Positions 1-64,000 of a DNA stretch of 64,000 bases are shown here, one piece after another. The first letter of the stretch is position 1; every line of letters starts with the position of its first letter. The position numbers were made by a program, and so were the translations under genes. A model generated the notes under the pieces. That model searched no databases. It was given only the letters and a program-made list of their open reading frames with translations, and had not been told where the DNA came from. Source of the DNA: an uncultured Planctomycetia bacterium (lineage in GTDB: Bacteria > Omnitrophota > Gorgyraeia > 2-02-FULL-51-18 > JAGOUK01); contig CAYSFB010000007.1 in NCBI GenBank assembly GCA_964430735.1, positions 62,179 through 126,178 of the forward strand, in the 5' to 3' direction.

Positions 1-530
1 AGCCGCTCATCTGGCGCGGGCCGATGGCGCACAAGGCCCTCGAGCAATGCCTGTTTGACGTGAATTGGGGCGAATTGGATTATTTGTTCGTCGATCTGCC
101 GCCGGGCACGGGCGATGTGCATCTGACGCTGGCGCAGAACACGGCGCTGGCCGGCGGGATCATCGTGTCCACGCCGCAGGACGTGGGTCTGACGATCGCG
201 CGCAAGACGCTGCGGATGTTCCAGCAGACGGGCGTGCGGATCCTGGGGATTCTCGAAAACATGAGCTTCTACGTCTGCGGCCATTGCGGGTCGCGCGAAC
301 ATCTGTTCGGCAACGGAACGGTGCAGAGCGCCGCCGTCGCGCTCGACATTCCGTATCTGGGCGAAGTTCCGCTGGAGTCGGGCGTCCGCGAAGCCGCCGA
401 TAGCGGAACGCCGGTGATTTTGCGGCATCCGGATTTGGCATCGGCCGCGGCGTTCCGTCAGATTTTGGGGAAAGTGGCTCAGCAGGTGAGTGTGGCAAGT
501 TTTTCGCCCGCCGCTTCTGCCGCTTCGTAA
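1..530 (+). CDS. apbC: Mrp/ApbC-family Fe-S cluster carrier ATPase, C-terminal part; the 5' end lies outside the window
   Basis: The reading frame is open from nt 3 and the ORF continues upstream of the window. The translation (..DLPPGTGDVHLTLAQ..ILGILENMSFYVCGHCG..) matches the Mrp/NBP35 switch and CxxC region. Confidence 0.8.
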   Translation, partial: PLIWRGPMAHKALEQCLFDVNWGELDYLFVDLPPGTGDVHLTLAQNTALAGGIIVSTPQDVGLTIARKTLRMFQQTGVRILGILENMSFYVCGHCGSREHLFGNGTVQSAAVALDIPYLGEVPLESGVREAADSGTPVILRHPDLASAAAFRQILGKVAQQVSVASFSPAASAAS

Positions 531-585
531 ACGGGGATCGGCTGGGGATTTGAAAAAGACAACCAATGAAAAAGGAGAAGTCCAA

Positions 586-954
586 ATGAAGCACGCATGG
601 ATCCTGGGTTCATTTCTCGGAGCGGCCGTCCTGACTCTGGGCGCCTCGGACGCGCACGCGCTCCGGGCCTATACGCCGCAAAACGCGGACGCCTGCGCCG
701 CGCACGCTTCCTGCTGCGCGCCGGTTTCGGTGTCGAAGATCGGAATTTTTGAACTCGACGGCGTTTTTCCCGACAAATCCGGCCAGGGGACGTGTTCGGT
801 GGGCTCTAAGCATTGCGGATCGAAAACGGGATCGATGTCCGATTGCCCTGTCGCGGGTGCCGCGAACCTGGTCGTCACGCCCGTTGCGGCGGTGCTGAAC
901 GACGCGCATCTCCTGATCACGATGCCGACCCGCAAGGCCGAGCCGCTGAACTAA
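586..954 (+). CDS. small secreted cysteine-rich hypothetical protein (122 aa)
   Basis: An AAGGAGA RBS sits 8 nt before the ATG at 586. The N-terminus MKHAWILGSFLGAAVLTLGASDAHA is a signal peptide. The mature part carries 6 Cys and has no recognisable family. Confidence 0.55.
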   Translation: MKHAWILGSFLGAAVLTLGASDAHALRAYTPQNADACAAHASCCAPVSVSKIGIFELDGVFPDKSGQGTCSVGSKHCGSKTGSMSDCPVAGAANLVVTPVAAVLNDAHLLITMPTRKAEPLN

Positions 955-976
955 ACGGTCCTGTCCTACGCGTCCG

Positions 977-1402
977 ATGAGCGCGCTCCCGGTTTTTCAT
1001 CTCGCATTTCCTGTGAAGGGAATTCCGGAGACGGTCGAGTTCTACCGGGACCGTCTCGGGTGCCGGGTTGACCTCGTCGAACGCGGCCGCTGCATCATCA
1101 ACCTCTGGGGACATCAGGCGGTGGCTCACGTGAGCGCCGCGGATGTCCCCGCCCGGGTGACGATGTACCCGCGGCATTTCGGCGTGATCTTCGATCGCGC
1201 GGAGGATTTTGAAGCCCTGCTCACGCGGGCGGAGGAGCAACGGCTGAGTTTTTTTGAAAAGCATTTTTGCCGCTTCGCCGGAACGCCGCGCGAGCACCGG
1301 ACCTTTTTCCTGACCGACCCGTCCAACAATCTGCTCGAGTTCAAGTGGTACAAAAATCCCGACCTCGTCCTGAAGGCCGCGCCCGTTGACGTCTCCGGTT
1401 AA
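977..1402 (+). CDS. VOC (glyoxalase/bleomycin-resistance/dioxygenase) family protein
   Basis: 141 aa with a beta-alpha-beta-beta-beta-like VOC pattern (FHLAFPV..GHQAVAHV..FFLTDPSNNLLEF). Confidence 0.65.
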   Translation: MSALPVFHLAFPVKGIPETVEFYRDRLGCRVDLVERGRCIINLWGHQAVAHVSAADVPARVTMYPRHFGVIFDRAEDFEALLTRAEEQRLSFFEKHFCRFAGTPREHRTFFLTDPSNNLLEFKWYKNPDLVLKAAPVDVSG

Positions 1403-1820
1403 GGATTACGCCTTCGGAATCGTCCCCGTCCGCCGCGAAGGCGGCCGCGTGTTGTACCTGCTGATCCAACATCGCGCCGGCCATTGGGCTTTTCCGAAAG
1501 GGCATGCGGAGCCGGGCGAGACGCCGCTGGAGACCGCGCGCCGCGAGCTGCTCGAAGAAACGGGCATCGCCGACGTCGATATCGCCGGAGACCGGACCTT
1601 CGTCGAGCATTACGACACGGTGAAGCGCGGACGGGACGTCGATAAAACGGTCACTTATTTTTTGGGCTGGGTCAAACGCGCCGACGTCCGGATTCAGGCG
1701 GAGGAGGTGCGCGACTACGCGTGGCTGGACGCCGAGGCCGCGGCCGCGCGGATCACCTTCGAAGAGACGCGGCGGATCCTCGCCGAAGCCGGACGCGTTG
1801 TCCGCGGCTCCGAAGGGTGA
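1386..1820 (+). CDS. NUDIX hydrolase (Ap4A-hydrolase-like)
   Basis: It carries the Nudix box GHAEPGETPLETARRELLEETGI. It overlaps the upstream VOC gene by 17 nt in another frame. Confidence 0.8.
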   Translation: MTSPVKDYAFGIVPVRREGGRVLYLLIQHRAGHWAFPKGHAEPGETPLETARRELLEETGIADVDIAGDRTFVEHYDTVKRGRDVDKTVTYFLGWVKRADVRIQAEEVRDYAWLDAEAAAARITFEETRRILAEAGRVVRGSEG

Positions 1821-1869
1821 TAGAATAACCCATCCATTTTTCGACCGAGTGAAACAGAGGGAGTCACGT

Positions 1870-2868
1870 ATGTCATTTCGTTCATTGAGCTGGGTGCTGG
1901 TCGGGGGTCTCGTGTTCGGATGGTCCGGATTCGCGGCGGCGGACGACGCGTCCGACGCAGAAAAACCGTTCCTCATCACGAAGGAATACCGCGAGAAAAA
2001 GCGCCCCGACGATCTGAAAAAGCTCCAGGAAACTTTCCATTGGTGGCCGACCGATGCGACGCCGTCGGCCCAAAAAGACACCGAGCGGGGCGGCTATTGG
2101 TGGTACCCCGAAACACCCGGTGAAAAATCCAAGAACGGCCTCTGGGGCAACCGCGGTTACATCTACGTCTACCGCATCATCGAAGATTACCGGACCGACC
2201 TTCCGCCCGCGAAGCCGCAGGAGATGCGCCCGTCGCTGCTCGTCCGTAAAGTCATCAAGAATGTGAAGGTTTATTTCGATTATGACAAGTCGGATTTGCG
2301 CGACGACGCCAAAGTCATTCTCGACGACGGTATGCGCATCCTGAGTAAGAACGCGAAGGCGAGCGTGCTCATCACCGGCAACGCGGACACCCGCGGATCC
2401 GAGCAGTACAACGAGAAGCTCGCGCAGCGCCGCGCCGCCGCGGTTCAGGACTACTTGTCCGCCAACGGCATTCCCGCGGAACGCATCCGTCTCGTCAGCC
2501 GCGGCAAGCTCGACGCCGCCGCGCCCGTGACCGATCTGGTCGGCATGCAAAAGGACCGCAATGCCCAGTTCGTCGTCGCCGAAGTCGAAGAAGTCATGCT
2601 GCCTTATCAGGGGCCTCCCCAGGGCGTGGACGCTGTCCAGATCCAGGACAACGTCTATCTGACGCAGGAACAGAAGAGCGTCGAGTCGGCGGTCAAGGTT
2701 TCGACCCGCGAATACGTGGTCAAGGAAGGTGATTCGCTCGCGCGCATCGCCCAGCGTGAACTCGGTTCCCAGCACCGCTGGAACTATCTCTACGAATTCA
2801 ACAAGGATCGCATCAAGAACCCCGATCGTCTGCGTCCCGGCCAGAAGCTTCTGATCCCGGTCGAATAA
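1870..2868 (+). CDS. OmpA-like (OmpA/MotB C-terminal domain) protein with a C-terminal LysM domain
   Basis: A signal peptide starts at M1870 (MSFRSLSWVLVGGLVFGWSGFAA). The OmpA_C motif reads NVKVYFDYDKSDL..ITGNADTRGSEQYNEKLAQRRAAAVQDYL. The LysM part reads YVVKEGDSLARIA..PGQKLLIP. Confidence 0.75.
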   Translation: MSFRSLSWVLVGGLVFGWSGFAAADDASDAEKPFLITKEYREKKRPDDLKKLQETFHWWPTDATPSAQKDTERGGYWWYPETPGEKSKNGLWGNRGYIYVYRIIEDYRTDLPPAKPQEMRPSLLVRKVIKNVKVYFDYDKSDLRDDAKVILDDGMRILSKNAKASVLITGNADTRGSEQYNEKLAQRRAAAVQDYLSANGIPAERIRLVSRGKLDAAAPVTDLVGMQKDRNAQFVVAEVEEVMLPYQGPPQGVDAVQIQDNVYLTQEQKSVESAVKVSTREYVVKEGDSLARIAQRELGSQHRWNYLYEFNKDRIKNPDRLRPGQKLLIPVE

Positions 2869-3491
2869 TGAACCGGCGGCCGGTTGCTGCGGGCGCCAAA
2901 ACCCGCGTCATCTGCCTGGATCTCGAGGGCGTTCTCGTCCCCGAGATCTGGGTCGCCGTGGCCGACAAGACCCGGATCGTTGAATTGCGCCGGACGACGC
3001 GCGACGAGCCGGACTACGACAAGCTGATGCGCTTCCGCATCGGCATCCTCAAGCACGCCGGCATCCGTCTCTCCGACATACAAAAAGTCATCGCCCGGAT
3101 GGGTCCGCTGCCCGGCGCCGCCAAATTCATCGCATCCGCCCGCGCGCGGCATCAGGTCGTCATCCTTTCCGACACGTTCAGCCAATTTGCCGCGCCGCTC
3201 ATGAAGCAGCTCGGCTGGCCGACGATTTTTTGCAATTCGCTCGAAACGGACCGCGCCGGTTTTATCACGCGGCACGTGATGCGGCTGGACAACGGCAAGG
3301 AGCACGCGGTGCGCGCGCTCAAAGCCCTGAACTTCGAAGTGGTCGCGGCCGGCGACTCGTTCAACGATCTCACGATGATTCAAAACGCCCACAAGGGTGT
3401 GTTTTTCTGTCCGCCAAAAAGTATTTCGGACCGTTTTCCGAAGATCCGGGTTTGCAGGACGTACACGCAACTGGCGAAGGAGCTTTTTTAA
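2868..3491 (+). CDS. thrH: HAD-family phosphoserine phosphatase / homoserine phosphotransferase ThrH
   Basis: There is near-colinear similarity to Pseudomonas ThrH (CLDLEGVLVPEIW..TTRD.PDYD..VVILSDTF..AAGDSFNDLTM). It joins the upstream gene through a TAATG junction. Confidence 0.8.
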   Translation: MNRRPVAAGAKTRVICLDLEGVLVPEIWVAVADKTRIVELRRTTRDEPDYDKLMRFRIGILKHAGIRLSDIQKVIARMGPLPGAAKFIASARARHQVVILSDTFSQFAAPLMKQLGWPTIFCNSLETDRAGFITRHVMRLDNGKEHAVRALKALNFEVVAAGDSFNDLTMIQNAHKGVFFCPPKSISDRFPKIRVCRTYTQLAKELF

Positions 3492-3895
3492 TGATCCGCC
3501 CCGACCTCCAGTTCACGCTGCTGTGCGACGATTTGCGGGTCGAGAACAACGGCAAATTCATCCTGATCGGCCTCTTCGACAATATCGCCGCGACCGAGAC
3601 GCCGGTGGTGCATAAAAAGTTCGTGGTCATCAACCGGTGGGGCAAAGGGCAGGGGAAGTTCACCGAGCAGACCCGCATCCTGTGCGCGGAGTCGGGCGAA
3701 ATCGCCGCGCAATCCAACCCGGTCCCGTTCCAGCTTGCCTCCATGGACCACCTGCACAACGTCGTTTCGCAGTTCCGGAACGTCAAGTTCCCGCGCCTGG
3801 GCAAGTACTGGGTCGAAGTCATGATCGACGGTGAGCTCGCCCGAAGCTTCAACTTTTACGTCCGCCAGGTTCCCGAGAGACCCGCCCAAGCATGA
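3491..3895 (+). CDS. hypothetical protein (134 aa), translationally coupled to thrH
   Basis: The ATG at 3491 overlaps the thrH TAA by 1 nt. I recognise no motif; the sequence is MIRPDLQFTLLCDDLRVENNGKFILIGLFDN... Confidence 0.5.
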   Translation: MIRPDLQFTLLCDDLRVENNGKFILIGLFDNIAATETPVVHKKFVVINRWGKGQGKFTEQTRILCAESGEIAAQSNPVPFQLASMDHLHNVVSQFRNVKFPRLGKYWVEVMIDGELARSFNFYVRQVPERPAQA

Positions 3896-3944
3896 CCTTC
3901 CGGCCGGAGCCCGGCGTCCGGAGCTTTTCGGCCCGTTTCCGTGT

Positions 3945-3973
3945 TTGACCCGCCCCGGCTCCTGCCGGTATAA
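3945..3973 (+). promoter_or_regulatory. sigma70-type promoter for ilvBN(C): TTGACC -35, 17-nt spacer, TATAAT -10
   Basis: TTGACC is at 3945-3950 and TATAAT at 3968-3973. It lies 75 nt upstream of the ilvB ATG, and an RBS (GAGAGAGG) follows at about 4036. Confidence 0.6.
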
Positions 3974-3982
3974 TGACCCCCT

Positions 3983-4001
3983 TTGCAAAACCGGCTTTTG
4001 C
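3983..4001 (+). promoter_or_regulatory. perfect inverted repeat TGCAAAA-ccggc-TTTTGCA at the predicted ilvB transcription start (candidate operator or 5'UTR hairpin)
   Basis: The two 7-nt arms are exact reverse complements. The repeat sits at about +3 to +21 relative to the -10 element. Confidence 0.45.
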
Positions 4002-4048
4002 ATTCCTAAAGACCGCATCGAACTACCAATAAAGAGAGAGGTTGTCCC

Positions 4049-5725
4049 ATGGCACGTATGACTGGCGCCCAGGCAATGGTTGAATCCTTGCTGCGTGAGG
4101 GCGTGGACGTCGTATTCGGTTTGCCGGGCGGCGCCTGTCTTCCGTTTTTCGACAAGCTGTATGATGCGAAGCTCAAGATGGTGCTGGTCCGCCACGAACA
4201 GGGCGCCGTGCACATGGCCGAAGGGTATGCGCGTTCGACCGGCAAGGTCGGCGTCGCGATCGCGACCTCCGGCCCCGGCGCGACCAATTGCGTGACCGGC
4301 ATCGCCGACGCGTACATGGACTCGATCCCGCTGGTGGTCATCACCGGACAGGTGAAGAGCTTCATGATCGGCAACGACGCGTTCCAGGAAGCCGATACGA
4401 CCGGCATCACGCGCCCCATCACGAAGCACAATTACCTGGTCAAGGACCCTCAGCATATTCCGCGGATCGTCAAAGAGGCGTTTTACCTGGCCCGCACCGG
4501 ACGTCCCGGCCCCGTGCTGATCGACTTTCCGGTCGACATCTCGCTGGCCGAGATGGACTTCTACTGGCCCGAAGCCGTCAATCTGCGCAGCTACAACCCG
4601 GTCGTGAAGGGAAGCTTGAGCCAGATCCAGAAGGCCGCCAAGATGATCTCGCATTCCAAGAAGCCGGTGCTGTACACCGGCGGCGGCGTCATCATCGCCC
4701 GCGCGGCGAAGGAAGTGAAGCAGCTGGCCGAGAAACTCCAGGCCCCCGTGACGAACACGCTCATGGGACTGGGCGGCATGGACGCGTCGAGCCCCTTGTT
4801 CATCGACATGCTGGGCATGCACGGCGCGGTGTACGCCAACCGCGCGGTGGACGAGTGCGACCTGCTGATCTCGATCGGCGCGCGCTTCGACGACCGCGTG
4901 ACCGGCAACCTCGAGAAATTCTCTCCGCATTCCAAGAAGATCCACATCGACATCGATCCGGGCTCGATCTCCAAGAGCATTCCGGTCGACATCCCGATCG
5001 TCGGCGACGTGAAGGAAGTGCTGCACGAGCTCCTGAAGCTCGTCGGTCCGCTCGACACCAAGGAATGGCTCGCGCAGATCGCCGCGTGGAAGAAGGAAAG
5101 TCCGTTCCGCTACAAGGACGACGGCCTTTCGATCAAGCCCCAGTACGTCATTCAGCAGATCTGGGAAGCCACCAAGGGCAACGCGCTCATCACGACAGAC
5201 GTCGGACAGCATCAGATGTGGGCTGCACAGTACTACCGGTTCAACGAGCCGAACGCGATGATGACCTCCGGCGGTCTGGGCACGATGGGTTATGGATTCC
5301 CGGCGGCGATCGGCGCCCAGATGGGCCGTCCCGACAAGGAAGTCTGGTGCATCTCGGGCGACGGCTCGATCCAGATGAACATCCAGGAATACACGACGGC
5401 CGTCATTCACAAGTTGCCGGTCAAGGTCGCGATCCTGAACAACGGCTTTTACGGCATGGTGCGGCAGTGGCAGCACTTTTTCTACAAGGACCGCTTCTCG
5501 AGCTCGACGATGGACTGCAACCCGGACTTCGTGAAGTTGTCCGAGGCGTACGGCGGCGTCGGTATCCGGGTCACGCGCAAGGAAGACGTGATTCCGGCGA
5601 TCCAGAAGGCGCGTTCGATCAACGATCGTCCGGTGTTCCTCGACTTCGTCTGCCCCAAGGACGAAAACGTGATGCCGATGATCCCCTCAGGAGGGTCCAT
5701 GGAACAGATCATGGACATGGCATAA
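4049..5725 (+). CDS. ilvB: acetolactate synthase large (catalytic) subunit
   Basis: 558 aa with ThDP-enzyme motifs (GLPGGACLPFFD, GPGATN, GDGS.QMN.QE) along its whole length. Confidence 0.95.
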   Translation: MARMTGAQAMVESLLREGVDVVFGLPGGACLPFFDKLYDAKLKMVLVRHEQGAVHMAEGYARSTGKVGVAIATSGPGATNCVTGIADAYMDSIPLVVITGQVKSFMIGNDAFQEADTTGITRPITKHNYLVKDPQHIPRIVKEAFYLARTGRPGPVLIDFPVDISLAEMDFYWPEAVNLRSYNPVVKGSLSQIQKAAKMISHSKKPVLYTGGGVIIARAAKEVKQLAEKLQAPVTNTLMGLGGMDASSPLFIDMLGMHGAVYANRAVDECDLLISIGARFDDRVTGNLEKFSPHSKKIHIDIDPGSISKSIPVDIPIVGDVKEVLHELLKLVGPLDTKEWLAQIAAWKKESPFRYKDDGLSIKPQYVIQQIWEATKGNALITTDVGQHQMWAAQYYRFNEPNAMMTSGGLGTMGYGFPAAIGAQMGRPDKEVWCISGDGSIQMNIQEYTTAVIHKLPVKVAILNNGFYGMVRQWQHFFYKDRFSSSTMDCNPDFVKLSEAYGGVGIRVTRKEDVIPAIQKARSINDRPVFLDFVCPKDENVMPMIPSGGSMEQIMDMA

Positions 5726-5727
5726 CC

Positions 5728-6288
5728 ATGGCATACGTCAAAGAAACCACCATTTACCGCCGCACGTTTTCCGTGCTCGTTGAGAACGAGCCGGGCGTCC
5801 TGGCGCGCGTGTCGGGCCTGTTCTCGGCGCGCGGCTTCAACATCGTGTCGCTGGCCGTCGGCGAAACGCAGGACCCGACGATGTCGCGCATCACGATCGT
5901 CGTCGACGGGACGCCCACCGTGCTCGAGCAGGTGAACAAGCAGCTCAACAAGCTGATCCCCGTGATCAGCGTGCTGCCGATCGCCGACGCCGACATGCTG
6001 GGAATCGAGCTCACGCTCGCCAAGTTCAAGTCCGGCCCCCGCGTCAAGGCAGTCGTCGAAGACGCCCAGCGCAAAGGGGACGACGTCCAGATTCTGAACG
6101 AAGGCCCGGGAGGCGTGATCGTACGCATCCTGTCGACCGTCGAAAAAGAGCCGGCGATTTTTAAGGCGCTCGGAGAGCTTGAGCTCATCGAGATCTGCCG
6201 CACCGGCAAGGTCGCGCTGTCCAAGACGAAGACCTTCGGGATCTTCGAGAAGGCCCCGCGCGAAGTGGAAGTCGAAGAAGCGAATTAA
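5728..6288 (+). CDS. ilvN: acetolactate synthase small (regulatory) subunit
   Basis: The ATG lies 3 nt after the ilvB stop and the product is 186 aa. It carries the ACT-domain signature [28 protein letters not shown]. It is the 3' part of a long alternative-frame ORF (4288..6288). Confidence 0.9.
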
Positions 6289-6323
6289 TTTTTTCTAAAA
6301 AGATCATTCAAGGAGAAACGAAC

Positions 6324-7310
6324 ATGGCAAAAGTTTATTACGACAACGACGCCGACCTGAAGATCCTGAAGGGCAAGACCGTGGGCGTGATCGGCTACGG
6401 CATCCAGGGCCGCGGCCAGACGCTCAACCTGCGCGACAGCGGCGTGAAGGTCATCGTGGCCCAGCGTCCCGGCGGACCCAACTACGACGCGGCGATCAAG
6501 GACGGCTTCAAGCCCGTGACGGCGGAGGAAGCGGCCAAGCAGGCCGACATCCTCATGATCCTGGCGCAGGACCCGCTGCAGAAGGACATTTACGAGAAGT
6601 CCGTGAAGCCCAACCTCAAGAAGGGCGCGGCGCTCATGTTCTCGCACGGCTTCAACATCCACTTCAAGCAGATCGTGCCCCCGAAGAATGTCGACGTGTT
6701 CATGGTCGCCCCCAAGGGCCCCGGCAGCCGCGTCCGCGACCTCTACAAGGAAGGCAAGGGCGTTCCCGCGCTTTTCGCCGTGTACCAGAACGCGACCGGC
6801 AATGCGAAGAAGCTGGCGCTGGCGTACGCGAAGGCCATCGGCGGCACCCGCGCGGGTGTGATCGAAACGACCTTCAAGGAAGAAACTGAGACGGATCTCT
6901 TCGGCGAGCAGGCCGTGCTCTGCGGCGGCGTGAGCGCGCTGATTCACGCGGGCTACGACACGCTGATCAAGGCGGGGTATCAGCCCGAGATCGCGTACTT
7001 CGAAGTGCTGCACGAGCTCAAGCTCATCACCGACCTCATTTACGCCGGCGGCATCACCGGCATGCGTAAGCGCGTTTCGGACACCGCCGAGTACGGCGAC
7101 CTTGTCACCGGCCCGCGCATCGTCAACGCGCAGACGAAGAAGGAAATGCAGAAGGTCCTCAAAGAAATCCAGACCGGCAAGTTCGCCAAGGGCTTCATGG
7201 GCGACTATCACACCGGCAAGAAGCGTTTTGAGAAGCTCCGTAAGGCGGGCGCCGCGCATCCGATCGAAAAAGTCGGCGCCGACCTTCGACTCAAAATGAA
7301 GTGGCTGTAA
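6324..7310 (+). CDS. ilvC: ketol-acid reductoisomerase
   Basis: 328 aa with the class I KARI motifs GYGIQGRGQ and FSHGFNI. Confidence 0.95.
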
Positions 7311-7312
7311 CG

Positions 7313-7420
7313 GTCCTCTAAAAGAGGATCGCACGGCCGCTTGCGGCCGTGCCAGCCCGGGTTCGTTCCAGGAGGCCGCCGCAAAAGCGGCCTTCTGTTT
7401 TAGAAACTAGAACGAACCCC
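7313..7420 (+). promoter_or_regulatory. structured ilvC-leuA intergenic element with three local hairpins nested inside a 10-bp long-range pairing (candidate attenuator/leader)
   Basis: The hairpins are at 7313-7330 (tcctct/agagga), 7332-7351 (cacggccgc/gcggccgtg) and 7372-7392. GGGTTCGTTC at 7358-7367 is complementary to GAACGAACCC at 7411-7420. Confidence 0.5.
7372..7400 (+). terminator. rho-independent terminator candidate: aggccgc-cgcaaaa-gcggcct stem followed by TCTGTTTT
   Basis: A 7-bp GC-rich stem is followed by a U-tract, about 40 nt upstream of the leuA ATG. Confidence 0.55.
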
Positions 7421-7436
7421 AACAAGGAGATCGATC

Positions 7437-8990
7437 ATGGCCAGGACGAAAGAAAAAGAACGCGTCTATATCTTCGACACCACGCTGCGCGACGGCGAGC
7501 AATCGCCGGGCGTGAACCTGGGCGTCCGTGAAAAGATCGAGATCGCCCGGCAGCTCGAACACATCGGCGTCGACATCATCGAGGCCGGGTTCCCGATCAC
7601 ATCGCCCGGCGACGCGGCCGCGGTCAAGGAAGTCGCCCGTGTCGTGAAGGGCTCGACCGTCTGCGCCCTGGCGCGCGCGATCGAGAAGGACATGGACGTC
7701 GCGTTGGACGCGCTCCAGCCCGCCAAGCGCAAACGCCTGCACGTCTTTTTGGCCACTTCCGCCATCCACCGCCAGTACAAACTCAAAAAAGCCAAGGGCG
7801 AGATCGAGCGCATGGCGGTCTGGGCCGTCACGCACGCCAAGAAGCGCATCGACGACGTCGAATTCTCGCCTGAGGATGCCTCACGCACCGAGCGGGACTT
7901 CCTGTTCCGCGTCGTCGAGAAGGTCATCAAGGCCGGCGCGACCGTGATTAACGTTCCGGACACCGTGGGGTATACGACCCCGTACGAGTTCCGCGACCTG
8001 ATTGAGGACATGCGCAACAGCGTCCCCAATATCAATAAGGCGATCATCTCCGTCCACTGCCATGACGACCTGGGATTATCGGTATCTAATTCCTTGTCCG
8101 CGGTTCTGGGCGGCGCGCGTCAGATCGAGTGCACGATCAACGGCATCGGCGAGCGCGCGGGCAATGCGTCCCTGGAAGAAGTCGTCATGGCGATGCGCAC
8201 GCGGTCGGACATCTATCCGTTCCGCACCGGCATTAAGACGCAAGGGTTGTGCGAGACCAGCCGTCTGGTGTCGCGCCTGACGGGCATGCTGGTCCAGCCC
8301 AACAAGGCGATCGTCGGCAAGAACGCGTTCGCGCACGAGTCGGGCATCCACCAGCACGGCATGATCGCCAAGCGTTCGACCTACGAAATCATGGACCCCG
8401 CGTCCGTCGGCTTCGGGGAGTCGAATCTCGTTCTCGGCAAGCATTCCGGCACGCACGCTTTCGCGCTGCAGCTCAAGAAGCTCGGCTACCAGCTGACCGA
8501 CGCCGAGATCGCCGTCGCCTTCGTCAAGTTCAAGGAATTGTCCGACCGCAAGAAGCACCTTTACGAAGAGGACCTGCGTTCGATCGTCGACGTGGTCGAG
8601 ACGGACGCCGTTCAGACCATCCGCCTGGAGAGTCTGAAGATCCGCACTGAGACGGGCAAGGCTCCTCAGGCCGAAGTCCGGATCACGCGCGACGGCAAGG
8701 CGCTCTCGGCGACCGGCACGGGCGACGGTCCGGTCGACGCCGCGGTCCGCACGCTGAACCAGCTGCTCAAGATGGAATTGAAGCTGCTGGATTACTCGAT
8801 CCGTTCCGCGACGTCGGGCCAGGACGCCCAGGGCCAGGTGTCGGTGCTGGTCGCCGACAAAGCCGGCCGTGAGGCCCGCGGCCGCAGCTCGACCACGGAC
8901 GTGATCGAAGCGAGCGTGCGCGCCTACATCGACGCGGTGAACCAGCTCATCCGTCCCGCGCGTCCCAAGAAGCAGATGGAGCCGCTCTAA
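7437..8990 (+). CDS. leuA: 2-isopropylmalate synthase
   Basis: 517 aa with the DRE-TIM motifs [13 protein letters not shown] and HCHDDLGL, plus a C-terminal LeuA allosteric domain. It lies next to ilvBNC. Confidence 0.85.
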
Positions 8991-8993
8991 GCG

Positions 8994-9875
8994 ATGGCGA
9001 CCGAACCGGCTCAGGCAGCCATCGACGGCAAGACCGCGATTTATGGCGTGATCGGCGACCCGATCAAGCACACGCTGTCGCCGGCGCTTCACAACGCGGT
9101 GTTTGCTCACCGCGGCGTGAACGCCGTGTACGTGCCGTTCCACGTCTCGCCGGACAACCTGTTCGGGGCCATCGACGGTTTTCGTTCGCTCGGGATCAAG
9201 GGCCTGAACGTCACGCTGCCGCATAAAGAGCAGGTGATGCATTACATCGATTCGACGCCGAACCTCGTCGACCGCGCGATCGGGGCAGTGAACACGCTGG
9301 TGCTCGCCGAAGGGCGCACGCTGGGATTCAACACCGACGGTGTGGGATTTTTGAGCGACATCAAGGACCAGTTCGGGCTTGAGCTCGAGGGGCGTTCGGC
9401 GCTCGTGATCGGGGCGGGCGGGTCGGCCCGGGCAGTGGTTTTTTCGCTGCTCGAAGCAGGAGTGCAGCCGCTTTACATCTTCAACCGGACGCCGGACCGC
9501 GCGCGGGGCTTGAGGGAATACGCTTTTCAATATTTTCCGGACCGCGACATCGAAGCCGTGGACGCCATCGACGACCTGCCGTCCAAGCTCGACCTCGCCG
9601 TCAACTGCACGTCGTGCGGCATGGGGGAGCAGGACCCGTTCCCGATCGATCCGGACGTGCTGGCGAAGACCGAGCGGGTTTATGATCTGATCTACGCGCC
9701 GGAAGAGACCAAGCTCCTCCAGGAAGCGCGCCGCCGCAAGATCCCGTGTTCGAACGGCATCGGCATGCTCATCCACCAGGCCTGCGTCGCGCACCGCCTG
9801 TGGTTCCCGGAAGCCGACCGCAAAGAACTTTATACCGTCATGCGGCAGGCCTACGAAGTATGGCGCCGGCGCTAG
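8994..9875 (+). CDS. aroE: shikimate dehydrogenase
   Basis: 293 aa with the motifs GDPIKHTLSP..NVTLPHK..NTDG.G..GAGGSARA. Confidence 0.85.
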   Translation: MATEPAQAAIDGKTAIYGVIGDPIKHTLSPALHNAVFAHRGVNAVYVPFHVSPDNLFGAIDGFRSLGIKGLNVTLPHKEQVMHYIDSTPNLVDRAIGAVNTLVLAEGRTLGFNTDGVGFLSDIKDQFGLELEGRSALVIGAGGSARAVVFSLLEAGVQPLYIFNRTPDRARGLREYAFQYFPDRDIEAVDAIDDLPSKLDLAVNCTSCGMGEQDPFPIDPDVLAKTERVYDLIYAPEETKLLQEARRRKIPCSNGIGMLIHQACVAHRLWFPEADRKELYTVMRQAYEVWRRR

Positions 9876-10648
9876 CGCTGCTGTTCGGGCTGCTCGTCGG
9901 GAGTTTTTTAAACGTCTGCATCTGGCGCATGCCGCGCTCGCAATCGATCGCCTGGCCCGGTTCCCACTGTCCTTCCTGTTCCAAACCCATCCGCTGGCAC
10001 GACAACATTCCCGTCCTCGCCTGGTGCTGGCTGCGCGGCAAATGCCGGTTTTGCCCCTCCCGGATTCCCGTCCGTTATCCGATCGTGGAGCTCCTCGGCG
10101 GCCTGGCCGGGTTCGCGGCGTTCTCGCACTGGTCCGGGGCGTACGCGGTTGCCGCGGCCGTGATCTTCTGGGCGCTTATCGTCGTCATCTGGATCGACTG
10201 GGAGCATCAGATCATCCCGGACGAGATCAGTGTGGGCGGCATCGTGCTGGGACTCGCTTTTTCGTTCTTTTTTCCGGTGTGGGTGTCCGGTTCCGAGGGG
10301 GTCGCCGGCTGGCGGTCGCTCCTGTGGTCCGCGGCCGGCCTTTTGACGGGCGGGGGCATTCTGTACCTCATGGCGGTGGTCGGCGAAAAAGTATTCAAAA
10401 AAGAAGCGATGGGCGGGGGAGACGTCAAACTCCTCGCGGCGATCGGAGCCTTCTTCGGATGGAAGGGCGCCCTGTTTGCCCTCTTCGCCGGTTCCGTCGC
10501 CGGCTCATTTGCCGGCCTGGCCGTCAAATACACGCTCAAAAAAGAAGCCATTCCGTTCGGTCCGTATCTGGCGCTCGGCACCGTGCTCCATATGTTCTGG
10601 GGCGAGGCCATTCTGTCCTGGTACGTGACCCGCATGCTACAATACTAG
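9860..10648 (+). CDS. pilD: type IV prepilin leader peptidase (A24 family)
   Basis: The product has the N-terminal tetra-Cys motif CPSC...CRFC, multiple TM segments and a GGGDVKLLAAIGAFFGW active-site region. It starts inside the aroE 3' end, overlapping by 16 nt. Confidence 0.85.
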   Translation: MAPALALLFGLLVGSFLNVCIWRMPRSQSIAWPGSHCPSCSKPIRWHDNIPVLAWCWLRGKCRFCPSRIPVRYPIVELLGGLAGFAAFSHWSGAYAVAAAVIFWALIVVIWIDWEHQIIPDEISVGGIVLGLAFSFFFPVWVSGSEGVAGWRSLLWSAAGLLTGGGILYLMAVVGEKVFKKEAMGGGDVKLLAAIGAFFGWKGALFALFAGSVAGSFAGLAVKYTLKKEAIPFGPYLALGTVLHMFWGEAILSWYVTRMLQY

Positions 10649-10690
10649 GCGAATTTTGAAAAAATCTCCGCTTTGCCTGTAGGAGCCCCT

Positions 10691-11821
10691 ATGCTGCGTT
10701 ATTCCACGTCCGGTGAATCTCACGGAATCTGCCTCATCGCCGTCCTCGAAGGAATGGTTGCCGGTCTCAAGCTGGACCCGGCCGCGATCGATCACGAGCT
10801 GTGGCGCCGCCAGCAGGGCTACGGCCGCGGCGGACGAATGCTCATCGAGACCGACCGCGCCGAGCTCCTGACCGGCATCCGCCAAAACGAGACCATCGGC
10901 GGCCCCATCGCGATGCGGATGGAGAACAAGGACTTCAAGATCAATGTCCTGCCCGCCGTCCAGCGTCCGCGGCCGGGCCATGCCGACCTCATCGGCGCCA
11001 TGAAGTACAACCGCCGCGACGTGCGCGACATCCTCGAGCGCGCCAGCGCCCGCGAAACGACCGCCCGCGTCGCCGTCGGCGCCGTGTGCCGCCAATTCCT
11101 CGCCCAGTTCGGCGTCAAGATCACCAGCCACGTCACCGACATCGGCAGCGTCAAAGTCGAGAACCCTTCTTCTTATTCGTTCGACCAGATCGCCGACATC
11201 GCCGAAAAAAGCCCCGTCCGCTGCGTCGAGCCCCAGACGGGCGAGCGCATGATGCGCAAGATCGACGAGATCAAGGCCGCCAAGGACACCGTCGGCGGCG
11301 TCTTCGAGATCCGCGTGAAGGGCGTTCCGCCCGGCCTCGGCTCGTTCACGACGTCCCCGGACCGCCTCGACGCGCGTCTGGCGTTCGCGATGATGTCGAT
11401 CCAGGCGGTGAAGGGCGTGGAGTTCGGCCTCGGGTTCGGCGTGGCGCATACGCCCGGCTCCTCGGCGCACGACGAGATTTTTTACGACGCGAAGACCAAG
11501 AAGTTCTTCCGCAAGACCAACCGCGCCGGCGGACTCGAAGGCAGCATGTCGACGGGCGAGGAGCTGGTGATCCGCGCGGCGGCCAAGCCGTACGCGACGT
11601 TGATGAAGCCGCTCGCGTCGACCAACATCGCGACCAAGGCCGCCGAAGTGGGGACGATCGAGCGGTCGGACGTGACGGCTGTTCCGGCCTGCGGCGTCGT
11701 CGGCGAGTCGATGGCGGCGTTTGAGCTCGCCAAGGTATTTTTGGAAAAGTTCGGCGGCGACAGTCTCTCGGAGACCCGGCGGAATTATGATGGGTATCTG
11801 AAACAAGTGGAGGATTTTTAA
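10691..11821 (+). CDS. aroC: chorismate synthase
   Basis: MLRYSTSGESHG sits at the N-terminus and a GGAG RBS lies 8 nt upstream. The ORF-track start at 10673 is the less likely start. Confidence 0.9.
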   Translation: MLRYSTSGESHGICLIAVLEGMVAGLKLDPAAIDHELWRRQQGYGRGGRMLIETDRAELLTGIRQNETIGGPIAMRMENKDFKINVLPAVQRPRPGHADLIGAMKYNRRDVRDILERASARETTARVAVGAVCRQFLAQFGVKITSHVTDIGSVKVENPSSYSFDQIADIAEKSPVRCVEPQTGERMMRKIDEIKAAKDTVGGVFEIRVKGVPPGLGSFTTSPDRLDARLAFAMMSIQAVKGVEFGLGFGVAHTPGSSAHDEIFYDAKTKKFFRKTNRAGGLEGSMSTGEELVIRAAAKPYATLMKPLASTNIATKAAEVGTIERSDVTAVPACGVVGESMAAFELAKVFLEKFGGDSLSETRRNYDGYLKQVEDF

Positions 11822-12369
11822 TGCCACGTGCAGCCAAGTCGATCGACAAAATCGCTTTTATCGGGATGATGGGCGCCGGCAAGACCTTTTGCGCCAAGAC
11901 ACTGGCCAAGAAGCTGCACTGGCGCGATCTGGACTCCGACGTCATCATCGAACGCCGGGAAAAGATGTCCATTCCGCAGATCTTCCGCAACAAGGGCGAG
12001 AGCTATTTCCGCACGGTCGAGTCCCGCGTCATCAAGGACCTGCTGGTCAAGCCCCAGACGGTCTTGTCGCTCGGCGGCGGCGTCGTCTGCCGCAAAGTGA
12101 ACCGTTCGCTCCTGAAGAAGAAGAGCTTCGTGATCTGGCTCAAGGCCAAGCCCGAAGTCATTCAGAAACGCACCTCCAAAACCGCGAACCGTCCGCTGCT
12201 CAACGTGGACGATCCCAAGCGCAAAATCAACGATCTGATCCGGGAGCGCGACAATTACTACCGCCAGTGCGCGCACGTGGTCGTGGTCAACAACGGCGGC
12301 AACATCCTCTCCAAACTCGCGCGCATCCCTCAGATCCGCAGCATGATGCGCGCCAACATCCAGAACTGA
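11821..12369 (+). CDS. aroK: shikimate kinase
   Basis: It carries the Walker A motif GMMGAGKT and is joined to aroC through a TAATG overlap. Confidence 0.85.
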   Translation: MPRAAKSIDKIAFIGMMGAGKTFCAKTLAKKLHWRDLDSDVIIERREKMSIPQIFRNKGESYFRTVESRVIKDLLVKPQTVLSLGGGVVCRKVNRSLLKKKSFVIWLKAKPEVIQKRTSKTANRPLLNVDDPKRKINDLIRERDNYYRQCAHVVVVNNGGNILSKLARIPQIRSMMRANIQN

Positions 12370-12381
12370 CCCTCCGGACGC

Positions 12382-13485
12382 ATGACGCGCGACGCGGAAC
12401 GGAACGAAACGCTCGCCGCCCTGACGATCCGGTCCGCGGCCGGCGTCGGATCCATTCTCGGCAACCGTCTCGTCCGCGCCTTCGGCTCCGCTTCCGATGC
12501 CTTGGCCGCCTCGTGGAAGGATCTTGCCGCGGTTGAAGGCATGCGGGCCGATACCGTGCGCGCGCTTCAGGAGGCCTCCACCCGTTCCGCCGACGAAGCC
12601 GTGCTCGGCCTTTGCGAAGCGCGCGGCATCCGCGTCCTCACCCCTCAATCCGAGGGATATCCTCCGCACCTTTTGAATTTGGAAGACCGTCCGCTCGTCC
12701 TTTTTGCTCGCGGGGCCTGCATGTGGCCCGAACGTGCGGTCGCGCTGGTCGGCACGCGCCTCCCGAGTCCCGCAGGTCTCAAGGCCGCGCGCGACTTCGC
12801 CCGTTTTTTTGCCGCACGCGGGATTGCCGTGGTGAGCGGTCTGGCCCGCGGAATCGACACCGCGGCGCATGAGGCGGCTCTCGAGGCCGGCGGCGTGACG
12901 CTGGCCGTTGTCGGCTCGGGTCTGGACGCGCTGTACCCTCCCGAGAATCAGGGATTGGCTCAAACGATCGAGGCGCAGGGGACCGTGTTGTCCGAATACG
13001 CGCCGGACGAGCAGGCCGAATCGTTTCATTTTCCGGTCCGCAACCGCATCATCAGCGGCCTGTCGCACGCGGTGGTCGTGGTCGAGGCGCCTCGCAAGAG
13101 CGGGGCGCTCGGCACCGCGGATTGGGCGCTCGATCAGGGGCGGGAAGTGATGGCGGTTCCGGCCGGTCCCTACACCCGTTCGGCTCAAGGATCGGTGGAT
13201 CTCATCAAAAAAGGCGCCGCTTGCGTCACCGCGCCCGAAGAAGTGCTCCAGGCCCTCGGCTGGGACCTTGATCCTGCGCCGCGTACGCTGCGGATCGCCG
13301 CGCCGGCCTTCGGCATCGAACTTCAAAGCGTGCTGGGCGTTTTTCGATCCGGCGAGCCCATGACGGCGGATCAGCTGGCGGACAAGACCGGCTTCGACGC
13401 CCCGCTTCTGCTCCGGACGCTGGCCGAGCTCGAAGTTCGCGGCGCCGTCGCCTGTCTTCCCGGCCAACGCTGGTGCCTGCGGTGA
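12382..13485 (+). CDS. dprA: DNA-processing protein A (Smf/DprA)
   Basis: 367 aa with a Rossmann-like DprA core (VSGLARGIDTAAHEAAL) and a C-terminal winged-helix-like tail. Confidence 0.85.
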   Translation: MTRDAERNETLAALTIRSAAGVGSILGNRLVRAFGSASDALAASWKDLAAVEGMRADTVRALQEASTRSADEAVLGLCEARGIRVLTPQSEGYPPHLLNLEDRPLVLFARGACMWPERAVALVGTRLPSPAGLKAARDFARFFAARGIAVVSGLARGIDTAAHEAALEAGGVTLAVVGSGLDALYPPENQGLAQTIEAQGTVLSEYAPDEQAESFHFPVRNRIISGLSHAVVVVEAPRKSGALGTADWALDQGREVMAVPAGPYTRSAQGSVDLIKKGAACVTAPEEVLQALGWDLDPAPRTLRIAAPAFGIELQSVLGVFRSGEPMTADQLADKTGFDAPLLLRTLAELEVRGAVACLPGQRWCLR

Positions 13486-13496
13486 GCGGCGTGTCG

Positions 13497-13703
13497 ATGC
13501 AGCTGAAGATCAACGGCAAGACCGAGACATTTGATCAGGAGACGCTCCGGCTCACGGATTATCTGTCCTCAAAAGGCGTGCGGCCCGAAACGGTCGCCGT
13601 GGAGATCAATTTGAACATCATCGAAAAATCCCGGTACGCCGAGACTTTTTTGAAGGCCGGCGACGAGGTCGAAATCGTCCGGTTCGTCGGAGGCGGCGCT
13701 TAA
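13497..13703 (+). CDS. thiS: ThiS/MoaD-like beta-grasp sulfur-carrier-like protein (68 aa) that ends in GGGA rather than GG
   Basis: The sequence is MQLKINGKTETFDQETLRLTDYL....GDEVEIVRFVGGGA*. It sits between dprA and topA with no thiF or thiG nearby. Confidence 0.6.
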   Translation: MQLKINGKTETFDQETLRLTDYLSSKGVRPETVAVEINLNIIEKSRYAETFLKAGDEVEIVRFVGGGA

Positions 13704-13705
13704 CC

Positions 13706-15775
13706 GTGGCCGCCAAAAAACCCCGGGCCGCCAAAAAGCCCGCCGCGTCCGGCCCTTCGGCGGCACCCCAGCCGGGCAACGGCAAGGCGCTGGTGATCGT
13801 GGAATCTCCGGCCAAGTGCCGCACCATCGAAAAAATTCTCGGCAAGTCCTATCAGGTGCAGGCGTCCATGGGCCACGTCGTCGACCTGCCCAAGAGCAAA
13901 ATGGGCGTCGACATCGAGCATGACTTCGACCCCCAGTACATCGTGATGGCCGCCAAGAAAAAAGTGCTCACGCAGCTCAAAAAGCTCGTGAAGGAAAAGG
14001 AATTCCTCTACCTGGCGTGCGACCCGGACCGCGAGGGGGAGGCGATCAGCTGGCACTTGGGCAACCAGCTCGGCGCCGGCAAGCGCGTCATGCGCGTCCA
14101 GTTCCAGGAAATCACGCCCGCCGCGATCAAAGCCGCATTTTTGAACCCGCGCGAAATCGACATGAACCGCGTCGGCGCCCAGCAGGCGCGCCGCATCCTC
14201 GACCGTATCGTCGGTTATTCGCTGTCGCCGATCCTGTGGAAGTCCGTCGCCAAGGGATTGTCCGCCGGCCGCGTCCAATCCGTGGCGCTCCGTCTCATCG
14301 TCGACCAGGAGCGCAAGATCAAGGCCTTCGTTCCCCTGGAATACTGGACGATCGACGCGTCCTTCGCCAAGAAGGGTTCCCCGGACGTTTTTGCCGCCCA
14401 GCTCAACGAAGTCGGCGGCGTCAAGGTCGAGAATCTGCAGGCCGCGGACGCTCAGGGGATGGCCGCGGAGCTTCAGAAAGGCGTCTTTACCGTAGCGGCG
14501 GTGCGCGCGACCGAAAAACGCCGGATGCCCCAGCCGCCGTTCACGACTTCCAAGCTCCAGCAGGAGGCCTACAACCGGCTCAAGATGCGCCCGACCCGGA
14601 CCATGGCCGTTGCGCAGGGGTTGTACGAAGGCGTCGACCTCGGCGACGGCGAGACCGTCGGTCTCATCACCTACATGCGCACGGACTCCGTCAACATTTC
14701 GGACGATGCGATGGCGGATGTCCGGTCGTATATCCCGAAGCGTTTCGGCGCCGAGTATCTGCCCGAGGCCCCCAACCGGTACAAGTCCAAGGCCGCCGCC
14801 CAGCAGGCGCACGAAGCGATCCGTCCGACCTCGGTCCAGCGCACTCCGGAATCCCTGGCGTCCATCCTTTCCGAAGAACAGCTCCGGCTGTACACCATCA
14901 TCTGGTCCAAATTCGTCGCCAGCCAGATGAAGCCGGCCGTGTACGAGCAGACGTCGGTCGACATCGCGTCCGGCAAATACCTGTTTCGCGCGTCCGGAAC
15001 GCGCCAGCTCTTTGCCGGATTCACCGCCGCCTGGGACGACCGCGAGGAAGACAACCGGCTGCCGGTGCTGGCCCAGGGCGACGTCCTCGATTTGAAAAAG
15101 CTCGAACCGCTCCAGCATTTCACCAAGCCCCCGGCGCGCTACACCGACGCGTCGCTCATCAAAACGCTCGAAGAGCTGGGCATCGGCCGCCCCTCGACTT
15201 ACGCACCGACCATCGGCACCATCGTCGACCGCAATTATGTCGAACGGCAGGGCGGCGCGCTGGTTCCGACCGAGCTGGGCTTCCTGGTCGTCGATCTTCT
15301 CGTGAAGCATTTTCCGACGCTGATGGACCTCGAGTTCACGGCGCGCATGGAAGAAAACCTGGATAAGATCGAGGAAGGGGAGATGGCCTGGACCAAGGTC
15401 CTCAAAGAATTCTACGTCCCCTTCAAAGAGAGTCTCGACCGCGCCGGAGCCGAAATCCAGCCGGTCCGCCGCGTCGAGGAAAAGACCGACGAAGTCTGCG
15501 AAAAATGCGGCAAGCCCATGGTGATCAAGTGGGGCCGCCGCGGCAAATTCCTGAGCTGTTCGGCGTTTCCGGAATGCCGGAACGCGAAGTCCATCTCGAC
15601 CGGCGTCCCGTGTCCCACCTGCGCCAAGGGGAGTCTCGTCGCCCGCCGTTCGCGCGGGGGCAAGGGCCGGCCCTTCTACGGCTGCTCGCGCTACCCCGAA
15701 TGCACGCATATTTCCAACAAGCTGCCGGGCGCGGCCCCGGACGCCGGCGCCGCCGAGACGCCCGCCGCGCCGTGA
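13706..15775 (+). CDS. topA: DNA topoisomerase I, with two C-terminal zinc ribbons
   Basis: It begins with a GTG start. It has a Toprim (VIVESPAKCRTIEK) and the type IA core. The two Zn ribbons are CEKCGKPM..CSAFPEC and CPTCAKG..CSRYPEC. Confidence 0.9.
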   Translation: MAAKKPRAAKKPAASGPSAAPQPGNGKALVIVESPAKCRTIEKILGKSYQVQASMGHVVDLPKSKMGVDIEHDFDPQYIVMAAKKKVLTQLKKLVKEKEFLYLACDPDREGEAISWHLGNQLGAGKRVMRVQFQEITPAAIKAAFLNPREIDMNRVGAQQARRILDRIVGYSLSPILWKSVAKGLSAGRVQSVALRLIVDQERKIKAFVPLEYWTIDASFAKKGSPDVFAAQLNEVGGVKVENLQAADAQGMAAELQKGVFTVAAVRATEKRRMPQPPFTTSKLQQEAYNRLKMRPTRTMAVAQGLYEGVDLGDGETVGLITYMRTDSVNISDDAMADVRSYIPKRFGAEYLPEAPNRYKSKAAAQQAHEAIRPTSVQRTPESLASILSEEQLRLYTIIWSKFVASQMKPAVYEQTSVDIASGKYLFRASGTRQLFAGFTAAWDDREEDNRLPVLAQGDVLDLKKLEPLQHFTKPPARYTDASLIKTLEELGIGRPSTYAPTIGTIVDRNYVERQGGALVPTELGFLVVDLLVKHFPTLMDLEFTARMEENLDKIEEGEMAWTKVLKEFYVPFKESLDRAGAEIQPVRRVEEKTDEVCEKCGKPMVIKWGRRGKFLSCSAFPECRNAKSISTGVPCPTCAKGSLVARRSRGGKGRPFYGCSRYPECTHISNKLPGAAPDAGAAETPAAP

Positions 15776-16665
15776 AGCTGCCGCAGCCCGCGGAAGCTTT
15801 TTTGACGCATCTGGACCGCGACAAAAACTACTCCGCCCACACCCGTTTGAATTACCGCATCGACCTGCGAGATTTTTTCGCTTTTCTCGGCGACGCGCCG
15901 CCGGAGAGCGCGGACCGGCTCCGGATGCGGTCGTATCTGGCGCACGCCGCCGGAAAGGGGTATGCCAAGCGGACGCTCGCGCGCAAGCTGGCGACGCTCC
16001 GGTCCTTCTACCGTTATTTTGTCCGTGAGGGCCGGATGGCCAAGAACCCCATGTCCGCGATCCGCAGTCCCAAGCTCGAAAAAAAGCTCCCGTCCTTTCT
16101 GAGCGAAAAAGAAATCGACCGCCTGCTCTCCTTCGAAACGAAGGACTTGTCGGGACATCGCGACCGGGCGCTTCTCGAGACGCTGTATTCGACCGGGTGC
16201 CGCGTGTCGGAGCTCGTCGCTCTGGACGAGCGCGACGTGGACACGATCGGCGCGATGATCCGGGTGCTGGGCAAGGGCCGCAAGGAACGCCTGTGTCCGA
16301 TGGGCAGCCGCGCGCTCTCGGCGGTCCGCGAATATCTGGAGGCGCGTTCCCGTGACCCGCGTCTGGCCGGCCGCCGCGGCCCGCTTTTTCTCAACCATTC
16401 GCCGCACGCGCGCGGTTCGCGCCTCACGGCCCGTTCGGTCCGCCGCATCCTGACGCAACGCGTCGAGGAAATGAGCGTCCGCGCCAGGATCTCGCCGCAC
16501 GCGCTGCGGCACTCGTTCGCGACCCACCTTCTGAACCGCGGCGCCGACCTGCGCTCGGTGCAGGAGTTGCTCGGCCATTCGAGCATCTCGACGACGGCGA
16601 TTTACACGCACGTCAGCTCCGAGCGCCTCAAGCAGGTTTACGAAAAGGCTCATCCCCGCGCATGA
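15772..16665 (+). CDS. xerC: tyrosine site-specific recombinase XerC/XerD family
   Basis: The GTG start overlaps the topA stop. The catalytic motifs are [23 protein letters not shown]. Confidence 0.8.
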
Positions 16666-17936
16666 CCTTCCTCTACAACGTCCTGCTGTTCCTGTACGGA
16701 TTGGCGGTGCTGCCCGTGTTGGCTGCGAAGGGCAAGCTGCGCGACGGGTTCCGCGAGCGCCGGGGACATCTCTCCAAAGAAAATGCCGCGCGCCTCGAAG
16801 GCAGGCGGACGGTCTGGGTTCATGCGGTGAGCGTGGGCGAAGCCCGGCTTGCCATCCAATGGATCGAGCGCCTCAGGCGGAAGGAACCCTCGGTCGTCGC
16901 GGTGCTGACGACGACGACGGCGTCCGCCCAGAAGATCGCGCGGGAAGCGGCCTGCAGCGACGTTGTGGTGACCTATTGCCCCTTCGACTTCAGCTGGATG
17001 ATGGGACGTTTGATCGACGCCGTTCACCCGTCGGCGATCGTGATCCTGGAGACCGAAGTCTGGCCCAACCTTCTGCGCCAGGCGGAGCGGCGGGGGATTC
17101 CCGTAATCCTGATCAATGCGCGGCTTTCCGATAAGGCCTATCCCGTTTACCTGCGCTGGAAATTTTTCGTGCGGCCGGCTTTTGAGCGGATCACGCTCTG
17201 CCTCACTCAAAACGCCGAGCACGCCCGCCGATTCTGCGAAATCGGCGTTCCGCCTGACCGGGTGCGGGTCACCGGTAACATGAAATTCGATCTCGAGGCG
17301 CCTAAAGTCACCGAAACCGTGCGGCTGGCCATGACAGTGTTCCGCGCCGATTCCAAGTCGCTGCTTTTGGCCGCGTCGACACATCCCGGGGAAGAGGAAC
17401 AGCTCGTCAGTGTGTTCGAGGCCGCGCGGGTGCATATTCCGGGGCTCAAGCTCGCGCTGGCGCCGCGCCATCTGGAGCGTCTCGCTGAAGTCGAAGAAAT
17501 CATCCGCCGAAGAGGCCTCAAGTGCGCTAAAATATCGGACTTGGAGCGGCATTATGCGTCGAATGTGGACGTGCTCCTAGTGGACGCTTGGGGTATTCTG
17601 AACCAGCTCTACGCGCTCTCGGACCTTGTGTTCGTGGGCGGAAGTCTCGTGCCGGTCGGCGGTCACAACCTGGCCGAACCGGCCGTCGCCGGTTGTCCGG
17701 TGCTGTACGGACCCTGGATGCAGAACTTCAAGGACATGGACGAGGAGTTCCGGGCGGCCCGCGCGGGCGTCCGGGTCGCAGACGCGCGGGAGCTCGAAGC
17801 CCGCGTGATCGAACTTTTTCAGGATCCCGGAGCGCGCCGGCAGCTGGCCGAACGTTCCCGGGCGGTCGTCGCCGCGAACGCCGGAGCGACCGATCTTAAC
17901 CTAAAGGAAATTTTGACATGCTCATCAAAACGCTGA
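16662..17936 (+). CDS. waaA: 3-deoxy-D-manno-octulosonic acid (Kdo) transferase
   Basis: 424 aa with the [18 protein letters not shown] motif of GT30 KdtA. It joins xerC through an ATGA overlap. Confidence 0.85.
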
Positions 17937-18901
17937 TGCGCCCCTTGCTCGGCTTCGGAGAAAAGCTCTACCGTCAGGGTCTTGAGCGCGACAAGAAGCG
18001 CGCCGGCGCCGCCAAGCGCCTCGACGCGCGCGTGATCTCGGTCGGTAATCTGACTTGGGGCGGAACCGGCAAAACGCCGCTGGTGATGTTCCTGGCCCGG
18101 AGCTTGGCGGAGGCGGGGCAAAAAGTCGCCGTCCTGACCCGCGGATACGGCAACGACGAATGCAAGGAACTTAAAGACCGTCTTCCGGGAATCCCGGTTC
18201 TCGTGGGCAAGGACCGGTACGCCACCGGACAGGAAGCCATTCAGAAGCACGGTGCCAAATGGATTCTGCTCGACGACGGGTTCCAGGTCTGGGATCTGCA
18301 GCGCGACCACGACATCGTGACCGTCAACGCCACCCAGCCCTTCGGCAACGGCCGGCTCATCCCGGCCGGCAATCTGCGCGAGCCCGTGGAAGCCCTTGCG
18401 CGCGCATCCACATTCGTGCTCACACAGTCCTTCCTGGGCCGCCACAACACCGCGCTCATCCGTCAGAAGCTCCGCGAGGTGAATCCCAAGGCGCCGGTGT
18501 TCGAGGCGGACCATCACCCGATCGCGTTTCTGGATTTCCGCAACAACCGTCCGTTGCCGCTCGACATGGTGCGCGACCAGCGGGTCGCGATCCTTTCCGG
18601 TATCGAGGACCCGATGTCGTTCGAGAACACGCTCTCGCGCCTCGGCGCCAAGATCGTGTACGCCGCCCGCTACCGGGACCACCACGCGTTCACGCCGGGC
18701 GACCTGAAGCAGGTCTTTGACGCCTGCAACGAGTGCAAGGTCCGGTACCTCGTGACCACCGAAAAAGATTCCTACCGCCTCGCGAACCTCATCACCGACG
18801 ACCGGCAGCCGACCCGGGTGCTGATGCTCCGGATCGAGATCCGCATGGACGACGAGGACGCCTTTCTCGAGCGATGCCTCTCAGCCGCCGCCAACCGCTA
18901 G
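17918..18901 (+). CDS. lpxK: tetraacyldisaccharide 4'-kinase
   Basis: It carries the P-loop [16 protein letters not shown]. It overlaps waaA by 19 nt. Confidence 0.85.
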
Positions 18902-20838
18902 GCCGGCATTTCGCCGACACCGTACTGCTGGCCGCGCTCCGTTTTCTGCGGCTTCTGCTGCTGCCCTGGCCGATGAGCGTCCGGATCCGCTTCGGCGGAT
19001 GGGCCGGATGGGCGGCCGGCCGCGTTTCCAAGCGCCGCCGTCTGGCGCTCAATAACCTCAAGCGCGCCTTCGCCGGCTCCGGCCGCACCCGCCGCGATCT
19101 CGAGCGAATCCTGGACGATTCCCACCGCGACCTCGGCCGCTCCCTGGTCGAATTCCTGATGAGCCCGTCGATCGATGCAAAGTATTTTGAAACCCATGTG
19201 GAAGTGGAGGGTTCGGAACGTTTGGATGCGCTCACAGCGTCTGGTAAAGGCGCCGTGCTGCTCACGGGCCATATCGGCAACTGGGAATTTTTGAACCTGA
19301 TGGCCGGCGTCCGAGGATATCCGCTGGCCGTTTTGGCCAAGGTTCAGAAGCTCGCGAAGACCGACGCCTGGCTGAACCGCCTGCGCACCCAGCGCGGAGC
19401 AAAAGTCGTGCTGCGCGGCATGGACGTGCGTCAGGTGTATCGGACGCTGGAAGGCGGCGGCCTGGCCGGCATTTTGGCCGATCAAGACGGCGGAAGCGGC
19501 GGCATTTACGCCCCGCTCTTCGGCCGGCAGTCATCCTACCCGCGCGGCGTCGCGCGTTTTTCTTACAAGACGGGCGCTCCGGCGCTTCCTGTGTTTGCCG
19601 TGCGGACGTCGCTGGACCGCCATCGGATCCGCATCGGTGATCCTGTCCGTCCGGCCGCAGGTGAGGCGGAGGACGCATATGAGCAGCGGGTCGTCGCGGA
19701 GTTTTCTTCTCAGCTGGAAGCCATGGTGCGTCAGTATCCGTCTCAGTGGATTTGGGCGCATCGGCGGTGGAAGTCGAGCCCGGACCGGGATATCGCGGTC
19801 CTGGACGACGGACGCAAGGGGCACACGCATCAAGCGCTCGCCGTCGCGGCGCAGGTGGCCGATCGCCGCGCCGGGCATCCTGGATGCAGAGAGACGAGGA
19901 CGGTGCCCGTCGCGTACCGATCATCCTTTGCACGAGCCGTTTTGACCATCTTCGGCATTCTGACCCGCGGACGCCTTTGGGGAGGCATGCGCTGGCTTCG
20001 CTGGGCGCTCACCGACGCGAGTTACGGAGCCCTGTCGGCGGTGCCCGCCGACGTCGTGATATCCTGCGGCAGCTCGACCGAAGCGGTGAACCTGATTCTT
20101 TCGCGGGATTGCGGAGCGCGGTCCTGCTACATCCACAAGCCGCAATTCGGCCGGCGCTTTTTTTCGGCCGTCCTCGTTCCGGGGCATGACCGCGCGGCCG
20201 GATCCAATGTCCTCCAGACGCGGGGGGCGTTGAGTTTTGTGAATCCTGGACGGATGGGGGAGTTGCGCGAACGCGCGCGCGCGGAAGCGCGGATCCCGGC
20301 AGGCGTACGGGCGGCGGCGCTTCTGGTCGGCGGCCCGTCGAAGCATGCCCCCTGGGATCCGGACGCGCTCGAAAAGATATTTTTTGCCTTGCGGGAATTC
20401 AGCCGGGAGCATAAGCTTTATTTGCTTGTTACGACCTCGCGGCGCACGGATCCGGCCGTCGAATCGGCCGTCGAACGGCTTTTCGTCGGTGAAGCCCTGT
20501 GTCCGGTGCTGGTGATGCCGAACCGCTCCAACCCCAGGCTCGCGTACGAGGGGATTCTGGCCGCCGCGGACCTGATCCTGGTGACGGCCGACTCTGTTTC
20601 GATGGTGTCGGAGGCGGTTTCGACCGGCAAGCCGGTCGGGTTGGTCGTCCCGGGTCGTACCTCCGCGGATGGGGCCGGAAAGTTTTTTCGTTTCATGTCA
20701 GATCTTGAGCGCGAAGGCTCAGTGACGCCGGTCAGCCTCGAGAATTTAAACGCGTTTTTGACCCGCGGATCCGTTGATCCGCACACCCGCCAGGCCGGCG
20801 ATGCGATCGCTTTGGCCGCGGACCTGCTCGCAAGATAA
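18874..20838 (+). CDS. fusion protein: N-terminal LpxL/HtrB-type lipid A late acyltransferase plus C-terminal ELM1/DUF1022-like domain (654 aa)
   Basis: This is one uninterrupted frame. The N-terminal half has the LpxL motifs (TGHIGNWEF, H-x4-E). The C-terminal half resembles ELM1-family proteins often encoded in LPS core loci. Its start overlaps lpxK by 28 nt. Confidence 0.7.
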   Translation: MPLSRRQPLGRHFADTVLLAALRFLRLLLLPWPMSVRIRFGGWAGWAAGRVSKRRRLALNNLKRAFAGSGRTRRDLERILDDSHRDLGRSLVEFLMSPSIDAKYFETHVEVEGSERLDALTASGKGAVLLTGHIGNWEFLNLMAGVRGYPLAVLAKVQKLAKTDAWLNRLRTQRGAKVVLRGMDVRQVYRTLEGGGLAGILADQDGGSGGIYAPLFGRQSSYPRGVARFSYKTGAPALPVFAVRTSLDRHRIRIGDPVRPAAGEAEDAYEQRVVAEFSSQLEAMVRQYPSQWIWAHRRWKSSPDRDIAVLDDGRKGHTHQALAVAAQVADRRAGHPGCRETRTVPVAYRSSFARAVLTIFGILTRGRLWGGMRWLRWALTDASYGALSAVPADVVISCGSSTEAVNLILSRDCGARSCYIHKPQFGRRFFSAVLVPGHDRAAGSNVLQTRGALSFVNPGRMGELRERARAEARIPAGVRAAALLVGGPSKHAPWDPDALEKIFFALREFSREHKLYLLVTTSRRTDPAVESAVERLFVGEALCPVLVMPNRSNPRLAYEGILAAADLILVTADSVSMVSEAVSTGKPVGLVVPGRTSADGAGKFFRFMSDLEREGSVTPVSLENLNAFLTRGSVDPHTRQAGDAIALAADLLAR

Positions 20839-20855
20839 AGGATGACTGTCCCAGC

Positions 20856-23006
20856 ATGAACATTCTTCAGATCGTGCCGGAGCTGCGCTCCGGCGGCGTC
20901 GAACGCGGAACCGTGGACTTCGCCAAATACCTGCTCAAGCAGGGCCACGGCTCTCTGGTGGTTTCCGCCGGCGGCGCGCTGGTCGCGGATCTCGAGGCGG
21001 CCGGCGTCCGCCACGTCACGCTGCCGGTTCATAAAAAATCGCTGTTCAGTATCTGGCGCCAGGTCGGCGTCCTGGCGGAGCTTCTGAAAAAGGAAAATAT
21101 CGACCTCGTCCACGCGCGCAGCCGCGTGCCGGCGTGGATCGCTTTTTTTGCGTGCCGCAAAGCCGGCATCCCGATGGTCACCACCTGTCACGGCGTGTAC
21201 AGCACGCATGGATTCAGCCGCATCATGGGTTGGGGGAAGTATGTGATCGTCATCAGCCACGCCGTCAGCCGGCACATGAAAGAAAACTTCAACGTTCCGC
21301 ATCACCGCATCCGCCTCATCCACCGCGGCGTCAATTTGTCCGAGTTCGGTCTGGAAGCGTCCGGCCCCGCGGCTCCCGCGGCTCCGGCCCCTTCCGAAAA
21401 AATCATCGGCATCGTCGGCCGCGTCACCCCGATCAAGGGCCACCGCGTGATGCTCAAGGCGATGGCGCGCGTCGCGCGCGTGTATCCGGACGCCAAGCTC
21501 TGGGTGGTGGGTGATTCACCCCGTCCGCGCTACATGGACGAACTCAAGCTCATGGTGCGCAAGCTCGAGCTTCAGAAGAACGTGGAATTTCTGGGCACGC
21601 GCCAGGATATTCCGGAACTGATGCGCCGGATGAGTCTCCTGGCCGCCCCGGCTGTGGGGGAAGAGGCCTTCGGCCGCGTCCTGATCGAAGCGGGCGCCTG
21701 CGGCGTGCCGGTCATCGCCAGCCGCATTGGCGGCATCGTCGACGTGGTGCGCTCCGGCACGGATGGCATCCTGGTCCCGGCGGGCGACGCGTCCGCGCTG
21801 GCCGAGAACATCATCAGCGTGCTCAAGGAGCCGGAGTACGGCCGCCGTCTAGCGGAGAGCCTGCGCCGCCGCGTCCGTGATGAGTTCAGCGACAAGACGA
21901 TGTTCGAAAAAACCATCGGCGTGTACCGCGAGACGCTTGAACGCAAAAAAATTCTGGTGATCAAGCTCAGCGCGCTCGGCGACGTCATTCTGAGCACGCC
22001 GTCGTTCCGGGCGATCCGCAAGCGTTATCCCCAGGCCCGGATTGTCGCGCTGGTCGAGCGCGCGGCGTATCCGGCCCTCAAGGCCTGCGCGTACGTCGAC
22101 GATGTCCTGTCGTTCGAAAAATTCGACAAAAAGGACGTCGCGTCCATCGTCCGGCTGGGGCGGCTTCTGTCCCGGGAGCAGTTCGACGTGTGTGTCGACC
22201 TCCAGAACAACCGGCTCTCGCATCTTCTGTCCTATCTTTCGGGCGCTCACACGCGGGTGGGGTACGCCAACCGCCGGCTCGACCTTTTTCTCAACCGCCC
22301 GGTCAAGGATCTGCGGCCGGTGGTCGGCCCGGTCGAGCACCAGTTCCAGCTGCTCGAAAACCTGGGGATCGAACATCCGGACACGCGGCCCGAACTTTCG
22401 GCCGACCCGGTCGACGAGGACGCGGTGGGCAAATTCCTGCGCGAAAACTGGTTGGGGGAAAATCAGACCCTGGTCGGCATCAACCCCGGATCCAGCCCGC
22501 TGTGGAAAACCAAACAGTGGCCCCAGGAGTACTTCGTCGAGCTTTGTGACGCGCTCTCGCGCGAAAACGTCCGCGTCGTGATCACCGGAACGAAGGATGA
22601 TTTGCCGGCGGCCGAGGCGATCGCGCGCCAGACGCGCACCCGCCCCATCGTCGCGGCCGGCCGCACCACCATCGGCGAGCTCATCGCGCTGGTCCGTCGG
22701 TGTCGTGTGTTTGTCACGTCCGACTCGGCGCCGATGCACATCGCCACCGCCGTCGGCACGCCCGTGGTCGCGCTCTTTGGTCCCACTGATCCGCGCCGCC
22801 ACGTCGCTCCCGGCCGCGCTCCGATTTCGGTCCTCAACAAGGAAGTGAAGTGCAGCCCATGTTATCTTAAAAAGTGCCCGATCGGCCTCATCTGCATGAA
22901 GCAGATCCTGCCGACCGAGGTCTTTGACCGCGTTCTGGCCTTCCTGCGCCCGGAAGAGGGGAACGCCCGCGCCGTCGAAGAGACGCCGGTCACCGCCGGC
23001 TTTTGA
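20856..23006 (+). CDS. bifunctional glycosyltransferase: N-terminal GT4 (RfaG-like) fused to C-terminal GT9 (heptosyltransferase-like)
   Basis: The GT4 part is residues 1-370 and includes an EAFGRV-type E-x7-E region. The GT9 part starts at ILVIKLSALGDVILSTP and includes ..SDSAPMHIATAVGTP. Confidence 0.75.
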   Translation: MNILQIVPELRSGGVERGTVDFAKYLLKQGHGSLVVSAGGALVADLEAAGVRHVTLPVHKKSLFSIWRQVGVLAELLKKENIDLVHARSRVPAWIAFFACRKAGIPMVTTCHGVYSTHGFSRIMGWGKYVIVISHAVSRHMKENFNVPHHRIRLIHRGVNLSEFGLEASGPAAPAAPAPSEKIIGIVGRVTPIKGHRVMLKAMARVARVYPDAKLWVVGDSPRPRYMDELKLMVRKLELQKNVEFLGTRQDIPELMRRMSLLAAPAVGEEAFGRVLIEAGACGVPVIASRIGGIVDVVRSGTDGILVPAGDASALAENIISVLKEPEYGRRLAESLRRRVRDEFSDKTMFEKTIGVYRETLERKKILVIKLSALGDVILSTPSFRAIRKRYPQARIVALVERAAYPALKACAYVDDVLSFEKFDKKDVASIVRLGRLLSREQFDVCVDLQNNRLSHLLSYLSGAHTRVGYANRRLDLFLNRPVKDLRPVVGPVEHQFQLLENLGIEHPDTRPELSADPVDEDAVGKFLRENWLGENQTLVGINPGSSPLWKTKQWPQEYFVELCDALSRENVRVVITGTKDDLPAAEAIARQTRTRPIVAAGRTTIGELIALVRRCRVFVTSDSAPMHIATAVGTPVVALFGPTDPRRHVAPGRAPISVLNKEVKCSPCYLKKCPIGLICMKQILPTEVFDRVLAFLRPEEGNARAVEETPVTAGF

Positions 23007-23028
23007 TCCGCATTCTCCTGTATTCCGC

Positions 23029-24162
23029 ATGAAAATCCTGATCCTCGCCAATCACGCCCGACGCGGCGGGATCACGTCGTACGTTTCTGTTTTGGCCCGT
23101 GAACTCGTGCGGCGCGGCCACCGGGTCCTGGTCGTGACCGGCGGCGGCGAAACGGCGCCGCAGTTCGAGGCGGTCGGCGCCGAGCACCGCACCCTTTTTC
23201 TTGATACGAGCTCCGAGCTCAATCCGCGCTTGTGGGGATCCGCTGCCGCTTTGCGCGGGTGGATCGACCGGGAGGGGTGGCAGATCGTTCACGCGCAAAC
23301 CCGGGTCGCCCAGACGGTCGCGGCGATCGCGCTGCGCGGACGGGACGTTCCGCGCGTCACGACCTGTCACGGATTTTTTAAAACCCGCTTTTTCAGAAAA
23401 CTGCTGCCGCTTTGGGGGGATCGTGTGATCGCGATCAGCCGGGCGGTCGAAAAGCACCTGCTGCGCGATTGGGCGCTGGCCCCGAAGCGTACGGCGTATG
23501 TTCCGCACGGTGTCGAACGGTTGTATGCCGACGAGGAGCTTTTGCGGCTGCGGGAGGAAGCCCGCCGCGAACTCAATATTTTTTCCGGTTCCGTCCTCGC
23601 CGGGGCGCTGGGCCGCCTTTCGCCGGTCAAGGGGTATCACGTACTGATTGAAGCGATGGCGCTTTTGAAGGACGTGCCGGTGGAACTGGTGCTGGTCGGC
23701 GACGGACCTGAAGCCCCGCGGCTCGACGAGTCCATCCGCGCGCTGGGCGTCGCGGCGCGCGTCCGGCGGATTCCGGCGATCGCGAATCACCATGCTATAC
23801 TGCATGCGTTCGACATTTTCTGCGCTCCGTCGCTCCAGGAAGGTTTGGGATTGGCGGCGATGGATGCCATGGCGCGGGGTACGTGCGTCATCGCTTCGAA
23901 TGTCGGCGGTTTGCCGGACCTCATCCGCGACGGTGAAACCGGGCGCCTCGTGCCCGCTGGCGACGCGGCGGCGCTGGCCGCGGCGATTCGCGGGCTGGCA
24001 TCCGACGCTGCCGCGCGGACGCGGCTGGGAAGCGCCGGCCGGCGCTTTGTCGAACGGGAATTCACCCTGAACCGGATGATCGAGGGGACTGAGCGCGTTT
24101 ACGCGGAGCTGCTGAGCGCCGCCGAAGTCCCCACCTCTCACAAGGATGCGCATGGCGTTTAA
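23029..24162 (+). CDS. GT4-family glycosyltransferase
   Basis: It starts MKILILANHARRGGITSYV.. and its C-terminal half has the EGLGLAAMDAMARG (E-x7-E) motif. Confidence 0.8.
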   Translation: MKILILANHARRGGITSYVSVLARELVRRGHRVLVVTGGGETAPQFEAVGAEHRTLFLDTSSELNPRLWGSAAALRGWIDREGWQIVHAQTRVAQTVAAIALRGRDVPRVTTCHGFFKTRFFRKLLPLWGDRVIAISRAVEKHLLRDWALAPKRTAYVPHGVERLYADEELLRLREEARRELNIFSGSVLAGALGRLSPVKGYHVLIEAMALLKDVPVELVLVGDGPEAPRLDESIRALGVAARVRRIPAIANHHAILHAFDIFCAPSLQEGLGLAAMDAMARGTCVIASNVGGLPDLIRDGETGRLVPAGDAAALAAAIRGLASDAAARTRLGSAGRRFVEREFTLNRMIEGTERVYAELLSAAEVPTSHKDAHGV

Positions 24163-24949
24163 ATTTTCGTTCAAAAGCTGGATTTCGCGGATCCGGATCA
24201 AGCGCTGGATCATCACGATCGTGCTGCTGGTCGCGGCGTATGCCGCGCTCAACCGTGCGTACATGACGCCGATCCTGATGTACCACCACGTCGATGAGCG
24301 CTGGCAGGAGTGGAAGCTCAGCGTCTCGCCGCACAGCTTTGCCCGGCAGATGGAATTCCTCAAAGCGCACCGCTACAACGTCCTGTCGCTGGGCGAATAC
24401 GTCGACCTGCTCAAAAACAAGCAGCCGATCCCCAAAAAAAGCGTCGTCATCACCTTTGACGACGGGTACGACAACAACTTCACCGAAGCCTTCCCGGTCC
24501 TCAAGAAAATGGGATTTCCGGCAACCATCTTTATCCAGGTCGACGGCGTGGGCCGCCGCGGGTACATGACCTGGGACGACATTGCGATCTTGATCGAAAA
24601 CGGGATCGAAATCGGCAGCCACACGGTCCATCACGGGTTTTTGCCCGACCTTTCCGACGACGAAATGCGGAAGGAGATTGTCGAGTCCAAAGCGATCCTC
24701 GAGAGCCGTCTCCAGCGGCCCATCACGATGTTCAGCTACCCGGGCGGCGGGTTTAACGCCGCCGCGCGCCAGCACGTGATCGACGCCGGTTATGCAGGCG
24801 CGGCCGCCACACATCCCGGCCCCGATTATCCCGACCTGGATCCGTACGCGCTCAAGCGCATCCGCATCAGCCGCACGTCCGACAACCTCTTCGTCTTCTG
24901 GCTTCAGCTGAGCGGGTTTTTCACGCATTATGAGGAATTCCGGGATTAG
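24146..24949 (+). CDS. polysaccharide deacetylase (CE4/NodB homology domain) with an N-terminal TM anchor
   Basis: It carries the NodB motifs VITFDDGYDNN and HTVHH. It is embedded in the glycosyltransferase cluster. Confidence 0.8.
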   Translation: MRMAFKFSFKSWISRIRIKRWIITIVLLVAAYAALNRAYMTPILMYHHVDERWQEWKLSVSPHSFARQMEFLKAHRYNVLSLGEYVDLLKNKQPIPKKSVVITFDDGYDNNFTEAFPVLKKMGFPATIFIQVDGVGRRGYMTWDDIAILIENGIEIGSHTVHHGFLPDLSDDEMRKEIVESKAILESRLQRPITMFSYPGGGFNAAARQHVIDAGYAGAAATHPGPDYPDLDPYALKRIRISRTSDNLFVFWLQLSGFFTHYEEFRD

Positions 24950-25997
24950 CGCCGCGTCCGCCGGTGAATCGCCCCGGATCTTGGTAGTCGGGGTGGATTG
25001 GCTCGGCGACGCCCTGTTCATGACTCCCGTTTTCCGGGCGGTCAAAAAAAAGTGGCCGCAGTCCTTTTTGGCCGTCAGCACCGCTTCCCGCAACCTTGGC
25101 GTCCTCTCGCGCTGCCCCGACCTCGACACTGTGATTCCCTACGACGAAGTCCCGTTTTTGCTCGGCCTGCCGGCTCAGCAGCGGCTGGCTTCGCGTTTCC
25201 AATCTCTGCGCTTCGGTTCGGCGCTTTTTCTTCACCGCTCCTTCACCCGTGCGCTGGCCGCGGCCCGCGCGGGAATTCCAAAACGCCTCGGATTCCGGAA
25301 CACCAAACGCGACTGGCTCATGACGGAGCTGATCGATCCGCCCGCTCCGTCGCTGCATCGGATCGACGCGTACCTGTCGGTGCTCGCCCCGCTCGGGATC
25401 ACCGGAGCCGACCGGACTCCGGCCATCCGGCCGCTGGCCGGCGATCTCCCGGAATGGAATGAAGTCCGTTTGTCCCGGACGCGGTGGGCGGCGGATGACC
25501 GGATCCTCGTGCTGCACCCCGGCGGCAACTGGAACCTCAAACGCTGGCCCGTTGAACATTTTGCAGAAACGGCCCGCCGCGCGTCGGCGGCCGGGTGGAA
25601 GGTGGCGGTGTGCGGTTCGGCGCATGAGGCGCATCTGGGCCGGACGATCGAAGCGGCTGTGTCGGGCGGTTCGGTTGTTTCATTCTGCGGCGCGACGAGC
25701 TTCGGAGCGCTGGTCGGACTTTTGGCGTCCGCCCGTCTTTTGATCTCCAACGATTCCGGTCCGCTGCATCTGGCCGCCGCTCTGGGCACGCCGGTGACCG
25801 GGCTGTTCGGTCCCACGCTGGCGCGTCTCACCGGTCCGGTGGCATCCGGCTCGGTCCGGATCGTTCAAAAGGACTTCGGGTGCGAGCTTCCGTGTCTGTT
25901 CGCGGATTGCCGGGACCGCGTGTGCCTGGACCGTCTGACGGTGGACGAAGCGCTGGCTGCGGCATCCGCCGCACTCGGGGAGCCGGTGGTCCGATGA
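24930..25997 (+). CDS. GT9-family glycosyltransferase (LPS heptosyltransferase-like)
   Basis: It has the GT9 motifs ILVVGVDWLGDALFMTP and ...NDSGPLHLAAALGTP. It overlaps the deacetylase gene by 20 nt. Confidence 0.8.
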   Translation: MRNSGISAASAGESPRILVVGVDWLGDALFMTPVFRAVKKKWPQSFLAVSTASRNLGVLSRCPDLDTVIPYDEVPFLLGLPAQQRLASRFQSLRFGSALFLHRSFTRALAAARAGIPKRLGFRNTKRDWLMTELIDPPAPSLHRIDAYLSVLAPLGITGADRTPAIRPLAGDLPEWNEVRLSRTRWAADDRILVLHPGGNWNLKRWPVEHFAETARRASAAGWKVAVCGSAHEAHLGRTIEAAVSGGSVVSFCGATSFGALVGLLASARLLISNDSGPLHLAAALGTPVTGLFGPTLARLTGPVASGSVRIVQKDFGCELPCLFADCRDRVCLDRLTVDEALAAASAALGEPVVR

Positions 25998-28003
25998 GTA
26001 CGACCGACCGGCGGGTCGTCCGGCAGGCGCTGTTCGTGAGTTTTTCCAATCTCGGAGACGCGATCCTTTCGCTGCCTGCGCTGGACGCGCTGATCAAGCG
26101 TTATCCTGAGGCGAGCGTCGACGTGGTGTGCGGCACCGGAGCCGCGTCGGTTTTTCAGGGGGATGCGCGCATCCGCACGGTCTACGTGGACATCAAGCGG
26201 CCGCTTGCCCGGCGGCTGGAACTTTTTCGCACAATCCATTCGGTCCGGTACGACTGCGTCGTGGACCTCCGCAATTCGCTCTTCCGGTATTTGGGCAAAC
26301 GGGGGAGTTCCGGATGGAACGGCGGCTTCGTTCATATGCGGGACCGCCATCTCAACGCCGTCCGCTCGCTGGGCGCCAACGTCGAACCATACCGTTTTAC
26401 TTCCAACCGGTCGATGGATCCGGGCGCGCTCTCGGGTCGGACCGCGGTGATCGCTCCCGGCTCCAAGTCGACGACCAAAGAATGGATGGCTGACCGGTTC
26501 GCACGGCTGGCCGACCGGCTGATCCGCGAGGACGGTTTGGACGTGATCTGGATCGGAGACGAGCGCGAACGGGGGAGGATTGACGAGATCCGCGCCCAGA
26601 TGACCGAGCCGAGCGCCAATTTTTCCGGGAAGCTGAGCTGGCCTGAAACGTTGGAGCTGATCAGGGGTTGTGCCGTCGTGATCACGAACGATTCCGCACC
26701 CCTCCACGCCGCCGACCAGATCGGCAAAAAAACGGTCGCTATTTTCGGGCCCACGGATCCCGCGCGTTACGGTCCTCAGCGCAGTCCGTCCGGGGTCGTC
26801 TTTAAAGGAATCGCCTGTTCCCCCTGCGGCGAAGCCCAGTGCCGTTACGGCCACCGGCAATGTCTCACCGACATCACGGTAGAGGACGTGTATCGAACCG
26901 CCCGGCAGCTTCTGGAGGACACTCCGGAGCGCGAGAGTCCCAACGTTCTCGTCGTCCGTCTGGACCGTATCGGAGATGTGATGCTGTCGTTTCCGGCGGT
27001 CGCGGCCATCCGTCAGAAGTTTCCGAGCGCCCGCATCACCTGGCTCGTCCGTCCGGCCGCGCAGGAATTGGCCGAACGGTGTCCCGATTCCGATGAAGTG
27101 CTCGTCTACGATTATTCGCGCTCCGGCCGTCATCGCGGCGCGTTGGGCGCGCTCGCGCTGGTGCGCCAGTTGGCAAGGCGGCGATTCGACATGGCGTTTT
27201 TGCTGCATCCTACGCTGAGGACGCATCTGACCGCGGCGTTGTCCGGAATCCCGTACCGCGCGGGGTACGACGTTCGGGGCGGCTGGCTTCTGACACACCG
27301 GATCGCCGATCTGCGGCGCGACGGCTACCAGCACGAAAGCCGCTACGCGCAGGACGTCGTCCGCGCGCTCAATGTCCCTCCGACGGACGCCGTTCCCCGG
27401 CTGATGCTGTATGCCGAAGACACGATTGCCGCGTCTGCGCTGCTCCGCGCTTCGGGATTGGATCCGGAAAAGCCCTACGCGGTCCTGCATGCGGCCGCTT
27501 CCTGCAAATCCAAATGCTGGCCCGCCGATTCTTTCGCAGCGCTCGCCAACCGTTTGCGGTCGGAGCGGGGGCTTCAAATCGTCCTGGCGGGCGACCCCTC
27601 GAGCGCGCCGGTCAACGCGGAGCTGGCTGCGCGGATCCCGGGCGCGGCGGATCTCTCGGGCCGGACGCCGCTCATGACGCTGGCGGCGTTGTGCCGCTCG
27701 TCGGCCATCGTGGTTTCGAACGATTCCGGCCCCGCTCACGTGGCCGCCGCAGCCGATGCGCGCGTACTCAGCATCTTCGGCCGCAAGGAAAAGGGGTTGT
27801 CCGAACGGCGCTGGAGCCCTCTCGGCTCCAAGACGCGCGTCCTGCGCAAGGATGTCGGATGCGTCGTGTGTCTGGCGGACCGTTGCCCGATCGGTTTTGA
27901 GTGTCTTCGCGCGCTCGGTGCGGATGAAGTTTTTCAGGCAGCTTCCACTCTGCTTTCCTCAACGTCTCCCGACGCTTCGCCCCTCTCCCGGCAACCCGCT
28001 TAA
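25994..28003 (+). CDS. tandem double-GT9 glycosyltransferase (two heptosyltransferase-like domains in one 669-aa protein)
   Basis: Domain 1 carries ALFVSFSNLGDAILSLPAL..NDSAPLHAA. Domain 2 carries VLVVRLDRIGDVMLSFPAV..NDSGPAHVAAA. It joins the upstream gene through an ATGA overlap. Confidence 0.75.
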   Translation: MSTTDRRVVRQALFVSFSNLGDAILSLPALDALIKRYPEASVDVVCGTGAASVFQGDARIRTVYVDIKRPLARRLELFRTIHSVRYDCVVDLRNSLFRYLGKRGSSGWNGGFVHMRDRHLNAVRSLGANVEPYRFTSNRSMDPGALSGRTAVIAPGSKSTTKEWMADRFARLADRLIREDGLDVIWIGDERERGRIDEIRAQMTEPSANFSGKLSWPETLELIRGCAVVITNDSAPLHAADQIGKKTVAIFGPTDPARYGPQRSPSGVVFKGIACSPCGEAQCRYGHRQCLTDITVEDVYRTARQLLEDTPERESPNVLVVRLDRIGDVMLSFPAVAAIRQKFPSARITWLVRPAAQELAERCPDSDEVLVYDYSRSGRHRGALGALALVRQLARRRFDMAFLLHPTLRTHLTAALSGIPYRAGYDVRGGWLLTHRIADLRRDGYQHESRYAQDVVRALNVPPTDAVPRLMLYAEDTIAASALLRASGLDPEKPYAVLHAAASCKSKCWPADSFAALANRLRSERGLQIVLAGDPSSAPVNAELAARIPGAADLSGRTPLMTLAALCRSSAIVVSNDSGPAHVAAAADARVLSIFGRKEKGLSERRWSPLGSKTRVLRKDVGCVVCLADRCPIGFECLRALGADEVFQAASTLLSSTSPDASPLSRQPA

Positions 28004-28081
28004 GTCGTCAACTGCGTTGCCAAAACTCTCCGAATCGGCGAGAATAACCCCTTGTTTCGGAACCCCCGGAGGAGCCCCCGC

Positions 28082-28330
28082 ATGCGCCAGTTATTGATTT
28101 GGATCCTAGGATCCGTCACCCTGTTCGGTTCCGTTTCCGCTTCGGCGATGGGCCGTTCCGAGGATCCGCGCGACGCCGTCCAGCCCGTCGGCACGGACGC
28201 CGATCCGTCGATCCGTCAAAACGACGAGCGCCTGAGGCAGCTTTTGTCACAGCCCGGCGGAGCGGATCCGAAGGCTCCGGAAGACCGGATGCCGCTTCCG
28301 GCCGCCGCTGATCCCGCGGACCACCGGTAA
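28082..28330 (+). CDS. small secreted Pro/Asp-rich hypothetical protein (82 aa)
   Basis: A GGAGG RBS precedes it and the product has a signal peptide (MRQLLIWILGSVTLFGSVSASA). Confidence 0.45.
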   Translation: MRQLLIWILGSVTLFGSVSASAMGRSEDPRDAVQPVGTDADPSIRQNDERLRQLLSQPGGADPKAPEDRMPLPAAADPADHR

Positions 28331-28359
28331 TCGTTTCGCGCATTCTTCAGAGGAGTTTT

Positions 28360-29379
28360 ATGGACAAGATCCAATCGATGGAATATTCGCGCCTGAAGCA
28401 GGTGGTGAATTCGTTCAACCGCGTGCGCGTCCTCGTGATCGGGGATTTGATTCTGGACGAGTTTATCTGGGGCAAGGTGTCCCGCATATCTCCTGAGGCG
28501 CCGATCCCGGTTGTTTGGGTGAAGTCCGAAAGTTTTGTCCCCGGCGGTGCATGCAATGTCGCGAACAACCTTCGCTCGCTCGGCGCCAAGGCCGACGTGA
28601 TCGGCGTGATCGGCACTGAGGGGCGGGGCCGCATGCTCATGGAGCTGCTGCAGCAGAAGGGGATCGGCACGTCCGGCATCCTCAAAGACGCCTCGCGCCC
28701 AACAACGCTCAAGACCCGGGTAGTTGCGCATCACCAGCAGGTGGTCCGCATCGACCGGGAGGAAATAACCCCGCTTTCCAAGGATATTCAACGCCGCATC
28801 CTCGCGGACGTGCGCAAGCGGCTCAAGCATTTTGACGCCGTGTGCGTCGAAGACTACGGCAAAGGCGTGATCACGCCGGAGCTCGTCCAGGAGATCGTCC
28901 GCCTGGCCCGCCGTCAGGGAAAAATCATCACGGTCGATCCCAAGGAGAGCCACCTGTCGTATTACCGCGGCGTCAGCTGCATCACGCCGAACAACCACGA
29001 AGCCTCCACGCTCTCCAAAATCGTGATCAAAGACGACGCGTCGCTCAAGCGCGCGGGGCAAAAACTTCTGCGCGTCCTCGCGTGCGAAAACGTGCTCATC
29101 ACGCTCGGCGAAAACGGGATGTGTCTCTTTCAAAAGGGTCTCAAACCTGTTAAAATTCCGACTTTGGCGCAGGATGTGTTCGACGTTTCGGGCGCGGGCG
29201 ACACGGTGATCGGAACCTACACCCTGGCGCTCGGATCCAAGGCCGCTCCGATCGAAGCGGCGCATCTGGCCAACTGCGCGGCCGGCATCGTGGTCGGCAA
29301 AGTCGGTACCGCGACCGTCACGCAGAGCGAACTTTTGGCCCGTGTCCGTCAACTGTTGTCCGTCACCTCGGAAGCCTAA
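28360..29379 (+). CDS. hldA: D-glycero-beta-D-manno-heptose-7-phosphate kinase (RfaE domain I / HldA-type; no adenylyltransferase domain)
   Basis: It carries the PfkB-family motifs GDLILDEFIWGKVSRISPEAPIPVV and ..DVSGAGDTV. At 339 aa it is kinase-only length. Confidence 0.8.
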   Translation: MDKIQSMEYSRLKQVVNSFNRVRVLVIGDLILDEFIWGKVSRISPEAPIPVVWVKSESFVPGGACNVANNLRSLGAKADVIGVIGTEGRGRMLMELLQQKGIGTSGILKDASRPTTLKTRVVAHHQQVVRIDREEITPLSKDIQRRILADVRKRLKHFDAVCVEDYGKGVITPELVQEIVRLARRQGKIITVDPKESHLSYYRGVSCITPNNHEASTLSKIVIKDDASLKRAGQKLLRVLACENVLITLGENGMCLFQKGLKPVKIPTLAQDVFDVSGAGDTVIGTYTLALGSKAAPIEAAHLANCAAGIVVGKVGTATVTQSELLARVRQLLSVTSEA

Positions 29380-29394
29380 AAGCACACAACCCAC

Positions 29395-30129
29395 ATGCAA
29401 ACCATCGGCGTCATTCCCGCACGGCTCGGATCCACGCGATTGGCCCGCAAGGTCCTGATGGACCTCGGCGGGAAGCCCGTGATTCAGCACGTGTACGAGC
29501 GCACCCGCAAGGCGCGCCTCCTCGATGACGTGATCGTGGCCTGCGACGACGACGAGATCGTATCCGTGGTCCGCGGCTTCGGCGGCAAGGCCGTTCTCAC
29601 CTCCAAACACCACACGACCGGCACCGACCGCCTCGCCGAAGTCGTCAACGACCTCGACGTGCAGACGATCGTGAACATCCAGGGCGACGAGCCCTTCGTG
29701 AATCCGTTGACCATCGACGACCTCGTGGGCCTGATGCAGAAGGAAGCCGGCACGGTGATGGCCACCGTCGTCAAAAAGTCCACGAGCTTCGAGGACTTCA
29801 AGAAGCCCGACGTCGTCAAGGCCGTCCTGGACGACGAAGGCCACGTGCTTTATTTTTCTCGGATGCCGATCCCGACTTTTTTGAAGGAAGGGGAATCGTT
29901 CTACAAGCACATCGGCCTGTACGCCTTCACCAAGGAATTTTTGTTCACGTTTAAAAAAATGCCCCCCTCCTTCCTGGAGCGGCACGAACGCCTCGAGCAG
30001 CTGCGCGCGCTGGAAAACGGCTACCGCATTCGGGCGATCGAAACCAAATTCGAAACCATCGGCATCGACACTCCTGAAGATCTGGAGCGGGCCCGCGCCG
30101 TTCTGGCCAGCCAGGAAGCCGCCGGTTAA
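29395..30129 (+). CDS. kdsB: 3-deoxy-manno-octulosonate cytidylyltransferase (CMP-Kdo synthetase)
   Basis: It carries the IPARLGSTRLARKVL motif and is 244 aa. Confidence 0.9.
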   Translation: MQTIGVIPARLGSTRLARKVLMDLGGKPVIQHVYERTRKARLLDDVIVACDDDEIVSVVRGFGGKAVLTSKHHTTGTDRLAEVVNDLDVQTIVNIQGDEPFVNPLTIDDLVGLMQKEAGTVMATVVKKSTSFEDFKKPDVVKAVLDDEGHVLYFSRMPIPTFLKEGESFYKHIGLYAFTKEFLFTFKKMPPSFLERHERLEQLRALENGYRIRAIETKFETIGIDTPEDLERARAVLASQEAAG

Positions 30130-30147
30130 CCGGCCAGACAGGATCCC

Positions 30148-31788
30148 ATGAGTCCAGAAAAATCCACCCCCAAATATTTGTTTGTCACCGGCGGCGTCGT
30201 TTCCAGTCTCGGCAAGGGAGTTGCGTCCGCGTCGCTCGGCAAGCTGCTCGAAGCCCGCGGACTCAAGGTGACGATCATCAAGTGCGACCCTTATCTCAAC
30301 GTCGACCCGGGCACGATGAACCCCTACCAGCACGGAGAAGTCTACGTCACGCAGGACGGAGCGGAAACGGATCTCGACCTCGGACATTACGAGCGTTTCC
30401 TGTCCGGGCCGATCACCAGCGCGAACAACATCACGGCCGGCAAGGTGTACCACTCGGTGATTCAGAAAGAGCGCCGCGGCGAATACCTCGGCGCGACCGT
30501 TCAGGTCATCCCGCACGTGACCGATGAAATCAAGGGTTTCCTCCGACGCATCGCGGAAACGAACAAGGGGCTCGACGTCGTCATCTGTGAGATCGGCGGA
30601 ACCGTCGGAGACATCGAATCGCTCCCGTTCCTGGAAGCGATCCGCCAGTTCCGCCAGGAGATCGGCCGCGAAAACGCCATCGACATCCACCTCACGCTGA
30701 TTCCGTACATCCGCACAGCGGACGAGCTCAAGACCAAGCCCACCCAGCATTCCGTCGGCAAAATGCGCGAGATCGGCATCCAGCCCGACATCCTGCTGTG
30801 CCGCACCGAACAACCGTTGCCGCTGGAGCTGCGCAAAAAAATCTCTCTCTTTTGCAACGTGCCGACCGAACAGGTGATCCCGATCCCCGACGTGGACGAC
30901 ATCTACAAGGTTCCTCTGGTGCTCGAGAGCGAGGGGCTGGACCGCATCGTTGCTCGTCTGGTCGGCCTCAAATGTTCCGACGGGGATCTGACCGAATGGA
31001 AGACCCGCGTCGTCGCCAAGGTCGAGCGTCCGCTGCACCGCATTCAGATTGCGGTGGTCGGCAAGTACACGGAACTGCAGGACGCTTACAAATCGATTTA
31101 TGAGGCGCTCAAGCACGGCGGCATCGCCAACGACACGGCCATCGATATCAAGAAGATCGATTCAGGAACGCTGCAGGATTGCAATCCGCATGAGCTGCTT
31201 CGCGATATGGACGGCATCCTGATCCCGGGAGGGTTCGGCGACCGCGGTTTGGAGGGCAAGTTCAAAGCCGCGCAATACGCGCGCGAGAACAAGGTCCCTT
31301 ATTTCGGTATCTGCCTGGGGATGCAGTGCGCGGTGATTGAATTCGCCCGCAATGCCTGCAACATGGCCGGCGCGAATACGGCGGAAACGAATCCCAAGGC
31401 TGCGTTTCCGGTCATCCATATGATGGAGGACCAAAAGACGGTGACTGACAAGGGCGGCACGATGCGCCTCGGCTCCTACCCCTGCAAGGTGAAGTCGGGT
31501 TCGCTCGCGCACAAGGCGTATCACAAGGACCAGGTTCAGGAGCGTCACCGTCACCGCTACGAATTCAACAACAAGTACAAGGTCAAGATGGAGCAGCAGG
31601 GCATGGTCATCAGCGGCGTGAGCCCCAACGGCCGTCTCGTCGAGATTATCGAACTGGAGGCGTCGCTCCACCCCTGGTTTGTCGGTTGCCAGTTCCATCC
31701 GGAATTTCAGTCCAAGCCGGACCGGCCGCACCCGCTGTTCCGCGACTTCGTCAAGGCCGCGCTCAAGAAGCGGAGCAAGGTCAAATGA
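30148..31788 (+). CDS. pyrG: CTP synthase
   Basis: 546 aa with the [10 protein letters not shown] motif and a C-terminal GATase domain (GICLGMQ). Confidence 0.95.
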
Positions 31789-32684
31789 CCCGCGCCGCCG
31801 CTGCCAAGAAGCCGGCTTCGTCCGCCGGTCCGGCCAAGGCCGAGCCGGTGCGCCTGGGCAAGCTCCGCATCGGTCCCGGCTGCCCGCTCACGATCATCGC
31901 CGGCCCCTGTGTGATCGAGTCCGAAGCGTCCGCGCTCCGCCACGCGAAACATCTGAAAAAACTCGCCGACAAGCTGGGCGTCCAATTCGTCTACAAGTCC
32001 AGCTATGACAAAGCCAACCGCACGTCCGCTTCCGCCTTTCGCGGATCGGGCATGGAGTCGGGCCTGGAGATCCTGGCCCGCGTGAAGCGCGAACTCGGCG
32101 TTCCGGTCACAAGCGATGTTCATTCGCCGCAGGAGGCCGAAGCCGCCGCCGGCGTCGTGGACATCCTGCAGATCCCGGCATTTTTGTGCCGCCAGACGGA
32201 CCTTCTGATCGCTGCCGGCCGCACCGGCAACGTGGTCAATATCAAAAAGGGGCAGTTCATGGCCCCCGAAGACATGCGTTACGCGGTGGAAAAAGTCCGC
32301 TCCACCGGCAACCGCCGTATTTTTCTCACCGAACGGGGGACTTCGTTCGGCTACCGGACGCTCGTGAACGACTTCCGCGCGATCCCGATCATGCGCGACC
32401 TCGGCGTGCCCGTCATTTTCGACGCGACCCATTCGGTCCAGCGGCCCGGAGGCCTGGGTCACGCGACCGGGGGAGACCGGCACTTCGCTCCGATGCTGGC
32501 ATGCGCGGCGACCGTCGCGGGCGCGGACGGAATTTTTATGGAAGTACACGAAGATCCGGACAACGCCCTTTCGGACGGTCCCAATTCGCTGCCGCTCGAG
32601 TGGCTGCCGGAACTGTGGAAAAAGCTTCAGATGCTCAGCGGAGTTTCCTGCCGTGTCGATCGCGACCGCGCAAGCCGTTCTTAA
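31785..32684 (+). CDS. kdsA: 2-dehydro-3-deoxyphosphooctonate aldolase (Kdo-8-P synthase)
   Basis: The ATG overlaps the pyrG TGA as ATGA. The DAHP/KDO8P synthase motifs are GPCVIES and KSSYDKANR. Confidence 0.9.
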
Positions 32685-33618
32685 GCACGAAGCCGAGTCC
32701 ATCCTCCGGATGGCCAAACGGCTCGACGCCGGCTTTGACCGTGCGGTCAAGCTGATCTATTCGTCCAAATATCCCGTCATCCTTGTCGGCATGGGCAAGC
32801 CCGGCTTCATCGCCGAAAAAATCTCCGCAAGTTTCGCCTCCACCGGCACTCCGTCGTTCACCCTTCATCCGGCCGACGCGCTGCACGGCGATATCGGACG
32901 CGTGCCGGCCGGTGCGGTGCTCATCCTGCTGTCGAACAGCGGCGAAACGGAAGAGCTGGTCCGCCTGGTGCCGTTGCTCAAGGCCGTCCACGCCAAGTTG
33001 ATCGTGATGACCGGCAACCTCAAGTCCTCGATGGCGCGTTCCGCCGACATCCTCCTCGACACGTCGGTCGTTTCGGAGGCGGAGCCGCTCAACCTCGCTC
33101 CGACCGCGTCCACGACCTGCATGCTCGCGATGGGCGATGCGCTCGCGATGGCGCTGGTCAAAAAGCGCCGTTTCAAGGAAAAAGACTTTGCGCTGCTGCA
33201 TCCGGGCGGCATGCTCGGCAAGCGCATGCGGCTGCGCGTCCGCGACGTGATGCGTTCGGGCGAGCGGAACCCCCGGGTGCGGCCCTCCATGGCGATCCGG
33301 GACGTGCTGCTCGAGATCACGACGGCCCGCGCCGGCAGCGCCACGATCGTGGATGCCAAGGGCAAATGCCTCGGGATCTTCACCGACGGTGACCTGCGCC
33401 GCCACTTCAAGGAATTGACCGCCCATCCGGATTCTCCCGTTTCCAAATACATGACCGCCAACCCCGTCACGATCAAGGAAGACCTGCTCGCGGTCCAGGC
33501 GCTCGAGCTCCTTCGCCGCCGCGCGATTGACGAACTGCCGGTTACGGACAAAGCCGGCCGTGTCCGCGGGCTCCTCGACGTGCAAGACCTGCTGGCACAA
33601 GGATTCATCACCTCATGA
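32653..33618 (+). CDS. kdsD: arabinose-5-phosphate isomerase (SIS + tandem CBS)
   Basis: It has a SIS domain ([25 protein letters not shown]) and two CBS domains. Its 5' end overlaps the kdsA 3' end by about 32 nt. Confidence 0.85.
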
Positions 33619-34145
33619 CAGACCTTCAGCTGGACGAACGCTTGAAGCGCATCAAGCTCGTCGCTACCGACCTCGACGGCGTGCTCACCAACGGAATCAT
33701 CTACTACGGCGATCACGGCGACGAGATCAAGGGCTTTCACATCCAGGACGGCCAGGGAATCGTGCTCGCGCAGCGGGCGAAGATCCGCACGGTGATCATC
33801 ACGGGCCGCAAGAGCAAGGTCAACGAGCGCCGCGCGCGCGACCTTCGGGTCGACCGCCTGATCCAGGACTGCCACGAAAAGGGCCGCGCCTTCGAAAAAG
33901 CCGTCGAGAAATACCGTCTCAAGCCGGAAGAAGCGGCCTATATCGGCGATGACCTGCTGGATTTGCCGCCGATGCGCAAGGCGGGATTGGCGGTCGCGGT
34001 CCGGAACGCCGTCGCCGAGGTCAAGTCCGCGGCCCATTACGTCACCGAACGTTCCGGCGGAGACGGCGCGGTCCGCGAAGTGATCGACATGATCCTGAAG
34101 TCGCAGGGGCTCTGGAGTTCCGTTACGGCCAAGGTCGGATCCTAA
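33615..34145 (+). CDS. kdsC: 3-deoxy-D-manno-octulosonate 8-phosphate phosphatase
   Basis: It has the HAD motif VATDLDGVLTNG and is 176 aa. Confidence 0.85.
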   Translation: MTDLQLDERLKRIKLVATDLDGVLTNGIIYYGDHGDEIKGFHIQDGQGIVLAQRAKIRTVIITGRKSKVNERRARDLRVDRLIQDCHEKGRAFEKAVEKYRLKPEEAAYIGDDLLDLPPMRKAGLAVAVRNAVAEVKSAAHYVTERSGGDGAVREVIDMILKSQGLWSSVTAKVGS

Positions 34146-34913
34146 GTGAAAAAATTTGTGGTCTGGGCCCTGCTCGCGTCAGCGGCAGCGGGCGTCTGGT
34201 GGATGATGAGCGTCCACCGTCCGGCGCGACCGGCTGTTTACGCGGAAGCGGACGGTGATCCCAAAGGCCAGGTGATCGAGCACTTCGAGCTCGAGGGTTT
34301 TGATGACGAGGGAAACGCCTCGTGGCGGCTGGTGGGGGATTCGGCGGTGGTGTCCAGCGCCACCGACGTCTTCATTGAGAAGGACGTCGTTTTGACGATG
34401 CTCGGCGGCGCGATCATCCGCTCCGACAAGGTGTTCTGGCAGAATTCAAAGACCCGTTTTGTCACGAGCCAGCCGGTCAAGGTGCTGCACCGCAATATCG
34501 AGGTCGAGGGCCGCGGCGCGATCGGCAAATTGAACCAGAAGAGCATCCAGATCAATCAGGATATCCGGATGCGGATCGAGCCCGACGGGACGCTCGTGAC
34601 CTGCCGGGGGCCGATGCGGATTTTACAGGGCGAAAGCCGCGTGACGCTGTATCATGACGTCACGATCCGGGACACCCGCGGGAATCTTGTCGCCGACCGG
34701 ATGGACGCGTTCTTCGATCCGGATACGAAAAAAATCGTGATGATCACCGCTTCCGGCAATGTCCGGATCACGCGCGGAGAAGACATCAGCGTCGCCGACA
34801 AGGCCATCTACGACACGCGCACCGGCTCCATCCGATTGGAAGGCATGCCCGAGATCAGCATCCGCGACACCAACGGCCTGGAACCGGGCAAATTACCGCT
34901 GAGGACTTCATGA
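34146..34913 (+). CDS. lptC: LptC-like membrane-anchored LPS transport protein with an extended LptA/OstA-N-like periplasmic beta-jellyroll (255 aa)
   Basis: It begins with a GTG start and has an N-terminal TM ([21 protein letters not shown]). The C-terminal part has the LptA-like pattern ..[19 protein letters not shown]... Its position between kdsC and lptB fits the call. Confidence 0.6.
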
Positions 34914-35632
34914 GCCTGCTGGACGTTCAGTTCGTCAAAAAGAAATACGGGGAGCGCGAAGTCGTCCGCGGCGTCAACATCACCGTGAACCGCGGCGAAA
35001 TCGTAGGCCTTCTCGGTCCCAACGGCGCCGGCAAAACCACCACGTTCTACATGACCGTCGGCCTTGTCCCGGCCGACTCCGGCCGCATCCTCTTTAACGA
35101 CCGCGACGTCACCAAGATGCCGATGTACAAACGCGCCCGCTACGGCATGGGCTACCTGTCGCAGGAACCCTCGATTTTCCGCAATCTGACCGTCGCTGAG
35201 AACATCCTCGCCATCCTGGAAGCGTTGCGCATCCCGTACCGGGAGCGCAAACGCCGGCTCGAAGAGCTGCTCCATGAGCTGCGCATCGAAAAGCTCCGCA
35301 ATTCCAAAGCCGTCACCCTTTCGGGCGGGGAGCGCCGGCGCCTGGAAATCACGCGCGCGCTGGTGGCCCATCCGATGTGCATCCTGCTCGACGAGCCGTT
35401 TTCGGGGATCGACCCGATCGCCGTATCCGAGTGCCAGGAGCTCATCAAGGACCTGAAGCGTCGGGGGATCGGCATCCTGCTCACCGACCACAATGTCCGC
35501 GAAACCCTCTCGATCACCGACCGCGCCTACATCATGGCCGAAGGCCGTATTCTGGTCTCCGGCACCAAGGACCAGCTCCTCTCCTCCGAAGAAGCCCGCA
35601 AGCTTTACCTCGGCGAAAAATTCTCCATGTAG
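34910..35632 (+). CDS. lptB: LPS export ABC transporter ATP-binding protein
   Basis: It has the Walker A motif GPNGAGKTT, the signature [10 protein letters not shown] and a Walker B motif ILLDEPF. Confidence 0.9.
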
Positions 35633-35680
35633 TTCCCGGATCGCCGCTATTGATTCCGCGGGCCATTTGTGTGACCATAA

Positions 35681-35694
35681 TGTAAGCGCTTACA
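35681..35694 (+). promoter_or_regulatory. LacI/CcpA-family operator: the perfect palindrome TGTAAGCGCTTACA
   Basis: This 14-bp perfect palindrome is identical to the optimal LacI/cre-type consensus. It sits between candidate -10 boxes (CATAAT at 35676, TATAAT at 35697) about 25 nt upstream of the secreted-protein gene. Confidence 0.65.
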
Positions 35695-35696
35695 TC

Positions 35697-35702
35697 TATA
35701 AT
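35697..35702 (+). promoter_or_regulatory. -10 element TATAAT immediately downstream of the LacI-type operator
   Basis: TATAAT lies 17 nt upstream of the ATG at 35720, and a GGAGG RBS follows. Confidence 0.45.
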
Positions 35703-35719
35703 CCAAAATCGGAGGTGTC

Positions 35720-36331
35720 ATGAATAAAGTAGTCACCGCATTCGCGGCCGCGCTCTTGTCGACGGTCGAACCCGTGATGGCGGCCAGCGCCTCTCAGACA
35801 GTGAACATTTCCATGAGCGTGGATCAGGTGCTGGATCTTGGTGTGGCGGTCCACCGTCTGGATTCCAACGGCATTCCGACCGGGGCAAATCTCGGGCCCG
35901 TGATGCCGTTCGGCCAGTTGACGCGGGACGTGACATACAAGGTCATGCGCGCTTCCCAGAGTTTTATGGTCTATCTGGACGCCAATTCTTCCGGCAGGCC
36001 ATATCTGGTTAAGGCGACCATGCCTCCGCTTTCAAACGGAGCGGTGACCTTGCCGCCGGCCATGGTGGCTACCGTAATCGCCGCCAGTTCGGCCGCGGAT
36101 TACGACATCCCGGGCGATGCCTTTGCCGGAAACGGACAGAATGCGATCATGGACAATCAGACGATTTACACATCCAATGCATCCGGTACTGCGGCCGCCA
36201 TCCAGGTGGTGTACGGGGTTAGCGGCGGTCAGGCGGTGGGCTCGCCGTTTTCCGGCTGGATGCCGATCCCGGTGTCGCAGGCGTCAGGCAACTACACGTC
36301 CAGCGTCACCTATACGATCGCTCTCAGTTGA
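35720..36331 (+). CDS. secreted beta-rich hypothetical protein (203 aa), possibly SCPU/Csu-pilin-like
   Basis: It has a signal peptide (MNKVVTAFAAALLSTVEPVMA). It is Ser/Thr/Gly-rich. Its C-terminal GNYTSSVTYTIAL resembles the G-x-Y-x-D-T-V-T-V terminal strand of spore-coat-protein-U/Csu subunits. Confidence 0.5.
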   Translation: MNKVVTAFAAALLSTVEPVMAASASQTVNISMSVDQVLDLGVAVHRLDSNGIPTGANLGPVMPFGQLTRDVTYKVMRASQSFMVYLDANSSGRPYLVKATMPPLSNGAVTLPPAMVATVIAASSAADYDIPGDAFAGNGQNAIMDNQTIYTSNASGTAAAIQVVYGVSGGQAVGSPFSGWMPIPVSQASGNYTSSVTYTIALS

Positions 36332-36356
36332 CACCGGGGCAGCGTATAATCAGAGA

Positions 36357-37379
36357 ATGACCGCGCAGCGCAAGCCCACCATATACGACCTGGCTAAGAA
36401 GGCCGGTGTTTCCATTGCGACGATTTCGCGCGCGACCAATCCCAGGCTGCGCGGCAAGCTGGCGCCTGCGACCCTGAGCCGGATTGACCGGTTGATCGAA
36501 CGGCAGGGTTACAGTCCGTCGCTTGCCGCCAGCCGCCTTGCCGGAAAGTCCTTCAGGACCATCGGTTTTTTGCTCCCGCATTTGCAGGGCATCTTTCAGA
36601 ACGATTACTACAACAATATCCAGGCGGGGATATCGGACCGCGTGTTGCAATCGGATCACCAATTCAAACTGGTGCTCCTGAGGCCCTCACAAAGAAAATT
36701 CTGGGACCGCTATGATTTTAAAGCCGCCGAAGACATCGATGCGCTGCTGATCACTCATTGGCCGAATTTTTTCTCGAACAAAAAGGTCCTGGAGCGTTTA
36801 GGGCTGCCTTGTGTCGTGGTGAATGACCCTGAAGAGCAGGTCAACGCGGCGTTCGTCACGGGCGACAGCGCGGCCGGCGGGAGACGGGTCGCCGAATACC
36901 TGCTCTCGAAGGGGCATCGCAGTTTTTTGCTGATGGAAGGTCCGTCCTGGTCGACTGACAGCCGTGCACGTTTGCAGGGTTTTCAAGCGGCCTGTCTTGC
37001 GCACAAGAGCATCCGCATTCAGCGCTTGCGCGGGGACTTTTTGGGCGAAAAAGCCGAACATCTGATGGAGGCCTTCCTGTTGTCCAAAAAAACCTGCGAT
37101 GCAGTCTTTTGCTTCAATGATCACATGGCCCTCGGCGTCCTGAGGGCCATGAAACGACTCGGCGTCCGCTGCCCCAAGGACATCGCGGTTGCGGGCTATG
37201 ACGATGACCGGGTGGCGGGAACTTCCGAGGTTCCGCTGACCACGGTGCGGGTGCCGGTCTATCAGATGGTCAAGGATGCCACCTCCCGTCTTATCCGCTG
37301 TTTGGACGGCGACCGCAAGGCGCTGGATGAAAAAATCGCTTTTTACCCCGTCGATCTGATCAAAAGAGAATCCGCCTGA
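36357..37379 (+). CDS. LacI-family transcriptional regulator
   Basis: It has an N-terminal HTH (TIYDLAKKAGVSIATISRATN) and a periplasmic-binding-protein-like sugar-binding core, and is 340 aa. Confidence 0.85.
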   Translation: MTAQRKPTIYDLAKKAGVSIATISRATNPRLRGKLAPATLSRIDRLIERQGYSPSLAASRLAGKSFRTIGFLLPHLQGIFQNDYYNNIQAGISDRVLQSDHQFKLVLLRPSQRKFWDRYDFKAAEDIDALLITHWPNFFSNKKVLERLGLPCVVVNDPEEQVNAAFVTGDSAAGGRRVAEYLLSKGHRSFLLMEGPSWSTDSRARLQGFQAACLAHKSIRIQRLRGDFLGEKAEHLMEAFLLSKKTCDAVFCFNDHMALGVLRAMKRLGVRCPKDIAVAGYDDDRVAGTSEVPLTTVRVPVYQMVKDATSRLIRCLDGDRKALDEKIAFYPVDLIKRESA

Positions 37380-37488
37380 CCGCATCTCCGATAAGCGGAT
37401 AACCCGGATTTGGCCGTGTTGGCCGGGTCCGGGAGTTGTGATATCATATGCAGCTCTTGAACGCTCCCAATTGAGACAAGGAGTCCCT

Positions 37489-37827
37489 ATGCAAATCGAT
37501 ATCAGCAGCCGTCATAAATTCAAGGTTACGGACATGCTGCGCGAGTACGTCGAAGAGAAGATGCCCAAGCTTGAGCGCTTTTCCCTCAAAGTCGAGTCGG
37601 CCCACGTCGTTTTTGAACAGGAAAAAGTGAACGCGACCTGCGAAATCGTCCTCCTGGGCAAAGGCATGCGCCTGACCGCCTGCGAGACGACGACCGCGAT
37701 GCAGGCGTCCTTTGACGCCGCGCTGGGCAACCTCATGCACCAGCTTGAGCGTCACCATGACAGAATCAAGAACCACCGCCACGAAAAAATCAGAGTCGAA
37801 AGTCGGATTGATGAAGACGAATCTTAA
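37489..37827 (+). CDS. hpf: ribosome hibernation promoting factor (short HPF/RaiA)
   Basis: An AAGGAG RBS precedes it. The motif MQIDISSRHKFKVTDMLREYVEEK is present and the product is 112 aa. Confidence 0.8.
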   Translation: MQIDISSRHKFKVTDMLREYVEEKMPKLERFSLKVESAHVVFEQEKVNATCEIVLLGKGMRLTACETTTAMQASFDAALGNLMHQLERHHDRIKNHRHEKIRVESRIDEDES

Positions 37828-39022
37828 AAAAATCAAAGACTGCCGCCACGAAATTTCGGTCGAGCTCGAGCCCAAAGCGGTCGAGGCGGCTTTCCAGGAA
37901 GTGTTCTCGGACATCGCACGCAAGGCCAAGATGCCCGGCTTCCGTCCCGGCAAGGCCCCGGTCGCGATTGTGCAGACCGCCTTTTCCGATACCGCCAAGG
38001 AAGAGGTGGCCAAAAAGCTCGTCGCCGAGTCTTACGCCGGCGCGCTCGAAAAACACGAAGTCCGCGCCGTGAGCTACCCGTCGGTCAAGAACCTCGTTCT
38101 TGAACGCGGCAAAAAAATGACCTTCACCGCGGAATTCGAATCTGCCCCGGAGGTCAAGCTCCGCAAATACAAGGGGCTCAAGATCACCAAGGTTTCGGAC
38201 GCGATCGGCGAAGCGGACATCGAAAAGGTCCTGCTTCAGTTCCGCGAAACGCGCGCCGTCGTGAAGCCGCTCGACGCGCCTCGTCCCGCGGCGGTGGGTG
38301 ACGCGGTGGTCGGCGACGTTGAAGTGCTGGAGGCCGGCAAGTCCGCCCAGAAGAAGGCCAATACGACCCTCGTGATCGCGCCCCGTAAAGAAGGCCAGTT
38401 CTCGCTTGAAGCCCTCGCCGGCGCGTCCGCCGGGGAAACCCGCGACATTCCGTTCGAAGGCGACACCGTTTACCGCATCACCGTTCGCGAGGTGAAGGCC
38501 CGCGAGCTTCCGGCGGCGGACGACGCGTTCGCGCAGAGCTTCGGCAAAGCCGACCTGAACGAACTCAAGGAAGAGATTCGCCGCGACCTGCAGAGCTACC
38601 GGCGCCACGAGGCCCGCGAGAAAATGCAGGAAGAGGCCTATGGCAAGCTCCTGGACGAGAACAAGTTCTCGGTGCCCGAAAGCATGATCGCCCGCCAGGA
38701 AGCCAAGATCTGGCAGGATTCCTTTGGCGGGACACCTCCGGCCGACGCGGCCTCGGATCCCAAGTTCAAGGAAGTGCAGGCCAAGGTCCGGGAACGCGCC
38801 GAACGCCAGGTCCGCCTTTTTTATATTTTGGAAGCCGTCGCCGAAGAGGCGAAGGTGGAGGTGGACGACGCCGAAGTCGAGCGCCGCATCCACGAGATCG
38901 CCGATCAGCATCAGCGCGACCCTCAGGAAGTCCGGGAGCGTTTCGCCGATGAGATCCGCCACGAATTGCTGCAGACGAAGAGCATCGATCAGGTGCTCGC
39001 CGCCGCGCAGATCAGCGAGTAA
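37811..39022 (+). CDS. tig: trigger factor
   Basis: It has the ribosome-binding motif (AKMPGFRPGKAP) and the three-domain architecture. Its start overlaps the hpf end by 17 nt. Confidence 0.85.
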   Translation: MKTNLKKIKDCRHEISVELEPKAVEAAFQEVFSDIARKAKMPGFRPGKAPVAIVQTAFSDTAKEEVAKKLVAESYAGALEKHEVRAVSYPSVKNLVLERGKKMTFTAEFESAPEVKLRKYKGLKITKVSDAIGEADIEKVLLQFRETRAVVKPLDAPRPAAVGDAVVGDVEVLEAGKSAQKKANTTLVIAPRKEGQFSLEALAGASAGETRDIPFEGDTVYRITVREVKARELPAADDAFAQSFGKADLNELKEEIRRDLQSYRRHEAREKMQEEAYGKLLDENKFSVPESMIARQEAKIWQDSFGGTPPADAASDPKFKEVQAKVRERAERQVRLFYILEAVAEEAKVEVDDAEVERRIHEIADQHQRDPQEVRERFADEIRHELLQTKSIDQVLAAAQISE

Positions 39023-39049
39023 CCCGGCCCAAAGCCGTAAGGAGCCACA

Positions 39050-39658
39050 ATGAGCCTCTTGGTACCCATGGTGATCGAATCGTCCAGCCGCGGCGAGCGC
39101 GCATACGACATCTATTCGCGCCTGTTGAAGGAACGCATCATTTTCCTCGGCACGGCGATCGACGACAACGTCGCGAACCTCATCGTCGCCCAGCTGCTTT
39201 TCCTGCAGTCCGAAGACGCCACGAAGGATATCAGCATGTATATCAACAGCCCCGGCGGCTCGGTGACCGCGGGACTTGCGATCTACGATACGATGCAGTT
39301 CCTGCGCTGCTCCGTGAGCACATACTGTCTTGGTCAGTGCGCCAGCATGGGTTCGGTGCTTCTTGCCGCCGGCGCCAAGGGAAAGCGCTTTTCGCTTCCG
39401 AACAGCCGCATCATGATCCATCAGCCGTGGGGCGGGGCACAAGGCCAGGCCTCAGACATGGACATCCAGGTCAAAGAAATCCTGCGTCTTCGGGACCGTT
39501 TGAACGGCATCCTCGCGAAGCACACCGGCAAGGACATGGAAACCATCAAGCGCGACTGCGACCGCGACAACTTCATGTCCGCCGAAGAGGCGATGACCTA
39601 CGGCCTGGTCGATTCCGTGGTGGAAAAGATTCCGGCCGGGAAGAGCATCCAGTCGTGA
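39050..39658 (+). CDS. clpP: ATP-dependent Clp protease proteolytic subunit
   Basis: It has the catalytic triad context ([13 protein letters not shown]) and is 202 aa. Confidence 0.95.
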
Positions 39659-40758
39659 GTTCCTCCCAGCTGCTTCTGACCCCGGGGCCCTCGATGGTCC
39701 CCCAGCGCGTGCTCGACGCGATGGCGTTGCCGATGGTGCATCACCGCACCAAGGACTTCGTCAAAATTGCCGAGCGCGTGGACGAGAATCTTAAGAAGGC
39801 GTTCTGCACCGCGCATCCCGTCGTGAGTTTTTCTTCGTCGGGCACCGGCGCGATGGAGGCGTCGATCGTGAACCTGTTTTCTGCCGGCGACAAGGTCATC
39901 GCGGCTTATGCCGGCAAGTTCGGCGAGCGCTACCGGGACATCGCCAAGGTCTACGGGCTTCAAGTCGTCGAAGTCGTGAACCCGTCGGGCCAGATCATCC
40001 GCCCGGAACAGGTCGCCGAAGCGCTCAAAGCCCACCCGGACGCCAAAGGCGTTCTGATGACGCATCTGGAAACGTCGACCGGTGTCGCGCACCCGATCGA
40101 AGGCGTTGCCGCCGTCACCCGCAACTCCCAGGCCATCCTCATGGTCGATGCGATTTCGGGTCTGACCTGCGATCCGCTCCGCCAGGACGCGTGGGGCGTG
40201 GACGTCGTCGTTTCGGGAAGCCAAAAAGGATTCATGCTGCCTCCCGGCCTCGCGTTTTTGAGCGTGAGCCCCAAGGCCCAGGCGCTCATCCCGGCGTCGA
40301 AGATCCCCAAGTTTTATTTCCATCTCGGCAAGGCGATCAAGGCGCTCGACAAGCACGATTCGCCCTACACCCCGGCCGTCAGCCTCGTACGCGGCCTGGA
40401 TGTAGCGCTGGAGCTTCTGCTGACCGAGGGGATCGAGAACGTCTGGGCGCGTCACGCCAAGGTGGCGGCCTGGGTGCGCGCCGAAGTGACGAAGCTGGGT
40501 CTTCCGATTTTTGCGCAGGCGCCTTCCAATGCGCTCACGTCGATCACGATGCCCGCGTCGATCAACTCGGGTGACCTGATCAAGCACATGCGCGACCAGT
40601 TCAACGTGATCGCCGCCAACGGCCAATCGGAGCTCGAGGGCAAAATCCTGCGCCTGGCGCACATGGGCGACGCCGCCCGGCCCGAATGCGCCGCCAAGGG
40701 CCTCGAAGCGCTCAAATCCGCTCTTGCGGGCGCCGGCTACGCGGCCGCCGCACGTTAA
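39655..40758 (+). CDS. class V aminotransferase (AGXT-like); the likely phosphoserine aminotransferase of this organism
   Basis: A GTG start overlaps the clpP stop. The N-terminal motif is LLTPGPS, and a SQK PLP-lysine motif (GSQKGFM) is present. It lies directly upstream of serA. Confidence 0.7.
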
Positions 40759-40795
40759 TTTTTCAACGATCGACGAACGACAAAGGGACATCGCC

Positions 40796-43691
<2,896 letters not shown>

Positions 43692-43696
43692 CCCAG

Positions 43697-44440
43697 ATGG
43701 AGCGGACGCCCGAACATCCGGCGCTTCCCGTTCACGTTGCTGTGATCATGGACGGCAACGGCCGCTGGGCCCAGCAGCGGGGTCTGCCCCGCGTCATGGG
43801 GCATCAGAAAGGCGCCGAGACGGTCCGGATGATCAAGGACGCCTGTCTCTCGCTCGGCATTCCGCACCTGACCTTGTACGCCTTCAGCCAGGAAAACTGG
43901 AAGCGTCCGAAGACCGAGGTCGACTTCCTGATGAACCTTCTCGACCGTTACCTCGAATCCGAAGCCCCCACGATCATCAAGGAGCAAATCCGTTTTCGCA
44001 CGATCGGAGACCTCGCTCCTTTGAGCTCCAGCATCCGTGAAAAAATCGCCGCCCTTTGCCATGCGACCGCTTCCAACAGCCGACTTACGTTTTCACTCGC
44101 GCTCAACTACGGTTCGCGGCAGGAGATTCTGGAAGCGGTCCGCCGCTTCGTCCGATCCGCGGCCGCCGCGTCGGCCGACGCGGCCGAGTTGGTCCATCGA
44201 GCGGAGGCGCTGGACGAAAAGGCCTTCGAATCCCATCTGGATACGGCCGGCATTCCGGATCCGGATCTGCTGATCCGAACCAGCGGTGAGATGCGCCTGT
44301 CCAATTTCCTGTTGTGGCAGTGTTCGTACAGCGAAATCTATGTGTCCGACAAGCTCTGGCCCGATTTTTCGCACGAGGACTTCTTGACCGCGTTGCACGA
44401 CTTTGCCGAAAGGGAACGCCGGTTCGGAGCGGTGCTGTGA
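43697..44440 (+). CDS. uppS: undecaprenyl diphosphate synthase
   Basis: It carries the cis-prenyltransferase motifs HVAVIMDGNGRWA and ..RTSGE.RLSNFLLWQ. Confidence 0.9.
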   Translation: MERTPEHPALPVHVAVIMDGNGRWAQQRGLPRVMGHQKGAETVRMIKDACLSLGIPHLTLYAFSQENWKRPKTEVDFLMNLLDRYLESEAPTIIKEQIRFRTIGDLAPLSSSIREKIAALCHATASNSRLTFSLALNYGSRQEILEAVRRFVRSAAAASADAAELVHRAEALDEKAFESHLDTAGIPDPDLLIRTSGEMRLSNFLLWQCSYSEIYVSDKLWPDFSHEDFLTALHDFAERERRFGAVL

Positions 44441-45258
44441 TCCAGGCCGCCAACCTGATCCCGCGCGTATTGGCCGGGACGCTGCTGGCCGCCGGAGTGT
44501 TTGCGGGGCTTTGGTGGGGGCCGATGTGGTTCTGGAGCATCGGTGTTGCCCTGGTCAGCGCACTTGGCTGCCGCGAGCTGTTGGAATTATTCAAGGCCCG
44601 GGGCGTGCAGGTCTACCGGATCTTCGGGATCGTGATGTGCGCGATCATTCCGTTGGTTGTTTTTGACGCTGGCGGCGGCACACGGGCCGGCGAGGTGCTA
44701 TTCATCGTTCTTGCCTGCTTTGGTCTTTTTCTCATCCAGTTTTTGCGCTCCGAAAACCCCAGAGCCCTCGAAGGCATCGCGCTCACGCTCTTCAGCATCC
44801 TGTATATCGGCTGGTTCATGAGCCACCTGATCAAATTACGTTTTTTGCCTGAAGGGCATCTTTGGGTCGCATACCTGATCGCTGTCACCAAATCCGGAGA
44901 CATCGGCGCATACGTCATCGGAAGCCTCTTCGGCCGCCACAGTCTCATACCGCACATCAGCCCGAAGAAGAGCGTCGAAGGAACGGTCGCGGGTTTGGCG
45001 GTCAGCGTCGGTGTCTCGGTGGCCTTCGCGGGCCACCTGCCCCTGCCGTTTTCGATACCTGAACTCACCCTCATCGGACTCGTCACCGGCATCGTCGCGC
45101 AGTGCGGTGATTTGTCCGAATCCCTCATCAAGCGCTATTGCGGCGCCAAGGACTCCAGTCGGATCATTCCCGGTTTTGGCGGTTTGTTGGACGTGCTCGA
45201 CTCGGTGCTGTTCACCGCGCCGCTTTTTTATTTTTTCCTGAACGGAGTGCTCGCATGA
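44437..45258 (+). CDS. cdsA: phosphatidate cytidylyltransferase
   Basis: A GTG start overlaps the uppS stop (GTGA). The product has multiple TM segments and the C-terminal CTP-transferase signature KRYCGAKDSSRIIPGFGGLLD. Confidence 0.85.
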   Translation: MIQAANLIPRVLAGTLLAAGVFAGLWWGPMWFWSIGVALVSALGCRELLELFKARGVQVYRIFGIVMCAIIPLVVFDAGGGTRAGEVLFIVLACFGLFLIQFLRSENPRALEGIALTLFSILYIGWFMSHLIKLRFLPEGHLWVAYLIAVTKSGDIGAYVIGSLFGRHSLIPHISPKKSVEGTVAGLAVSVGVSVAFAGHLPLPFSIPELTLIGLVTGIVAQCGDLSESLIKRYCGAKDSSRIIPGFGGLLDVLDSVLFTAPLFYFFLNGVLA

Positions 45259-46439
45259 AGCGGATCGTGATTCTCGGCTCGACCGGCTCTGTCGGCAAGA
45301 ACGCACTCGAGATCGTCCGTTCGCACCCCGGCCGCTTCCGCGTCGCCGCGCTCGCCGCGGACTCGAACGTCGCGGAAATCAAGGCCCAGATTGACGAGTT
45401 CAAGCCCGAGGCGGTCGTCCTGTCGAATCCGGCCGCGGCCGAAGAGCTCAAGCGGCTGGGCGCGTCCGGCGCACGCATCATCACCGGACCCGGCGCCCTG
45501 CGCGAGATCGCCGTCTGGAAAGGAGCGGATCTCGTGATCGCGGCTTCCAGCGGCAGCTCGTCGCTCCTCCCGGTGCTCGACGCCATCGCCGCCAAAAAAA
45601 CGATCGCATTCGCCAACAAAGAACTCCTGGTCATGGCCGGTCGTATCGTGATGGACGCGGCGCGCGAGCACGGCGTCCGCATCCTGCCCGTGGACAGCGA
45701 GCACAACGCCATCTTTCAATGCCTGGAAGGGGAGCGCTGCGCGACGCGCGCTTCGATCCACAAAATCATCCTGACCGGTTCCGGCGGTCCGCTGCGCGAT
45801 GTGCCTGCGGAGCGCTTCCGGGGTCTTTCCGTCGAAACGGTGATCAAGCACCCGCGCTGGAACATGGGGCGCAAAATTTCGGTGGATTCCGCGACGCTGA
45901 TGAACAAGGGGCTCGAAATCATCGAGGCCCGCTGGCTGTTCGACGTCGGTCCCGAGCGGATCGAGATCGTGATCCACCCGGAGGCGGTGATCCATTCGAT
46001 GGTCGAGTTCGTCGACGGGAGCGTGCTGGCGCAGGCGGGCCCGACCGACATGAAGCTTCCCCTGATCCACTGTCTCGGGTATCCTGAACGGATCCCGCAC
46101 CCGGAGCTGCGGACGGATTGGGCGAAGATCGGCAGTCTGAATTTTTTGAAGCCCGACACCTCCAAGTTTCCGTGTCTGGCGATGGCGCTCGAAGCCGCGC
46201 GCCGCGGCGACACCACGCTCCCGACCGCGCTCAACGCCGCGGACGAAGTCGCGGTGGAGGCGTTTCTGTCGGAGCGGATCGATTTTGCGGACATTCCTTT
46301 GGTGATCGAACGGGTTTTGGCGCGTGACCGCGCATCGGAGCGCCCGGCCCTGGAGGCCGTGCTGGAAGCCGATGCGCTGGCGCGCGAAGAGGCGACGCGC
46401 GCGGTGTCGGATCTGTCCGCCGCGTTCCGTCTGAGATAG
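45255..46439 (+). CDS. dxr: 1-deoxy-D-xylulose 5-phosphate reductoisomerase
   Basis: It joins cdsA through an ATGA overlap. It has the motifs ILGSTGSVG and ..PVDSEHNAIFQ. Confidence 0.9.
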   Translation: MKRIVILGSTGSVGKNALEIVRSHPGRFRVAALAADSNVAEIKAQIDEFKPEAVVLSNPAAAEELKRLGASGARIITGPGALREIAVWKGADLVIAASSGSSSLLPVLDAIAAKKTIAFANKELLVMAGRIVMDAAREHGVRILPVDSEHNAIFQCLEGERCATRASIHKIILTGSGGPLRDVPAERFRGLSVETVIKHPRWNMGRKISVDSATLMNKGLEIIEARWLFDVGPERIEIVIHPEAVIHSMVEFVDGSVLAQAGPTDMKLPLIHCLGYPERIPHPELRTDWAKIGSLNFLKPDTSKFPCLAMALEAARRGDTTLPTALNAADEVAVEAFLSERIDFADIPLVIERVLARDRASERPALEAVLEADALAREEATRAVSDLSAAFRLR

Positions 46440-46447
46440 GAGAATTC

Positions 46448-47545
46448 ATGCTGCTGTTTTTATCCGTCCTGAGCATTCTGATCGTCACGCACGAGTGGGG
46501 ACACTACATTACGGCGCGCCTCCTGGGCATCCGGGTCGAGCGGTTTTCGATCGGCTTCGGCCCGATCCTGCTCCGTAAAAAAGCCAGGACCGAGAACGAC
46601 ACCGAGTTCTGCGTTTCCCTCATCCCGATGGGCGGCTACGTCAAGCTCGCGGGCGAGTCGTCCGAAAGTTCCACCGGCGCCCCCTGGGAATTCCACACCC
46701 GTCCCAACTTTCACAAGTTCCTCGTCGTCGTGGCCGGACCGGCGGTCAACGCGATCGTCGCGTTCCTGATCTTCGCGGCGATCTTCGTCGCGGGACAGCC
46801 GGTCGTGACGACGCAGGTCGGACAGGTGATGCCGGATCTTCCGGGCGCCGCGGCGGGGCTTCAGCCGATGGACCGGATCACCGGGATCAACGGAGTGAAG
46901 GTCCGTTACTGGGAAGAATTGCTTGCCGAATTGCCGAAGCACCGGGACGGAGCTCTCGTGATCGACGTGGTCCGCGCCGGAACCGGCAAGGAAGAGCGGC
47001 TGGACCTCACGGCCAAGCTCATCCGCCAAAAAGACATGTTCGGAAAGGAACACAGTGTGCCGCGCATCGGCATCCTGCCGTCCGGCGAGGCCGACGTGGT
47101 TCGTCGTTCGCCGCTGGAGGCCATGGGCGCCGCGGTCAACAAAGTCGCCCAATTGTCCCTCATGATCCTGGCGTCGCTGGGCGCGGTGATCAGCGGAGCC
47201 GTTTCGTTCAAGGATTCGATGGCGGGGCCGATCGGTATTTACGTGATGACCCAGGAAGCGGCCAAAATCGGCTGGATCTACCTCTTCGACTTCATGGGGC
47301 GCCTCAGCGTCAGCCTCTTCGTGATCAACCTGCTTCCGATCCCGGTGCTCGACGGCGGCCACCTCCTGTTCATCGGGATCGAGAGCGTCACGCGCCGCAA
47401 GATCTCCGACCGGATCAAGGATTGGGGTCTCAAGATCGGCATGACGCTGGTCCTCGGCCTCACCGTTTTTGTGATTTACCAGGACTTCATCAAATACAAC
47501 ATCGTGGCCAATCTCTGGAACGCCGTGAAAGGACTCATCTCGTAA
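46448..47545 (+). CDS. rseP: site-2 protease / RIP zinc metalloprotease
   Basis: It has the HEWGHY zincin motif, a PDZ region and an LDGG motif. Confidence 0.85.
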   Translation: MLLFLSVLSILIVTHEWGHYITARLLGIRVERFSIGFGPILLRKKARTENDTEFCVSLIPMGGYVKLAGESSESSTGAPWEFHTRPNFHKFLVVVAGPAVNAIVAFLIFAAIFVAGQPVVTTQVGQVMPDLPGAAAGLQPMDRITGINGVKVRYWEELLAELPKHRDGALVIDVVRAGTGKEERLDLTAKLIRQKDMFGKEHSVPRIGILPSGEADVVRRSPLEAMGAAVNKVAQLSLMILASLGAVISGAVSFKDSMAGPIGIYVMTQEAAKIGWIYLFDFMGRLSVSLFVINLLPIPVLDGGHLLFIGIESVTRRKISDRIKDWGLKIGMTLVLGLTVFVIYQDFIKYNIVANLWNAVKGLIS

Positions 47546-49293
47546 TGCGCTACAGCCGCCAGCTGCTCCCGACGCTCAAAGACAATCCCCAGGACGCCGA
47601 AACGCTGAGCCACCGGCTCATGCTGCGGGCGGGCCTCGTCCGCAAGCTGGCGAGCGGAACGTACACGTACCTGCCGGCGGGCCTGCGCGCGCTGGCCAAG
47701 GCCGAAAAGATCGTCCGCGAAGAAATGGACCGCGTCGGCGCGCTCGAGATCCTGATGCCCGCGCTCCAGCCGGCCGACCTCTGGAAGGAGACGGGCCGGT
47801 TCGACATCCTCGGCGAGGACATGATCCAGTTTGAGGACCGCCACGGCAAACTCAATGTCCTCGGTCCCACGCACGAGGAGATCATCACCGACCTCGCGCG
47901 CCACGAGATCCGCTCGTACCGCCAGCTGCCGGCCGTGCTGTATCAGATCCAAACCAAGTTCCGTGACGAAATGCGCCCCCGCGCCGGCGTCATTCGCAGC
48001 CGCGAATTCATCATGAAGGACGCGTACAGCTTCCACCTGTCCGCCGACTGCCTCGACCGGACGTACGAAAAGATGCGCGAAGCGTATTGCCGCATCTTCA
48101 CGCGCTGCGGTCTCAAGTTCTACATCGTGCAGGCCGACCCGGGCGCGATGGGCGGATCCGGCTCACAGGAATTCGTCCTTTTCTCCAAGGCAGGCGAGGA
48201 CCGCATGGTGCAGTTCGGCGATTCCGACCGCGTCATGAGCGCAGAGATGGCCCAGCGCAAACTCAAAGGTCTCGCATTCCCGACGGAAACCCCCGGTAAT
48301 TTCAAGGAGCTCGACACGCCCAATGCGTCCAGCATCGAGGCCGTGAGCGCGATGCTCAAGGCCAAGCCGCAGCAGCTCGTCAAAACGATGATTTACACGG
48401 CACCCGCGTCGGCATCCAAACCCGCGCAGACAATCGCAGTTCTCGTCAAAGGCACGGACGAAGTCAGTGAATACAAGGTGAAAAAGCTCGTCTCCGGCAT
48501 CCGCATGGCCACGCGTGACGAAATCGAAGCGGCCGGTTCGGCTTTTGGCTACTCAGGCCCGATCGGACTCAAGGTCGACCGCCTGCTGGTCGACGAAGAC
48601 GTGATCGAGATGCCCAAGATGATCGTCGGCGCCAACAAGCGCGACAAGCACCTGGTCGGCGTCACGCCGGCCGACGTTGCAAAAAACACCCAGGCCCAGG
48701 TCACGATCGGCGATTTCCGTCTCGCCAACGATGGTGACACCGGCGTCGCCGACGGCCGCGAAGAAAAACTCTCGCTCAAGACCGCGATCGAACTCGGTCA
48801 CATCTTCAAGTTGAACCTGCGCTATTCCGAGCCGATGCAGGCCCGGTGCATGGACGAGACCGGTGTTGAAAAGCCGATGATCATGGGCTGCTACGGCATC
48901 GGGGTGAACCGCATCATCGCCGCGTCGATCGAGCAGGCCTCGACCGAACAGGGGATTCACTGGACATCGCCGGCCATCGCGCCGTACGAAGTGCTGCTGC
49001 TCACGACCAGCATCAACGACGCGGAGCTCATGCAGGCCAGCGAAAAGATCTACGAAGAAGCCAAGGCCCACGGCTGGGATATTCTGTGGGACGAGCGCGA
49101 CGTGTCGGCCGGTATCAAATTCAACGATGCCGACCTTTTGGGCGTCCCGGTCCGCATCACCTTGGGACCCAAGACCTTCAAAGCCGGGGAAGCCGAGGTC
49201 AAAGACCTTCGGACCGGATTGGTGCACAAAACGCCGCTTTCGGACCTCCTGAGTTTTGTGTCCGGACTTCTCGTTCAGCCCGCCAAACCTTGA
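47545..49293 (+). CDS. proS: proline--tRNA ligase (bacterial type with editing insertion)
   Basis: It joins rseP through a TAATG overlap. It has class II aaRS motifs and is 582 aa. Confidence 0.9.
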   Translation: MRYSRQLLPTLKDNPQDAETLSHRLMLRAGLVRKLASGTYTYLPAGLRALAKAEKIVREEMDRVGALEILMPALQPADLWKETGRFDILGEDMIQFEDRHGKLNVLGPTHEEIITDLARHEIRSYRQLPAVLYQIQTKFRDEMRPRAGVIRSREFIMKDAYSFHLSADCLDRTYEKMREAYCRIFTRCGLKFYIVQADPGAMGGSGSQEFVLFSKAGEDRMVQFGDSDRVMSAEMAQRKLKGLAFPTETPGNFKELDTPNASSIEAVSAMLKAKPQQLVKTMIYTAPASASKPAQTIAVLVKGTDEVSEYKVKKLVSGIRMATRDEIEAAGSAFGYSGPIGLKVDRLLVDEDVIEMPKMIVGANKRDKHLVGVTPADVAKNTQAQVTIGDFRLANDGDTGVADGREEKLSLKTAIELGHIFKLNLRYSEPMQARCMDETGVEKPMIMGCYGIGVNRIIAASIEQASTEQGIHWTSPAIAPYEVLLLTTSINDAELMQASEKIYEEAKAHGWDILWDERDVSAGIKFNDADLLGVPVRITLGPKTFKAGEAEVKDLRTGLVHKTPLSDLLSFVSGLLVQPAKP

Positions 49294-49319
49294 CAAAAAT
49301 CAGCCCATTCTGCTATAAA
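49290..49319 (+). promoter_or_regulatory. near-consensus sigma70 promoter for the rimP-nusA-infB operon: TTGACA, 18-nt spacer, TATAAA(T)
   Basis: The TTGACA at 49290-49295 overlaps the proS stop codon. TATAAA is at 49314-49319. Confidence 0.6.
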
Positions 49320-49341
49320 TAACCATCTCGCAAGAGATGCC

Positions 49342-49369
49342 AAGTGGGTTTTTCAGCCCACTTTTTTTA
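49342..49369 (+). terminator. rho-independent terminator/attenuator in the rimP leader: aagtggg-tttttcag-cccactt followed by TTTTTT
   Basis: A 7-bp stem is followed by a T-run. It lies downstream of the promoter and 35 nt upstream of the rimP ATG. Confidence 0.6.
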
Positions 49370-49403
49370 TTCTCTTAACGCAGCTGTTTTCCGGGACCGC
49401 ATT

Positions 49404-49880
49404 ATGGCCGCCGACATCGAAACACGCATCGCCGAATGGCTCGCCGCTCAGCCGGGATTTGACGCTTTTGAAGTAGCGGCACTGACCGTCCGCCGGCACG
49501 GCAAGCGCAGTTTTGTCGAGATCCTGCTGGACCGCGTGTCCGGCCAGATCACGCTGGACGAATGCGGCCGCTGGAACCGCGCGCTCTCGAATCATCTTGA
49601 GCAGGCGGACTTGTTCGCGGGTCCGTACGTGGTCGAGATTGCGAGTCCGGGGGCGGATCGGCTGCTCACGCGACAAAAAGATTTTGAGCGGGTTTTGGGC
49701 AAAAAGCTCAAGGTCCGCTATCAAGACGACGCCGGGTCGGTCCGCGAAGCCGCGGGCCTGCTTGAGCGGGCCGGCGAAGCGGGGATCGGGCTTCGATCGG
49801 ATGGACAGACGCTGGAGCTGCCTTACGGCCGGATCCAGCAGGCACGGCAAGAGATCACTTTTTCAAAAGGAAACGAATGA
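49404..49880 (+). CDS. rimP: ribosome maturation factor RimP
   Basis: It starts at the internal Met of ORF 49344. The product is 158 aa and lies upstream of nusA. Confidence 0.8.
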   Translation: MAADIETRIAEWLAAQPGFDAFEVAALTVRRHGKRSFVEILLDRVSGQITLDECGRWNRALSNHLEQADLFAGPYVVEIASPGADRLLTRQKDFERVLGKKLKVRYQDDAGSVREAAGLLERAGEAGIGLRSDGQTLELPYGRIQQARQEITFSKGNE

Positions 49881-51172
49881 CCATGATTGGTAATGCAGAA
49901 CTGATAGCCGTTCTCGAACACATCGAACGCGAAAAAGGCGTTTCGCGCACCGTCCTCATCGAGGCGATCGAATCCGCCTTGGCCACCGCCGCCAAGAAAA
50001 TCCTGCACAATCCGGAAGCCGAAGTCACCGCCAAGATTGATCCGATCACCGGCTCCATCGACGTCGTTTCGGAAGGCAAGAAACTCAAGTCCACCGAGTT
50101 CGGCCGCATCGCCGCTCAGACCGCCAAGCAGGTGATCATCCAGAAGATCCGCGACGCCGAACGCGACGTGATCTACGAAGAATTCGAACCCAAGGTCAAC
50201 CACGTGATCAACGGGACCGTCTACCGTTACGACAAGGGCACCGTCATCATTGACCTCGGCAAAGCCGAGGCCATTCTGCCCAAGCGCGAACAGTCCCCGC
50301 GCGACATTTACCGCCAGGGCGACCGCATCCGCGTGTTCGTCATGGAAGTTTCCAAGAGCGCCAAGGGTCCGCAGATCATCGTTTCGCGCAACCACCCGGG
50401 CCTCGTGAAGCGCCTGTTCGAGCTCGAAGTGCCGGAAGTGCTCGACGGCATCGTCGAGATTCGCAGCGTGTCCCGCGAAGCCGGCGACCGCGCCAAGATC
50501 GCCGTCTGGTCCAAGGATGAAAAAGTGGATTGCGTCGGCGCCTGTGTCGGCATGCGCGGCCAGCGCGTCAAAAACATCGTGCGCGAGCTTCAGGGCGAAA
50601 AAATCGACATCGTCCGTTGGAGCGACAACGTCAGCGAATTTGTCCGCGCCGCGCTCAGCCCCGCCGAATGCCTGCTGCTTCAGGTCGAAAGCCAGGAAGA
50701 AAAGCGTGTCACCGTCGTCGTCGACGAAGAACAGCTGTCGCTGGCCATCGGCAAGAACGGGCAGAACGTGCGCTTGGCCTCGAAGCTCACCGGCTGGAAC
50801 ATCGACATCAAGTCCAAGGCCGAGAACGTCGAAGCCGCCGCGCAGAAGTTGAGCGCGAGCCTTGGCGAAGCTTCCGTGCTGGATCTCGAAGCGCTCAGCG
50901 ACAAGGTCAAGCAGACGCTGGATGCCGCAGGCATCAAAACGGTCGCCGCGCTGCGTCAGACGTCGAAGGAAGACCTCCTGAAGCTCGACGGTATCGGCGA
51001 CAAGACCGCCGACAAGATCCTCGAGGCCGCCGAGACCGCTTCCCAGGAAACTCCCGAGAGCGCCGAAGAGTCCGCCCGCGCGGCCGCCCAGCGGGAGCTC
51101 GAAGCTTCGGTCAAATCGAATCTGCTGTCGCGTGAACCCAAATCCAAGAGCCGTTCAACCGAGAGCGAGTAA
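49877..51172 (+). CDS. nusA: transcription termination/antitermination factor NusA
   Basis: It has an S1 domain, two KH domains and a C-terminal HhH repeat. It joins rimP through an ATGA overlap. Confidence 0.9.
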
Positions 51173-51177
51173 ATTCC

Positions 51178-53658
51178 GTGCCGGATAAAAAACCCAAGAC
51201 GACCAAGACCGCCAAGCCCGCCGCTCCCAAAAAAGCGGCCGCCGACAAGAGCGAAGTTGTTAAGAAGAAGCCCGCCGCCCCCAAGGCGGTGAAGGCCACC
51301 GCTCCGTCCGCCGAGGCCAAGGTCGTCAAGAAGTCTGCGGAAAAAAAGACGGTGAAGGCCGCCGAAGTCAAAGCGGCGCCCGCAACCGCCGCCGCTCCGG
51401 CTGCCGCCAAGCCGGCCGCATCCGCTACGGCAGCTCCCAAGCCCGCGGCTCCTGCGGCGCCAACCACACCCATTTCGTCCAAACCGGCAGCTGTCGTTTC
51501 TCCGGCCGCGGCCAAACCTGCTCCCGCTCCCGTTGCTCCCGTCGCTCCTGCGGCCCCTGCGGCGAAGCCGGTTGCCGCTCCTGCGCCGGCCGCGGTCAAG
51601 CCCGCGGTTCCGCCGACGCCCGTTTCTGCTCCCGCGCCGGCCGTCAAGCCGACGCCCGCGCCCGCTCCTGCAGCTTCCGCTCCTGCGGCGCCGGCCAAGC
51701 CGATCGCGCCCCAGCCGCAAGCGCCCAGGCCCGCGGCTCCGATTCAGCAGGCGCCGCCTGTTGCCCCGCAGCGTCCGGCTCAGCCCGCGCCCGCCGCCGC
51801 GCCCGCACGGCCCTCATTTCCTCCGGCCGCCGCGCCGCGTCCGGCCGCTCCGGCTGCCGCCGCGCCCAAGCCCGCCGCCGCTCCCTCCGCTCCGGCGCTG
51901 AAGTCTCTTGAAGTCGCGACGCCGATCACGGTCCGCGATCTAGCCTCCGCCATGGAACAGAAGCCGACCGACGTCATGGCCAAGATGATCAAGATGGGGA
52001 CGATGGCCAGTCTCAACCAGTTTTTGCAATTCGAATCCGCGGTCAAGATCGCGCGCGAGTTCGGATACGAACTCGAGAAGCCGCATGAACTCGAAGAGAA
52101 CCTCTCCAAGTTCCACCGCGGGACCACCGACGCGTCCAAGCTCGTCCCGCGTCCGCCGATCGTGACCTTTATGGGTCACGTCGACCACGGCAAGACCTCG
52201 CTCCTCGATGCGATCCGCAAGACCAAGGTCGTGGATACCGAATCGGGAGGCATCACGCAGCATATCGGCGCGTACGAAATTTTTACCGAAAAGGGCGCCG
52301 TCACGTTCCTCGACACGCCCGGTCACGAAGCCTTCACGGCCATGCGCGCCCGCGGCGCCCGTTGCACGGACATCGTCGTTCTGGTCGTCGCGGCCGACGC
52401 GAGCATCCAGCCCCAGACCGAGGAAGCCATCGATCACGCGCTGGCAGCCGAGGCCACCGTCGTCGTCGCGATCAACAAGTGCGACCTTCCGGCCGCCAAC
52501 GTCGACCGCGTCAAAAAAGATCTGGCCGAACACGGCCTCGCGTCCGAAGACTGGGGCGGCAAAATCATCACCGTTCCCGTCTCCGCCAAAACGGGGCAGG
52601 GCATCGACCAGCTGGTCGAGATGCTGCTCCTCGAAGCCGAGCTTCTCGAGCTCAAGGCCGACCCCACGTCGCCCGCGCGCGGGACCGTGGTCGAAGCCGA
52701 ACTCTCGAAGGCTTCCGGCGCCATCGCCACGTTCCTGGTTCAGGACGGTACGCTCAAGACGGGCGACACCGTCGTCTGCGGAAACTTTTATGGCAAGGTC
52801 CGCGCCATGATCAACGAGCACGGCAAGCGCGTCCCCGAAGCGCCGCCCTCCTCGCCGGTCCGCGTCCTGGGTCTTTCCGGCGTGCCCTCGGCCGGCGACG
52901 TGTTCTACGTCGTCAAGGATGAGGTGAAGGCGCGCGAATGGATCAACGAGCGGCTCGAGCGCGACCGCAACAAGAACCTCGCCGGTCCTTCGCACATCAC
53001 GCTCGACGCCTTGTACGCCGAAATCAAGGCCGGCAAGCTCCAGACGCTCAAGCTCATTCTCAAGGCCGACGTGCAGGGTTCGGTCGAAGCGCTGAAGAAC
53101 ATCATCGGCCAGATCCCGGCCGACAAGATCAAGCTGCAGATCATTCATACCGGCACCGGCAATATCACGCATTCGGACGTCATGCTCGCCGCCGCTTCCA
53201 ACGCGGTCATCGTCGGCTTCCACGTCGACATCACCGCTGACGGCGAAACGACGGCCAAGCGCGAGGAAGTCGACGTCCGCCTGTACGAGATCATTTACGA
53301 AGCCAAAGCCGCGATCGAGAAGGCCCTCGAAGGCATGCTGGAGCCCGAAAAGCGGGAAGTTCAGATCGGCTCGGCCGAAGTCCGCCAGGTGTTCAAGCTT
53401 TCGAAGTCCGGCGTCGTTGCCGGTTCCATGGTCACCAAGGGCAAGATCGTCCGCAATGCGATGTGCCGCGTCCTGCGCAAGGGCGTCAAGGTCCACGAAG
53501 GCAAGGTCTCGGGGCTCAAGCGCTTCAAGAACGACGCGCGCGAAGTCGCCGAAGGCTTCGAGTGCGGCATCAGCATCGACAATTTTGAAGCGTTCCTGCC
53601 CGGCGACGAAATCCGAGTGCTGGAGGTCGAGTTCAAGGCGCAGACTTTGAAGAACTGA
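51178..53658 (+). CDS. infB: translation initiation factor IF-2
   Basis: It begins with a GTG start. The G-domain motifs GHVDHGKTS and DTPGHEAF are present. It has a long Ala/Pro-rich N-terminal region. Confidence 0.9.
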   Translation: MPDKKPKTTKTAKPAAPKKAAADKSEVVKKKPAAPKAVKATAPSAEAKVVKKSAEKKTVKAAEVKAAPATAAAPAAAKPAASATAAPKPAAPAAPTTPISSKPAAVVSPAAAKPAPAPVAPVAPAAPAAKPVAAPAPAAVKPAVPPTPVSAPAPAVKPTPAPAPAASAPAAPAKPIAPQPQAPRPAAPIQQAPPVAPQRPAQPAPAAAPARPSFPPAAAPRPAAPAAAAPKPAAAPSAPALKSLEVATPITVRDLASAMEQKPTDVMAKMIKMGTMASLNQFLQFESAVKIAREFGYELEKPHELEENLSKFHRGTTDASKLVPRPPIVTFMGHVDHGKTSLLDAIRKTKVVDTESGGITQHIGAYEIFTEKGAVTFLDTPGHEAFTAMRARGARCTDIVVLVVAADASIQPQTEEAIDHALAAEATVVVAINKCDLPAANVDRVKKDLAEHGLASEDWGGKIITVPVSAKTGQGIDQLVEMLLLEAELLELKADPTSPARGTVVEAELSKASGAIATFLVQDGTLKTGDTVVCGNFYGKVRAMINEHGKRVPEAPPSSPVRVLGLSGVPSAGDVFYVVKDEVKAREWINERLERDRNKNLAGPSHITLDALYAEIKAGKLQTLKLILKADVQGSVEALKNIIGQIPADKIKLQIIHTGTGNITHSDVMLAAASNAVIVGFHVDITADGETTAKREEVDVRLYEIIYEAKAAIEKALEGMLEPEKREVQIGSAEVRQVFKLSKSGVVAGSMVTKGKIVRNAMCRVLRKGVKVHEGKVSGLKRFKNDAREVAEGFECGISIDNFEAFLPGDEIRVLEVEFKAQTLKN
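51200..51900 (+). repeat. low-complexity Ala/Pro/Lys-rich coding repeat region in the infB N-terminal domain
   Basis: It is about 230 aa of AAPKPAAP-like units. At DNA level the gctcc(t/g)gcggc-type motifs repeat imperfectly. Confidence 0.6.
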
Positions 53659-53684
53659 CGCCGACCGAGCTCCCACACGCCCGA

Positions 53685-54668
53685 ATGCGAATCCTCTCAG
53701 GCATCCAACCCTCCGGCAATCTTCACCTCGGCAATTATTTCGGCATGATGCAGCGGATGATCGGCTACCAGCACGATCACGAGCTGTTCTGCTTCATCGT
53801 CAACTATCACGCGCTCACGTCCCAGCGAAACGGGGAGGAGCTCCGGGCCAAAACGATCGAAGCCGCCGCCGACTTCCTCGCGCTGGGCCTCGATCCCGAC
53901 CGCTGCACGTTCTGGGTCCAGTCCGACGTGCCCGAAGTGACCGAGCTCACCTGGATCCTCTCGAACGTCACGGGGATGGGTCTGCTCGAGCGCTGTCACT
54001 CCTACAAGGACAAGGTCGCCCAGGGTCTCGTGCCCAACCACGGCCTTTTCGCATACCCGGTGCTCATGGCCGCCGACATTCTCATGCTCCAGGCCGAGCG
54101 CATCCCGGTCGGCCAGGACCAGAAGCAGCACCTCGAAGTGGCCCGGGAAATCGCCGAAAAATTTAACCACGCCTACGGTACAATATTCCGCGTGCCCGAA
54201 CCGGACATCCTCAAGGAGACGGGACTCCTGCCCGGCGTCGACGGCCGCAAAATGTCCAAATCGTACGGGAACACGATCGAAATTTTCAGCACGCGCGAGG
54301 AGCTCAAGAAAAAAGTGATGTCGATCAAGACCGACTCGCGCCCGGTGGGCGAGTCCAAGGATCCGTCCGAAATGCCGCTCTTCGCGATCTACGCCGCGTT
54401 CCTCGACGCCGCCGCCCGGGAGGAGCTGAAGAAAAGATTCTTATCCCCGGGTCTGCGCTACAGCGACGTCAAGAACGAGCTCGCCGACCTCATTTGGACG
54501 CACTTCGAGCCGTTCCGCGCCCGCCGCGAGGCCCTTTTGGCCGACCGCCCGCGCATCGAAAAGATTCTCGAGCGGGGCGCCGCCAAAGCCCGCGCCGCCG
54601 CTCAGCCCACTTTTGACGCCGTCCGCCGCGCCGTCGGTCTCGATTACCGGACGGGGCGTAAGCCGTGA
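53685..54668 (+). CDS. trpS: tryptophan--tRNA ligase
   Basis: It carries class I motifs: a HIGH-like PSGNLHLGNY and KMSKS. Confidence 0.9.
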   Translation: MRILSGIQPSGNLHLGNYFGMMQRMIGYQHDHELFCFIVNYHALTSQRNGEELRAKTIEAAADFLALGLDPDRCTFWVQSDVPEVTELTWILSNVTGMGLLERCHSYKDKVAQGLVPNHGLFAYPVLMAADILMLQAERIPVGQDQKQHLEVAREIAEKFNHAYGTIFRVPEPDILKETGLLPGVDGRKMSKSYGNTIEIFSTREELKKKVMSIKTDSRPVGESKDPSEMPLFAIYAAFLDAAAREELKKRFLSPGLRYSDVKNELADLIWTHFEPFRARREALLADRPRIEKILERGAAKARAAAQPTFDAVRRAVGLDYRTGRKP

Positions 54669-55456
54669 CGTACAAAGTCCGTCTCCAGATTTTCGAAGGT
54701 CCGCTCGACCTGCTGCTCTATCTGATTCAGAAGAACGAGCTCGACATCCACGACATCCCGATCACGCTGGTGACCGAGCAGTACCTCGAATACCTGAACC
54801 TGATGCAGAGCCTCAACCTCGACGTCGCGGGGGAATTCCTCGTGATGGCGTCGATGCTGATGCGCATCAAGTCCAAGATGCTGCTTCCGCCGGACGAGGT
54901 TCCCGCCGACGCGCCCGCCGAAGAGCAGGACCCGCGCGCCGAACTCGTCGCGAAGCTCATCGAATACATGCGGTTCAAGGATGCCGCGCAGTCGCTGCGC
55001 AAGATGGAAGAAACCCGCATGGATTCGTTCACGCGCACCGCGCCGGAACTCGAGATCGACGCGGGGGACAGCCCGTTCCTGGACGGATCGCTGTTCGACC
55101 TCATCACCGCGTTCGGCAAGGTGCTCAAGCACATGCCCAAGGACGTCTTCCATCAGGTCATCAAGGACGAGTTCACCGTGGCCGAAAAGGTCACGGAGAT
55201 CCTCGGCGCCCTCGGCGGCGACGGCCACCGCGTCCGGTTCACTCAGCTGTTCAAAAAAGCCGGCAACCGCCTCGAAGCGATCACGGTGTTCCTGGCTTTG
55301 CTCGAGCTGATCCGCATGAAGGAAGTCATTTTTATGCAGGACACGTTGTTCGACGACATTCAAATCATCCACACGCCCAACCGGCGTCAGCTGGAGAGCG
55401 AAGCGGCAGCCGCCGAGGCCGCCGCATCGGAACCGACACACGGGGAGGCTTCATGA
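54665..55456 (+). CDS. scpA: segregation and condensation protein A
   Basis: A GTG start overlaps the trpS stop. It has the ScpA N-terminal motif (FEGPLDLLLYLIQKNELDI). Confidence 0.85.
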   Translation: MTYKVRLQIFEGPLDLLLYLIQKNELDIHDIPITLVTEQYLEYLNLMQSLNLDVAGEFLVMASMLMRIKSKMLLPPDEVPADAPAEEQDPRAELVAKLIEYMRFKDAAQSLRKMEETRMDSFTRTAPELEIDAGDSPFLDGSLFDLITAFGKVLKHMPKDVFHQVIKDEFTVAEKVTEILGALGGDGHRVRFTQLFKKAGNRLEAITVFLALLELIRMKEVIFMQDTLFDDIQIIHTPNRRQLESEAAAAEAAASEPTHGEAS

Positions 55457-56106
55457 ATCCGGAAATGCTGCGCCGCATCATCCAGGCGCTCGTCTACGTT
55501 TGTGACAAGCCGCTGACGGTCGATCAGGTCAAGGAAGTGACCGGGTCGGACGCCGCGGACATCCGCCGCGCTTTTGAAGAACTGCGCGACGCCTATACAT
55601 CATCCCAGAGCGGATTTTTGCTCAAGGAAGTCGCCGGCGGCTGGCAATTCGTCACCGATCCCGAGATGGCGCCCTATATTCGGACCTACGTTCAGCACCG
55701 CGACCAGAAGAAGCTGTCCGGTGCCGGCCTCGAAACGCTGTCGATCATCGCCTACAAGCAGCCGATCACGCGCGCCGAGATCGAATATATCCGCGGCGTG
55801 AACGTGGACGGAGCGATGAAGACGCTCCTGGAGAAGGGGCTGGTGAAGATTTCGGGCCGCAAGGAAGTCCCGGGCCGGCCGCTCCTGTATTCCACGACCA
55901 AGTTCTTTCTCGACCATTTCGGCATCGCCAACCTCAAGGAGCTGCCGAAGCTCGCCGAGTTCACGGAAAAGGACATCCAGCTGCCAGAAAGTCTCCAGCA
56001 TTCGCCGAGCGAGCTTCTGGGCGAAGGGGAGTCTGCCGAAACGCTGCCGTCCGGTGACGAAACGCCCGCCGAGGAACAAACGCAGGCCGCCGATGAAGCC
56101 CGATAG
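55453..56106 (+). CDS. scpB: segregation and condensation protein B
   Basis: It joins scpA through an ATGA overlap. It has tandem winged-helix motifs (..YKQPITRAEIEYIRGV) and is 217 aa. Confidence 0.85.
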   Translation: MNPEMLRRIIQALVYVCDKPLTVDQVKEVTGSDAADIRRAFEELRDAYTSSQSGFLLKEVAGGWQFVTDPEMAPYIRTYVQHRDQKKLSGAGLETLSIIAYKQPITRAEIEYIRGVNVDGAMKTLLEKGLVKISGRKEVPGRPLLYSTTKFFLDHFGIANLKELPKLAEFTEKDIQLPESLQHSPSELLGEGESAETLPSGDETPAEEQTQAADEAR

Positions 56107-57172
56107 CCTGAAGCGTCTGCGCGGCGCCATCGACCGTCTCGACCAGCAGCTGGTGGGGCTCCTGAACGACCGAGCCAAAATCAGCCAGGAGATCGGCCGC
56201 ATCAAGGACGCGACACAGGCGCCCGTTTACGCGCCGGCCCGCGAAAAGGAAGTCTTCGAGAACCTCCGCCGCAACAACCAGGGGCCGCTGCCCGACGCGT
56301 CGCTCGAAGCGATCTACTCCGAGATCATGTCGGGTTCGCTCAACCTCGAGCGCCCGCTCTCGATCGCGTACCTCGGCCCCGAACTTACGTTCACGCATCA
56401 GGCGAGCGTCAAAAAGTTCGGTTCCAGCGTCCGCTACGTCCCGTGTTCGAGCATCTCCGACATCTTCGCCGAAGTCGAAGCCGGCCGCTGCGATTACGGC
56501 GTCGCGCCGGTCGAGAATTCGACCGAAGGGGCGATCCATCACACGCTCGACAACTTCATCGACTCCGACCTCAAGATCTGCTCCGAAGTCATGCTCAAGA
56601 TCAACCTGACGCTGATGTCCAAAGAAAAGTCCCTCAAGAGCATCCGCCGGATCTACTCCAAGGGCGAAGTCTTCGGGCAATGCCGCCAGTGGCTCGAGAC
56701 CAACGTGCCGGCCGCCGTCCTCATCCCGGCGTCCTCGACCGCGCAAGGCGCGAAGATCGCCGCGTCGGAAAAAGGTTCCGCCTGCATCGCCAGCGCCCTG
56801 GCCGCCAAGCCCAACGGGCTCAAAATCCTCGGGCCGTCGATCCAGGATTCCTCGTCCAACGTTACGCGGTTCCTGGTCCTCTCGCGCGAATCCGCGCGTC
56901 CGACCAAGAGCGACAAGACGTCGCTCATGCTGTCCATCCAGGACCGTCCGGGCGCGCTGCTCGGCGTGCTCGAACCGTTCCGCAAGAATCAGATCAATCT
57001 CACGAAGATCGAATCCCGTCCGTCGCGCCTGCGCCAGTGGGATTACTTCTTCTTCATCGACCTCGACGCGCACGCCGAGGACCCGCGGGTCCAGCGCGCG
57101 CTCAAGGAAGTCCGCGTAAAGTCCGCCTACCTCAAGATCCTCGGGTCCTACCCGCGGTCCACGGGGAATTAA
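56093..57172 (+). CDS. pheA: bifunctional chorismate mutase / prephenate dehydratase (P-protein) with a C-terminal ACT domain
   Basis: It has an AroQ chorismate mutase N-terminus, a prephenate dehydratase core with the TRF and ESRPS motifs, and an ACT domain. Confidence 0.85.
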   Translation: MKPDSLKRLRGAIDRLDQQLVGLLNDRAKISQEIGRIKDATQAPVYAPAREKEVFENLRRNNQGPLPDASLEAIYSEIMSGSLNLERPLSIAYLGPELTFTHQASVKKFGSSVRYVPCSSISDIFAEVEAGRCDYGVAPVENSTEGAIHHTLDNFIDSDLKICSEVMLKINLTLMSKEKSLKSIRRIYSKGEVFGQCRQWLETNVPAAVLIPASSTAQGAKIAASEKGSACIASALAAKPNGLKILGPSIQDSSSNVTRFLVLSRESARPTKSDKTSLMLSIQDRPGALLGVLEPFRKNQINLTKIESRPSRLRQWDYFFFIDLDAHAEDPRVQRALKEVRVKSAYLKILGSYPRSTGN

Positions 57173-57178
57173 ACGCCG

Positions 57179-58303
57179 ATGAAAGCGCTGTTTCCTCCGG
57201 CCCATCCGGGCCTCGACAAGATTCAGGTGTATCAGCCGGGCAAGCCCATCGAAGAGCTCGAGCGCGAACTGGGCATCCGCCACGCGCTCAAGCTCGCCTC
57301 CAACGAAAACCCCTTCGGCCCGTCGCCGAAGGCCCTGGTCGCCGCGCGCCAGTCGCTCGCCAAGATCCACCGGTACCCGGACGCCAGCTGCTTCAAGCTC
57401 AAGCGCGCGCTGGCCGCCAAGTTCCGCCTGTCCGAAGACCGGATCGCCATCGGAAACGGCTCGGACGAACTCATCGTCATGGCCATCCGCGCCTTCGTCG
57501 GCGAGGGGGAGGAAGTTCTCACCGCGACGCCGACCTTTCTGATCTACAAGATCGCCGCGCAAGTCCACGGCGCCAAGGTCGTCGAAGTCCCGCAGAAGGA
57601 CTTCCGCTACGATCTCAAAGCCATGGCCGAGGCGATCACGAGCCGCACCAAGCTTATTTTTATCGCGAATCCCGACAACCCGACCGGCAGTTACGCGCGC
57701 CGATCGGAGCTGGAGGCGTTTCTCAAGCAGGTCCCGTCGCGCTGCCTCGTGTTCATGGACGAGGCCTACTACGAATACGCCGCCCGCGAAAAGGATTACC
57801 CGAACACGCTCAACTGGCTCGACCGGCCCAACCTCATCATCAGCCGCACGTTCTCGAAGGCCTACGGCCTCTGCGGTTTGCGCGTCGGCTATTCCTTCGC
57901 GCATCCCGACGTAACCACGGGCCTCAACAAGGTCCGCGAGCCGTTCAATATCAACAGCCCGGCGCAGGCCGCCGCGCTGGCCGCCCTCAGCGACACGGCA
58001 TTTCTAAATAAAGTCGTCACACAGACCAATTCCGAGCGCCGCCGCCTCGACGCGGAACTCAAGAAACGCGGGATCCGGACCGTTCCCAGCGCCGCCAACT
58101 TCATTCTGATGCAGGTCGGCCCGTCCGCCCACGCGCTGTACGACGGCCTTCTGCGTCGCGGCGTCATCGTCCGCCACATGAAGTCCTGGGGTCTGGGCGA
58201 CTTCGTCCGCGTCACCGTCGGCCGCCCGCAGGACAACCGCATTTTCCTGAAGGCGCTCGACGCCTGCCTCAAGTCCCAATCGTCCTCCGGCGGAAAAGCC
58301 TGA
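57179..58303 (+). CDS. hisC: histidinol-phosphate / aromatic-amino-acid aminotransferase (class II, HisC family)
   Basis: It carries the motifs KLASNENPFGPSP and ..SRTFSKAYGL. It lies between pheA and tyrA, so it may serve aromatic biosynthesis. Confidence 0.8.
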   Translation: MKALFPPAHPGLDKIQVYQPGKPIEELERELGIRHALKLASNENPFGPSPKALVAARQSLAKIHRYPDASCFKLKRALAAKFRLSEDRIAIGNGSDELIVMAIRAFVGEGEEVLTATPTFLIYKIAAQVHGAKVVEVPQKDFRYDLKAMAEAITSRTKLIFIANPDNPTGSYARRSELEAFLKQVPSRCLVFMDEAYYEYAAREKDYPNTLNWLDRPNLIISRTFSKAYGLCGLRVGYSFAHPDVTTGLNKVREPFNINSPAQAAALAALSDTAFLNKVVTQTNSERRRLDAELKKRGIRTVPSAANFILMQVGPSAHALYDGLLRRGVIVRHMKSWGLGDFVRVTVGRPQDNRIFLKALDACLKSQSSSGGKA

Positions 58304-59157
58304 TGGCCGTCCAGCCGCTGTTCCGCAAAGCCGCGATTGTCGGGGTGGGGCAGATCGGCGGTTCCGTCGCCTGGGCGATCAAGCGGAAAAAGCTCGCCTC
58401 CCAGGTCGTCGGCGTCTCCCAAAAATCGCACCTCGAAGCCAAGCGCCTGGGCGCGATCGACAAGGGGTACTTTCCGGACGAGCTCGCCGCCGCGCTCAAG
58501 GGCGCGGACCTGGTCGTCCTCGCGCTTCCGGTCGCGATGATCGAGTCCTTTGTGCGGGACCGCTCCAAAACGGCCCTCATCGACCCGAAGGCCGTCGTGA
58601 TCGACGTCGGCAGCACCAAGGTCCGGATCGCCGCCGCCGCCCGCAAAGGCGCGCTCAAGTCCCGTTTTGTCGGCTGCCATCCCATGGCCGGTTCCGAGAA
58701 GTCCGGCGCCGCCGCCGCAAACCCTGAACTTTTTAACGGCGCCGTTTGTTTCATGACCTCCCGCGACGCGCGCGTCCACAAGCTCTGGAAGGCGCTCGGC
58801 GCCGAACCGATCGTTCTGGATCCGGCCTCTCACGACCGCTGGGTCGCTCACGCCAGTCACATGCCGCATTTGCTGGCCTTTCTGCTCCTGGCGGGTTTTC
58901 CGTCCGGCGGCGGTTTCCGCGCGAACCCGAGCGTCCGCGATCTGGCCCGCATCTCCAAATCCGGCCCGGAACTCTGGACCGAAATTTTCAACTCCAACTC
59001 CGGCGAGCTGTTGACCGCCTCCCGCGCATTTGAAAAAAAGCTCCATGCCTTCAACGCTTCTTTGAAGCGCGGCGACCTCCGCTCGGTGAAGAGCATGATT
59101 CTTTCCGCCAACGCGCGCTCGCAAAAAGCTTTTCCCTCCACAGGCAAGCGCGCATGA
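58303..59157 (+). CDS. tyrA: prephenate/arogenate dehydrogenase
   Basis: It has the Rossmann motif IVGVGQIGGS and the TyrA core (GCHPMAGSEKSG). Confidence 0.8.
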   Translation: MAVQPLFRKAAIVGVGQIGGSVAWAIKRKKLASQVVGVSQKSHLEAKRLGAIDKGYFPDELAAALKGADLVVLALPVAMIESFVRDRSKTALIDPKAVVIDVGSTKVRIAAAARKGALKSRFVGCHPMAGSEKSGAAAANPELFNGAVCFMTSRDARVHKLWKALGAEPIVLDPASHDRWVAHASHMPHLLAFLLLAGFPSGGGFRANPSVRDLARISKSGPELWTEIFNSNSGELLTASRAFEKKLHAFNASLKRGDLRSVKSMILSANARSQKAFPSTGKRA

Positions 59158-59873
59158 CTTCCAAGTATCCGAAGCGGATGATCATCGCGATGGACGGTCC
59201 TGCCGGCAGCGGCAAATCCACGACCGCGCGCTGCCTTGCCGAACGCCTCAAGCTTCCGTATCTCGACACCGGCGCGATGTACCGCGCCGTCACGCTCTTG
59301 GCGATGGAAAAAAAGATCCCGCTCACCGACAGCAGGAAGCTCACCGCCATCGCCGCGCGCATCCCGCTCCGCTTCGGCAAGCTCAAAAACGGCAAGCAGA
59401 CCGTCTGGATCGGCGCGCGCAATGTCACAAAGGCCATCCGCACGCCCGAACTCACGGCCCAGGTTCACCACGCCGCCTCCGACGCGATGGTCCGCAAGGA
59501 ATTGGTCCGTCTCCAGCGCCGCGTCGCCAAGATCGGCGGGGGAGTTATCGAAGGCCGCGATATCGGCACGGTTGTTTTTCCGGAGACGCCTTACAAGTTC
59601 TATTTGGATGCCGACGTCCGGTTGCGGGCCCGCCGCCGGTACAACGAACTGGTCGCCGCCGGCGTCAAAGCAAAATATGAAGAAGTGTTAAAAGACCAAA
59701 AAATCCGCGACCATCGCGACGCCAACCGCAAGGCCAGCCCGTTGCGCCCCGCCAAGGACGCGATTCACCTCGATACCACCGGATTGACAATCCCCGAGAC
59801 CGCTGATAAGATTCAGGACCTGATTTTGACGATCAAACCCCGCCCGGAACCGTCCGGCCGCAAGCGCAAGTAG
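59154..59873 (+). CDS. cmk: cytidylate kinase
   Basis: It carries the P-loop DGPAGSGKST and is 239 aa. Confidence 0.9.
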   Translation: MTSKYPKRMIIAMDGPAGSGKSTTARCLAERLKLPYLDTGAMYRAVTLLAMEKKIPLTDSRKLTAIAARIPLRFGKLKNGKQTVWIGARNVTKAIRTPELTAQVHHAASDAMVRKELVRLQRRVAKIGGGVIEGRDIGTVVFPETPYKFYLDADVRLRARRRYNELVAAGVKAKYEEVLKDQKIRDHRDANRKASPLRPAKDAIHLDTTGLTIPETADKIQDLILTIKPRPEPSGRKRK

Positions 59874-59882
59874 GGGTCGTCT

Positions 59883-60500
59883 TTGTTCTACCGCATTTGC
59901 CAGTTTTTGCTTTACTGCATTTTTAAGGTCTGGAACCGATTCGAGTTGCACGGTTCCGAGAACCTCCCCGGTCCTTCCACCGGTTTTATCTTGGCAGCCA
60001 ATCACGTGAGCTACCTGGATCCGCCCGTCCTCGGGGGGCGCATCCGCCGCCGCTTGGGCTTCATGGCAAAAGAGCGGCTGTTCAAGATTCCGGTGCTGGG
60101 CCGCATGATCGTCTGGCTCGGCGCGCTGCCGATCGCCGGAGACAGCGAGTTCAAGAGCATGCGGGTCGTGATCCGCGCGCTCAAAGAGGGGAAAGCCGTC
60201 GTGATTTTCCCCGAAGGCACCCGCGGAGCGGGGGAAGAATTTTTGGAAGGTCAGCCGGGCGTGGCGTTTCTCGCGCACGCCGCAGGCGTTCCGATCGTGC
60301 CCTGTTACATCGAAGGCACGGCAAAAGCTTGGCCGAGAGGCCAAAAGGCGTTTAGACCCGCCAAGATCAAGGTCTATGTCGGGGCTCCGATCCCCGTGAC
60401 GGACGGTCGCATAGAGGACAAAGTGAGTCACTATGAAAAAACCGCGCGTCTCGTGATGGACCGGATCCGCGAACTTAAAACACAGTCACAAAATGCATAA
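59883..60500 (+). CDS. plsC: 1-acyl-sn-glycerol-3-phosphate acyltransferase
   Basis: It carries the H-x4-D motif NHVSYLDP and the FPEGTR motif. The start is probably TTG. Confidence 0.75.
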   Translation: MFYRICQFLLYCIFKVWNRFELHGSENLPGPSTGFILAANHVSYLDPPVLGGRIRRRLGFMAKERLFKIPVLGRMIVWLGALPIAGDSEFKSMRVVIRALKEGKAVVIFPEGTRGAGEEFLEGQPGVAFLAHAAGVPIVPCYIEGTAKAWPRGQKAFRPAKIKVYVGAPIPVTDGRIEDKVSHYEKTARLVMDRIRELKTQSQNA

Positions 60501-60520
60501 CCAAGGAAACCTGTAACAAC

Positions 60521-62119
<1,599 letters not shown>

Positions 62120-62133
62120 GGGTTTGAGTTCAA

Positions 62134-62180
62134 AAGCCCGAATCGCTTCGTTTTAAACGATGCGGTTCGGGCTTTTTTAT
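62134..62180 (+). terminator. rho-independent terminator after rpsA: long imperfect hairpin agcccgaa...ttcgggct followed by TTTTTTATT
   Basis: An 8-bp outer stem plus inner pairings is flanked by an A-tract upstream and a T-tract downstream. Confidence 0.65.
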
Positions 62181-62203
62181 TAAAATCCGGTTATCATATT
62201 TCC

Positions 62204-63448
62204 ATGTCAGCCACCGCCCCCAAAGAGTTCAGCCCCAAAACCCGGGAGCAGGTCGAATTCCTGACCCGGAACGTCGTCGAGACGCTCTCCACCGCGGAGC
62301 TCTCGTCCAAGATCGAAAAATCACTCGCCTCGGGCAAGCCGCTCAAGGTCAAGGCCGGCTTCGACCCGTCCAGCCGCGATATCCACTTCGGCCACACGGT
62401 CCTGCTCACCAAGCTCCGCGAATTTCAGGACCTGGGTCATGAGGTTCTCTTCATCATCGGCGACGCCACGGCCCGCGTAGGCGACCCCTCCGGCCGCACC
62501 GCTACCCGTCCGGTCCTGACTGACGACGTGATCAAGGAAAACGCCAAGACCTATCAGGAGCAGGCGTTCAAAATCCTCGATCCCAAGCGGACGCGCACCA
62601 TCTACAACAACGAATGGTTCGGGGAAATGAAGTTCCACGACATGATGAGCCTGGCCTCCCGCGTGACCGTAAGCCAGATCCTGCAGCGCGATGACTTCCA
62701 GAAGCGCATGAGCTCCAATGCGCCAATCAGTCTGCTCGAACTTTTTTATCCGCTGATGCAGGCCTTTGACTCCGTGAAGCTCGAGTCCGATGTCGAGCTC
62801 GGCGGCACGGACCAGAAGTTCAATCTTCTCATGGGCCGCGAACTCCAGAAGGAATTCGGCCAGGCCCCTCAAGTGGTCATGACGGTCCCGCTCCTCGTCG
62901 GTCTCGACGGCGCTCAAAAAATGTCCAAGTCGCTCGGCAACCACATCGGCGTCTCTGAAGACGCCAAATCGATGTTCGGTAAAACGATGTCCGCCTCGGA
63001 CGAGCTCATGATCCAGTTTTACAACCTGCTCACCTCGACCCGCGGTTCCGACATCCAGGAGCGCATCCGTTCCGGCGCGCTGCATCCCAAGATCGCCAAG
63101 GAAGAATTGGCCGAGCTCCTGACCGCCAAGTATTGCGGCGCCGCCGCAGCGAAGACCGCCCGCGAAGAATTCAAATCCGTTTTTTCGAATCACCAGAATC
63201 CGGCCGATATGCCCCAGGTGCAGCTCCCGTCCGGGAAGCAGCTGATCGCCAAAGTGGTTGCGGCCGCGGGTCTCGCCGCCAGCGGAGGCGCCGCGCGCCG
63301 CCTCGTCGAGCAGGGCGCCGTGACTTGGGACGGTAACGTCATCAAAGACCCGCAGGGCACGGTCGAAATCGGTTCCAAGCCGGTCGTGTTGAAGGTGGGT
63401 AAAAAAGGCTTTGCATCGGTGACCGGCGGCGGTTCCCAGGCCCTATGA
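62204..63448 (+). CDS. tyrS: tyrosine--tRNA ligase (with a C-terminal S4-like domain)
   Basis: It carries the class I motifs HFGH (HIGH) and KMSKS. Confidence 0.9.
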   Translation: MSATAPKEFSPKTREQVEFLTRNVVETLSTAELSSKIEKSLASGKPLKVKAGFDPSSRDIHFGHTVLLTKLREFQDLGHEVLFIIGDATARVGDPSGRTATRPVLTDDVIKENAKTYQEQAFKILDPKRTRTIYNNEWFGEMKFHDMMSLASRVTVSQILQRDDFQKRMSSNAPISLLELFYPLMQAFDSVKLESDVELGGTDQKFNLLMGRELQKEFGQAPQVVMTVPLLVGLDGAQKMSKSLGNHIGVSEDAKSMFGKTMSASDELMIQFYNLLTSTRGSDIQERIRSGALHPKIAKEELAELLTAKYCGAAAAKTAREEFKSVFSNHQNPADMPQVQLPSGKQLIAKVVAAAGLAASGGAARRLVEQGAVTWDGNVIKDPQGTVEIGSKPVVLKVGKKGFASVTGGGSQAL

Positions 63449-64000
63449 GCGACGAAGGCCGCCCGTCCGGCTGGAGCGCATTCACATCGGGTTTTTCTAG
63501 TTACCTCCGAGAACACCTCCCGATCACCAAGGCCCTCTTGCTCGCCGTCCTGTCCGCCGCGTCGATCGGCGCCTACGCCGCCGGTGTTTTTGACGCGGGC
63601 GACCGCGCCTTTTGGGATTTTTGCTTCCGCCACCGTCCCGCCCAGTACACGTCCCCCAAAATCGTCATCGTCGAAATCAACGAGGACGCCATCCGCTCGG
63701 TCGGCCGCTGGCCGTGGGACCGGGAATGGCACGCGACGCTGGTCCAGGCCCTCAAAGACTTCGGTGCACGGGCCGTGGCCATGGACATGCTTTTTTCAGA
63801 GCAGGCCAACCCTCAAACCGACGCCCTGCTCGCCAAAGTGATCGAGTCCTCAGGCATCGTCTATCTGCCGATGGCTTACGAAAGAATTGACGGCGCGGCC
63901 AGCCAGGGCCCCATGCGTTCTCTTCCGGCCTTCGTCCAGGGCGCGGCAGGGGAGGGGCATGGCAACGTGGAGCCCGACCCGGACGGCGTGCTGCGCAAGA
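63445..64000 (+). CDS. CHASE2 sensor-domain protein, N-terminal part; the 3' end lies outside the window
   Basis: The ATG at 63445 overlaps the tyrS TGA. It has an N-terminal TM and the CHASE2 pattern (IVIVEINEDAIRSVGRWPWDR..ALKDFGARAVAMDMLF). No stop is reached before the window ends. Confidence 0.7.
   Translation, partial: MSDEGRPSGWSAFTSGFSSYLREHLPITKALLLAVLSAASIGAYAAGVFDAGDRAFWDFCFRHRPAQYTSPKIVIVEINEDAIRSVGRWPWDREWHATLVQALKDFGARAVAMDMLFSEQANPQTDALLAKVIESSGIVYLPMAYERIDGAASQGPMRSLPAFVQGAAGEGHGNVEPDPDGVLRK

Follow-up and report, generated by a model that had tools for sequence, protein, structure and literature searches.

A conserved, probably operon-like lipopolysaccharide locus encoding three fused enzymes in the candidate phylum Omnitrophota

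The region at positions 16662-35632 (forward strand) of the analysed 64-kb stretch of DNA (the window) is likely to be a conserved, operon-like LPS locus from a member of Omnitrophota, a candidate phylum of the PVC group. It comprises 17 back-to-back genes: waaA, lpxK, LpxL-ELM1, GT4-GT9, GT4, CE4, GT9, GT9-GT9 and a small ORF in the first half of the block, then a kinase-only hldA, kdsB, pyrG, kdsA, kdsD, kdsC, lptC and lptB. The original prediction had the same coordinates and gene identities, while its total of 19 genes is reduced to 17 by its own ORF list. Three of the genes encode fused enzymes which, on comparative sequence evidence, are real, lineage-wide and built of well-known enzyme families. 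All named genes are recognised by Pfam or NCBIfam, and most score above NCBIfam's own cut-off, the exceptions being waaA and the LpxL domain.

Neighbouring genes of the block overlap by up to 32 bp or lie up to 78 bp apart. Upstream, topA and xerC run into waaA with overlaps of 4 bp each, the waaA start overlapping the xerC stop. Three promoter-like sites were found versus 2.9 expected, and 30 terminator-like sites, mostly inside genes, versus 20.8 +/- 4.4 expected; since no site of either kind stands out, it is the spacing alone that suggests a single operon. The genes are indeed co-directional, but this does not distinguish the block, as all validated genes of the window also lie on the forward strand. 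The order observed across the phylum is topA-xerC-waaA-lpxK-[LpxL-ELM1]-[GT4-GT9]-(GT4)-(CE4)-GT9-[GT9-GT9]-...-hldA-kdsB-(pyrG)-kdsA-kdsD-kdsC-lptC-lptB-(hpf)-tig-clpP, and persists in loci where identity to the window's fusion proteins has dropped to 27-68%. The view of the cluster as unusual is therefore not upheld: with an order conserved across Omnitrophota, it is the normal LPS locus of the phylum and not a peculiarity of a single genome.

All features described below are on the forward strand. At the lipid A end, waaA (16662-17936) encodes a Kdo transferase of 424 aa (GT30; PF04413, 198 bits), whose best NCBIfam equivalog, NF004388, gives 344.7 bits, below the model cut-off of 438. It is followed by lpxK (17918-18901), specifying a tetraacyldisaccharide 4'-kinase of 327 aa (PF02606, 231.6 bits; TIGR00682, 162.8 bits versus a cut-off of 91.95), and by the LpxL-ELM1 fusion (18874-20838), a single ORF of 654 aa in which PF03279 precedes PF06258. 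The N-terminal late lipid A acyltransferase domain (about residues 27-300) falls below every NCBIfam LpxL equivalog cut-off; its HX4E motif is invariant. The C-terminal ELM1/GtrOC1-type GT-B domain (about residues 316-621) is joined to it by a short linker flanked by invariant residues.

The GT4-GT9 fusion (20856-23006) is a single ORF of 716 aa (PF13439, PF00534 and PF13692 plus PF01075), with GT4 at residues 1-360 and GT9 at residues 361-716. The stand-alone GT4 glycosyltransferase (23029-24162, 377 aa; PF00534, 131 bits; PF13439, 92 bits) shares 33% identity with this GT4 half and is missing from two loci (L002 and L010). Next to it lies the gene for a CE4 polysaccharide deacetylase of 265 aa with an N-terminal signal anchor (24152-24949; PF01522, 98 bits), in which the motifs TFDD, HTVHH and FSYP are all found. 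This is an accessory gene of the locus, found in 11 of 22 related loci and missing from the other 11. Because of the signal anchor and the topology it implies, the enzyme is probably periplasmic and not a cytoplasmic core-assembly enzyme.

The stand-alone GT9 protein (24930-25997, 355 aa; PF01075, 116 bits) reaches 158.6 bits on the HepII model TIGR02195 (cut-off 134.6), and among E. coli proteins it matches WaaF best (121 bits). In the GT9-GT9 tandem (25994-28003, 669 aa), two PF01075 stretches define an N half (about residues 1-316) and a C half (about residues 317-669); the whole protein gives 228 bits on TIGR02195, the halves singly 111.5 and 109.8 bits, both below the cut-off. The GT9 half of GT4-GT9 alone gives 157.6 bits. 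None of the four GT9 domains reaches the HepI (TIGR02193) cut-off. Equivalents of WaaC residues D13, K192 and D261, which matter according to HepI mutagenesis (PMC5713226), occur in all four, and are invariant in both halves among 46 GT9-GT9 homologs. Confidence is high for the two structure models (pLDDT 88.6 and 90.4), which show the expected folds; the second, an AlphaFold model of GT9-GT9 (pTM 0.90), has WaaF (1psw), a GT9 protein (3tov) and WaaC as top Foldseek matches. HMM, fold and catalytic residues thus agree that the GT9-like regions are GT9, as had been proposed. Within the phylum the tandem also exists as a pair of adjacent genes, which suggests that each half is an enzyme in its own right, rather than one being a dead scaffold.

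The small ORF (28082-28330), of 82 aa as called, could reach upstream to 28052 (82-92 aa). Described earlier as a small secreted protein, it has a signal-peptide-like N-terminus; it matches no Pfam or NCBIfam family and is only weakly conserved (50% identity over 56 aa with an uncalled ORF in the closest relative, L091), and its status as a gene is uncertain. In other Omnitrophota this position is taken by a DUF3108 protein and/or a deoxyhypusine-synthase-like protein.

Heptose activation is represented by hldA (28360-29379; TIGR02198, 389.5 bits versus a cut-off of 345), which encodes the kinase only and shares 38% identity with the N half of E. coli HldE. As originally noted, the window lacks gmhA, gmhB, hldC and hldD: none turned up when its other ORFs were scanned with Pfam, and a relaxed tblastn with the E. 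coli sequences returned HldA as the sole match. The only other HAD hydrolase of the window (2760-3491) was considered as GmhB and rejected, being ThrH. Across the Omnitrophota loci, sequence up to 10 kb from the cluster also yielded no gmhA, gmhB or hldC, so a supply of ADP-heptose has to be assumed.

The Kdo genes are kdsB (CMP-Kdo synthetase, 29395-30129; TIGR00466, 208 bits versus a cut-off of 155), kdsA (Kdo-8-phosphate synthase, 31785-32684; TIGR01362, 372.5 versus 314), kdsD (arabinose-5-phosphate isomerase with SIS and CBS domains PF01380 and PF00571, 32653-33618; TIGR00393, KpsF/GutQ family, 296 versus 203.7) and kdsC (Kdo-8-phosphate phosphatase, 33615-34145; TIGR01670, 163.7 versus 106.95). 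The CTP synthase gene pyrG (30148-31788; TIGR00337, 810 bits, above cut-off) lies between kdsB and kdsA in the window, in L002 and L091 and in the Nitrospirota locus L030, and is missing from this position in L019, L022, L026 and L092. The block closes with lptC (34146-34913; 255 aa with an N-terminal membrane anchor) and lptB, the LPS exporter ATPase gene (34910-35632; TIGR04406, 351.8 bits versus a cut-off of 240). The protein previously labelled LptC-like is a true LptC (TIGR04409, 62.7 bits versus a cut-off of 38; PF06835 at residues 48-145) with an extra LptA/OstA-like C-terminal stretch (PF03968 at residues 163-238).

Three proteins do join activities which are separate in E. coli, and whether these fusions are lineage-wide, a check originally proposed, was answered in the affirmative by an ORF-continuity test across 26 related Omnitrophota loci. 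A single ORF encodes LpxL-ELM1 in 25 of the 26, and GT4-GT9 in all 23 with both halves; for GT9-GT9, 10 loci have one ORF and 7 have two adjacent ORFs. The window comes from a metagenome assembly, the GT9 halves are separate in those 7 loci and one of these, L018, looks like overlapping frames, all of which might suggest that assembly errors or frameshifts have wrongly joined neighbouring genes. There is, however, next to no chance of this, and the comparative data refute it. An independent Logan assembly gives identical gene calls of 654, 716 and 669 aa, and identical proteins occur in independent assemblies of runs SRR14271366, SRR14271373 and SRR14271365. At least 120 full-length homologs each of GT4-GT9 (48-89% identity) and GT9-GT9, and 26 two-domain homologs of LpxL-ELM1, come from many samples. 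Moreover, about 100 of the best 150 cluster representatives of the ELM1 family are 600-720 aa long, with ELM1 starting near residue 290-300, and invariant residues lie on either side of the LpxL-ELM1 linker. Named homologs of the three fusions are all from Omnitrophota/Omnitrophica MAGs, bar one 'Eisenbacteria' record. The ELM1 half itself shows generic GT-B similarity only, with no solved or characterised relative found, and its family is described as lacking a known function in bacteria (PMC10327509). It could be another GT-B nucleotide-sugar or phospho-transfer enzyme (2-epimerase-like or TagF-like) and no glycosyltransferase, which seems rather improbable. The A. baumannii family member GtrOC1 is a predicted LOS core glycosyltransferase whose knock-down phenotype clusters with lpt genes (PMC4172580, PMC11975115).

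The heptose-rich, N-deacetylated inner core originally proposed is no more than plausible: hldA is the only gene of the ADP-heptose pathway in the window, and CE4 is missing from about half of the related loci. Some or all GT9 domains might instead use another donor such as UDP-GlcNAc, hldA serving a single step. CAZy family GT9 includes UDP-GlcNAc users, for example Salmonella RfaK; the adjoining deacetylase would suit GlcNAc transfer; both tandem halves score below the HepII cut-off and no domain reaches that of HepI; and the missing gmhA, gmhB and hldC have a positive control in non-Omnitrophota loci, where gmhB or hldC adjoins lpxL. This reading is nevertheless unlikely, since hldA is an above-cut-off equivalog kept beside the GT9 genes phylum-wide, one cluster (L023) holds an HldD homolog between GT9-GT9 and hldA, all four domains keep the ADP-heptose-contacting K192 and D261, and both the stand-alone GT9 and the GT9 half of GT4-GT9 exceed the HepII cut-off. 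It is very improbable that the GT4, CE4 and ELM1 part makes a different envelope glycan, PNAG-like or another exopolysaccharide, merely embedded in an LPS locus. The best specific CE4 matches are indeed the N-domain of PgaB and IcaB, a strongly positive N-terminus adds to the case for a periplasmic catalytic domain, and for the GT4 domains the top matches are exopolysaccharide GT4 families. All these CE4 and GT4 matches are, however, far below family cut-offs, GT4 is covalently joined to GT9 and ELM1 to LpxL, the block holds no polymerase, flippase or export gene for a second glycan, and its position between lipid A and Kdo genes is fixed across the phylum.

The E. coli waa (rfa) and kdsD-kdsC-lptC-lptA-lptB loci share with the window WaaA, GT9 enzymes with D13/K192/D261, GT4 (as WaaG), KdsD, KdsC, LptC and LptB, and the order kdsD-kdsC-lptC-...-lptB. 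In E. coli, however, the genes are spread over several loci and are all single-domain, whereas the window unites lpxK, lpxL, the kds genes, hldA and the lpt genes in one block with three two-domain fusions. The window has no separate lptA between lptC and lptB, its hldA lacks the adenylyltransferase fused to the kinase in E. coli HldE, and none of its proteins stands out as a WaaC (HepI) ortholog, BLAST with E. coli WaaC giving at most 45 bits. An extra C-terminal four-Cys motif distinguishes Omnitrophota GT9 domains from E. coli WaaC, WaaF and WaaQ. Nitrospirota/Deltaproteobacteria MAGs (L028, L030, L034, L045 and L050) have similar waaA-lpxK-lpxL-GT9(-gmhB) and hldA-kdsB-pyrG-kdsA-kdsD-kdsC-lpxL blocks, and L050 carries five GT9 genes plus CE4 and GT4 after lpxL. 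There, in contrast, all domains are separate genes, no ELM1 lies beside lpxL, and gmhB or hldC is present. The A. baumannii outer-core locus (GtrOC1 plus Pda1/Pda2) likewise places a PF06258 protein, a predicted core glycosyltransferase, beside a polysaccharide deacetylase and GT4-type transferases, with no GT9 gene in the Pfam tables (PMC4172580, PMC10327509). GtrOC1 stands alone, without an LpxL fusion, and the likeness drawn is one of family and neighbourhood. Acinetobacter LOS is not known to contain heptose. None of the solved structures of LpxM (5KN7/5KNK), PatA (7OJT), WaaF (1PSW), WaaC (2H1F) and a Veillonella GT9 (3TOV) has two catalytic modules.

A pathway can be proposed from the gene identities, with step order and substrates modelled on the Raetz and Kdo pathways. 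KdsD, KdsA, KdsC and KdsB would make CMP-Kdo, with CTP from the adjacent PyrG. LpxK would phosphorylate the lipid A disaccharide to lipid IVA, to which WaaA would add Kdo and the LpxL domain a secondary acyl chain; the tethered ELM1/GtrOC1-type domain may glycosylate this same Kdo-lipid A on the inner face of the membrane. The inner core would be extended by four GT9 domains, catalytically intact by their residues, and two GT4 domains, with HldA acting as the kinase in ADP-heptose synthesis. In loci that encode it, the membrane-anchored CE4 would strip N-acetyl groups, probably on the periplasmic side, and LptC and LptB would pass the product on to the Lpt export bridge. The LpxL-ELM1, GT4-GT9 and GT9-GT9 fusions would join neighbouring genes acting on successive intermediates. 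The block would serve Omnitrophota in lipid A completion, Kdo synthesis, assembly of the LPS inner core and hand-over to the export machine.

The lipopolysaccharide (LPS) gene cluster comprises 17 consecutive open reading frames (ORFs) on the forward strand (16662-35632), and the named functions were confirmed with Pfam and NCBIfam; the original prediction spoke of nineteen genes, although its own gene list also counts 17. The cluster opens with waaA (16662-17936; PF04413, 198 bits, under the NCBIfam equivalog cut-offs with a best score of 344.7 against 438), lpxK (17918-18901; TIGR00682, 162.8 against a cut-off of 91.95) and two genes that each encode a two-domain protein in a single ORF: LpxL-ELM1 (18874-20838; 654 aa, PF03279 then PF06258) and GT4-GT9 (20856-23006; 716 aa, GT4 then PF01075). 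These are followed by a GT4 gene (23029-24162; PF00534 and PF13439), a CE4 deacetylase gene (24152-24949; PF01522, 98 bits against 23.1), a stand-alone GT9 gene (24930-25997), the gene for the two-domain protein GT9-GT9 (25994-28003; 669 aa, two stretches of PF01075), a weakly conserved small ORF without family match (28082-28330) and a kinase-only hldA (28360-29379; TIGR02198, 389.5 bits against 345). The remaining segment (29395-35632) encodes KdsB, PyrG, KdsA, KdsD, KdsC, LptC and LptB, each above its NCBIfam cut-off, including the CMP-Kdo enzymes (KdsB 208 against 155, KdsA 372.5 against 314, the KdsD family 296 against 203.7, KdsC 163.7 against 107) and the Lpt export proteins (LptC 62.7 against 38, LptB 351.8 against 240).

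Neighbouring genes of the cluster overlap by at most 32 bp or are separated by at most 78 bp, and topA and xerC lead directly into waaA with 4-bp overlaps. All validated genes of the 64-kb window lie on the forward strand, and co-directionality does not set the cluster apart. Outside the cluster, the window is devoted to housekeeping functions: branched-chain and aromatic amino-acid synthesis, dprA, topA, xerC, tig, clpP, serA, purA, cdsA, dxr, rseP, proS, nusA, infB and others. A promoter and terminator scan gave nothing above shuffled expectation.

Omnitrophota are uncultivated bacteria that form a large group and are in many cases very small. The cluster is the standard LPS locus of this phylum, and the suggestion that it is unusual was not borne out, since the same order and the same fusions recur throughout the Omnitrophota loci compared. 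A tblastn synteny map and precomputed gene calls gave the order (aroC-aroK-dprA)-topA-xerC-waaA-lpxK-[LpxL-ELM1]-[GT4-GT9]-(GT4)-(CE4)-GT9-[GT9-GT9] for the 5' part, continued by (DUF3108 and/or deoxyhypusine-synthase-like protein)-hldA-kdsB-(pyrG)-kdsA-kdsD-kdsC-lptC-lptB-(hpf)-tig-clpP. This order is kept even in loci whose fusion proteins are just ~27-36% identical to those of the window. Variation concerns CE4 (present in 11 loci, missing from another 11), the second GT4 (missing in the related loci L002 and L010) and pyrG, which is missing between kdsB and kdsA in L019, L022, L026 and L092. Outside the phylum, the LpxL half of the query alone was matched, in Acidobacteriota, Nitrospirota and others. 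Metagenome-assembled genomes (MAGs) of Nitrospirota and Deltaproteobacteria contain the sub-blocks waaA-lpxK-lpxL-GT9(-gmhB) and hldA-kdsB-pyrG-kdsA-kdsD-kdsC in unfused form, and a single locus of Nitrospirota (L050) contains CE4, GT4 and five GT9 genes. The gene content is therefore not exotic; what distinguishes the locus is that the genes are concatenated into a single block and that some of them are fused.

The slot between GT9-GT9 and hldA (window 28004-28360) is variable, as also seen in L002 (15989-16831), L010 (17876-18823), L017 (19260-21307) and L092 (12119-13048). Most Omnitrophota carry there a DUF3108 protein (~280-315 aa), a ~310-aa protein whose matches are weak and deoxyhypusine-synthase-like, or both, and L015 has CorA and two CNNM/CBS transporters. 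The window and a close relative hold just the small ORF, which encodes a signal-peptide-like protein; no similarity was found that would make it a remnant of the DUF3108 protein. Five of the loci with the full Omnitrophota-type cluster, its synteny and all three fusions (L010, L012, L015, L016 and L018) come from GTDB representatives titled 'uncultured Planctomycetia bacterium', a title that probably mislabels Omnitrophota MAGs.

Two-domain proteins predicted from a metagenome assembly might be the product of frameshifts or misassembly joining adjacent genes. All three fusion proteins recur exactly, with identical gene boundaries, both on an NCBI contig of 128 kb and in Logan assemblies from several sequencing runs. 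Homologs are numerous: 26 two-domain LpxL-ELM1 proteins (33-76% identical), at least 120 full-length GT4-GT9 proteins (48-89%) and at least 120 full-length GT9-GT9 proteins (34-85%). With one exception, those with a source name derive from 'Candidatus Omnitrophota/Omnitrophica' MAGs. Moreover, a filter-free search with the ELM1 domain only gave 3435 cluster representatives, and about 100 of the best 150 have the LpxL-ELM1 architecture, with a length of 600-720 aa and an ELM1 domain that starts around residue 290-300. ORF continuity was checked across each domain junction in 26 related Omnitrophota loci: LpxL-ELM1 is one ORF in 25 of the 26, GT4-GT9 in all 23 that have both halves, and GT9-GT9 in 10, the latter being represented by two adjacent ORFs in 7 loci and by the C-type domain only in 2. 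Because continuity holds across related loci, and in view of the independent assemblies and the hundreds of full-length homologs, an artefact is ruled out. The three fusions announced by the original prediction are genuine and lineage-wide. The existence of GT9-GT9 in both fused and split form argues that both halves would be working enzymes. The locus departing from the LpxL-ELM1 pattern is L036 (10001-11041), from the single-cell genome AM-311-K22, in which a stand-alone ELM1 gene directly follows lpxK and no LpxL domain is present.

The N-terminal domain of LpxL-ELM1 matches the PF03279 family HMM and shows both the HX4(D/E) catalytic dyad and an LpxM-like fold. The C-terminal domain matches PF06258 with 175.4 bits (gathering cut-off 27) over profile positions 2-279 of 304, and comparison of its predicted structure confirms a GT-B fold. 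A search for a specific structural relative of this domain returned generic GT-B matches only, with no solved or characterised member. The plant mitochondrial fission factor ELM1 has been described as descending from the ELM1/GtrOC1 (PF06258) family, whose bacterial members are described as being without known function (PMC10327509). In Acinetobacter baumannii, GtrOC1 is the single gene that every outer-core locus type has; its predicted role is the first linkage from inner to outer core, and its knock-down phenotype clusters with those of lpt genes (PMC4172580, PMC10327509, PMC11975115). By analogy with GtrOC1, the only bacterial ELM1-family protein discussed in this literature, a role of the domain as a core glycosyltransferase would fit. 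The near-universal fusion in Omnitrophota suggests that the ELM1 family acts on Kdo-lipid A. It is possible, if on balance doubtful, that this is a 'Rosetta stone' fusion in which Kdo-lipid A at the inner membrane is the direct substrate of ELM1, and late acylation is coupled to the first non-Kdo core glycosylation; in that case, the inner core of the phylum would be assembled through substrate channelling by tethered enzyme pairs, and a canonical HepI might not be needed to start it.

The identification of four heptosyltransferase-like GT9 domains in the window held on family HMMs and catalytic residues for all four, and on fold for GT9-GT9. PF01075 is matched by GT4-GT9 (139 bits), the stand-alone GT9 (116 bits) and GT9-GT9 (196.6 bits over two stretches). 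The cut-off of the HepII (WaaF-type) equivalog TIGR02195 (134.6) is passed by the GT9 half of GT4-GT9 (157.6) and by the stand-alone GT9 (158.6); the halves of GT9-GT9, scored singly, remain under it (111.5 and 109.8). D13, K192 and D261 of WaaC, verified in the E. coli K-12 sequence, matter for the enzyme by mutagenesis (PMC5713226). In an alignment with E. coli WaaC, WaaF and WaaQ, each of the four domains has the equivalent D, K and D. Across 46 GT9-GT9 homologs these residues do not vary in either half, except for the lysine of the C-terminal half (>90% conserved). The comparison with solved heptosyltransferases covers one model, that of GT9-GT9 (pLDDT 90.4, pTM 0.90), for which Foldseek returned 1psw (WaaF; E 3.7e-19, TMt 0.83), 3tov (a Veillonella GT9; TMt 0.87) and WaaC (TMt 0.79).

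Assignment of the domains to HepI, HepII or HepIII roles, attempted with BLAST against E. coli WaaC, WaaF, WaaQ and WaaU and with TIGRFAM, gave nothing firm. The stand-alone GT9 is nearest to WaaF and the GT9 half of GT4-GT9 to WaaQ and WaaF. None of the four is close to WaaC: all are far from the HepI cut-off and score at most 45 bits against E. coli WaaC in BLAST. Some of these predicted GT9 domains might use donors other than ADP-heptose. Each of the four ends in a four-cysteine motif, C-x2-C-x4-C-x5-6-C (22850-22960, 25880-25960, 26810-26870 and 27860-27920), which is absent from E. coli WaaC, WaaF and WaaQ and whose cysteines are invariant in the 46 GT9-GT9 homologs. The structural matches include TibC, according to its PDB entry an iron-containing heptosyltransferase. 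Together with the motif, this makes a structural metal site at the C-terminus of the GT9 domains possible.

As originally stated, the window combines four GT9 domains with the kinase half of heptose activation only. No gmhA, gmhB, hldC or hldD was found in it, either by Pfam on the other ORFs or by tblastn with the E. coli proteins (E<=1), which matched HldA alone. A HAD hydrolase (2760-3491) considered as a hidden GmhB is ThrH (274 bits). Likewise, E. coli protein queries detected no gmhA, gmhB or hldC within ~10 kb of the cluster in 26 Omnitrophota loci; in phyla other than Omnitrophota, this search did detect gmhB and hldC next to lpxL. In the Omnitrophota loci surveyed, the only other heptose-pathway gene seen within the cluster is an hldD homolog of the MAG BS750m-G32 (L023 12859-13776), 36% identical to E. 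coli HldD in its product and located between GT9-GT9 and hldA. The heptose-rich, N-deacetylated core that had been proposed is a plausible prediction.

The CE4 protein contains TFDD at residue 103, HTVHH at 159 and FSYP at 196. Its strongly basic N-terminus is followed by a hydrophobic helix, and the positive-inside rule would put the catalytic domain in the periplasm, where the enzyme may act. In view of its distribution, CE4 is accessory. The LptC protein (34146-34913) has 255 aa, compared with 191 aa in E. coli, and an LptA/LptD_N-like stretch (residues 163-238) follows its LptC domain. No separate lptA lies between lptC and lptB here, in the closest relative L091 (LptC of 255 aa) or in L092 (294 aa). 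The window protein may represent an LptC-LptA bridge element in extended or partly fused form.

Two observations concern the neighbourhood of the cluster. In L091, hpf is located directly 3' of lptB, whereas the window has an extra two-gene module (35633-37400) before hpf (37489-37824). One of the two genes (35720-36331) encodes a product of 203 aa that begins with a signal-peptide-like stretch and matches no family; the other encodes a LacI-family regulator (ORF 36117-37379). A perfect 14-bp palindrome, TGTAAGCGCTTACA (35681-35694), just upstream of the module looks like a candidate LacI/GalR-type operator. GC drops to 0.574 at 36001-38000, and the module looks like a lineage-specific insertion. 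Upstream, L002 (GCA_022072175.1; 2609-4885) encodes a 758-aa protein with a ThiS-like ubiquitin-fold domain at the N-terminus of topoisomerase I. The organism of the window has a separate 68-aa ThiS-like ORF immediately 5' of topA (L001 4624-4830; window ~13497-15775 compared). This is another fusion of adjacent genes in the phylum.

A pathway can be proposed in which the gene identities are those found here and the order of steps is inferred from the Raetz, Kdo, ADP-heptose and Lpt pathways as already established. CMP-Kdo would be made by KdsD, KdsA, KdsC and KdsB, with CTP supplied by PyrG. LpxK would complete lipid IVA, WaaA would add Kdo and the LpxL domain a secondary acyl chain. The tethered ELM1 GT-B domain would then glycosylate the same membrane-bound acceptor, and the four GT9 and two GT4 domains would extend the inner core, HldA providing the kinase step of heptose activation. 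CE4, if present, would de-N-acetylate an amino sugar, possibly after flipping, and LptC and LptB would begin export.

Every component is a member of a known family and the logic of the pathway is canonical; current understanding of LPS biosynthesis is not overturned. In contrast to E. coli and other described systems, however, late lipid A, Kdo synthesis, core transferases, the heptose kinase and LptC/LptB form one contiguous block. Three conserved two-domain fusions occur, one of which joins the uncharacterised ELM1 family to LpxL. HldA is kinase-only, and there is neither a recognisable HepI nor a separate lptA beside lptC. Public databases already have entries for the fusion proteins, automatically named, for example, 'lipopolysaccharide heptosyltransferase II' or 'KDO2-lipid IV(A) lauroyltransferase'. 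Among the papers searched for Omnitrophota LPS, GT9 fusions and LpxL-ELM1, none described the arrangement.

These results give a phylum-wide picture of LPS gene organisation in Omnitrophota, in which almost all genes for late lipid A, Kdo, the inner core and early export are gathered in a single co-directional block and neighbouring enzymes are joined as two-domain proteins. The occurrence of GT9-GT9 in split and fused form is a natural experiment on whether fusion alters the order in which the core is assembled or the efficiency of this process. LpxL-ELM1 is the most useful lead: its architecture suggests a link between a family of unknown bacterial function and a defined substrate, Kdo-lipid A, and it offers a compact construct for biochemistry and a handle on the function of PF06258.

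What the first reader, a model, noticed from the sequence alone, without database searches (positions are those of the whole stretch)
18874..20838. Single ORF fusing an LpxL/HtrB-type lipid A late acyltransferase to an ELM1-like C-terminal domain
The first ~300 aa carry the lysophospholipid/lipid A acyltransferase motifs (HIGNWEF). The following ~350 aa resemble the ELM1/DUF1022 family, which is often found as a separate gene of unknown function in LPS core loci. The two halves share one uninterrupted frame. Its start lies 28 nt inside lpxK. The fusion physically links an uncharacterised domain to lipid A late acylation.
Basis: partly seen in the sequence, partly recalled or inferred. Interest (0 to 1): 0.5.

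Follow-up and report, generated by a model that had tools for sequence, protein, structure and literature searches.

The report
LpxL acyltransferase fused to KdoT-like glycosyltransferase
One gene in this Omnitrophota LPS operon really does fuse a lipid A late acyltransferase to an ELM1-type domain; that domain family was recently shown in Acinetobacter to add a third Kdo sugar to the same lipid intermediate, so the fusion is a conserved and probably bifunctional enzyme.

Summary
ORF 18874-20838 (+, 654 aa) is uninterrupted. It carries PF03279 (res 27-300, HIGNWE = H133/E138) and PF06258 (res 316-621), and overlaps the lpxK stop by 28 nt.

It is not an assembly artefact:
- The same protein occurs in other assemblies.
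- Codon-position GC stays in one frame across the junction.
- I collected 178 distinct proteins with the same architecture.
- The junction (HRRWKS-SPDR) is invariant across 26 homologues.

In GTDB representative genomes the fusion is confined to Candidatus Omnitrophota and a few MAGs labelled Planctomycetia. It always sits in the order topA-xerC-waaA-lpxK-[fusion]-[GT4::GT9]-GT4.

The ELM1-like protein A1S_2903/GtrOC1 of A. baumannii is KdoT, a CMP-Kdo:Kdo2-lipid IVA KdoIII transferase with an essential SRRT motif (JBC 2025). This protein has an invariant SRRT (S522-T525), and its model is a GT-B fold joined to an LpxM-like domain (pLDDT 88.6, pTM 0.85). LpxL and KdoT both use Kdo2-lipid IVA.

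Best reading: a membrane-anchored bifunctional enzyme that couples secondary acylation with an inner-core glycosylation, probably Kdo. Donor sugar and activity are inferred, not shown. It is a new variant of known kinds and of moderate interest.

The parts
18874..20838 (+). Complete fused gene (654 aa plus stop): LpxL-type acyltransferase joined to an ELM1/KdoT-type GT-B domain
   Evidence: ORF list. Pfam PF03279 + PF06258. Single frame by codon-position GC. AF2 model pLDDT 88.6, pTM 0.85.
18898..18960 (+). N-terminal hydrophobic helix (res 9-29), the presumed inner-membrane anchor as in LpxL/LpxM
   Evidence: Modelled as helix H9-29. Kyte-Doolittle 19-residue mean is 1.62 at res 13-31, the second highest in the protein. 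The anchoring role is inferred from LpxL/LpxM.
18952..19773 (+). Lipid A late acyltransferase domain (res 27-300)
19270..19287 (+). HX4E catalytic dyad motif HIGNWE (H133, E138)
   Evidence: Read directly from the sequence. H133, G135, W137 and E138 are invariant in 26 homologues. E138 corresponds by motif to the catalytic Glu mutated in LpxM structure 5knk (E127A; title).
19759..19806 (+). Fusion junction: end of the acyltransferase (H296-R-R-W-K300-S301), then the short segment S-P-D-R-D-I-A-V-L leading into the first strand of the GT-B domain
   Evidence: H296, R297, R298, W299, K300 and S301 are invariant and P303 nearly so. There is no length variation at the junction in 26 homologues. 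No stop or frame change.
19807..20835 (+). ELM1/KdoT-family GT-B glycosyltransferase domain (res 312-654)
19807..19824 (+). N-terminal motif D312-G-R-K-G316-H317. Its spacing matches KdoT D8...H13.
   Evidence: D312, G316, H317 and Q320 are invariant. D and H are present in 146 of 147 fused domains. The correspondence to KdoT D8/H13 comes from the residue numbers given in PMC12856342, not from a direct alignment.
20185..20190 (+). H438-D439 motif (PxHD). Matches KdoT H109-D110 as an adjacent HD pair.
   Evidence: Invariant in 26 homologues. Present in 146/147 fused and 72/73 distant standalone family members. KdoT numbering.
20437..20448 (+). SRRT motif (S522-R523-R524-T525), the donor-side motif needed for KdoT activity
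   Evidence: Read directly from the sequence. Invariant in 26 homologues. Present in 146/147 fused domains and 71/73 distant standalone proteins. The role of R179/R180 in KdoT is from PMC12856342.
20593..20613 (+). C-terminal subdomain motif S574-V-S576-M577-V-S579-E580
   Evidence: S574, S576, M577, S579 and E580 are invariant and conserved family-wide. Its function is not known; the position is in the nucleotide-sugar-binding half of the GT-B model.
16662..17936 (+). waaA/kdtA (Kdo transferase). It makes the Kdo2-lipid IVA that both domains of the fusion are proposed to use.
   Evidence: PF04413 E 9.4e-59. NCBIfam lipid IV(A) Kdo transferase models at E 5e-103, below their equivalog cutoffs.
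17918..18901 (+). lpxK (tetraacyldisaccharide 4'-kinase). Its 3' end overlaps the fused gene by 28 nt.
   Evidence: PF02606 E 1.7e-68. TIGR00682 162.8 bits, above its cutoff of 91.95. Overlaps of 4-47 nt between lpxK and the fusion gene are also seen in L002, L003 and L004.
20856..23006 (+). Next gene downstream: a 716-aa GT4 (res 13-345) + GT9 heptosyltransferase (res 365-693) fusion, always adjacent to the LpxL-ELM1 gene
   Evidence: Pfam and NCBIfam. Same neighbour in L001-L004 and L033.
29395..30129 (+). kdsB (CMP-Kdo synthetase), in the same co-directional cluster. It supplies the donor proposed for the ELM1 domain, and for WaaA.
   Evidence: NCBIfam NF003952 301 bits (cutoff 193) and TIGR00466 208 bits (cutoff 155). 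Followed by pyrG, kdsA, kdsD, kdsC, lptC and lptB.

Best explanation
The gene encodes one membrane-anchored, bifunctional LPS enzyme.

Acyltransferase half. Residues 1-300 are an LpxL/LpxM-family secondary (late) acyltransferase with an HX4E dyad (H133/E138). It should add an acyloxyacyl chain to Kdo2-lipid IVA on the cytoplasmic face of the inner membrane.

Glycosyltransferase half. Residues 312-654 are a GT-B glycosyltransferase of the ELM1/GtrOC1 family. The only characterised bacterial member of that family, A. baumannii KdoT, transfers a third Kdo from CMP-Kdo to Kdo2-lipid IVA.

Proposed mechanism. WaaA and LpxK, encoded immediately upstream, produce Kdo2-lipid IVA. The fused protein then performs two modifications on that one lipid intermediate: secondary acylation and an inner-core glycosylation, most probably Kdo. 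The fusion tethers the otherwise peripheral glycosyltransferase to the membrane, fixes a 1:1 stoichiometry, and places both active sites next to the same substrate. The downstream GT4::GT9, GT4 and GT9 enzymes then extend the core.

Shown here: domain identities, motif conservation, folds, conservation of the fusion and of its operon position.
Inferred: both catalytic activities, the acceptor, the donor sugar (CMP-Kdo) and any channelling.
For: Domain identity and folds:
- Both Pfam domains score far above their cutoffs.
- The model is confident as a whole (pLDDT 88.6, pTM 0.85), which suggests a defined inter-domain arrangement.

Conserved residues:
- The catalytic-type residues of both halves are invariant in 26 homologues down to 31% identity: H133/E138 and D203-Q-D205, and D312/H317, H438-D439, S522-R-R-T525 and S574..E580.
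- The junction HRRWKS is also invariant.

Link to KdoT:
- KdoT needs the SRRT arginines, and a Rickettsia homologue complements the mutant (PMC12856342; PMC10936431).
- LpxL's textbook substrate is the same Kdo2-lipid IVA (established knowledge of the Raetz pathway).

Conservation of the fusion and its context:
- 122 of the 150 nearest 50%-identity cluster representatives of the ELM1 domain are fused to an LpxL domain. 178 distinct fused proteins were seen in all.
- Synteny waaA-lpxK-fusion-GT4::GT9-GT4 is conserved at 32-45% identity.
- In other Omnitrophota the same ELM1 clade is fused to LpxK instead: L033, P0094 and P0121. So the domain is linked to lipid A enzymes in two different fusion forms.
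- The complete CMP-Kdo pathway (kdsB, pyrG, kdsA, kdsD, kdsC) lies in the same co-directional cluster.
Against: - No activity was tested.
- I could not obtain the KdoT sequence. The equivalence to D8/H13/H109/D110/R179/R180 rests on motif order and spacing, not on an alignment. The spacing differs: D to HD is 126 residues here against 101 in KdoT, and HD to RR is 85 against 70.
- SRRT is conserved across the wider PF06258 family (71/73 distant standalone proteins). A. baumannii has other ELM1-family GTs (GtrOC14, 19, 22) of unknown specificity. The motif therefore does not prove Kdo as the donor.
- The acyltransferase domain scores below every NCBIfam equivalog cutoff (best 117 bits against 273). 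LpxL, LpxM and other regiospecificities cannot be told apart.
- The kds genes would be needed for WaaA anyway.
- Standalone ELM1 genes in Proteobacteria are not next to lpx genes.
Confidence: 0.62

Rival explanations
1. The protein is bifunctional as above, but the ELM1 domain transfers a sugar other than Kdo (for example a hexose, hexuronic acid or amino sugar) to the Kdo region or to lipid A.
For: PF06258 contains several Acinetobacter outer-core GTs besides KdoT (GtrOC14, 19, 22). SRRT is family-wide and so not diagnostic. Motif spacing differs from KdoT. The fused clade is only 25-39% identical to the proteobacterial standalone proteins found.
Against: The only characterised member uses CMP-Kdo. 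A distant alphaproteobacterial homologue complements the mutant, so the function is conserved over a long distance. The SRRT arginine is proposed to contact the Kdo carboxylate. The fusion partner and operon position put the domain at the Kdo2-lipid IVA stage. The cluster carries the whole CMP-Kdo pathway.
Confidence: 0.25
2. The ELM1 domain is catalytically inert in the fusion. It serves as a Kdo2-lipid IVA or nucleotide-binding module, scaffold or regulator for the acyltransferase.
For: Plant ELM1 is described as an adaptor, not an enzyme. Single mutants of the candidate catalytic bases in KdoT had no effect.
Against: All motifs shared with standalone family members, including the functionally required SRRT, are invariant across fused proteins down to about 30% identity. 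This is the pattern expected of an active enzyme. The GT-B fold is complete and confidently modelled.
Confidence: 0.06
3. The fusion is an artefact: two adjacent genes (lpxL and an ELM1 gene) joined by an assembly or sequencing error.
For: The window is probably from a metagenome-assembled genome. One related contig (L089) has the two halves in different frames.
Against: The same protein occurs in different assemblies. 178 fused homologues come from many samples. The junction is invariant with no spare linker, RBS or start codon. Codon-position GC is continuous. In L089 the ELM1 frame still encodes the tail of the acyltransferase (FPEQYLWFYKMYK), so that case is a frameshifted fusion, not a natural split.
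Confidence: 0.02
4. The N-terminal domain is not a lipid A acyltransferase. It acylates another glycolipid, as PatA does for phosphatidylinositol mannosides, or a lysophospholipid.
Against: The best NCBIfam and Pfam hits are lipid A lauroyl-acyltransferase models. The gene overlaps lpxK and follows waaA in every relative examined. No other late acyltransferase is present in the LPS cluster of this window.
Confidence: 0.05

Closest known systems
KdoT (A1S_2903 / GtrOC1) of Acinetobacter baumannii: ELM1-like CMP-Kdo:Kdo2-lipid IVA KdoIII transferase (VanOtterloo, Voss and Trent, JBC 2025, PMC12856342; mBio 2024, PMC10936431)
   Same: Same Pfam family (PF06258) and GT-B fold. Invariant SRRT motif in the donor-binding half. 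The same order of conserved D...H, HD and SRRT motifs. Located in an LPS core cluster with a GT4 gene next in line and a polysaccharide deacetylase nearby. The proposed acceptor (Kdo2-lipid IVA) fits the fusion partner and the upstream waaA and lpxK.
   Different: KdoT is a standalone, roughly 35 kDa peripheral protein encoded beside ilvE, away from the lpx genes. Here the domain is about 340 residues with longer spacers, and it is covalently joined to a membrane-anchored acyltransferase inside the lipid A operon. Sequence identity to KdoT could not be measured. Donor and linkage are untested.
LpxL / LpxM (HtrB / MsbB) lipid A secondary acyltransferases; structure of A. baumannii LpxM (PDB 5KN7/5KNK)
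   Different: Known LpxL/LpxM enzymes are single-domain proteins of about 300 aa. This one carries a 350-aa glycosyltransferase at its C terminus. It falls below all NCBIfam equivalog cutoffs, so it is not assignable to LpxL, LpxM, LpxP or LpxJ.
Other bifunctional fusion enzymes of LPS biosynthesis (HldE kinase/adenylyltransferase; ArnA), cited from general knowledge
   Same: Two steps that act on the same or consecutive intermediates are joined in one polypeptide.
   Different: Those fusions join soluble nucleotide-sugar enzymes. This one joins a lipid acyltransferase with a glycosyltransferase, both acting on the membrane lipid itself.
LpxK-ELM1 fusions in other Omnitrophota (L033 ORF 6933-9083; P0094; P0121), found here
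   Same: The same ELM1 clade (43-53% identical domains), the same downstream GT4::GT9 gene, and the same idea of tethering the GT to a lipid A enzyme.
   Different: The partner is the 4'-kinase LpxK rather than the acyltransferase, and no LpxL remnant is present at the junction.
Plant ELM1 (Arabidopsis mitochondrial fission factor), the protein that gave PF06258 its name
   Same: Same Pfam family.
   Different: It is a eukaryotic adaptor for dynamin-related proteins with no reported glycosyltransferase activity (as summarised in PMC10936431). It is not relevant to the bacterial function.

Membership tests
ELM1/GtrOC1 (KdoT) family glycosyltransferase | Significant match to PF06258 | tested here: met
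   E 1.6e-51, 175.7 bits against a cutoff of 27, res 316-621 covering profile positions 2-279 of 304.
ELM1/GtrOC1 (KdoT) family glycosyltransferase | GT-B fold (two Rossmann-like halves) | tested here: met
ELM1/GtrOC1 (KdoT) family glycosyltransferase | Invariant SRRT motif in the C-terminal half (KdoT R179/R180) | tested here: met
   S522-R523-R524-T525 at nt 20437-20448. Invariant in 26/26 homologues and 146/147 fused domains. The motif definition is from PMC12856342.
ELM1/GtrOC1 (KdoT) family glycosyltransferase | Conserved N-terminal Asp and an adjacent His-Asp pair (KdoT D8, H109-D110) | tested here: inconclusive
   D312 and H438-D439 are invariant and in the right order. The equivalence is by spacing only, because the KdoT sequence could not be retrieved.
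ELM1/GtrOC1 (KdoT) family glycosyltransferase | Uses CMP-Kdo as donor and Kdo2-lipid IVA or Kdo2-lipid A as acceptor, making KdoIII | not testable with these tools
   Biochemical property. Only contextual support exists: waaA and lpxK upstream, kdsB/A/D/C in the cluster, fusion to LpxL.
ELM1/GtrOC1 (KdoT) family glycosyltransferase | Works together with a GT4 enzyme that adds the next sugar (GnaT/LpsB in A. baumannii) | tested here: inconclusive
   A GT4 domain (fused to GT9) is encoded immediately downstream in all relatives examined. Orthology to GnaT was not tested.
LpxL/LpxM lipid A secondary acyltransferase | Significant match to PF03279 | tested here: met
   E 2.1e-38, 132.6 bits against a cutoff of 22.3, res 27-300 covering profile positions 24-294 of 295.
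LpxL/LpxM lipid A secondary acyltransferase | HX4D/E catalytic dyad | tested here: met
   H133-I-G-N-W-E138 at nt 19270-19287. H133 and E138 are invariant in 26 homologues.
LpxL/LpxM lipid A secondary acyltransferase | Fold of LpxM (PDB 5KN7) with an N-terminal membrane helix | tested here: met
LpxL/LpxM lipid A secondary acyltransferase | Reaches the curated cutoff of a specific equivalog model (LpxL, LpxM, LpxP) | tested here: not met
   The best is NF005120 at 117 bits against a cutoff of 273; TIGR02207 reaches 92.9 against 297.8. This gives family-level membership only. Position and chain specificity remain open.
LpxL/LpxM lipid A secondary acyltransferase | Transfers an acyl chain from acyl-ACP to Kdo2-lipid IVA | not testable with these tools
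   Biochemical property. Context supports it: overlap with lpxK, and waaA upstream in all relatives.

The most novel reading that the evidence does not exclude
In the phylum Omnitrophota, late acylation and addition of an extra inner-core sugar (a third Kdo) are obligatorily coupled on one rigid two-domain enzyme that processes Kdo2-lipid IVA in a single encounter. The KdoT-type glycosyltransferase would be a movable module that evolution has attached to different lipid A enzymes (LpxL here, LpxK elsewhere). That would mean the WaaA-independent 'split Kdo pathway' just described in Acinetobacter is ancient and widespread. It would also predict a Kdo3-type inner core in an uncultured phylum whose LPS has never been analysed.
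Probability: 0.35. Interest if true: 0.55.

Novelty: new variant of a known kind. Interest (0 to 1): 0.42.

Why it matters
- The ELM1-like family received its first biochemical assignment only in December 2025, for Acinetobacter, with one Rickettsia homologue tested.
- A conserved natural fusion of this domain to the enzyme that shares its substrate is independent 'Rosetta-stone' evidence. A second fusion to LpxK adds to it. Together they indicate that ELM1-like proteins work at the Kdo2-lipid IVA stage well outside Proteobacteria.
- The fusion gives a compact, testable bifunctional enzyme for studying how acylation and core extension are ordered.
- It makes a concrete prediction about the LPS of Omnitrophota.
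- It flags annotation problems. The same protein family is named either 'KDO2-lipid IV(A) lauroyltransferase' or 'mitochondrial fission ELM1 family protein', and each name describes only half of the protein.
- It is not a new kind of system. Both domains belong to known families, and the architecture is already visible in precomputed Pfam annotations.

Tried and rejected
1. AFDB fold search (afdb50) was unavailable. It would have given a structural comparison with the AlphaFold models of A1S_2903 and Rickettsia homologues.
2. Retrieval of the KdoT sequence failed. The alignment in the paper's supplement is an image. A profile search with ELM1 domains returned only Omnitrophota fusions and unnamed or proteobacterial standalone proteins. 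A search seeded with a gammaproteobacterial standalone protein (P0236, next to an ilvE-like gene as in Acinetobacter) returned the large Azospirillum/Chromatiales group but no Acinetobacter or Rickettsia entry.
3. A sequence search of the PDB with the ELM1 profile gave only a chance hit at E 0.89.
4. hhalign of the ELM1 profile against this window's WaaA and a GT9 gave no signal, with probability below 1%. Sequence gives no evidence on which GT-B family is closest.
5. L084 (Lentisphaerae) looked like a possible fusion from its long tblastn span. It is two tandem standalone LpxL paralogues.
6. L089 looked like a natural split (lpxL and ELM1 as separate genes). It is a frameshifted fusion, because the ELM1 frame still encodes the acyltransferase tail.
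7. Standalone ELM1 genes in Proteobacteria were checked for linkage to lpx genes. None was found, so gene neighbourhood outside Omnitrophota does not add support.
8. Literature searches for the fusion (Omnitroph + LpxL; KdoT; ELM1 + acyltransferase + lipid A + fusion) found no description of it.
9. An internal start for a separately translated C-terminal half was considered and rejected. The junction has no spare linker and is invariant.
Full report
**1. Observation**

The window contains one open frame from 18733 to 20838 on the + strand. From the ATG at 18874 it encodes 654 residues with a single terminal stop.

This start is supported in two ways. N-termini of orthologues at 62-76% identity align from the same Met. 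A GAGGA lies 13-17 nt upstream.

Pfam finds two domains:
- PF03279 (Lip_A_acyltrans) at residues 27-300, E 2.1e-38.
- PF06258 (Mito_fiss_Elm1) at residues 316-621, E 1.6e-51.

The HIGNWEF string is at residues 133-139 (nt 19270-19290).

**2. The fusion is real, not an artefact**

- GC at the third codon position stays at 0.63-0.87 in one frame through both halves. The other two frames are littered with stops.
- The identical protein is encoded on a Logan assembly of SRR14271366 and on a 128-kb NCBI contig.
- A word-indexed search returned 26 full-length homologues (31-76% identity), all carrying both domains.
- An exhaustive HMMER search with the C-terminal domain alone found 3430 family members (E <= 1e-3). 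Of the best 150 cluster representatives (50% identity), 98 are full fusions and 24 are N-terminally truncated fragments of fusions. A further 16 look standalone, 10 are C-terminal fragments, and 2 have another partner.
- Across all searches I collected 178 distinct LpxL-ELM1 proteins.
- The junction H296-R-R-W-K-S301 is invariant and P303 nearly so, and the junction shows no length variation among the 26 homologues.
- One apparent split form (L089) is a frameshifted fusion. The ELM1 reading frame still encodes the tail of the acyltransferase.

**3. Taxon and context**

In one-genome-per-species GTDB representatives, matches spanning both domains come only from Candidatus Omnitrophota and from a few MAGs labelled 'uncultured Planctomycetia'. 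In Nitrospirota, Acidobacteriota, Zixibacteria, Verrucomicrobiota, Bacteroidota, Myxococcota and others, only the acyltransferase half matches.

The neighbourhood is conserved at 32-45% protein identity:

topA - xerC-like - waaA - lpxK - [LpxL::ELM1] - [GT4::GT9] - GT4 - (polysaccharide deacetylase) - GT9 ... hldE-domain-I kinase - kdsB

lpxK overlaps the fusion gene by 4-47 nt in the relatives examined.

In this window the cluster continues with pyrG, kdsA, kdsD, kdsC, lptC and lptB. The whole CMP-Kdo pathway and the start of the Lpt export machinery are therefore co-directional with the gene. No second LpxL-like or ELM1-like ORF exists in the 64 kb.

**4. The two domains**

The AlphaFold2 model built on the 26-sequence alignment is confident (mean pLDDT 88.6, pTM 0.85).

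*N-terminal half.*
- It begins with a hydrophobic helix (residues 9-29; hydropathy 1.62).
- H133 and E138 of the HX4E dyad and the D203-Q-D205 motif are invariant.
- All top NCBIfam hits are lipid A lauroyl/LpxL/LpxP models, but none reaches its equivalog cutoff (best 117 bits against 273).
- So the domain is a family-level late acyltransferase of unassigned regiospecificity.

*C-terminal half.*
- No solved structure belongs to the family itself.

**5. What is known about the ELM1-like family**

That was true until recently.

- Kenyon and Hall placed Mito_fiss_Elm1 proteins (GtrOC1, 14, 19, 22) among the predicted glycosyltransferases of Acinetobacter outer-core loci in 2014. They noted clan CL0113 (GT-B) (PMC4172580).
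- The Trent laboratory showed in 2024 that deleting A1S_2903 (= gtrOC1) leaves a Kdo2-lipid A chemotype (PMC10936431).
[quoted passage not shown] - KdoT depends on the arginines of a conserved SRRT motif, and homologues including one from Rickettsia can replace it (PMC12856342).
- NCBI already names some of the Omnitrophota fusion proteins 'ELM1/GtrOC1 family putative glycosyltransferase'.

**6. Motif test**

The window protein reads LLVTTSRRTDPAV. S522-R523-R524-T525 (nt 20437-20448) is invariant in the 26 homologues and present in 146 of 147 fused domains.

The other conserved residues singled out in KdoT (D8, H13, H109-D110) have counterparts in the same order: D312, H317 and H438-D439. All are invariant.

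Three caveats apply:
- I could not retrieve the KdoT sequence, so this correspondence rests on order and spacing.
- The spacers are longer here. D to HD is 126 residues against 101 in KdoT, and HD to RR is 85 against 70.
- SRRT, HD, GG and S..SM..SE are conserved across the wider family, with SRRT exact in 71 of 73 distant standalone proteins. They show an intact family-type active site, not specifically a Kdo donor.

**7. Mechanism proposed**

LpxL in the Raetz pathway and KdoT both take Kdo2-lipid IVA. That is the product of LpxK followed by WaaA, and both of those enzymes are encoded immediately upstream.

The simplest reading is a bifunctional, membrane-anchored enzyme that acylates and glycosylates this one intermediate. 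The fusion would supply:
- membrane tethering for the otherwise peripheral glycosyltransferase;
- fixed 1:1 stoichiometry;
- proximity of both active sites to the same substrate.

KdoT's measured preference for the under-acylated substrate makes a physical link to the acyltransferase plausible as a way to order or couple the two steps. The GT4::GT9 fusion, GT4 and GT9 enzymes downstream would then extend the core.

Shown: domains, folds, motifs, conservation and context. Inferred: both activities, the acceptor, the donor and any channelling.

My estimates:
- about 0.62 for the whole statement, with Kdo as the probable donor;
- about 0.25 for the same architecture with a different donor sugar;
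- small probabilities for a non-catalytic ELM1 domain, a non-lipid-A acyltransferase, or an artefact.

**8. A second fusion that supports the link**

In other Omnitrophota the ELM1 domain is fused to LpxK instead. Three examples were found: L033 ORF 6933-9083 (716 aa), P0094 and P0121. Each has PF02606 followed by PF06258.

Their ELM1 domains are 43-53% identical to one another. After one 365-aa protein called as standalone (P0071), their next nearest relatives are LpxL-ELM1 proteins at 43-49% identity. The same GT4::GT9 gene follows in L033.

No acyltransferase remnant is left at the junction. Because lpxK directly precedes the LpxL-ELM1 gene, loss of the acyltransferase segment is a simple route to this form. 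That route is an inference.

**9. What did not help**

- Standalone ELM1 genes in Proteobacteria sit in varied contexts without lpx genes. One lies next to an ilvE-like gene as in Acinetobacter, and one lies among GT4 and GT2 genes.
- Profile comparison with WaaA or GT9 gave nothing.
- The AFDB libraries were unavailable.
- No paper in the searchable library mentions this fusion.

**10. Verdict**

The interpretation needs updating. This is a conserved, phylum-typical fusion of a late acyltransferase with a KdoT-family glycosyltransferase, and probably a bifunctional Kdo2-lipid IVA-modifying enzyme.

It is a new variant of known kinds, not a new kind of system. The architecture is visible in precomputed domain annotations but appears undescribed in the searchable literature and is untested.

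Interest is moderate (0.42). It gives independent support for, and a wide phylogenetic extension of, the recently proposed WaaA-independent Kdo addition, and it offers a neat experimental object. It would not astonish an LPS specialist.

Noticed in passing
window 20856-23006 (+): The next gene is itself a fusion. It is a 716-aa protein with a GT4 glycosyltransferase (res 13-345) followed by a GT9 heptosyltransferase (res 365-693; TIGR02195 154.8 bits, above its cutoff of 134.6). It is conserved next to the LpxL-ELM1 gene in L001-L004 and L033.
   Followed up: partly
L033 6933-9083 (Omnitrophota SAG AM-311-K22); also P0094 and P0121: LpxK (PF02606) + ELM1 (PF06258) fusion proteins of 701-718 aa. 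This is a different lipid A enzyme joined to the same ELM1 clade. There is no acyltransferase remnant at the junction.
   Followed up: partly
window 25994-28003 (+): A 669-aa protein with two GT9 (heptosyltransferase) matches, the best at res 318-654. It looks like a tandem GT9-GT9 protein. In relatives L002 and L004 the corresponding region holds two separate GT9 genes.
   Followed up: no
window 28360-35632 (+): A co-directional run of hldE-domain-I heptose-7-P kinase, kdsB, pyrG (CTP synthase), kdsA, kdsD, kdsC, lptC and lptB directly follows the core glycosyltransferases. From waaA to lptB this gives a roughly 19-kb LPS supercluster. CTP synthase sits between kdsB and kdsA.
   Followed up: partly
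window 24000-24750: GC content drops to 0.58-0.60, against about 0.64-0.66 around it, over the polysaccharide deacetylase gene (24146-24949, PF01522). This gene is present in some relatives (L001, L003, L033) and absent in others (L002, L004).
   Followed up: no
P0216, P0028, P0029 (hits): Other unusual architectures turned up. P0216 has ELM1 + PF04191 (phospholipid methyltransferase), 584 aa. P0028 has two tandem PF03279 acyltransferase domains, 607 aa. P0029 has PF01648 (4'-phosphopantetheinyl transferase) + PF03279, 407 aa.
   Followed up: no
L089 3324-5242 (GCA_964480185.1 contig CAYZPQ010000150.1): Here the LpxL-ELM1 gene is broken by a frameshift into a 252-aa acyltransferase ORF and a 366-aa ELM1 ORF. 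This is either a pseudogene or a sequencing error, and it makes some 'standalone' ELM1 entries in databases suspect.
   Followed up: yes
L088 3707-5975: A standalone 324-aa ELM1 gene lies just downstream of glnE and an ilvE-like aminotransferase, with GT4 genes further on. This resembles the published position of gtrOC1 next to ilvE in Acinetobacter. The protein belongs to a very large, well conserved proteobacterial group, with 5424 hits at E <= 1e-5 in Azospirillum, Chromatiales and others.
   Followed up: partly
L084 7896-9860 (Lentisphaerae MAG): Two tandem standalone LpxL-family genes (314 and 303 aa) with no ELM1 domain. The long tblastn span had suggested a fusion.
   Followed up: yes
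Database names of the fusion family: The same protein family is annotated as 'KDO2-lipid IV(A) lauroyltransferase', 'mitochondrial fission ELM1 family protein' or 'ELM1/GtrOC1 family putative glycosyltransferase', and each of these names covers only one half. One JGI entry (P0208) names both halves.
   Followed up: no

Follow-up and report, generated by a model that had tools for sequence, protein, structure and literature searches.

A fused GT4-GT9 glycosyltransferase in the lipid A-core operon of Omnitrophota

Among the closest known counterparts of one half of the protein described here are the E. coli enzymes WaaF (heptosyltransferase II, 1PSW) and WaaC (heptosyltransferase I, 2GT1/2H1H/6DFE) of CAZy family GT9, with which it has the GT-B fold, the PF01075 domain, and the signature residues in common. 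In the classical pathway of lipopolysaccharide (LPS) core assembly, WaaG acts directly after WaaF. WaaG/RfaG from E. coli (2IV7/2IW1), glucosyltransferase I, is a retaining GT4 enzyme with a GT-B fold and an E-x7-E motif; the other half of our protein is a retaining-type GT4 with the same fold and motif, although the similarity between the two is weak and local. Chains that carry two complete glycosyltransferase modules and extend a lipid-linked acceptor in successive steps are also known: WbdA of E. coli O9a contains two GT4 modules, and KpsC contains two beta-Kdo transferase modules. Whereas WbdA and KpsC pair modules of the same family for O-antigen or capsule synthesis, the protein encoded in the 64,000-nucleotide stretch of DNA analyzed here (the window) pairs two CAZy families, joining a GT4 of the retaining type to a GT9 of the inverting type, predicted to act in the lipid A-core pathway. 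To our knowledge, the phylum Omnitrophota is uncultivated; it lacks a cultured model, and none of its LPS structures has been described. In our literature searches, neither GT4/GT9 fusions nor LPS core enzymes of Omnitrophota were the subject of any paper found.

Two glycosyltransferase modules joined end to end

A first-pass annotation of the window had proposed a 716-aa open reading frame encoding a complete GT4 and a complete GT9 in a single polypeptide. The reading frame was borne out exactly by the ORF list (Table 1), and Pfam and NCBIfam scans, an AlphaFold2 model, and Foldseek searches agree on the modules, confirming that the product consists of two complete glycosyltransferases joined end to end. 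Public assemblies contain a protein that is 100% identical (P0001), and a Logan contig yields the identical gene call. The GC3 of the ORF is 0.82, in a window of ≈63% GC.

Table 1. Features of the fused GT4-GT9 gene and of the surrounding operon
Feature	Position (nt)	Strand	Extent or basis
waaA	16662-17936	+	NCBIfam/Pfam scans, gene calls
lpxK	17918-18901	+	NCBIfam/Pfam scans, gene calls
LpxL~ELM1-like (PF06258) fusion	18874-20838	+	NCBIfam/Pfam scans, gene calls
Whole CDS, fused GT4-GT9 protein	20856..23006	+	716 aa plus stop, ATG start (ORF list)
GT4 module, retaining-type GT-B	20856..21950	+	aa 1-365; Pfam PF13439, PF00534, PF13692; DSSP; Foldseek; phmmer
E-x7-E motif (EAFGRVLIE)	21663..21689	+	E270...E278; direct sequence reading
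Domain junction, no linker	21945..21953	+	K364-K365 / I366; sequence, alignment, AF2 model
GT9 heptosyltransferase-type module	21951..22946	+	aa 366-~697; PF01075, TIGR02195, PDB matches, Foldseek
D376 in GD motif	21981..21983	+	Counterpart of catalytic D13 of E. coli WaaC
K553, proposed counterpart of WaaC K192	22512..22514	+	Motif position WxxKxWP, not structural alignment
Heptosyltransferase signature D(T/S)(G/A)xxH	22722..22739	+	D623-S-A-P-M-H628; motif scan
Four-cysteine motif near GT9 C-terminus	22851..22895	+	C666-x2-C669-x4-C674-x5-C680
GT4b	23029-24162	+	Pfam/NCBIfam scans, gene calls
CE4 deacetylase	24152-24949	+	Pfam/NCBIfam scans, gene calls
GT9b	24930-25997	+	Pfam/NCBIfam scans, gene calls
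GT9~GT9 double	25994-28003	+	Pfam/NCBIfam scans, gene calls
Small ORF between GT9~GT9 double and hldA-type gene		+	
Heptose-7-P kinase, hldA-type	28360-29379	+	TIGR02198, 389.5 bits vs cut-off 345
kdsB	29395-30129	+	Pfam/NCBIfam scans, gene calls

The AlphaFold2 model of the 716-aa protein (mean pLDDT 90.0, pTM 0.86) consists of two alpha/beta GT-B modules, so that the two independent folds anticipated by the annotation, rather than only one, appear in both the model and the domain scans. A pTM of this size is high for a two-module protein, and the relative placement of the modules is therefore predicted with confidence. The C-terminal crossover helices of the GT4 module (aa 326-362 by DSSP) end in a helix, 346-362, that leads directly into strand 365-369. 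The junction reads ...YRETLERKK365 / I366LVIKLSALGD376, and the codon of I366, at nt 21951-21953, lies close to the position of ~nt 21960 given for the boundary in the annotation. An alignment of 121 homologous proteins contains no indel at this point. An A7 homopolymer (21945-21951) sits exactly at the junction. By Foldseek, no solved PDB chain spans both halves (query-normalised TM ≤0.46).

The GT4 half matches the N-lobe model PF13439 at aa 13-162 (E 7.7e-29; 101.3 bits against a cut-off of 28.5) and the GT1-type C-lobe model PF00534 at aa 179-337 (E 2.2e-39; 135.2 bits against 26.4), and most of aa 1-362 is modeled at pLDDT >90. We scored residue invariance over 60 homologues of the fused protein. 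Both glutamates of the E-x7-E motif claimed in the annotation are invariant, along with F272, G273, and R274 between them, and the EAFGRVLIE peptide, the most conserved stretch, was used as a search pattern. Further invariant residues in this half are G13, G14, E16, R189, and K194, the last two of which we take, by analogy with PimA and WaaG, to be binders of the donor diphosphate. The closest solved relative is 7MI0, an uncharacterised single-module GT4 from Rickettsia africae, which matches across aa 2-362 in phmmer (7mi0_A, E 6.8e-60) and with a target-normalised TM of 0.85 and 32% identity in Foldseek. The GT4 structures 7MI0, 4XSU, 6N1X, and 3OKA give target-normalised TM values of 0.76-0.85; HepE, BshA, and PimB' are among the structural matches, with BshA and HepE among the best. 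NCBIfam models for exopolysaccharide and thiol GT4 enzymes (stp2, EpsE, BshA) match this half far below their cut-offs. The description of this module as RfaG-like did not hold up, however: the phmmer match to WaaG/RfaG (2IV7) is confined to aa 200-308 at E 1.6e-7, and none of the top 25 NCBIfam matches of the fused protein is to a WaaG-specific model. By these sequence comparisons, the GT4 half is not a WaaG orthologue.

The GT9 half is matched by PF01075 at aa 432-676 (E 2.1e-40; 139.1 bits against a cut-off of 22) and by the HepII model TIGR02195 with 154.8 bits against 134.6. Residues 365-693 span positions 1-334 of the 339 in the latter model, and the module is therefore complete. Its closest solved relative is 3TOV from Veillonella parvula (25-26% identity in Foldseek), itself a stand-alone single module of 349 aa deposited as a structural-genomics entry without a determined function. 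Sequence matches in the PDB are 3tov_A (E 6.6e-32), WaaF 1psw (5.9e-23, a modest likeness), and WaaC (9.4e-5, a weak one), and the corresponding target-normalised TM values are 0.80-0.86 for 3TOV, 0.84 for WaaF 1PSW, and 0.80 for WaaC 2H1H. The key residues of heptosyltransferases, in E. coli WaaC numbering, are D13, K192, which contacts heptose O5/O6, and D261-(T/S)-(G/A)-x-x-H266 (PMC3559599). The GT9 half has D376, the proposed K192 counterpart K553, and D623-S-A-P-M-H628, in agreement with this published set; among the 60 homologues, G375, D376, K553, D623, P626, and H628 do not vary. Mean column conservation is equal between the two halves (0.74 for GT4 and 0.72 for GT9). Unlike WaaF and WaaC, this GT9 forms the C-terminal half of a two-enzyme protein and carries a four-cysteine motif near its C-terminus, in which all four cysteines are invariant in the 60 homologues. 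A motif scan showed that the operon's three remaining GT9 modules contain the same motif.

Operon context and distribution of the fusion

The gene lies in a conserved operon with the order waaA-lpxK-lpxL~ELM1-like-[GT4-GT9]-GT4-(CE4)-GT9-GT9~GT9-hldA-kdsB, beyond which follow pyrG-kdsA-kdsD, with lptC and lptB downstream. A synteny comparison found this order to be common to 80 genomes, and it persists around relatives at just 29-30% identity. These observations support membership of the GT4-GT9 gene in a lipid A/Kdo/core operon that, as for WaaF and WaaC, carries genes of the ADP-heptose pathway together with Kdo and lipid A genes. Several other genes of the operon are also fused. The LpxL~ELM1 fusion occurs in 60 of 61 loci and an LpxK~ELM1 fusion in 3 genomes, the two halves of the GT9~GT9 pair form one protein in 27 loci but are separate in 24, WaaA and LpxK are fused in locus L085, and in locus L087 GT4b and GT9b have been fused independently through a longer linker.

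The GT4-GT9 fusion itself is a single uninterrupted ORF in 81 of 81 loci, comprising the window's own contig and 80 genomes, most of them labelled Omnitrophota. An automatic frame test had flagged two of these loci (L015 and L036) as unfused, but direct translation gives a single ORF in both. A match of ~3.2 kb in many loci, suggestive of an inserted domain, is actually the adjacent paralogous GT4b joined on. Clustering at 90% identity places the architecture in at least 120 Omnitrophota clusters, and among representatives of clusters at 50% identity, at least 46 are collinear over their full length, down to 26% identity. A second clade comprises at least 85 Armatimonadota-type clusters, some with members named Armatimonadota, and the fusion is also encoded in additional genomic contexts. 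Protein clusters with this architecture number in the hundreds and come from NCBI, JGI, ENA, and Logan, and public pipelines already annotate it as 'lipopolysaccharide heptosyltransferase II'. Thus the first-pass view that GT4/GT9 fusions are uncommon does not extend to metagenomic sequences: across Omnitrophota the fused gene is the norm, Armatimonadota have it too, and it is therefore uncharacterised rather than rare. In reciprocal best-hit comparisons between the two groups, both halves best-match their counterparts, which is suggestive of a common origin of the two sets of fusions; in the same test, a stand-alone Armatimonadota GT9 likewise best-matches the fused GT9.

To place the fused GT9 among the heptose-transfer steps, we compared the four GT9 modules of the operon, all of which score best against the HepII model. 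The stand-alone GT9b is also above the TIGR02195 cut-off (158.6), TIGR02195 is the best match for both modules of the GT9~GT9 protein, and E. coli WaaF is nearer to GT9b (E 2.4e-31) than to the fused GT9 (5.9e-23). NCBIfam and PDB scores gave no unambiguous HepI/HepII/HepIII split among the four. The Armatimonadota-type locus L085 is organized as msbA-waaA~lpxK-lpxL-GT9-[GT4-GT9]-GT4, and its stand-alone GT9 has HepI as its best model (137.9 bits) while its fused GT9 has HepII. We count this order, a HepI-type GT9 followed by a GT4-GT9 with a HepII-type module, as support for a HepII-then-GT4 logic.

Proposed function and competing explanations

Given a complete GT4 and a complete GT9 with their signature residues retained, and a core operon around them, the natural reading is a bifunctional core glycosyltransferase that adds two sugars. 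We consider it probable on this basis that the protein is a genuine bifunctional LPS inner-core glycosyltransferase, a single chain in which two complete GT-B enzymes are both catalytically competent. The GT9 half would most likely be an inverting WaaC/WaaF-type enzyme that uses ADP-heptose to add a heptose to the growing Kdo-lipid A core; the heptose-7-phosphate kinase of the operon (TIGR02198) provides context for this predicted donor. The GT4 half would most likely be a retaining transferase that adds a hexose or an N-acetylhexosamine supplied by a nucleotide sugar, in the manner of WaaG, BshA, or PimA. Both modules may work on the cytoplasmic side of the inner membrane and share one lipid-anchored acceptor.

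Whether the two additions are consecutive is a more tentative matter. The position of WaaG directly after WaaF supplies the functional analogy behind this idea, and consecutive steps strike us as plausible at a little under an even chance, with a HepII-like step and then a WaaG-like step as the leading order. Because the GT4 half is no WaaG orthologue and its nearest relatives are uncharacterised, its acceptor could be a Kdo instead of a heptose. In GT-B enzymes, the final helix packs back on the N-terminal lobe of the same module. In the fused protein, the last GT4 helix continues without a linker into the strand that opens the GT9 N-lobe, and from this topology the two acceptor lobes are predicted to be fixed next to each other, an arrangement that would help one site to pass its product on to the second. 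A more ambitious proposal makes the protein the core of a fused inner-core 'assembly line' in Omnitrophota, together with the LpxL~ELM1-like glycosyltransferase and the GT9~GT9 protein. In such a line, a rigid pair of retaining hexosyl and inverting heptosyl modules would build a defined Hep-Hex disaccharide by direct hand-over from one acceptor lobe to its neighbor, and the GT4b-GT9b fusion of L087 and the Armatimonadota fusion would reflect repeated selection for the pairing, not merely operon compaction; we regard this proposal as unlikely.

An account based on compaction alone would also keep both modules active in the LPS core but would have them catalyze non-consecutive steps with no channelling, the fusion being a by-product of the merging of neighboring genes whose stop and start codons overlap. 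Fusions between neighbors do recur variably in this operon (LpxL~ELM1, LpxK~ELM1, GT9~GT9, and WaaA~LpxK), the longer-linker fusion in L087 is independent, and GT4-GT9-GT9 proteins and GT4+GT9+LpxB proteins are likewise found. Since the fusions in the operon vary between genomes, joining may reflect adjacency in a compact operon instead of kinetic coupling. The GT4-GT9 fusion, however, is fixed in every locus, its linker-less junction is invariant in 121 sequences, and the placement of its modules is confidently predicted, a uniformity that the variable fusions lack. Together these features point to structural constraint once the fusion arose, and we judge compaction alone to be a serious but somewhat unlikely explanation. 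The suggestion that one module is catalytically dead, a pseudo-glycosyltransferase serving only as a scaffold to position or stabilize the active half, draws on P0243, an Armatimonadota-type relative without the conserved first glutamate of the GT4 E-x7-E motif, which indicates that the GT4 half can drift. In the clade of the window, though, every hallmark residue is invariant in either half and the halves are equally conserved, which makes such a scaffold very unlikely.

An acceptor other than the LPS core, whether through TibC/Aah-type protein O-heptosylation, an exopolysaccharide, or a BshA/MshA-like small-molecule thiol, would accord with the sub-threshold stp2, EpsE, and BshA matches of the GT4 half and with the rank of BshA and HepE among its structural matches. 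Those NCBIfam scores fall far under the cut-offs, though, the TibC/Aah model is absent among the top NCBIfam matches of the fused protein, and the gene sits between lpxL and further core glycosyltransferases in an operon conserved across 80 genomes and around deep relatives; we consider this alternative highly improbable. The least credible explanation is an artefact in which an indel error in the A7 run at the junction joined two adjacent genes. The annotation had itself raised a sequencing error there, but this is excluded because the ORF is uninterrupted in all 81 loci and the junction is free of indels in 121 of 121 proteins. The loci are independent and differ in nucleotide sequence, the clusters come from four sources, and the sequence joining the halves contains neither a stop codon nor a ribosome-binding site or start codon. 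The comparative data have already refuted this possibility, to which we attach a negligible probability.

Related proteins and other architectures

If both halves of the proposed bifunctional core enzyme act on the same acceptor, the protein would be a natural two-step LPS-core synthase. It could then serve as a compact chemo-enzymatic tool for making heptose-containing core fragments and as a structural model for how two peripheral GT-B enzymes are disposed at the membrane relative to one lipid-linked substrate. Apart from this, the fusion is an annotation-level observation, as the families, the folds, and the pathway are all well known. Some relatives of the GT4 half occur as stand-alone proteins. 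In a distant fusion, P0195, this half is 45-63% identical to stand-alone GT4 proteins of ~390 aa; those with an organism name are from Alphaproteobacteria (Holosporales, Magnetovibrio, and Terasakiella). The stand-alone 7MI0-type GT4s, themselves uncharacterised, give no firm guide to what the GT4 half does. The fixed fusion may nonetheless provide a 'Rosetta stone' link in the other direction, arguing that 7MI0-type stand-alone GT4s act beside a GT9 in the lipid A-core pathway, which would help in the annotation of many uncharacterised genes.

In the representative search, matches in two or three stretches resembled fusions in the reverse order, GT9-GT4. Pfam scans of five of them (P0153, P0162, P0204, P0205, and P0215) showed these five to be GT4-GT4 or GT4x3 proteins instead, one of which also has a CE4 domain.

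Two glycosyltransferase modules in one reading frame

The fused gene opens with an ATG, preceded by AGGA ≈13 nt upstream, and has a GC3 of 0.82 in a window of ≈63% GC. As the first-pass annotation had claimed, its 716-aa product contains complete GT4 and GT9 modules. The Pfam domains match with E-values of 1e-29 to 1e-41, the GT4 half carries the E-x7-E motif (E270...E278), and the GT9 module is complete from its first strand because TIGR02195 (NCBIfam) aligns to aa 365–693 over positions 1–334 of 339. The junction also lies where it had been placed, at ...YRETLERKK365/I366LVIKLSALGD376, with I366 at nt 21951.

Features of the lipid A/core operon in the window (~, fused; nt unless marked aa)
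Feature	Position	Strand	Model or remark
waaA	16662-17936
lpxK	17918-18901
LpxL~PF06258 (ELM1-like)	18874-20838	+
GT4-GT9 fused gene	20856-23006	+
GT4 N-lobe	aa 13-162		PF13439 (Pfam)
GT1-type C-lobe	aa 179-337		PF00534/PF13692 (Pfam)
GT9 domain	aa 432-676		PF01075 (Pfam)
A7 run	21945-21951
4-Cys motif of fused protein	22851-22895
GT4b	23029-24162	+
CE4 deacetylase	24152-24949	+
GT9b	24930-25997
GT9~GT9 (GT9c)	25994-28003	+
Small ORF			between GT9~GT9 and kinase genes
Heptose-7-phosphate kinase	28360-29379		TIGR02198, 389.5 bits (cut-off 345)
kdsB, pyrG, kdsA, kdsD			after kinase gene
lptC, lptB			further downstream

A run of seven adenines falls exactly on the junction (codons K364-K365-I366), as might be expected if the fusion were an artefact. 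Against this, a 100% identical protein is found in both NCBI and Logan assemblies, and proteins of 679–743 aa with both Pfam domain sets, 48–100% identical to the query, make up at least 120 clusters (90% identity). An alignment of 121 proteins from such clusters has no indel between aa 335 and 392. A genome scan with one genome per GTDB species yielded 80 loci, and in these and the window's own contig both halves share one uninterrupted frame (81/81); two loci that had appeared unfused turned out, on direct translation, to have a single frame as well. A sequencing error at the junction is thus ruled out, and an artefact has next to no probability. With 81 loci sharing the fusion, the A7 run does no harm here, yet it could split the gene in assemblies from error-prone reads.

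Both halves are similarly conserved (mean column conservation 0.74 for GT4 and 0.72 for GT9, compared with 0.26 for the C-terminal tail). Among 60 homologues, the invariant residues include G13, G14, E16, R189, K194, E270, and E278 in the GT4 half and G375, D376, K553, D623, P626, H628, and F641-G-P-T644 in the GT9 half. The latter set agrees with the key residues and signature published for heptosyltransferases (D13, K192, and D261(T/S)(G/A)xxH266; PMC3559599). This conservation, together with the signature match, suggests that a catalytically dead scaffold half is unlikely within the clade of the window protein. Cysteines C666, C669, C674, and C680 are invariant as well. The C-x2-C-x4-C-x5/6-C motif near the C terminus recurs at equivalent positions of GT9b and of both halves of the double protein (GT9c-N and GT9c-C), hence in every one of the operon's four GT9 modules, and may be a metal (zinc) site.

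The expected pair of GT-B folds is borne out by an AlphaFold2 model built from a 60-sequence alignment (mean pLDDT 90.0, pTM 0.86), in which confidence is low only at the GT4 inter-lobe loop (168–174) and the last 16 residues. DSSP assigns two successive Rossmann-pair modules to the model, with GT4 helix 346–362 continuing directly into GT9 strand 365–369. In Foldseek searches of the PDB (TM normalized to the target), the GT4 half matches 7MI0, a Rickettsia africae glycosyltransferase (32% identity, TM 0.85), followed by Anabaena HepE, BshA, and PimB', and the GT9 half matches 3TOV (0.80–0.86), WaaF 1PSW (0.84), and WaaC (0.80). PDB sequence searches agree for both halves; they do not support the earlier description of the GT4 half as RfaG-like, in that it is not a WaaG ortholog. 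Foldseek found no PDB chain spanning both halves (query-normalized TM at most 0.46).

Distribution and variants of the architecture

An exhaustive search over 1.84 billion 50%-identity representatives gave, among the best 150 matches considered, at least 46 full-length proteins with GT4 and GT9 collinear, down to 26% identity. Of the matches aligning in several stretches, the five examined with Pfam proved to be GT4-GT4 or triple GT4 proteins and were rejected. One homolog, P0243 (29–31% identity), belongs to a separate clade of at least 85 clusters in which the sole organism name is "Armatimonadota bacterium." A locus from this clade, L085, reads msbA-waaA~lpxK-lpxL-GT9 (best model heptosyltransferase I, HepI)-[GT4-GT9 (best model HepII)]-GT4. 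Another homolog, P0195, has an unrelated gene neighborhood, and its GT4 half is 45–63% identical to stand-alone GT4 proteins of ≈390 aa, the named ones alphaproteobacterial. Variants include a GT4-GT9-GT9 protein (P0146, 1081 aa) and proteins of ≈1100 aa with GT4, GT9, and LpxB (PF02684) domains. Locus L087 (5830–10154) has the window's operon layout and two consecutive GT4-GT9 genes: the first, the ancestral fusion, encodes an ortholog of the window protein whose halves are 49% and 44% identical to it, and the second is an independent joining of GT4b to GT9b in which the linker is longer and the CE4 gene is missing. Other lipid A/core fusions of uncultured lineages occur at L085 (1070–7719), among them an 814-aa WaaA~LpxK protein, and in P0146, P0383, and P0386.

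The families, folds, and pathway are already known, public databases hold the architecture in abundance, and automatic annotation at JGI and NCBI already covers it, under names such as "lipopolysaccharide heptosyltransferase II" and [quoted passage not shown] Given this breadth and these pipeline names, the initial view that GT4/GT9 fusions are uncommon holds only for cultured model organisms. We found no description of the architecture in the literature searched.

A possible two-step core synthase

The chain combines two intact GT-B catalytic modules across a fixed, linker-less junction, and its gene lies in a lipid A/Kdo/inner-core operon that also has a gene devoted to the ADP-heptose pathway; a role outside LPS is poorly supported and very improbable. 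The GT9 half would transfer heptose from ADP-heptose, and the GT4 half, as a retaining enzyme, either a hexose or a HexNAc. The C-terminal helix of a GT-B enzyme packs back onto the N-terminal lobe, where the acceptor binds. In the GT4 module this helix continues without a break into strand one of the GT9 N-lobe, so the acceptor lobes should lie next to each other, an arrangement in keeping with both sites serving a single acceptor anchored in the membrane. A defined placement of the modules relative to one another is supported by the high pTM.

The first-pass annotation suggested two consecutive core sugars, and the favored order would put a HepII-like addition before a WaaG-like one, as the fused GT9 best matches the HepII type and, in the Armatimonadota locus, a HepI-like stand-alone GT9 directly precedes the fusion. 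Three points keep this order insecure: GT9b resembles WaaF more closely than the fused module does, all four operon GT9 modules best match the HepII model, and the GT4 half lacks WaaG orthology. A serious rival is neutral fusion by operon compaction, the halves catalyzing non-consecutive steps; variable fusions elsewhere in the operon favor it, but the GT4-GT9 junction is uniform, and we consider this rival possible though doubtful. The value of the fused protein is mainly twofold: it gives the GT4 family of the 7MI0 type a Rosetta-stone link, and it is a candidate for a core synthase acting in two steps, from a phylum that is uncultured.

Gene order and neighboring fusions

The operon order is kept in the 80 genomes and even around the fused relatives P0172 and P0200 (29–30% identity): the ELM1-like domain directly precedes the fusion in 70/75 loci, and between the fusion and GT9b lies GT4b in 64/68, with the CE4 gene between GT4b and GT9b in 43/68. 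Upstream, the block aroC-aroK-dprA-(thiS)-topA-xerC-waaA (L001 1–7081, L082 1–7010, L088 1–5022) also persists around fused proteins whose identity to the window protein is only ≈30%, an unusually stable synteny for genomes so divergent. The 80 loci are mostly labeled Omnitrophota; the rest are "uncultured Planctomycetia/Planctomycetales," "uncultured bacterium," "bacterium," or "Ca. Elulimicrobium." In several MAGs (L003, L007, L010, L020, L033, L039, L075, and others) the operon of Omnitrophota type is complete, fusion included, under Planctomycetia/Planctomycetales or "Candidatus Elulimicrobium" labels (the latter Patescibacteria group in the NCBI lineage), which conflict with the common gene order and probably reflect the submitters' classification.

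GT4b is 33% identical to the GT4 half of the fused protein and is directly followed by the CE4 polysaccharide deacetylase gene, a pairing that recalls the Klebsiella route to core glucosamine through WabH (GlcNAc transferase) and WabN (deacetylase). The 669-aa GT9~GT9 protein has two complete modules in tandem, each with the GD motif, a D-S-(A/G)-P-x-H signature, and the 4-Cys motif; its halves are fused in 27 related loci and separate genes in 24.

The lipid A late acyltransferase LpxL (PF03279) is fused to the PF06258 "mitochondrial fission ELM1" domain in 60/61 loci. In three genomes its fusion partner is LpxK, and L084 encodes it as a gene of its own; besides the window, these observations draw on L072 5869–8004, L028, L059, and L084. 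No NCBIfam model matches the ELM1-like domain. For the OC loci of Acinetobacter baumannii, PF06258 proteins have been listed among the predicted glycosyltransferases of LOS (PMC4172580). As a lead within this operon, the lasting association of the domain with lipid A enzymes may prove the more informative.

Follow-up and report, generated by a model that had tools for sequence, protein, structure and literature searches.

The locus examined here raises the question of how a gene for a small secreted protein, hereafter X, and a gene for a LacI-family regulator came to lie between the LPS-transport gene lptB and the ribosome hibernation gene hpf of an Omnitrophota bacterium, and what the two genes do there. 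We analyzed a 64-kb stretch of DNA around this site (64,000 nucleotides, hereafter the window), for which a sequence-only reading had given the order lptB, palindrome, X (203 aa), LacI-family gene (340 aa) and hpf. That order is confirmed in the window (Table 1), and in the window annotation kdsD, kdsC and lptC lie upstream, with lptB and hpf in canonical order.

Table 1. Coordinates of the features of the lptB-hpf region within the window.
Feature	Position	Strand	Basis or remark
lptB (LPS export ATPase)	34910..35632	+	TIGR04406, E 1.5e-105, above cut-off; left anchor of the insert
lptB-X spacer	35633..35719	+	Left junction of the insert and promoter region of X; 87 bp
Perfect 16-bp palindrome ATGTAAGCGCTTACAT, candidate LacI operator	35680..35695	.	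Central CG; core 35681-35694
TATAAT, -10-like hexamer	35697..35702	+	2 nt downstream of the palindrome; read from the sequence
GGAGG, ribosome-binding site of X	35711..35715	+	4 nt before ATG; read from the sequence
X, secreted beta-sandwich protein, 203 aa, pilin-like	35720..36331	+	Family, model and homologue context
Predicted signal peptide of X, residues 1-21	35720..35782	+	Cleavage after V-M-A; AxA rule by eye
X residues 27-34 (TVNISMSV), candidate N-terminal donor strand	35798..35821	+	Family consensus
TATAAT, possible internal promoter for a leaderless lacI mRNA	36345..36350	+	6 nt before the lacI start; read from the sequence
LacI/GalR-family transcription regulator, 340 aa, intact	36357..37379	+	Pfam LacI HTH and Peripla_BP domains
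Hairpin 3' of lacI, 13-bp stem	37403..37433	+	Folding energy
hpf promoter and 5' leader block, right junction of the insert	37436..37488	+	Conserved
hpf (ribosome hibernation promoting factor)	37489..37827	+	PF02482, E 3.3e-18; TIGR00741, E 2e-18; right anchor

The two genes had been described as sitting where rpoN normally lies. While rpoN directly follows lptB in the loci fetched from Acidobacteriota, Nitrospirota, Fibrobacterota, KSB1, Latescibacterota, Zixibacteria and Gemmatimonadales, where hpf often comes next, all of about 30 Omnitrophota loci lack it within 8 kb of lptB, and it is not beside lptB in the loci fetched from Verrucomicrobiota, Kiritimatiellae and Chlamydiae. The proteobacterial order lptB-rpoN-hpf-ptsN is thus an expectation that is not transferable to Omnitrophota, and for this phylum the description loses its meaning. 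The accompanying observation that rpoN and ptsN are missing from the window holds, with a best E of 0.7 over the 64 kb when four RpoN proteins and one PtsN protein encoded at other lptB loci served as tblastn queries; compared with the lptB-rpoN-hpf-ptsN neighbourhood, lptB and hpf are kept here, and rpoN and ptsN are absent both here and from all Omnitrophota loci examined. The implied view that the module took over an ancestral rpoN (and ptsN) position, leaving a rewired sigma-54/LPS-transport locus, draws on the lptB-rpoN arrangement of those other phyla and is exceedingly improbable, given the Omnitrophota, Verrucomicrobiota, Kiritimatiellae and Chlamydiae loci and the nearest relatives, in which hpf directly follows lptB. 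The rpoN-less arrangement is therefore older than the arrival of the two genes.

The LptB protein is 96, 95 and 93% identical to those of the Omnitrophota MAGs L009, L011 and L010, respectively. The order lptB-hpf-tig-clpP, with neither X nor LacI, is found in L009, L011, L012-L015 and L018, and many other Omnitrophota loci run lptB-tig-clpP with hpf not detected. That the module is an insertion, as had been suspected, is borne out by the sisters L009 and L011, and in L011 some 55 bp separate the lptB stop codon from the conserved hpf promoter block, with no counterpart of the spacer that precedes X in the window. The elements GTTGTGATATCATA...GCTCTTGAACG...CAATTGAGACAAGGAG of this block are common to the window, L009 and L011, and a promoter scan calls TTGGCC-17-TATCAT with an upstream TG at 37419-37447. 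By comparison with these relatives, this Omnitrophota lineage has gained some 1.8 kb (35633 to ~37435), inserted after lptB and before the hpf promoter. Because the closest relatives run lptB-hpf-tig-clpP and rpoN is beside lptB in 0 of ~30 Omnitrophota loci, X and LacI are, on gene order, a lineage-specific insertion that displaced nothing. GC at third codon positions is 0.73 for X and 0.71 for the LacI gene versus 0.78-0.84 in the flanking genes other than hpf. Neither a transposase or integrase gene nor a tRNA is present at the junctions, the repeats sought on either side of the insert, direct or inverted, are at most short matches at chance level, and Rfam matches neither the module nor the L009 spacer.

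The 203-aa reading frame of X has the signal-peptide-like N-terminus and the C-terminus that had been reported, and the AxA at its predicted cleavage site is conserved in the family alignment. Its description as Ser/Thr/Gly-rich needs correcting: the mature protein is rich in Ala, Ser, Val, Gly and Thr (13, 12, 10, 9 and 7%), and it contains neither Cys nor Glu. The statement that X has no confident family assignment stands insofar as no Pfam or NCBIfam model matches it, and has to be amended in that X belongs to an unannotated family of ~200-aa secreted proteins, with 82 representative clusters at E <= 1e-3 in an exhaustive phmmer search; a word-indexed search returned only X itself and one 60% identical relative. 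All residues that are invariant or near-invariant in the family alignment are present in X. The proposed likeness to SCPU/Csu-type subunits fails at the level of membership, since neither X nor 39 relatives match PF05229 at E <= 1. Four of 40 family members match DUF4402 (best E 0.094), and a sequence-profile search of the PDB with the family gave no match (best E 0.46, viral VP9).

The AlphaFold2 model of X is a beta-sandwich (pLDDT 89.7) whose three best Foldseek matches are the donor-strand fibre proteins AbpA, TasA and CanX, all weak (E 1.5e-2 to 3.2e-2, TM ~0.3). In the monomer model residues 27-34 lie outside the sandwich (pLDDT 61 for residues 21-30), and the family consensus at this position is V-x-V-x-A-x-V, with alternating hydrophobic residues; on these grounds, we infer that the segment may act as a donor strand. 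The suggestion that X is pilin- or adhesin-like is thus supported by its predicted fold and, more strongly, by the fact that its homologues adjoin a protein with the fold of a PapD chaperone.

At other loci, one to four X paralogues lie directly upstream of a gene for a protein of PapD/FimC/CsuC fold, which is followed by a gene for a protein of about 935 aa; with the X-family HMM, this run of one to four genes upstream of the chaperone-like gene is found in L001, L092, L096, L097 and L091. Gene context was read from the longer contigs, several X homologues being on contigs too short to show their neighbours. The chaperone-like protein is periplasmic, 265-291 aa long and modelled as a two-domain PapD chaperone (pLDDT 92.8), so that by predicted fold a dedicated PapD-type chaperone is encoded beside the subunits. 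In L092 this protein has 268 aa (10001-10807) and carries the strand N-V-L-V-A-G-R-I-G-S-L-F, the ~935-aa protein lies at 10924-13728, and a protein of ~950 aa ending in SLDGEF is at 2433-5288. A further cluster protein of ~470 aa (range ~460-500 aa) has three X-like domains according to the X-family HMM. The largest cluster protein (~935-970 aa) starts with a pilus-N-like domain, is beta-rich in the middle and ends in Ig-like domains; it bears no detectable similarity to ushers, with no match to Usher (PF00577) among the Pfam and NCBIfam models and no sequence match in the PDB, and it may act as an usher. The Pfam Fimbrial, SCPU, PapD and Usher models match no component of the cluster.

X is 57% identical to the last subunit gene product of L092 and 57-60% identical to the cluster subunits, which makes it a diverged paralogue of the subunits encoded by a cluster that is conserved in Omnitrophota. 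Locus L092 comes from runs SRR14271373 and SRR14271372, the same as the window's contigs, and in tetranucleotide composition it correlates with the window at 0.97, compared with 0.984 between the halves of the window; since the sister species L011 likewise reaches 0.96-0.97, the link of L092 to the window consists of shared samples and composition only. The 64-kb window itself holds no chaperone-like or usher-like gene, and X would therefore have to act in trans.

Several known systems resemble this cluster in part, among them the classical (Fim/Pap) and archaic (Csu; Pfam SCPU) chaperone-usher pili. Like TasA, AbpA and CanX, X would be a beta-sandwich or jelly-roll subunit with an N-terminal donor strand (the candidate strand in X); unlike them, it has no sequence-family match and scores weakly in the structural comparison, and those fibres assemble without a PapD-like chaperone. 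The Pam pili of the CPR have Ig-like pilins, donor-strand exchange and putative chaperones that are structurally like chaperone-usher components, and their pilins are two-domain proteins of 39-55 kDa reported to be exclusive to the CPR (bioRxiv 10.64898/2026.03.03.709456), whereas X has a single domain, is ~19 kDa when mature and comes from a diderm phylum. The only pilin-named sequence match in the cluster is nevertheless to NCBIfam CPR_Pam_pilin_C (NF058581), by the 461-aa protein of L092 (E 2.6e-4), with 21.1 bits against a curated cut-off of 55; this model matches 2 of 40 X relatives (best E 0.07) and does not match X. The WxL system is found in monoderm Firmicutes and binds peptidoglycan (PMC10599100), and in distinction to WxL/WxLIP clusters, X is unmatched by the WxL domain model and its partner scores below the gathering cut-off of WxLIP_PGBD (PF06030; 24.4 bits versus 27.3).

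Upstream of X, the palindrome that had been described as a perfect 14-bp sequence is real, and its perfection extends to 16 bp, ATGTAAGCGCTTACAT. Its core TGTAAGCGCTTACA at 35681-35694 is the sole exact copy in the 64-kb window, and the palindrome is also the window's sole exact match to the LacI-type pattern TGNAANCGNTTNCA. Perfect 14-bp palindromes as such are not rare in the window (13, versus 5.7 +/- 2.5 in shuffles), but the other 12 are all GC-rich and the candidate operator alone is AT-armed. Three other assemblies that cover this locus have the same sequence. LacI-family sites are even palindromes with a central CG in a usual position range near promoters (PMC4052901), and ATGTAAGCGCTTACAT has all of these traits, beginning and ending 40 and 25 nt upstream of the start codon of X, which itself adjoins an intact lacI; its earlier classification as a LacI-operator-type site is therefore upheld. 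A second operator that could serve looping is not found in the window within three mismatches, save for a chance-level site in a coding region at 19223. That the palindrome is embedded in a promoter is supported in part, by the perfect TATAAT beside it, though a consensus promoter scan finds no canonical -35/-10 pair upstream of X. The spacer has no terminator-like site in a terminator scan and folds worse than its shuffles (z = +1.6), with no stable RNA structure; with this folding score and no T-tract, an RNA-level role for the palindrome, as hairpin or terminator, is ruled out. Upstream of the closest paralogue of X, in L092, the near-palindrome TTTAAGCGGTTAAA was considered as a LacI site and rejected, as it lacks TG/CA ends and is equalled by chance in 33 of 100 shuffles.

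The regulator has the two domains expected of its family, an HTH at residues 8-55 (PF00356, 33.4 bits versus a cut-off of 27) and a periplasmic-binding-protein-like effector domain (Peripla_BP_3, E 5.9e-31; Peripla_BP_1, E 3.1e-16), joined by the hinge sequence YSPSLAASRL. Full-length matches to the RbsR, PurR and CcpA models all fall far below cut-off (RbsR 168 bits versus 382). The module shares with the local, autoregulated LacI/GalR systems (RbsR, PurR, CcpA/cre) the HTH and effector domain layout, the even central-CG palindrome fitting TGNAANCGNTTNCA and a regulator that adjoins its predicted target, and it differs in that the sole visible target is a pilin-like structural gene, with no transporter or catabolic enzyme. 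Calling X sugar-regulated had relied on the family name of the regulator and nothing else, and the module contains no sugar gene. X and lacI are 25 nt apart with no terminator in the scan, and judged by this layout they are probably co-transcribed. The lacI ATG has no Shine-Dalgarno sequence before it, and the TATAAT in front of it could possibly be an internal promoter giving a leaderless mRNA. The 63-nt stretch after lacI has a folding energy of -30.5 kcal/mol (z = -3.5), a value reached by 0 of 200 shuffles, and forms a hairpin that has no T-tract and is not called by the terminator scan; it likely marks the end of the X-lacI transcript. Because the regulator has no close relatives in the metagenome scan, where the relatives found are 24-28% identical, comparative support for the link between X and LacI is absent, and LacI is beside X-family genes at no other locus examined.

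Collectively, these data favor, with a probability that we put at roughly 0.55, an explanation in which X serves as an additional subunit of the fibre and the LacI encoded beside it represses X by way of the palindrome in its promoter. The module would form a small operon, running from a promoter with its operator through X and lacI to the terminator-like hairpin. Without effector, a LacI dimer would sit on the 16-bp palindrome that abuts the -10 box and block transcription of both X and lacI; an effector, probably a sugar or sugar derivative, would release it. X would then be exported by Sec as an Ig-like/jelly-roll subunit, be picked up in trans by the chaperone-like protein that the main cluster encodes, and be built into a surface fibre, or cap it, by donor-strand complementation through its N-terminal V-x-I-x-M-x-V segment. 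Its incorporation would alter the composition of the fibre.

Other explanations differ from this one over the fate of X or over the target of LacI. X may instead be a stand-alone secreted or surface beta-sandwich that is repressed by LacI and neither polymerises nor needs a chaperone; it might, for example, bind glycans, serve as an adhesin in monomeric form or be a binder in the periplasm. We regard this as unlikely, given its 57-60% identity to proteins encoded immediately upstream of the chaperone-like gene, its retention of the alternating-hydrophobic N-terminal segment together with all conserved family residues, and the presence of the full fibre cluster in the same samples. A mode of assembly like that of TasA, AbpA or CanX, in which subunits join extracellularly by donor strand with no chaperone or usher and the PapD-fold neighbour has a task such as WxLIP-like anchoring, is improbable, with Foldseek E values of ~1e-2, TM ~0.3 and no match to TasA/camelysin in the Pfam search. 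Moreover, Omnitrophota are diderm, as the LPS genes next door attest, so any fibre has to get through the outer membrane, and the co-conserved ~935-aa protein could be its passage. The order subunit, chaperone, large protein also mirrors that of chaperone-usher operons.

On the side of regulation, the palindrome may not be the operator of the adjacent LacI, which would act elsewhere while X is constitutive or transcribed by read-through from lptB. The missing canonical promoter upstream of X, the missing terminator between lptB and X, the excess of perfect 14-bp palindromes in the window, the TATAAT directly before lacI and the lack of linkage between LacI and X-family genes in every other genome examined all point that way. 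Still, we hold it to be rather improbable, because no other of these palindromes is AT-armed and no other site in the 64 kb matches the LacI consensus exactly, because the palindrome lies in the 87-bp spacer directly upstream of the neighbour of lacI, both genes having come in with a single insertion, and because 72% of regulators in the LacI family act on the operon they belong to (PMC4052901). Repression of X by its neighbour through the palindrome thus remains our preferred reading.

The main interest lies in the undescribed fibre cluster, to which the window makes a smaller but concrete contribution. Omnitrophota are uncultured and mostly ultra-small, with lifestyles inferred to be host-dependent or predatory. 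We propose, tentatively and with the odds somewhat against it, that the X family, the PapD-fold protein, the protein with three X-like domains and the ~935-aa protein constitute a donor-strand-exchange pilus system, hitherto undescribed and spread widely through the Omnitrophota, with no sequence similarity to Fim/Pap/Csu or CPR Pam components, and that in this lineage a diverged subunit has come under a LacI-type small-molecule switch. A survey of the phylum credits it only with type IVa and Tad pili and giant adhesin-like ORFs (PMC10066038), and our literature search found no paper linking Omnitrophota with chaperone-usher systems. A cluster with pilin and PapD folds, beyond the reach of every Pfam and NCBIfam model, would be the third kind of surface fibre in the phylum and, with the CPR Pam pili as the first, the second case in which fibres of a non-classical family are assembled in a chaperone-usher-like way. 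The window adds a clean, datable two-gene insertion that couples one subunit to a repressor of ligand-responsive type with a single obvious candidate operator, and offers a tractable entry point to the regulation and function of the fibre. If the proposal is true, the cell could shift the composition of its fibres on a glycan cue from a host, prey or substrate.

The layout of the locus was established from the sequence between 35400 and 37800, the ORF listing and Pfam/NCBIfam annotation. ORF list and sequence reading agree with the sequence-only reading on the order lptB, palindrome, a 203-aa secreted protein (hereafter X), a LacI-family gene and hpf.

Gene and spacer layout around the X-lacI module (window coordinates)
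Feature	Position	Size or match
kdsB	29395-30129	
pyrG	30148-31788	
kdsA	31785-32684	
kdsD	32653-33618	
kdsC	33615-34145	
LptC/LptA-like protein	34146-34913	255 aa
lptB	34910-35632	TIGR04406, E 1.5e-105
lptB-X spacer		87 bp
X	35720-36331	203 aa
X-lacI gap		25 nt
LacI-family gene	36357-37379	340 aa
lacI-hpf spacer		109 bp
hpf	37489-37827	
tig, then clpP	3′ of hpf	

The 255-aa protein matches LptC at residues 40-145 and, more weakly, LptA/LptD_N (OstA-like) at residues 163-238; no separate lptA lies between lptC and lptB in the window, and the one-gene arrangement recurs in Omnitrophota relatives. As called, tig starts at 37811 and so shares 17 nt with the end of hpf (37827); the sister genomes L009 and L011 have the same overlap, suggestive of translational coupling between hpf and trigger factor in this genus.

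To recover relatives, LptB was used to scan one genome per species, and the window proteins were then run by tblastn against the recovered loci. The best LptB matches came from the three sister Omnitrophota genomes (L009, 96%; L011, 95%; L010, 93%), followed by a long run of Omnitrophota MAGs at 63-78%, and they assign the window to Candidatus Omnitrophota. Seven loci (L009, L011, L012-L015 and L018) read lptB-hpf-tig-clpP without X or LacI, and many other Omnitrophota loci read lptB-tig-clpP. In L011 the lptB stop codon is followed, after only ~55 bp, by a block, GTTGTGATATCATA...CAATTGAGACAAGGAG, shared by L009, L011 and the window (37436-37488); the stretch from 35633 to about 37435 is therefore a derived insertion in this lineage, as had been proposed. 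GC3 is 0.73 in X and 0.71 in LacI versus 0.78-0.84 in the flanking genes, with hpf equally low (0.71), and a search for repeats flanking the insert and mobility genes at it found none. The lptB-hpf spacers of two sister genomes contain long, near-perfect inverted repeats (L009 7141-7560, with arms of about 24 and 21 bp; L010 3165-3330, arms of about 33 bp) that look like MITE/REP-type elements, with no Rfam match in the L009 spacer; given repeats in both, the site downstream of lptB looks like a hot spot for insertions in this genus.

The module had also been placed where rpoN normally lies, which would make it a replacement of that gene. RpoN proteins from four loci with rpoN 3′ of lptB (L046, L069, L079, L083; RpoN-box ARRTVAKYR) were searched against all loci and the window. 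While rpoN follows lptB in Pyrinomonadaceae, Nitrospirota, Fibrobacterota/Chitinispirillaceae, KSB1, Latescibacterota, Zixibacteria and Gemmatimonadales loci, it does so in no Omnitrophota, Verrucomicrobiota, Kiritimatiellae or Chlamydiae locus among those searched. A locus without rpoN here is thus the ancestral state of the phylum, and the module did not take the place of rpoN. The accompanying statement that the window lacks rpoN and ptsN holds, with a best RpoN match of E 0.7 and nothing better for PtsN.

The candidate operator, TGTAAGCGCTTACA at 35681-35694, is the sole exact copy within the 64-kb window. Described previously as a perfect 14-bp palindrome embedded in a promoter, it is in fact perfect over 16 bp (35680-35695) once the flanking A and T are counted. 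A perfect TATAAT lies 2 nt 3′ of it (35697-35702) and GGAGG is located 4 nt ahead of the X start codon, but a consensus scan found no canonical -35/-10 pair for X, which leaves the promoter plausible but undemonstrated. Across this GC-rich window, perfect 14-bp palindromes are more numerous than expected (13 observed versus 5.7 +/- 2.5 in shuffles); unlike the candidate operator, the remaining 12 are all GC-rich, two examples being GTCGCGATCGCGAC (4253) and GCGCCGGCCGGCGC (24032). In the 64 kb, a single exact match to the generic LacI-type pattern TGNAANCGNTTNCA occurs, the palindrome at the putative X promoter, whose centre is 32 nt 5′ of the X start codon, with the regulator gene next downstream. 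In a comparative regulon survey, 1173 of 1303 LacI-family binding motifs were even palindromes with a central CG, and 72% of the regulators were autoregulatory (PMC4052901). We are fairly confident that this operator belongs to the adjacent LacI. Read instead as an RNA hairpin or terminator, the element can be dismissed, since shuffled sequences fold better than the lptB-X spacer does (z = +1.6).

A scan found no terminator-like site in the lptB-X spacer or the X-lacI gap, and a 13-bp-stem hairpin follows lacI at 37403-37433, in a stretch folding at -30.5 kcal/mol (z = -3.5); the most economical transcription unit thus consists of operator/promoter, X, lacI and hairpin. The lacI gene lacks a Shine-Dalgarno sequence, but a perfect TATAAT (36345-36350) comes to within 6 nt of its ATG, which makes a second, leaderless lacI transcript conceivable. 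The X stop codon sits within a perfect TTGACA (36328-36333), just 11 bp from that TATAAT and thus not part of a canonical pair. In L092, a contig carrying X homologues, a near-palindrome, TTTAAGCGGTTAAA, occurs at 9190-9203, 33-46 nt 5′ of the closest paralogue of X and right after a terminator hairpin; its counterpart in contig L001 lies about 40 nt upstream of 10001. It can be aligned to the window operator, but with 3 mismatches, no TG/CA ends and at chance level (33/100 shuffles).

X had been said to lack a confident family assignment. This stands for Pfam and NCBIfam (no match at E <= 1), but not for proteins at large: a word-indexed search of 5.8 billion proteins returned X itself and a single 60% relative (P0002), and exhaustive phmmer against 1.84 billion cluster representatives returned 82 with E <= 1e-3, of which 24 also pass E <= 1e-10; almost all are 190-230 aa long. 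An alignment of 40 members shows a signal peptide with an AxA end, a conserved V-x-V-x-A-x-V segment (TVNISMSV in X, residues 27-34), motifs such as ANTSGRPY, LP.A, Y.S...G and Y.I, and a C-terminal strand DQ..G.Y...VT[FY]T. Since every invariant or nearly invariant residue is present in X, it looks functional. Membership in the SCPU/Csu-type family, whose terminal strand the C-terminus of X had been said to resemble, did not survive the HMM search, in which none of the 40 members matched SCPU; four matched DUF4402 weakly (best E 0.094). The first strands of the X-type domain, or the whole domain, are also tandemly repeated in long proteins, as in the giant P0039 (1587 aa), ten stretches of which match the N-terminal part of X (residues 26-66).

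A PDB sequence-profile search with the family was empty. The AlphaFold2 model built on the alignment is confident (pLDDT 89.7, pTM 0.79) and predicts an all-beta sandwich from residue 39 on, with residues 22-38 outside it. Among the fold matches listed are Gram-positive pilins, the class-5 pilins CS17, CS1 and CfaB, FimH-pilin, FimA, FimG, PapA, PapH, PapK, CanX (5.7) and TLP-2 (7.0); the top three in Foldseek are the donor-strand fibres AbpA, TasA and CanX. As these reach only E about 1e-2, we read the predicted fold as a 'surface-fibre-type beta-sandwich' and no further.

The decisive evidence on X is the gene context of its homologues. P0002 is carried by L001 (23 kb), which encodes, in order, a PilZ-domain protein (651 aa), 988-aa and 460-aa proteins, three X paralogues (201, 199 and 200 aa), proteins of 265 and 935 aa, a coiled-coil protein of 286 aa, a distant X paralogue of 171 aa on the opposite strand, a protein of 1112 aa and gltX. 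The 265-aa protein has 75 relatives (38-87% identity), the named ones solely hypothetical proteins of Candidatus Omnitrophica. For the chaperone-like, PapD-fold protein of these clusters, the fold matches listed include CfaA (12.7), EcpB (12.3), FimC (12.3), CupB2 (11.7), YadV (11.6), CsuC (11.2), PapD (10.8) and FaeE (10.0). Searching with an X-family HMM located one to four single-domain genes directly 5′ of the chaperone-like gene in five loci (L001, L091, L092, L096, L097), as well as three X-like domains in the 460-500-aa protein that precedes them and a divergent ~170-aa copy near the clusters; inside the window, HMMs found no further member of either family. The conserved core, minimal in L096, comprises the three-domain protein, X-like subunit(s), the PapD-fold protein and a 934-972-aa protein with a faint N-terminal T2SS-T3SS_pil_N match, a beta-rich middle and C-terminal SdrD_B/CarboxypepD_reg Ig-like repeats, which has no usher similarity in Pfam, NCBIfam or PDB sequences.

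Around this core, a 650-aa PilZ-domain (c-di-GMP receptor-type) protein (L092 440-2389, L001 1506-3461) and a ~1110-aa protein resembling GH149 beta-1,3-glucan phosphorylase (L092 15283-18618, L001 16402-19740; E 4.5e-32 for the 1111-aa copy, below cut-off) flank the clusters; the corresponding L097 stretch is 1166-3313, and L097 also has a GH116 enzyme. Such neighbours suggest a link of the putative fibre with c-di-GMP signalling and glucan metabolism. A conserved ~860-990-aa protein lies 5′ of the subunit genes (L092 2433-5288, L001 3522-6488, L097 3310-5880) and is missing from the minimal L096 cluster; it has no family match, a low-complexity, Ala/Pro/Ser-rich N-terminal region and the C-terminus ...FRVSLDGEF. 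A C-terminal Phe is typical of outer-membrane beta-barrels.

The full cluster on L092 comes from Logan assemblies of SRR14271373 and SRR14271372, which are likewise the source of the window's contigs (L006, L008), and its chaperone-like protein (P0095) is encoded on a 293-kb NCBI contig. GC3 ranges of L092 and window overlap, and tetranucleotide correlations with the window halves are 0.975 and 0.969 (half versus half, 0.984); as the sister species L011 also reaches 0.96-0.97, composition indicates compatibility with, not proof of, a shared genome. X is 57% identical to the product of L092 9236-9835, the subunit gene directly 5′ of the chaperone-like gene, and 60% identical to its orthologue P0002, versus 69% between those two, and so is a diverged extra copy of this subunit type.

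The module is an inserted two-gene unit with an intact LacI and an operator-like palindrome abutting a -10 box, and X belongs, as a conserved member, to a subunit family whose genes are coupled to that of a PapD-fold protein. X is probably, if a little less securely than the operator assignment, a 'fibre subunit of a chaperone-assisted system'. LacI would repress X and lacI until an effector binds; X would be exported by Sec, use in trans the chaperone-like and large proteins of the main cluster, and join or cap a surface fibre by donor-strand complementation. We give this combined model a probability of roughly 0.55. A carbohydrate cue for LacI is plausible, because the main clusters adjoin glycan-related genes (GH149-like, GH116) and the PilZ-domain protein.

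The target of the regulator is unusual; in all else it is an ordinary LacI-family member. X and its cluster resemble chaperone-usher systems in folds and gene order, but matched none of the sequence families Fimbrial, SCPU, PapD, Usher, TasA, WxL and Pam. The sole pilin-named sequence match anywhere, to CPR_Pam_pilin_C (NCBIfam) and well below its cut-off, points to the Pam pili, described in 2026 from CPR bacteria as a donor-strand system of chaperone-usher-like type (bioRxiv 10.64898/2026.03.03.709456). In the literature searched, no paper links chaperone-usher systems with Omnitrophota, and type IVa and Tad pili are the only ones mentioned in a survey of the whole phylum (PMC10066038). The main cluster is a more interesting object than the two-gene module in the window, which led to it.
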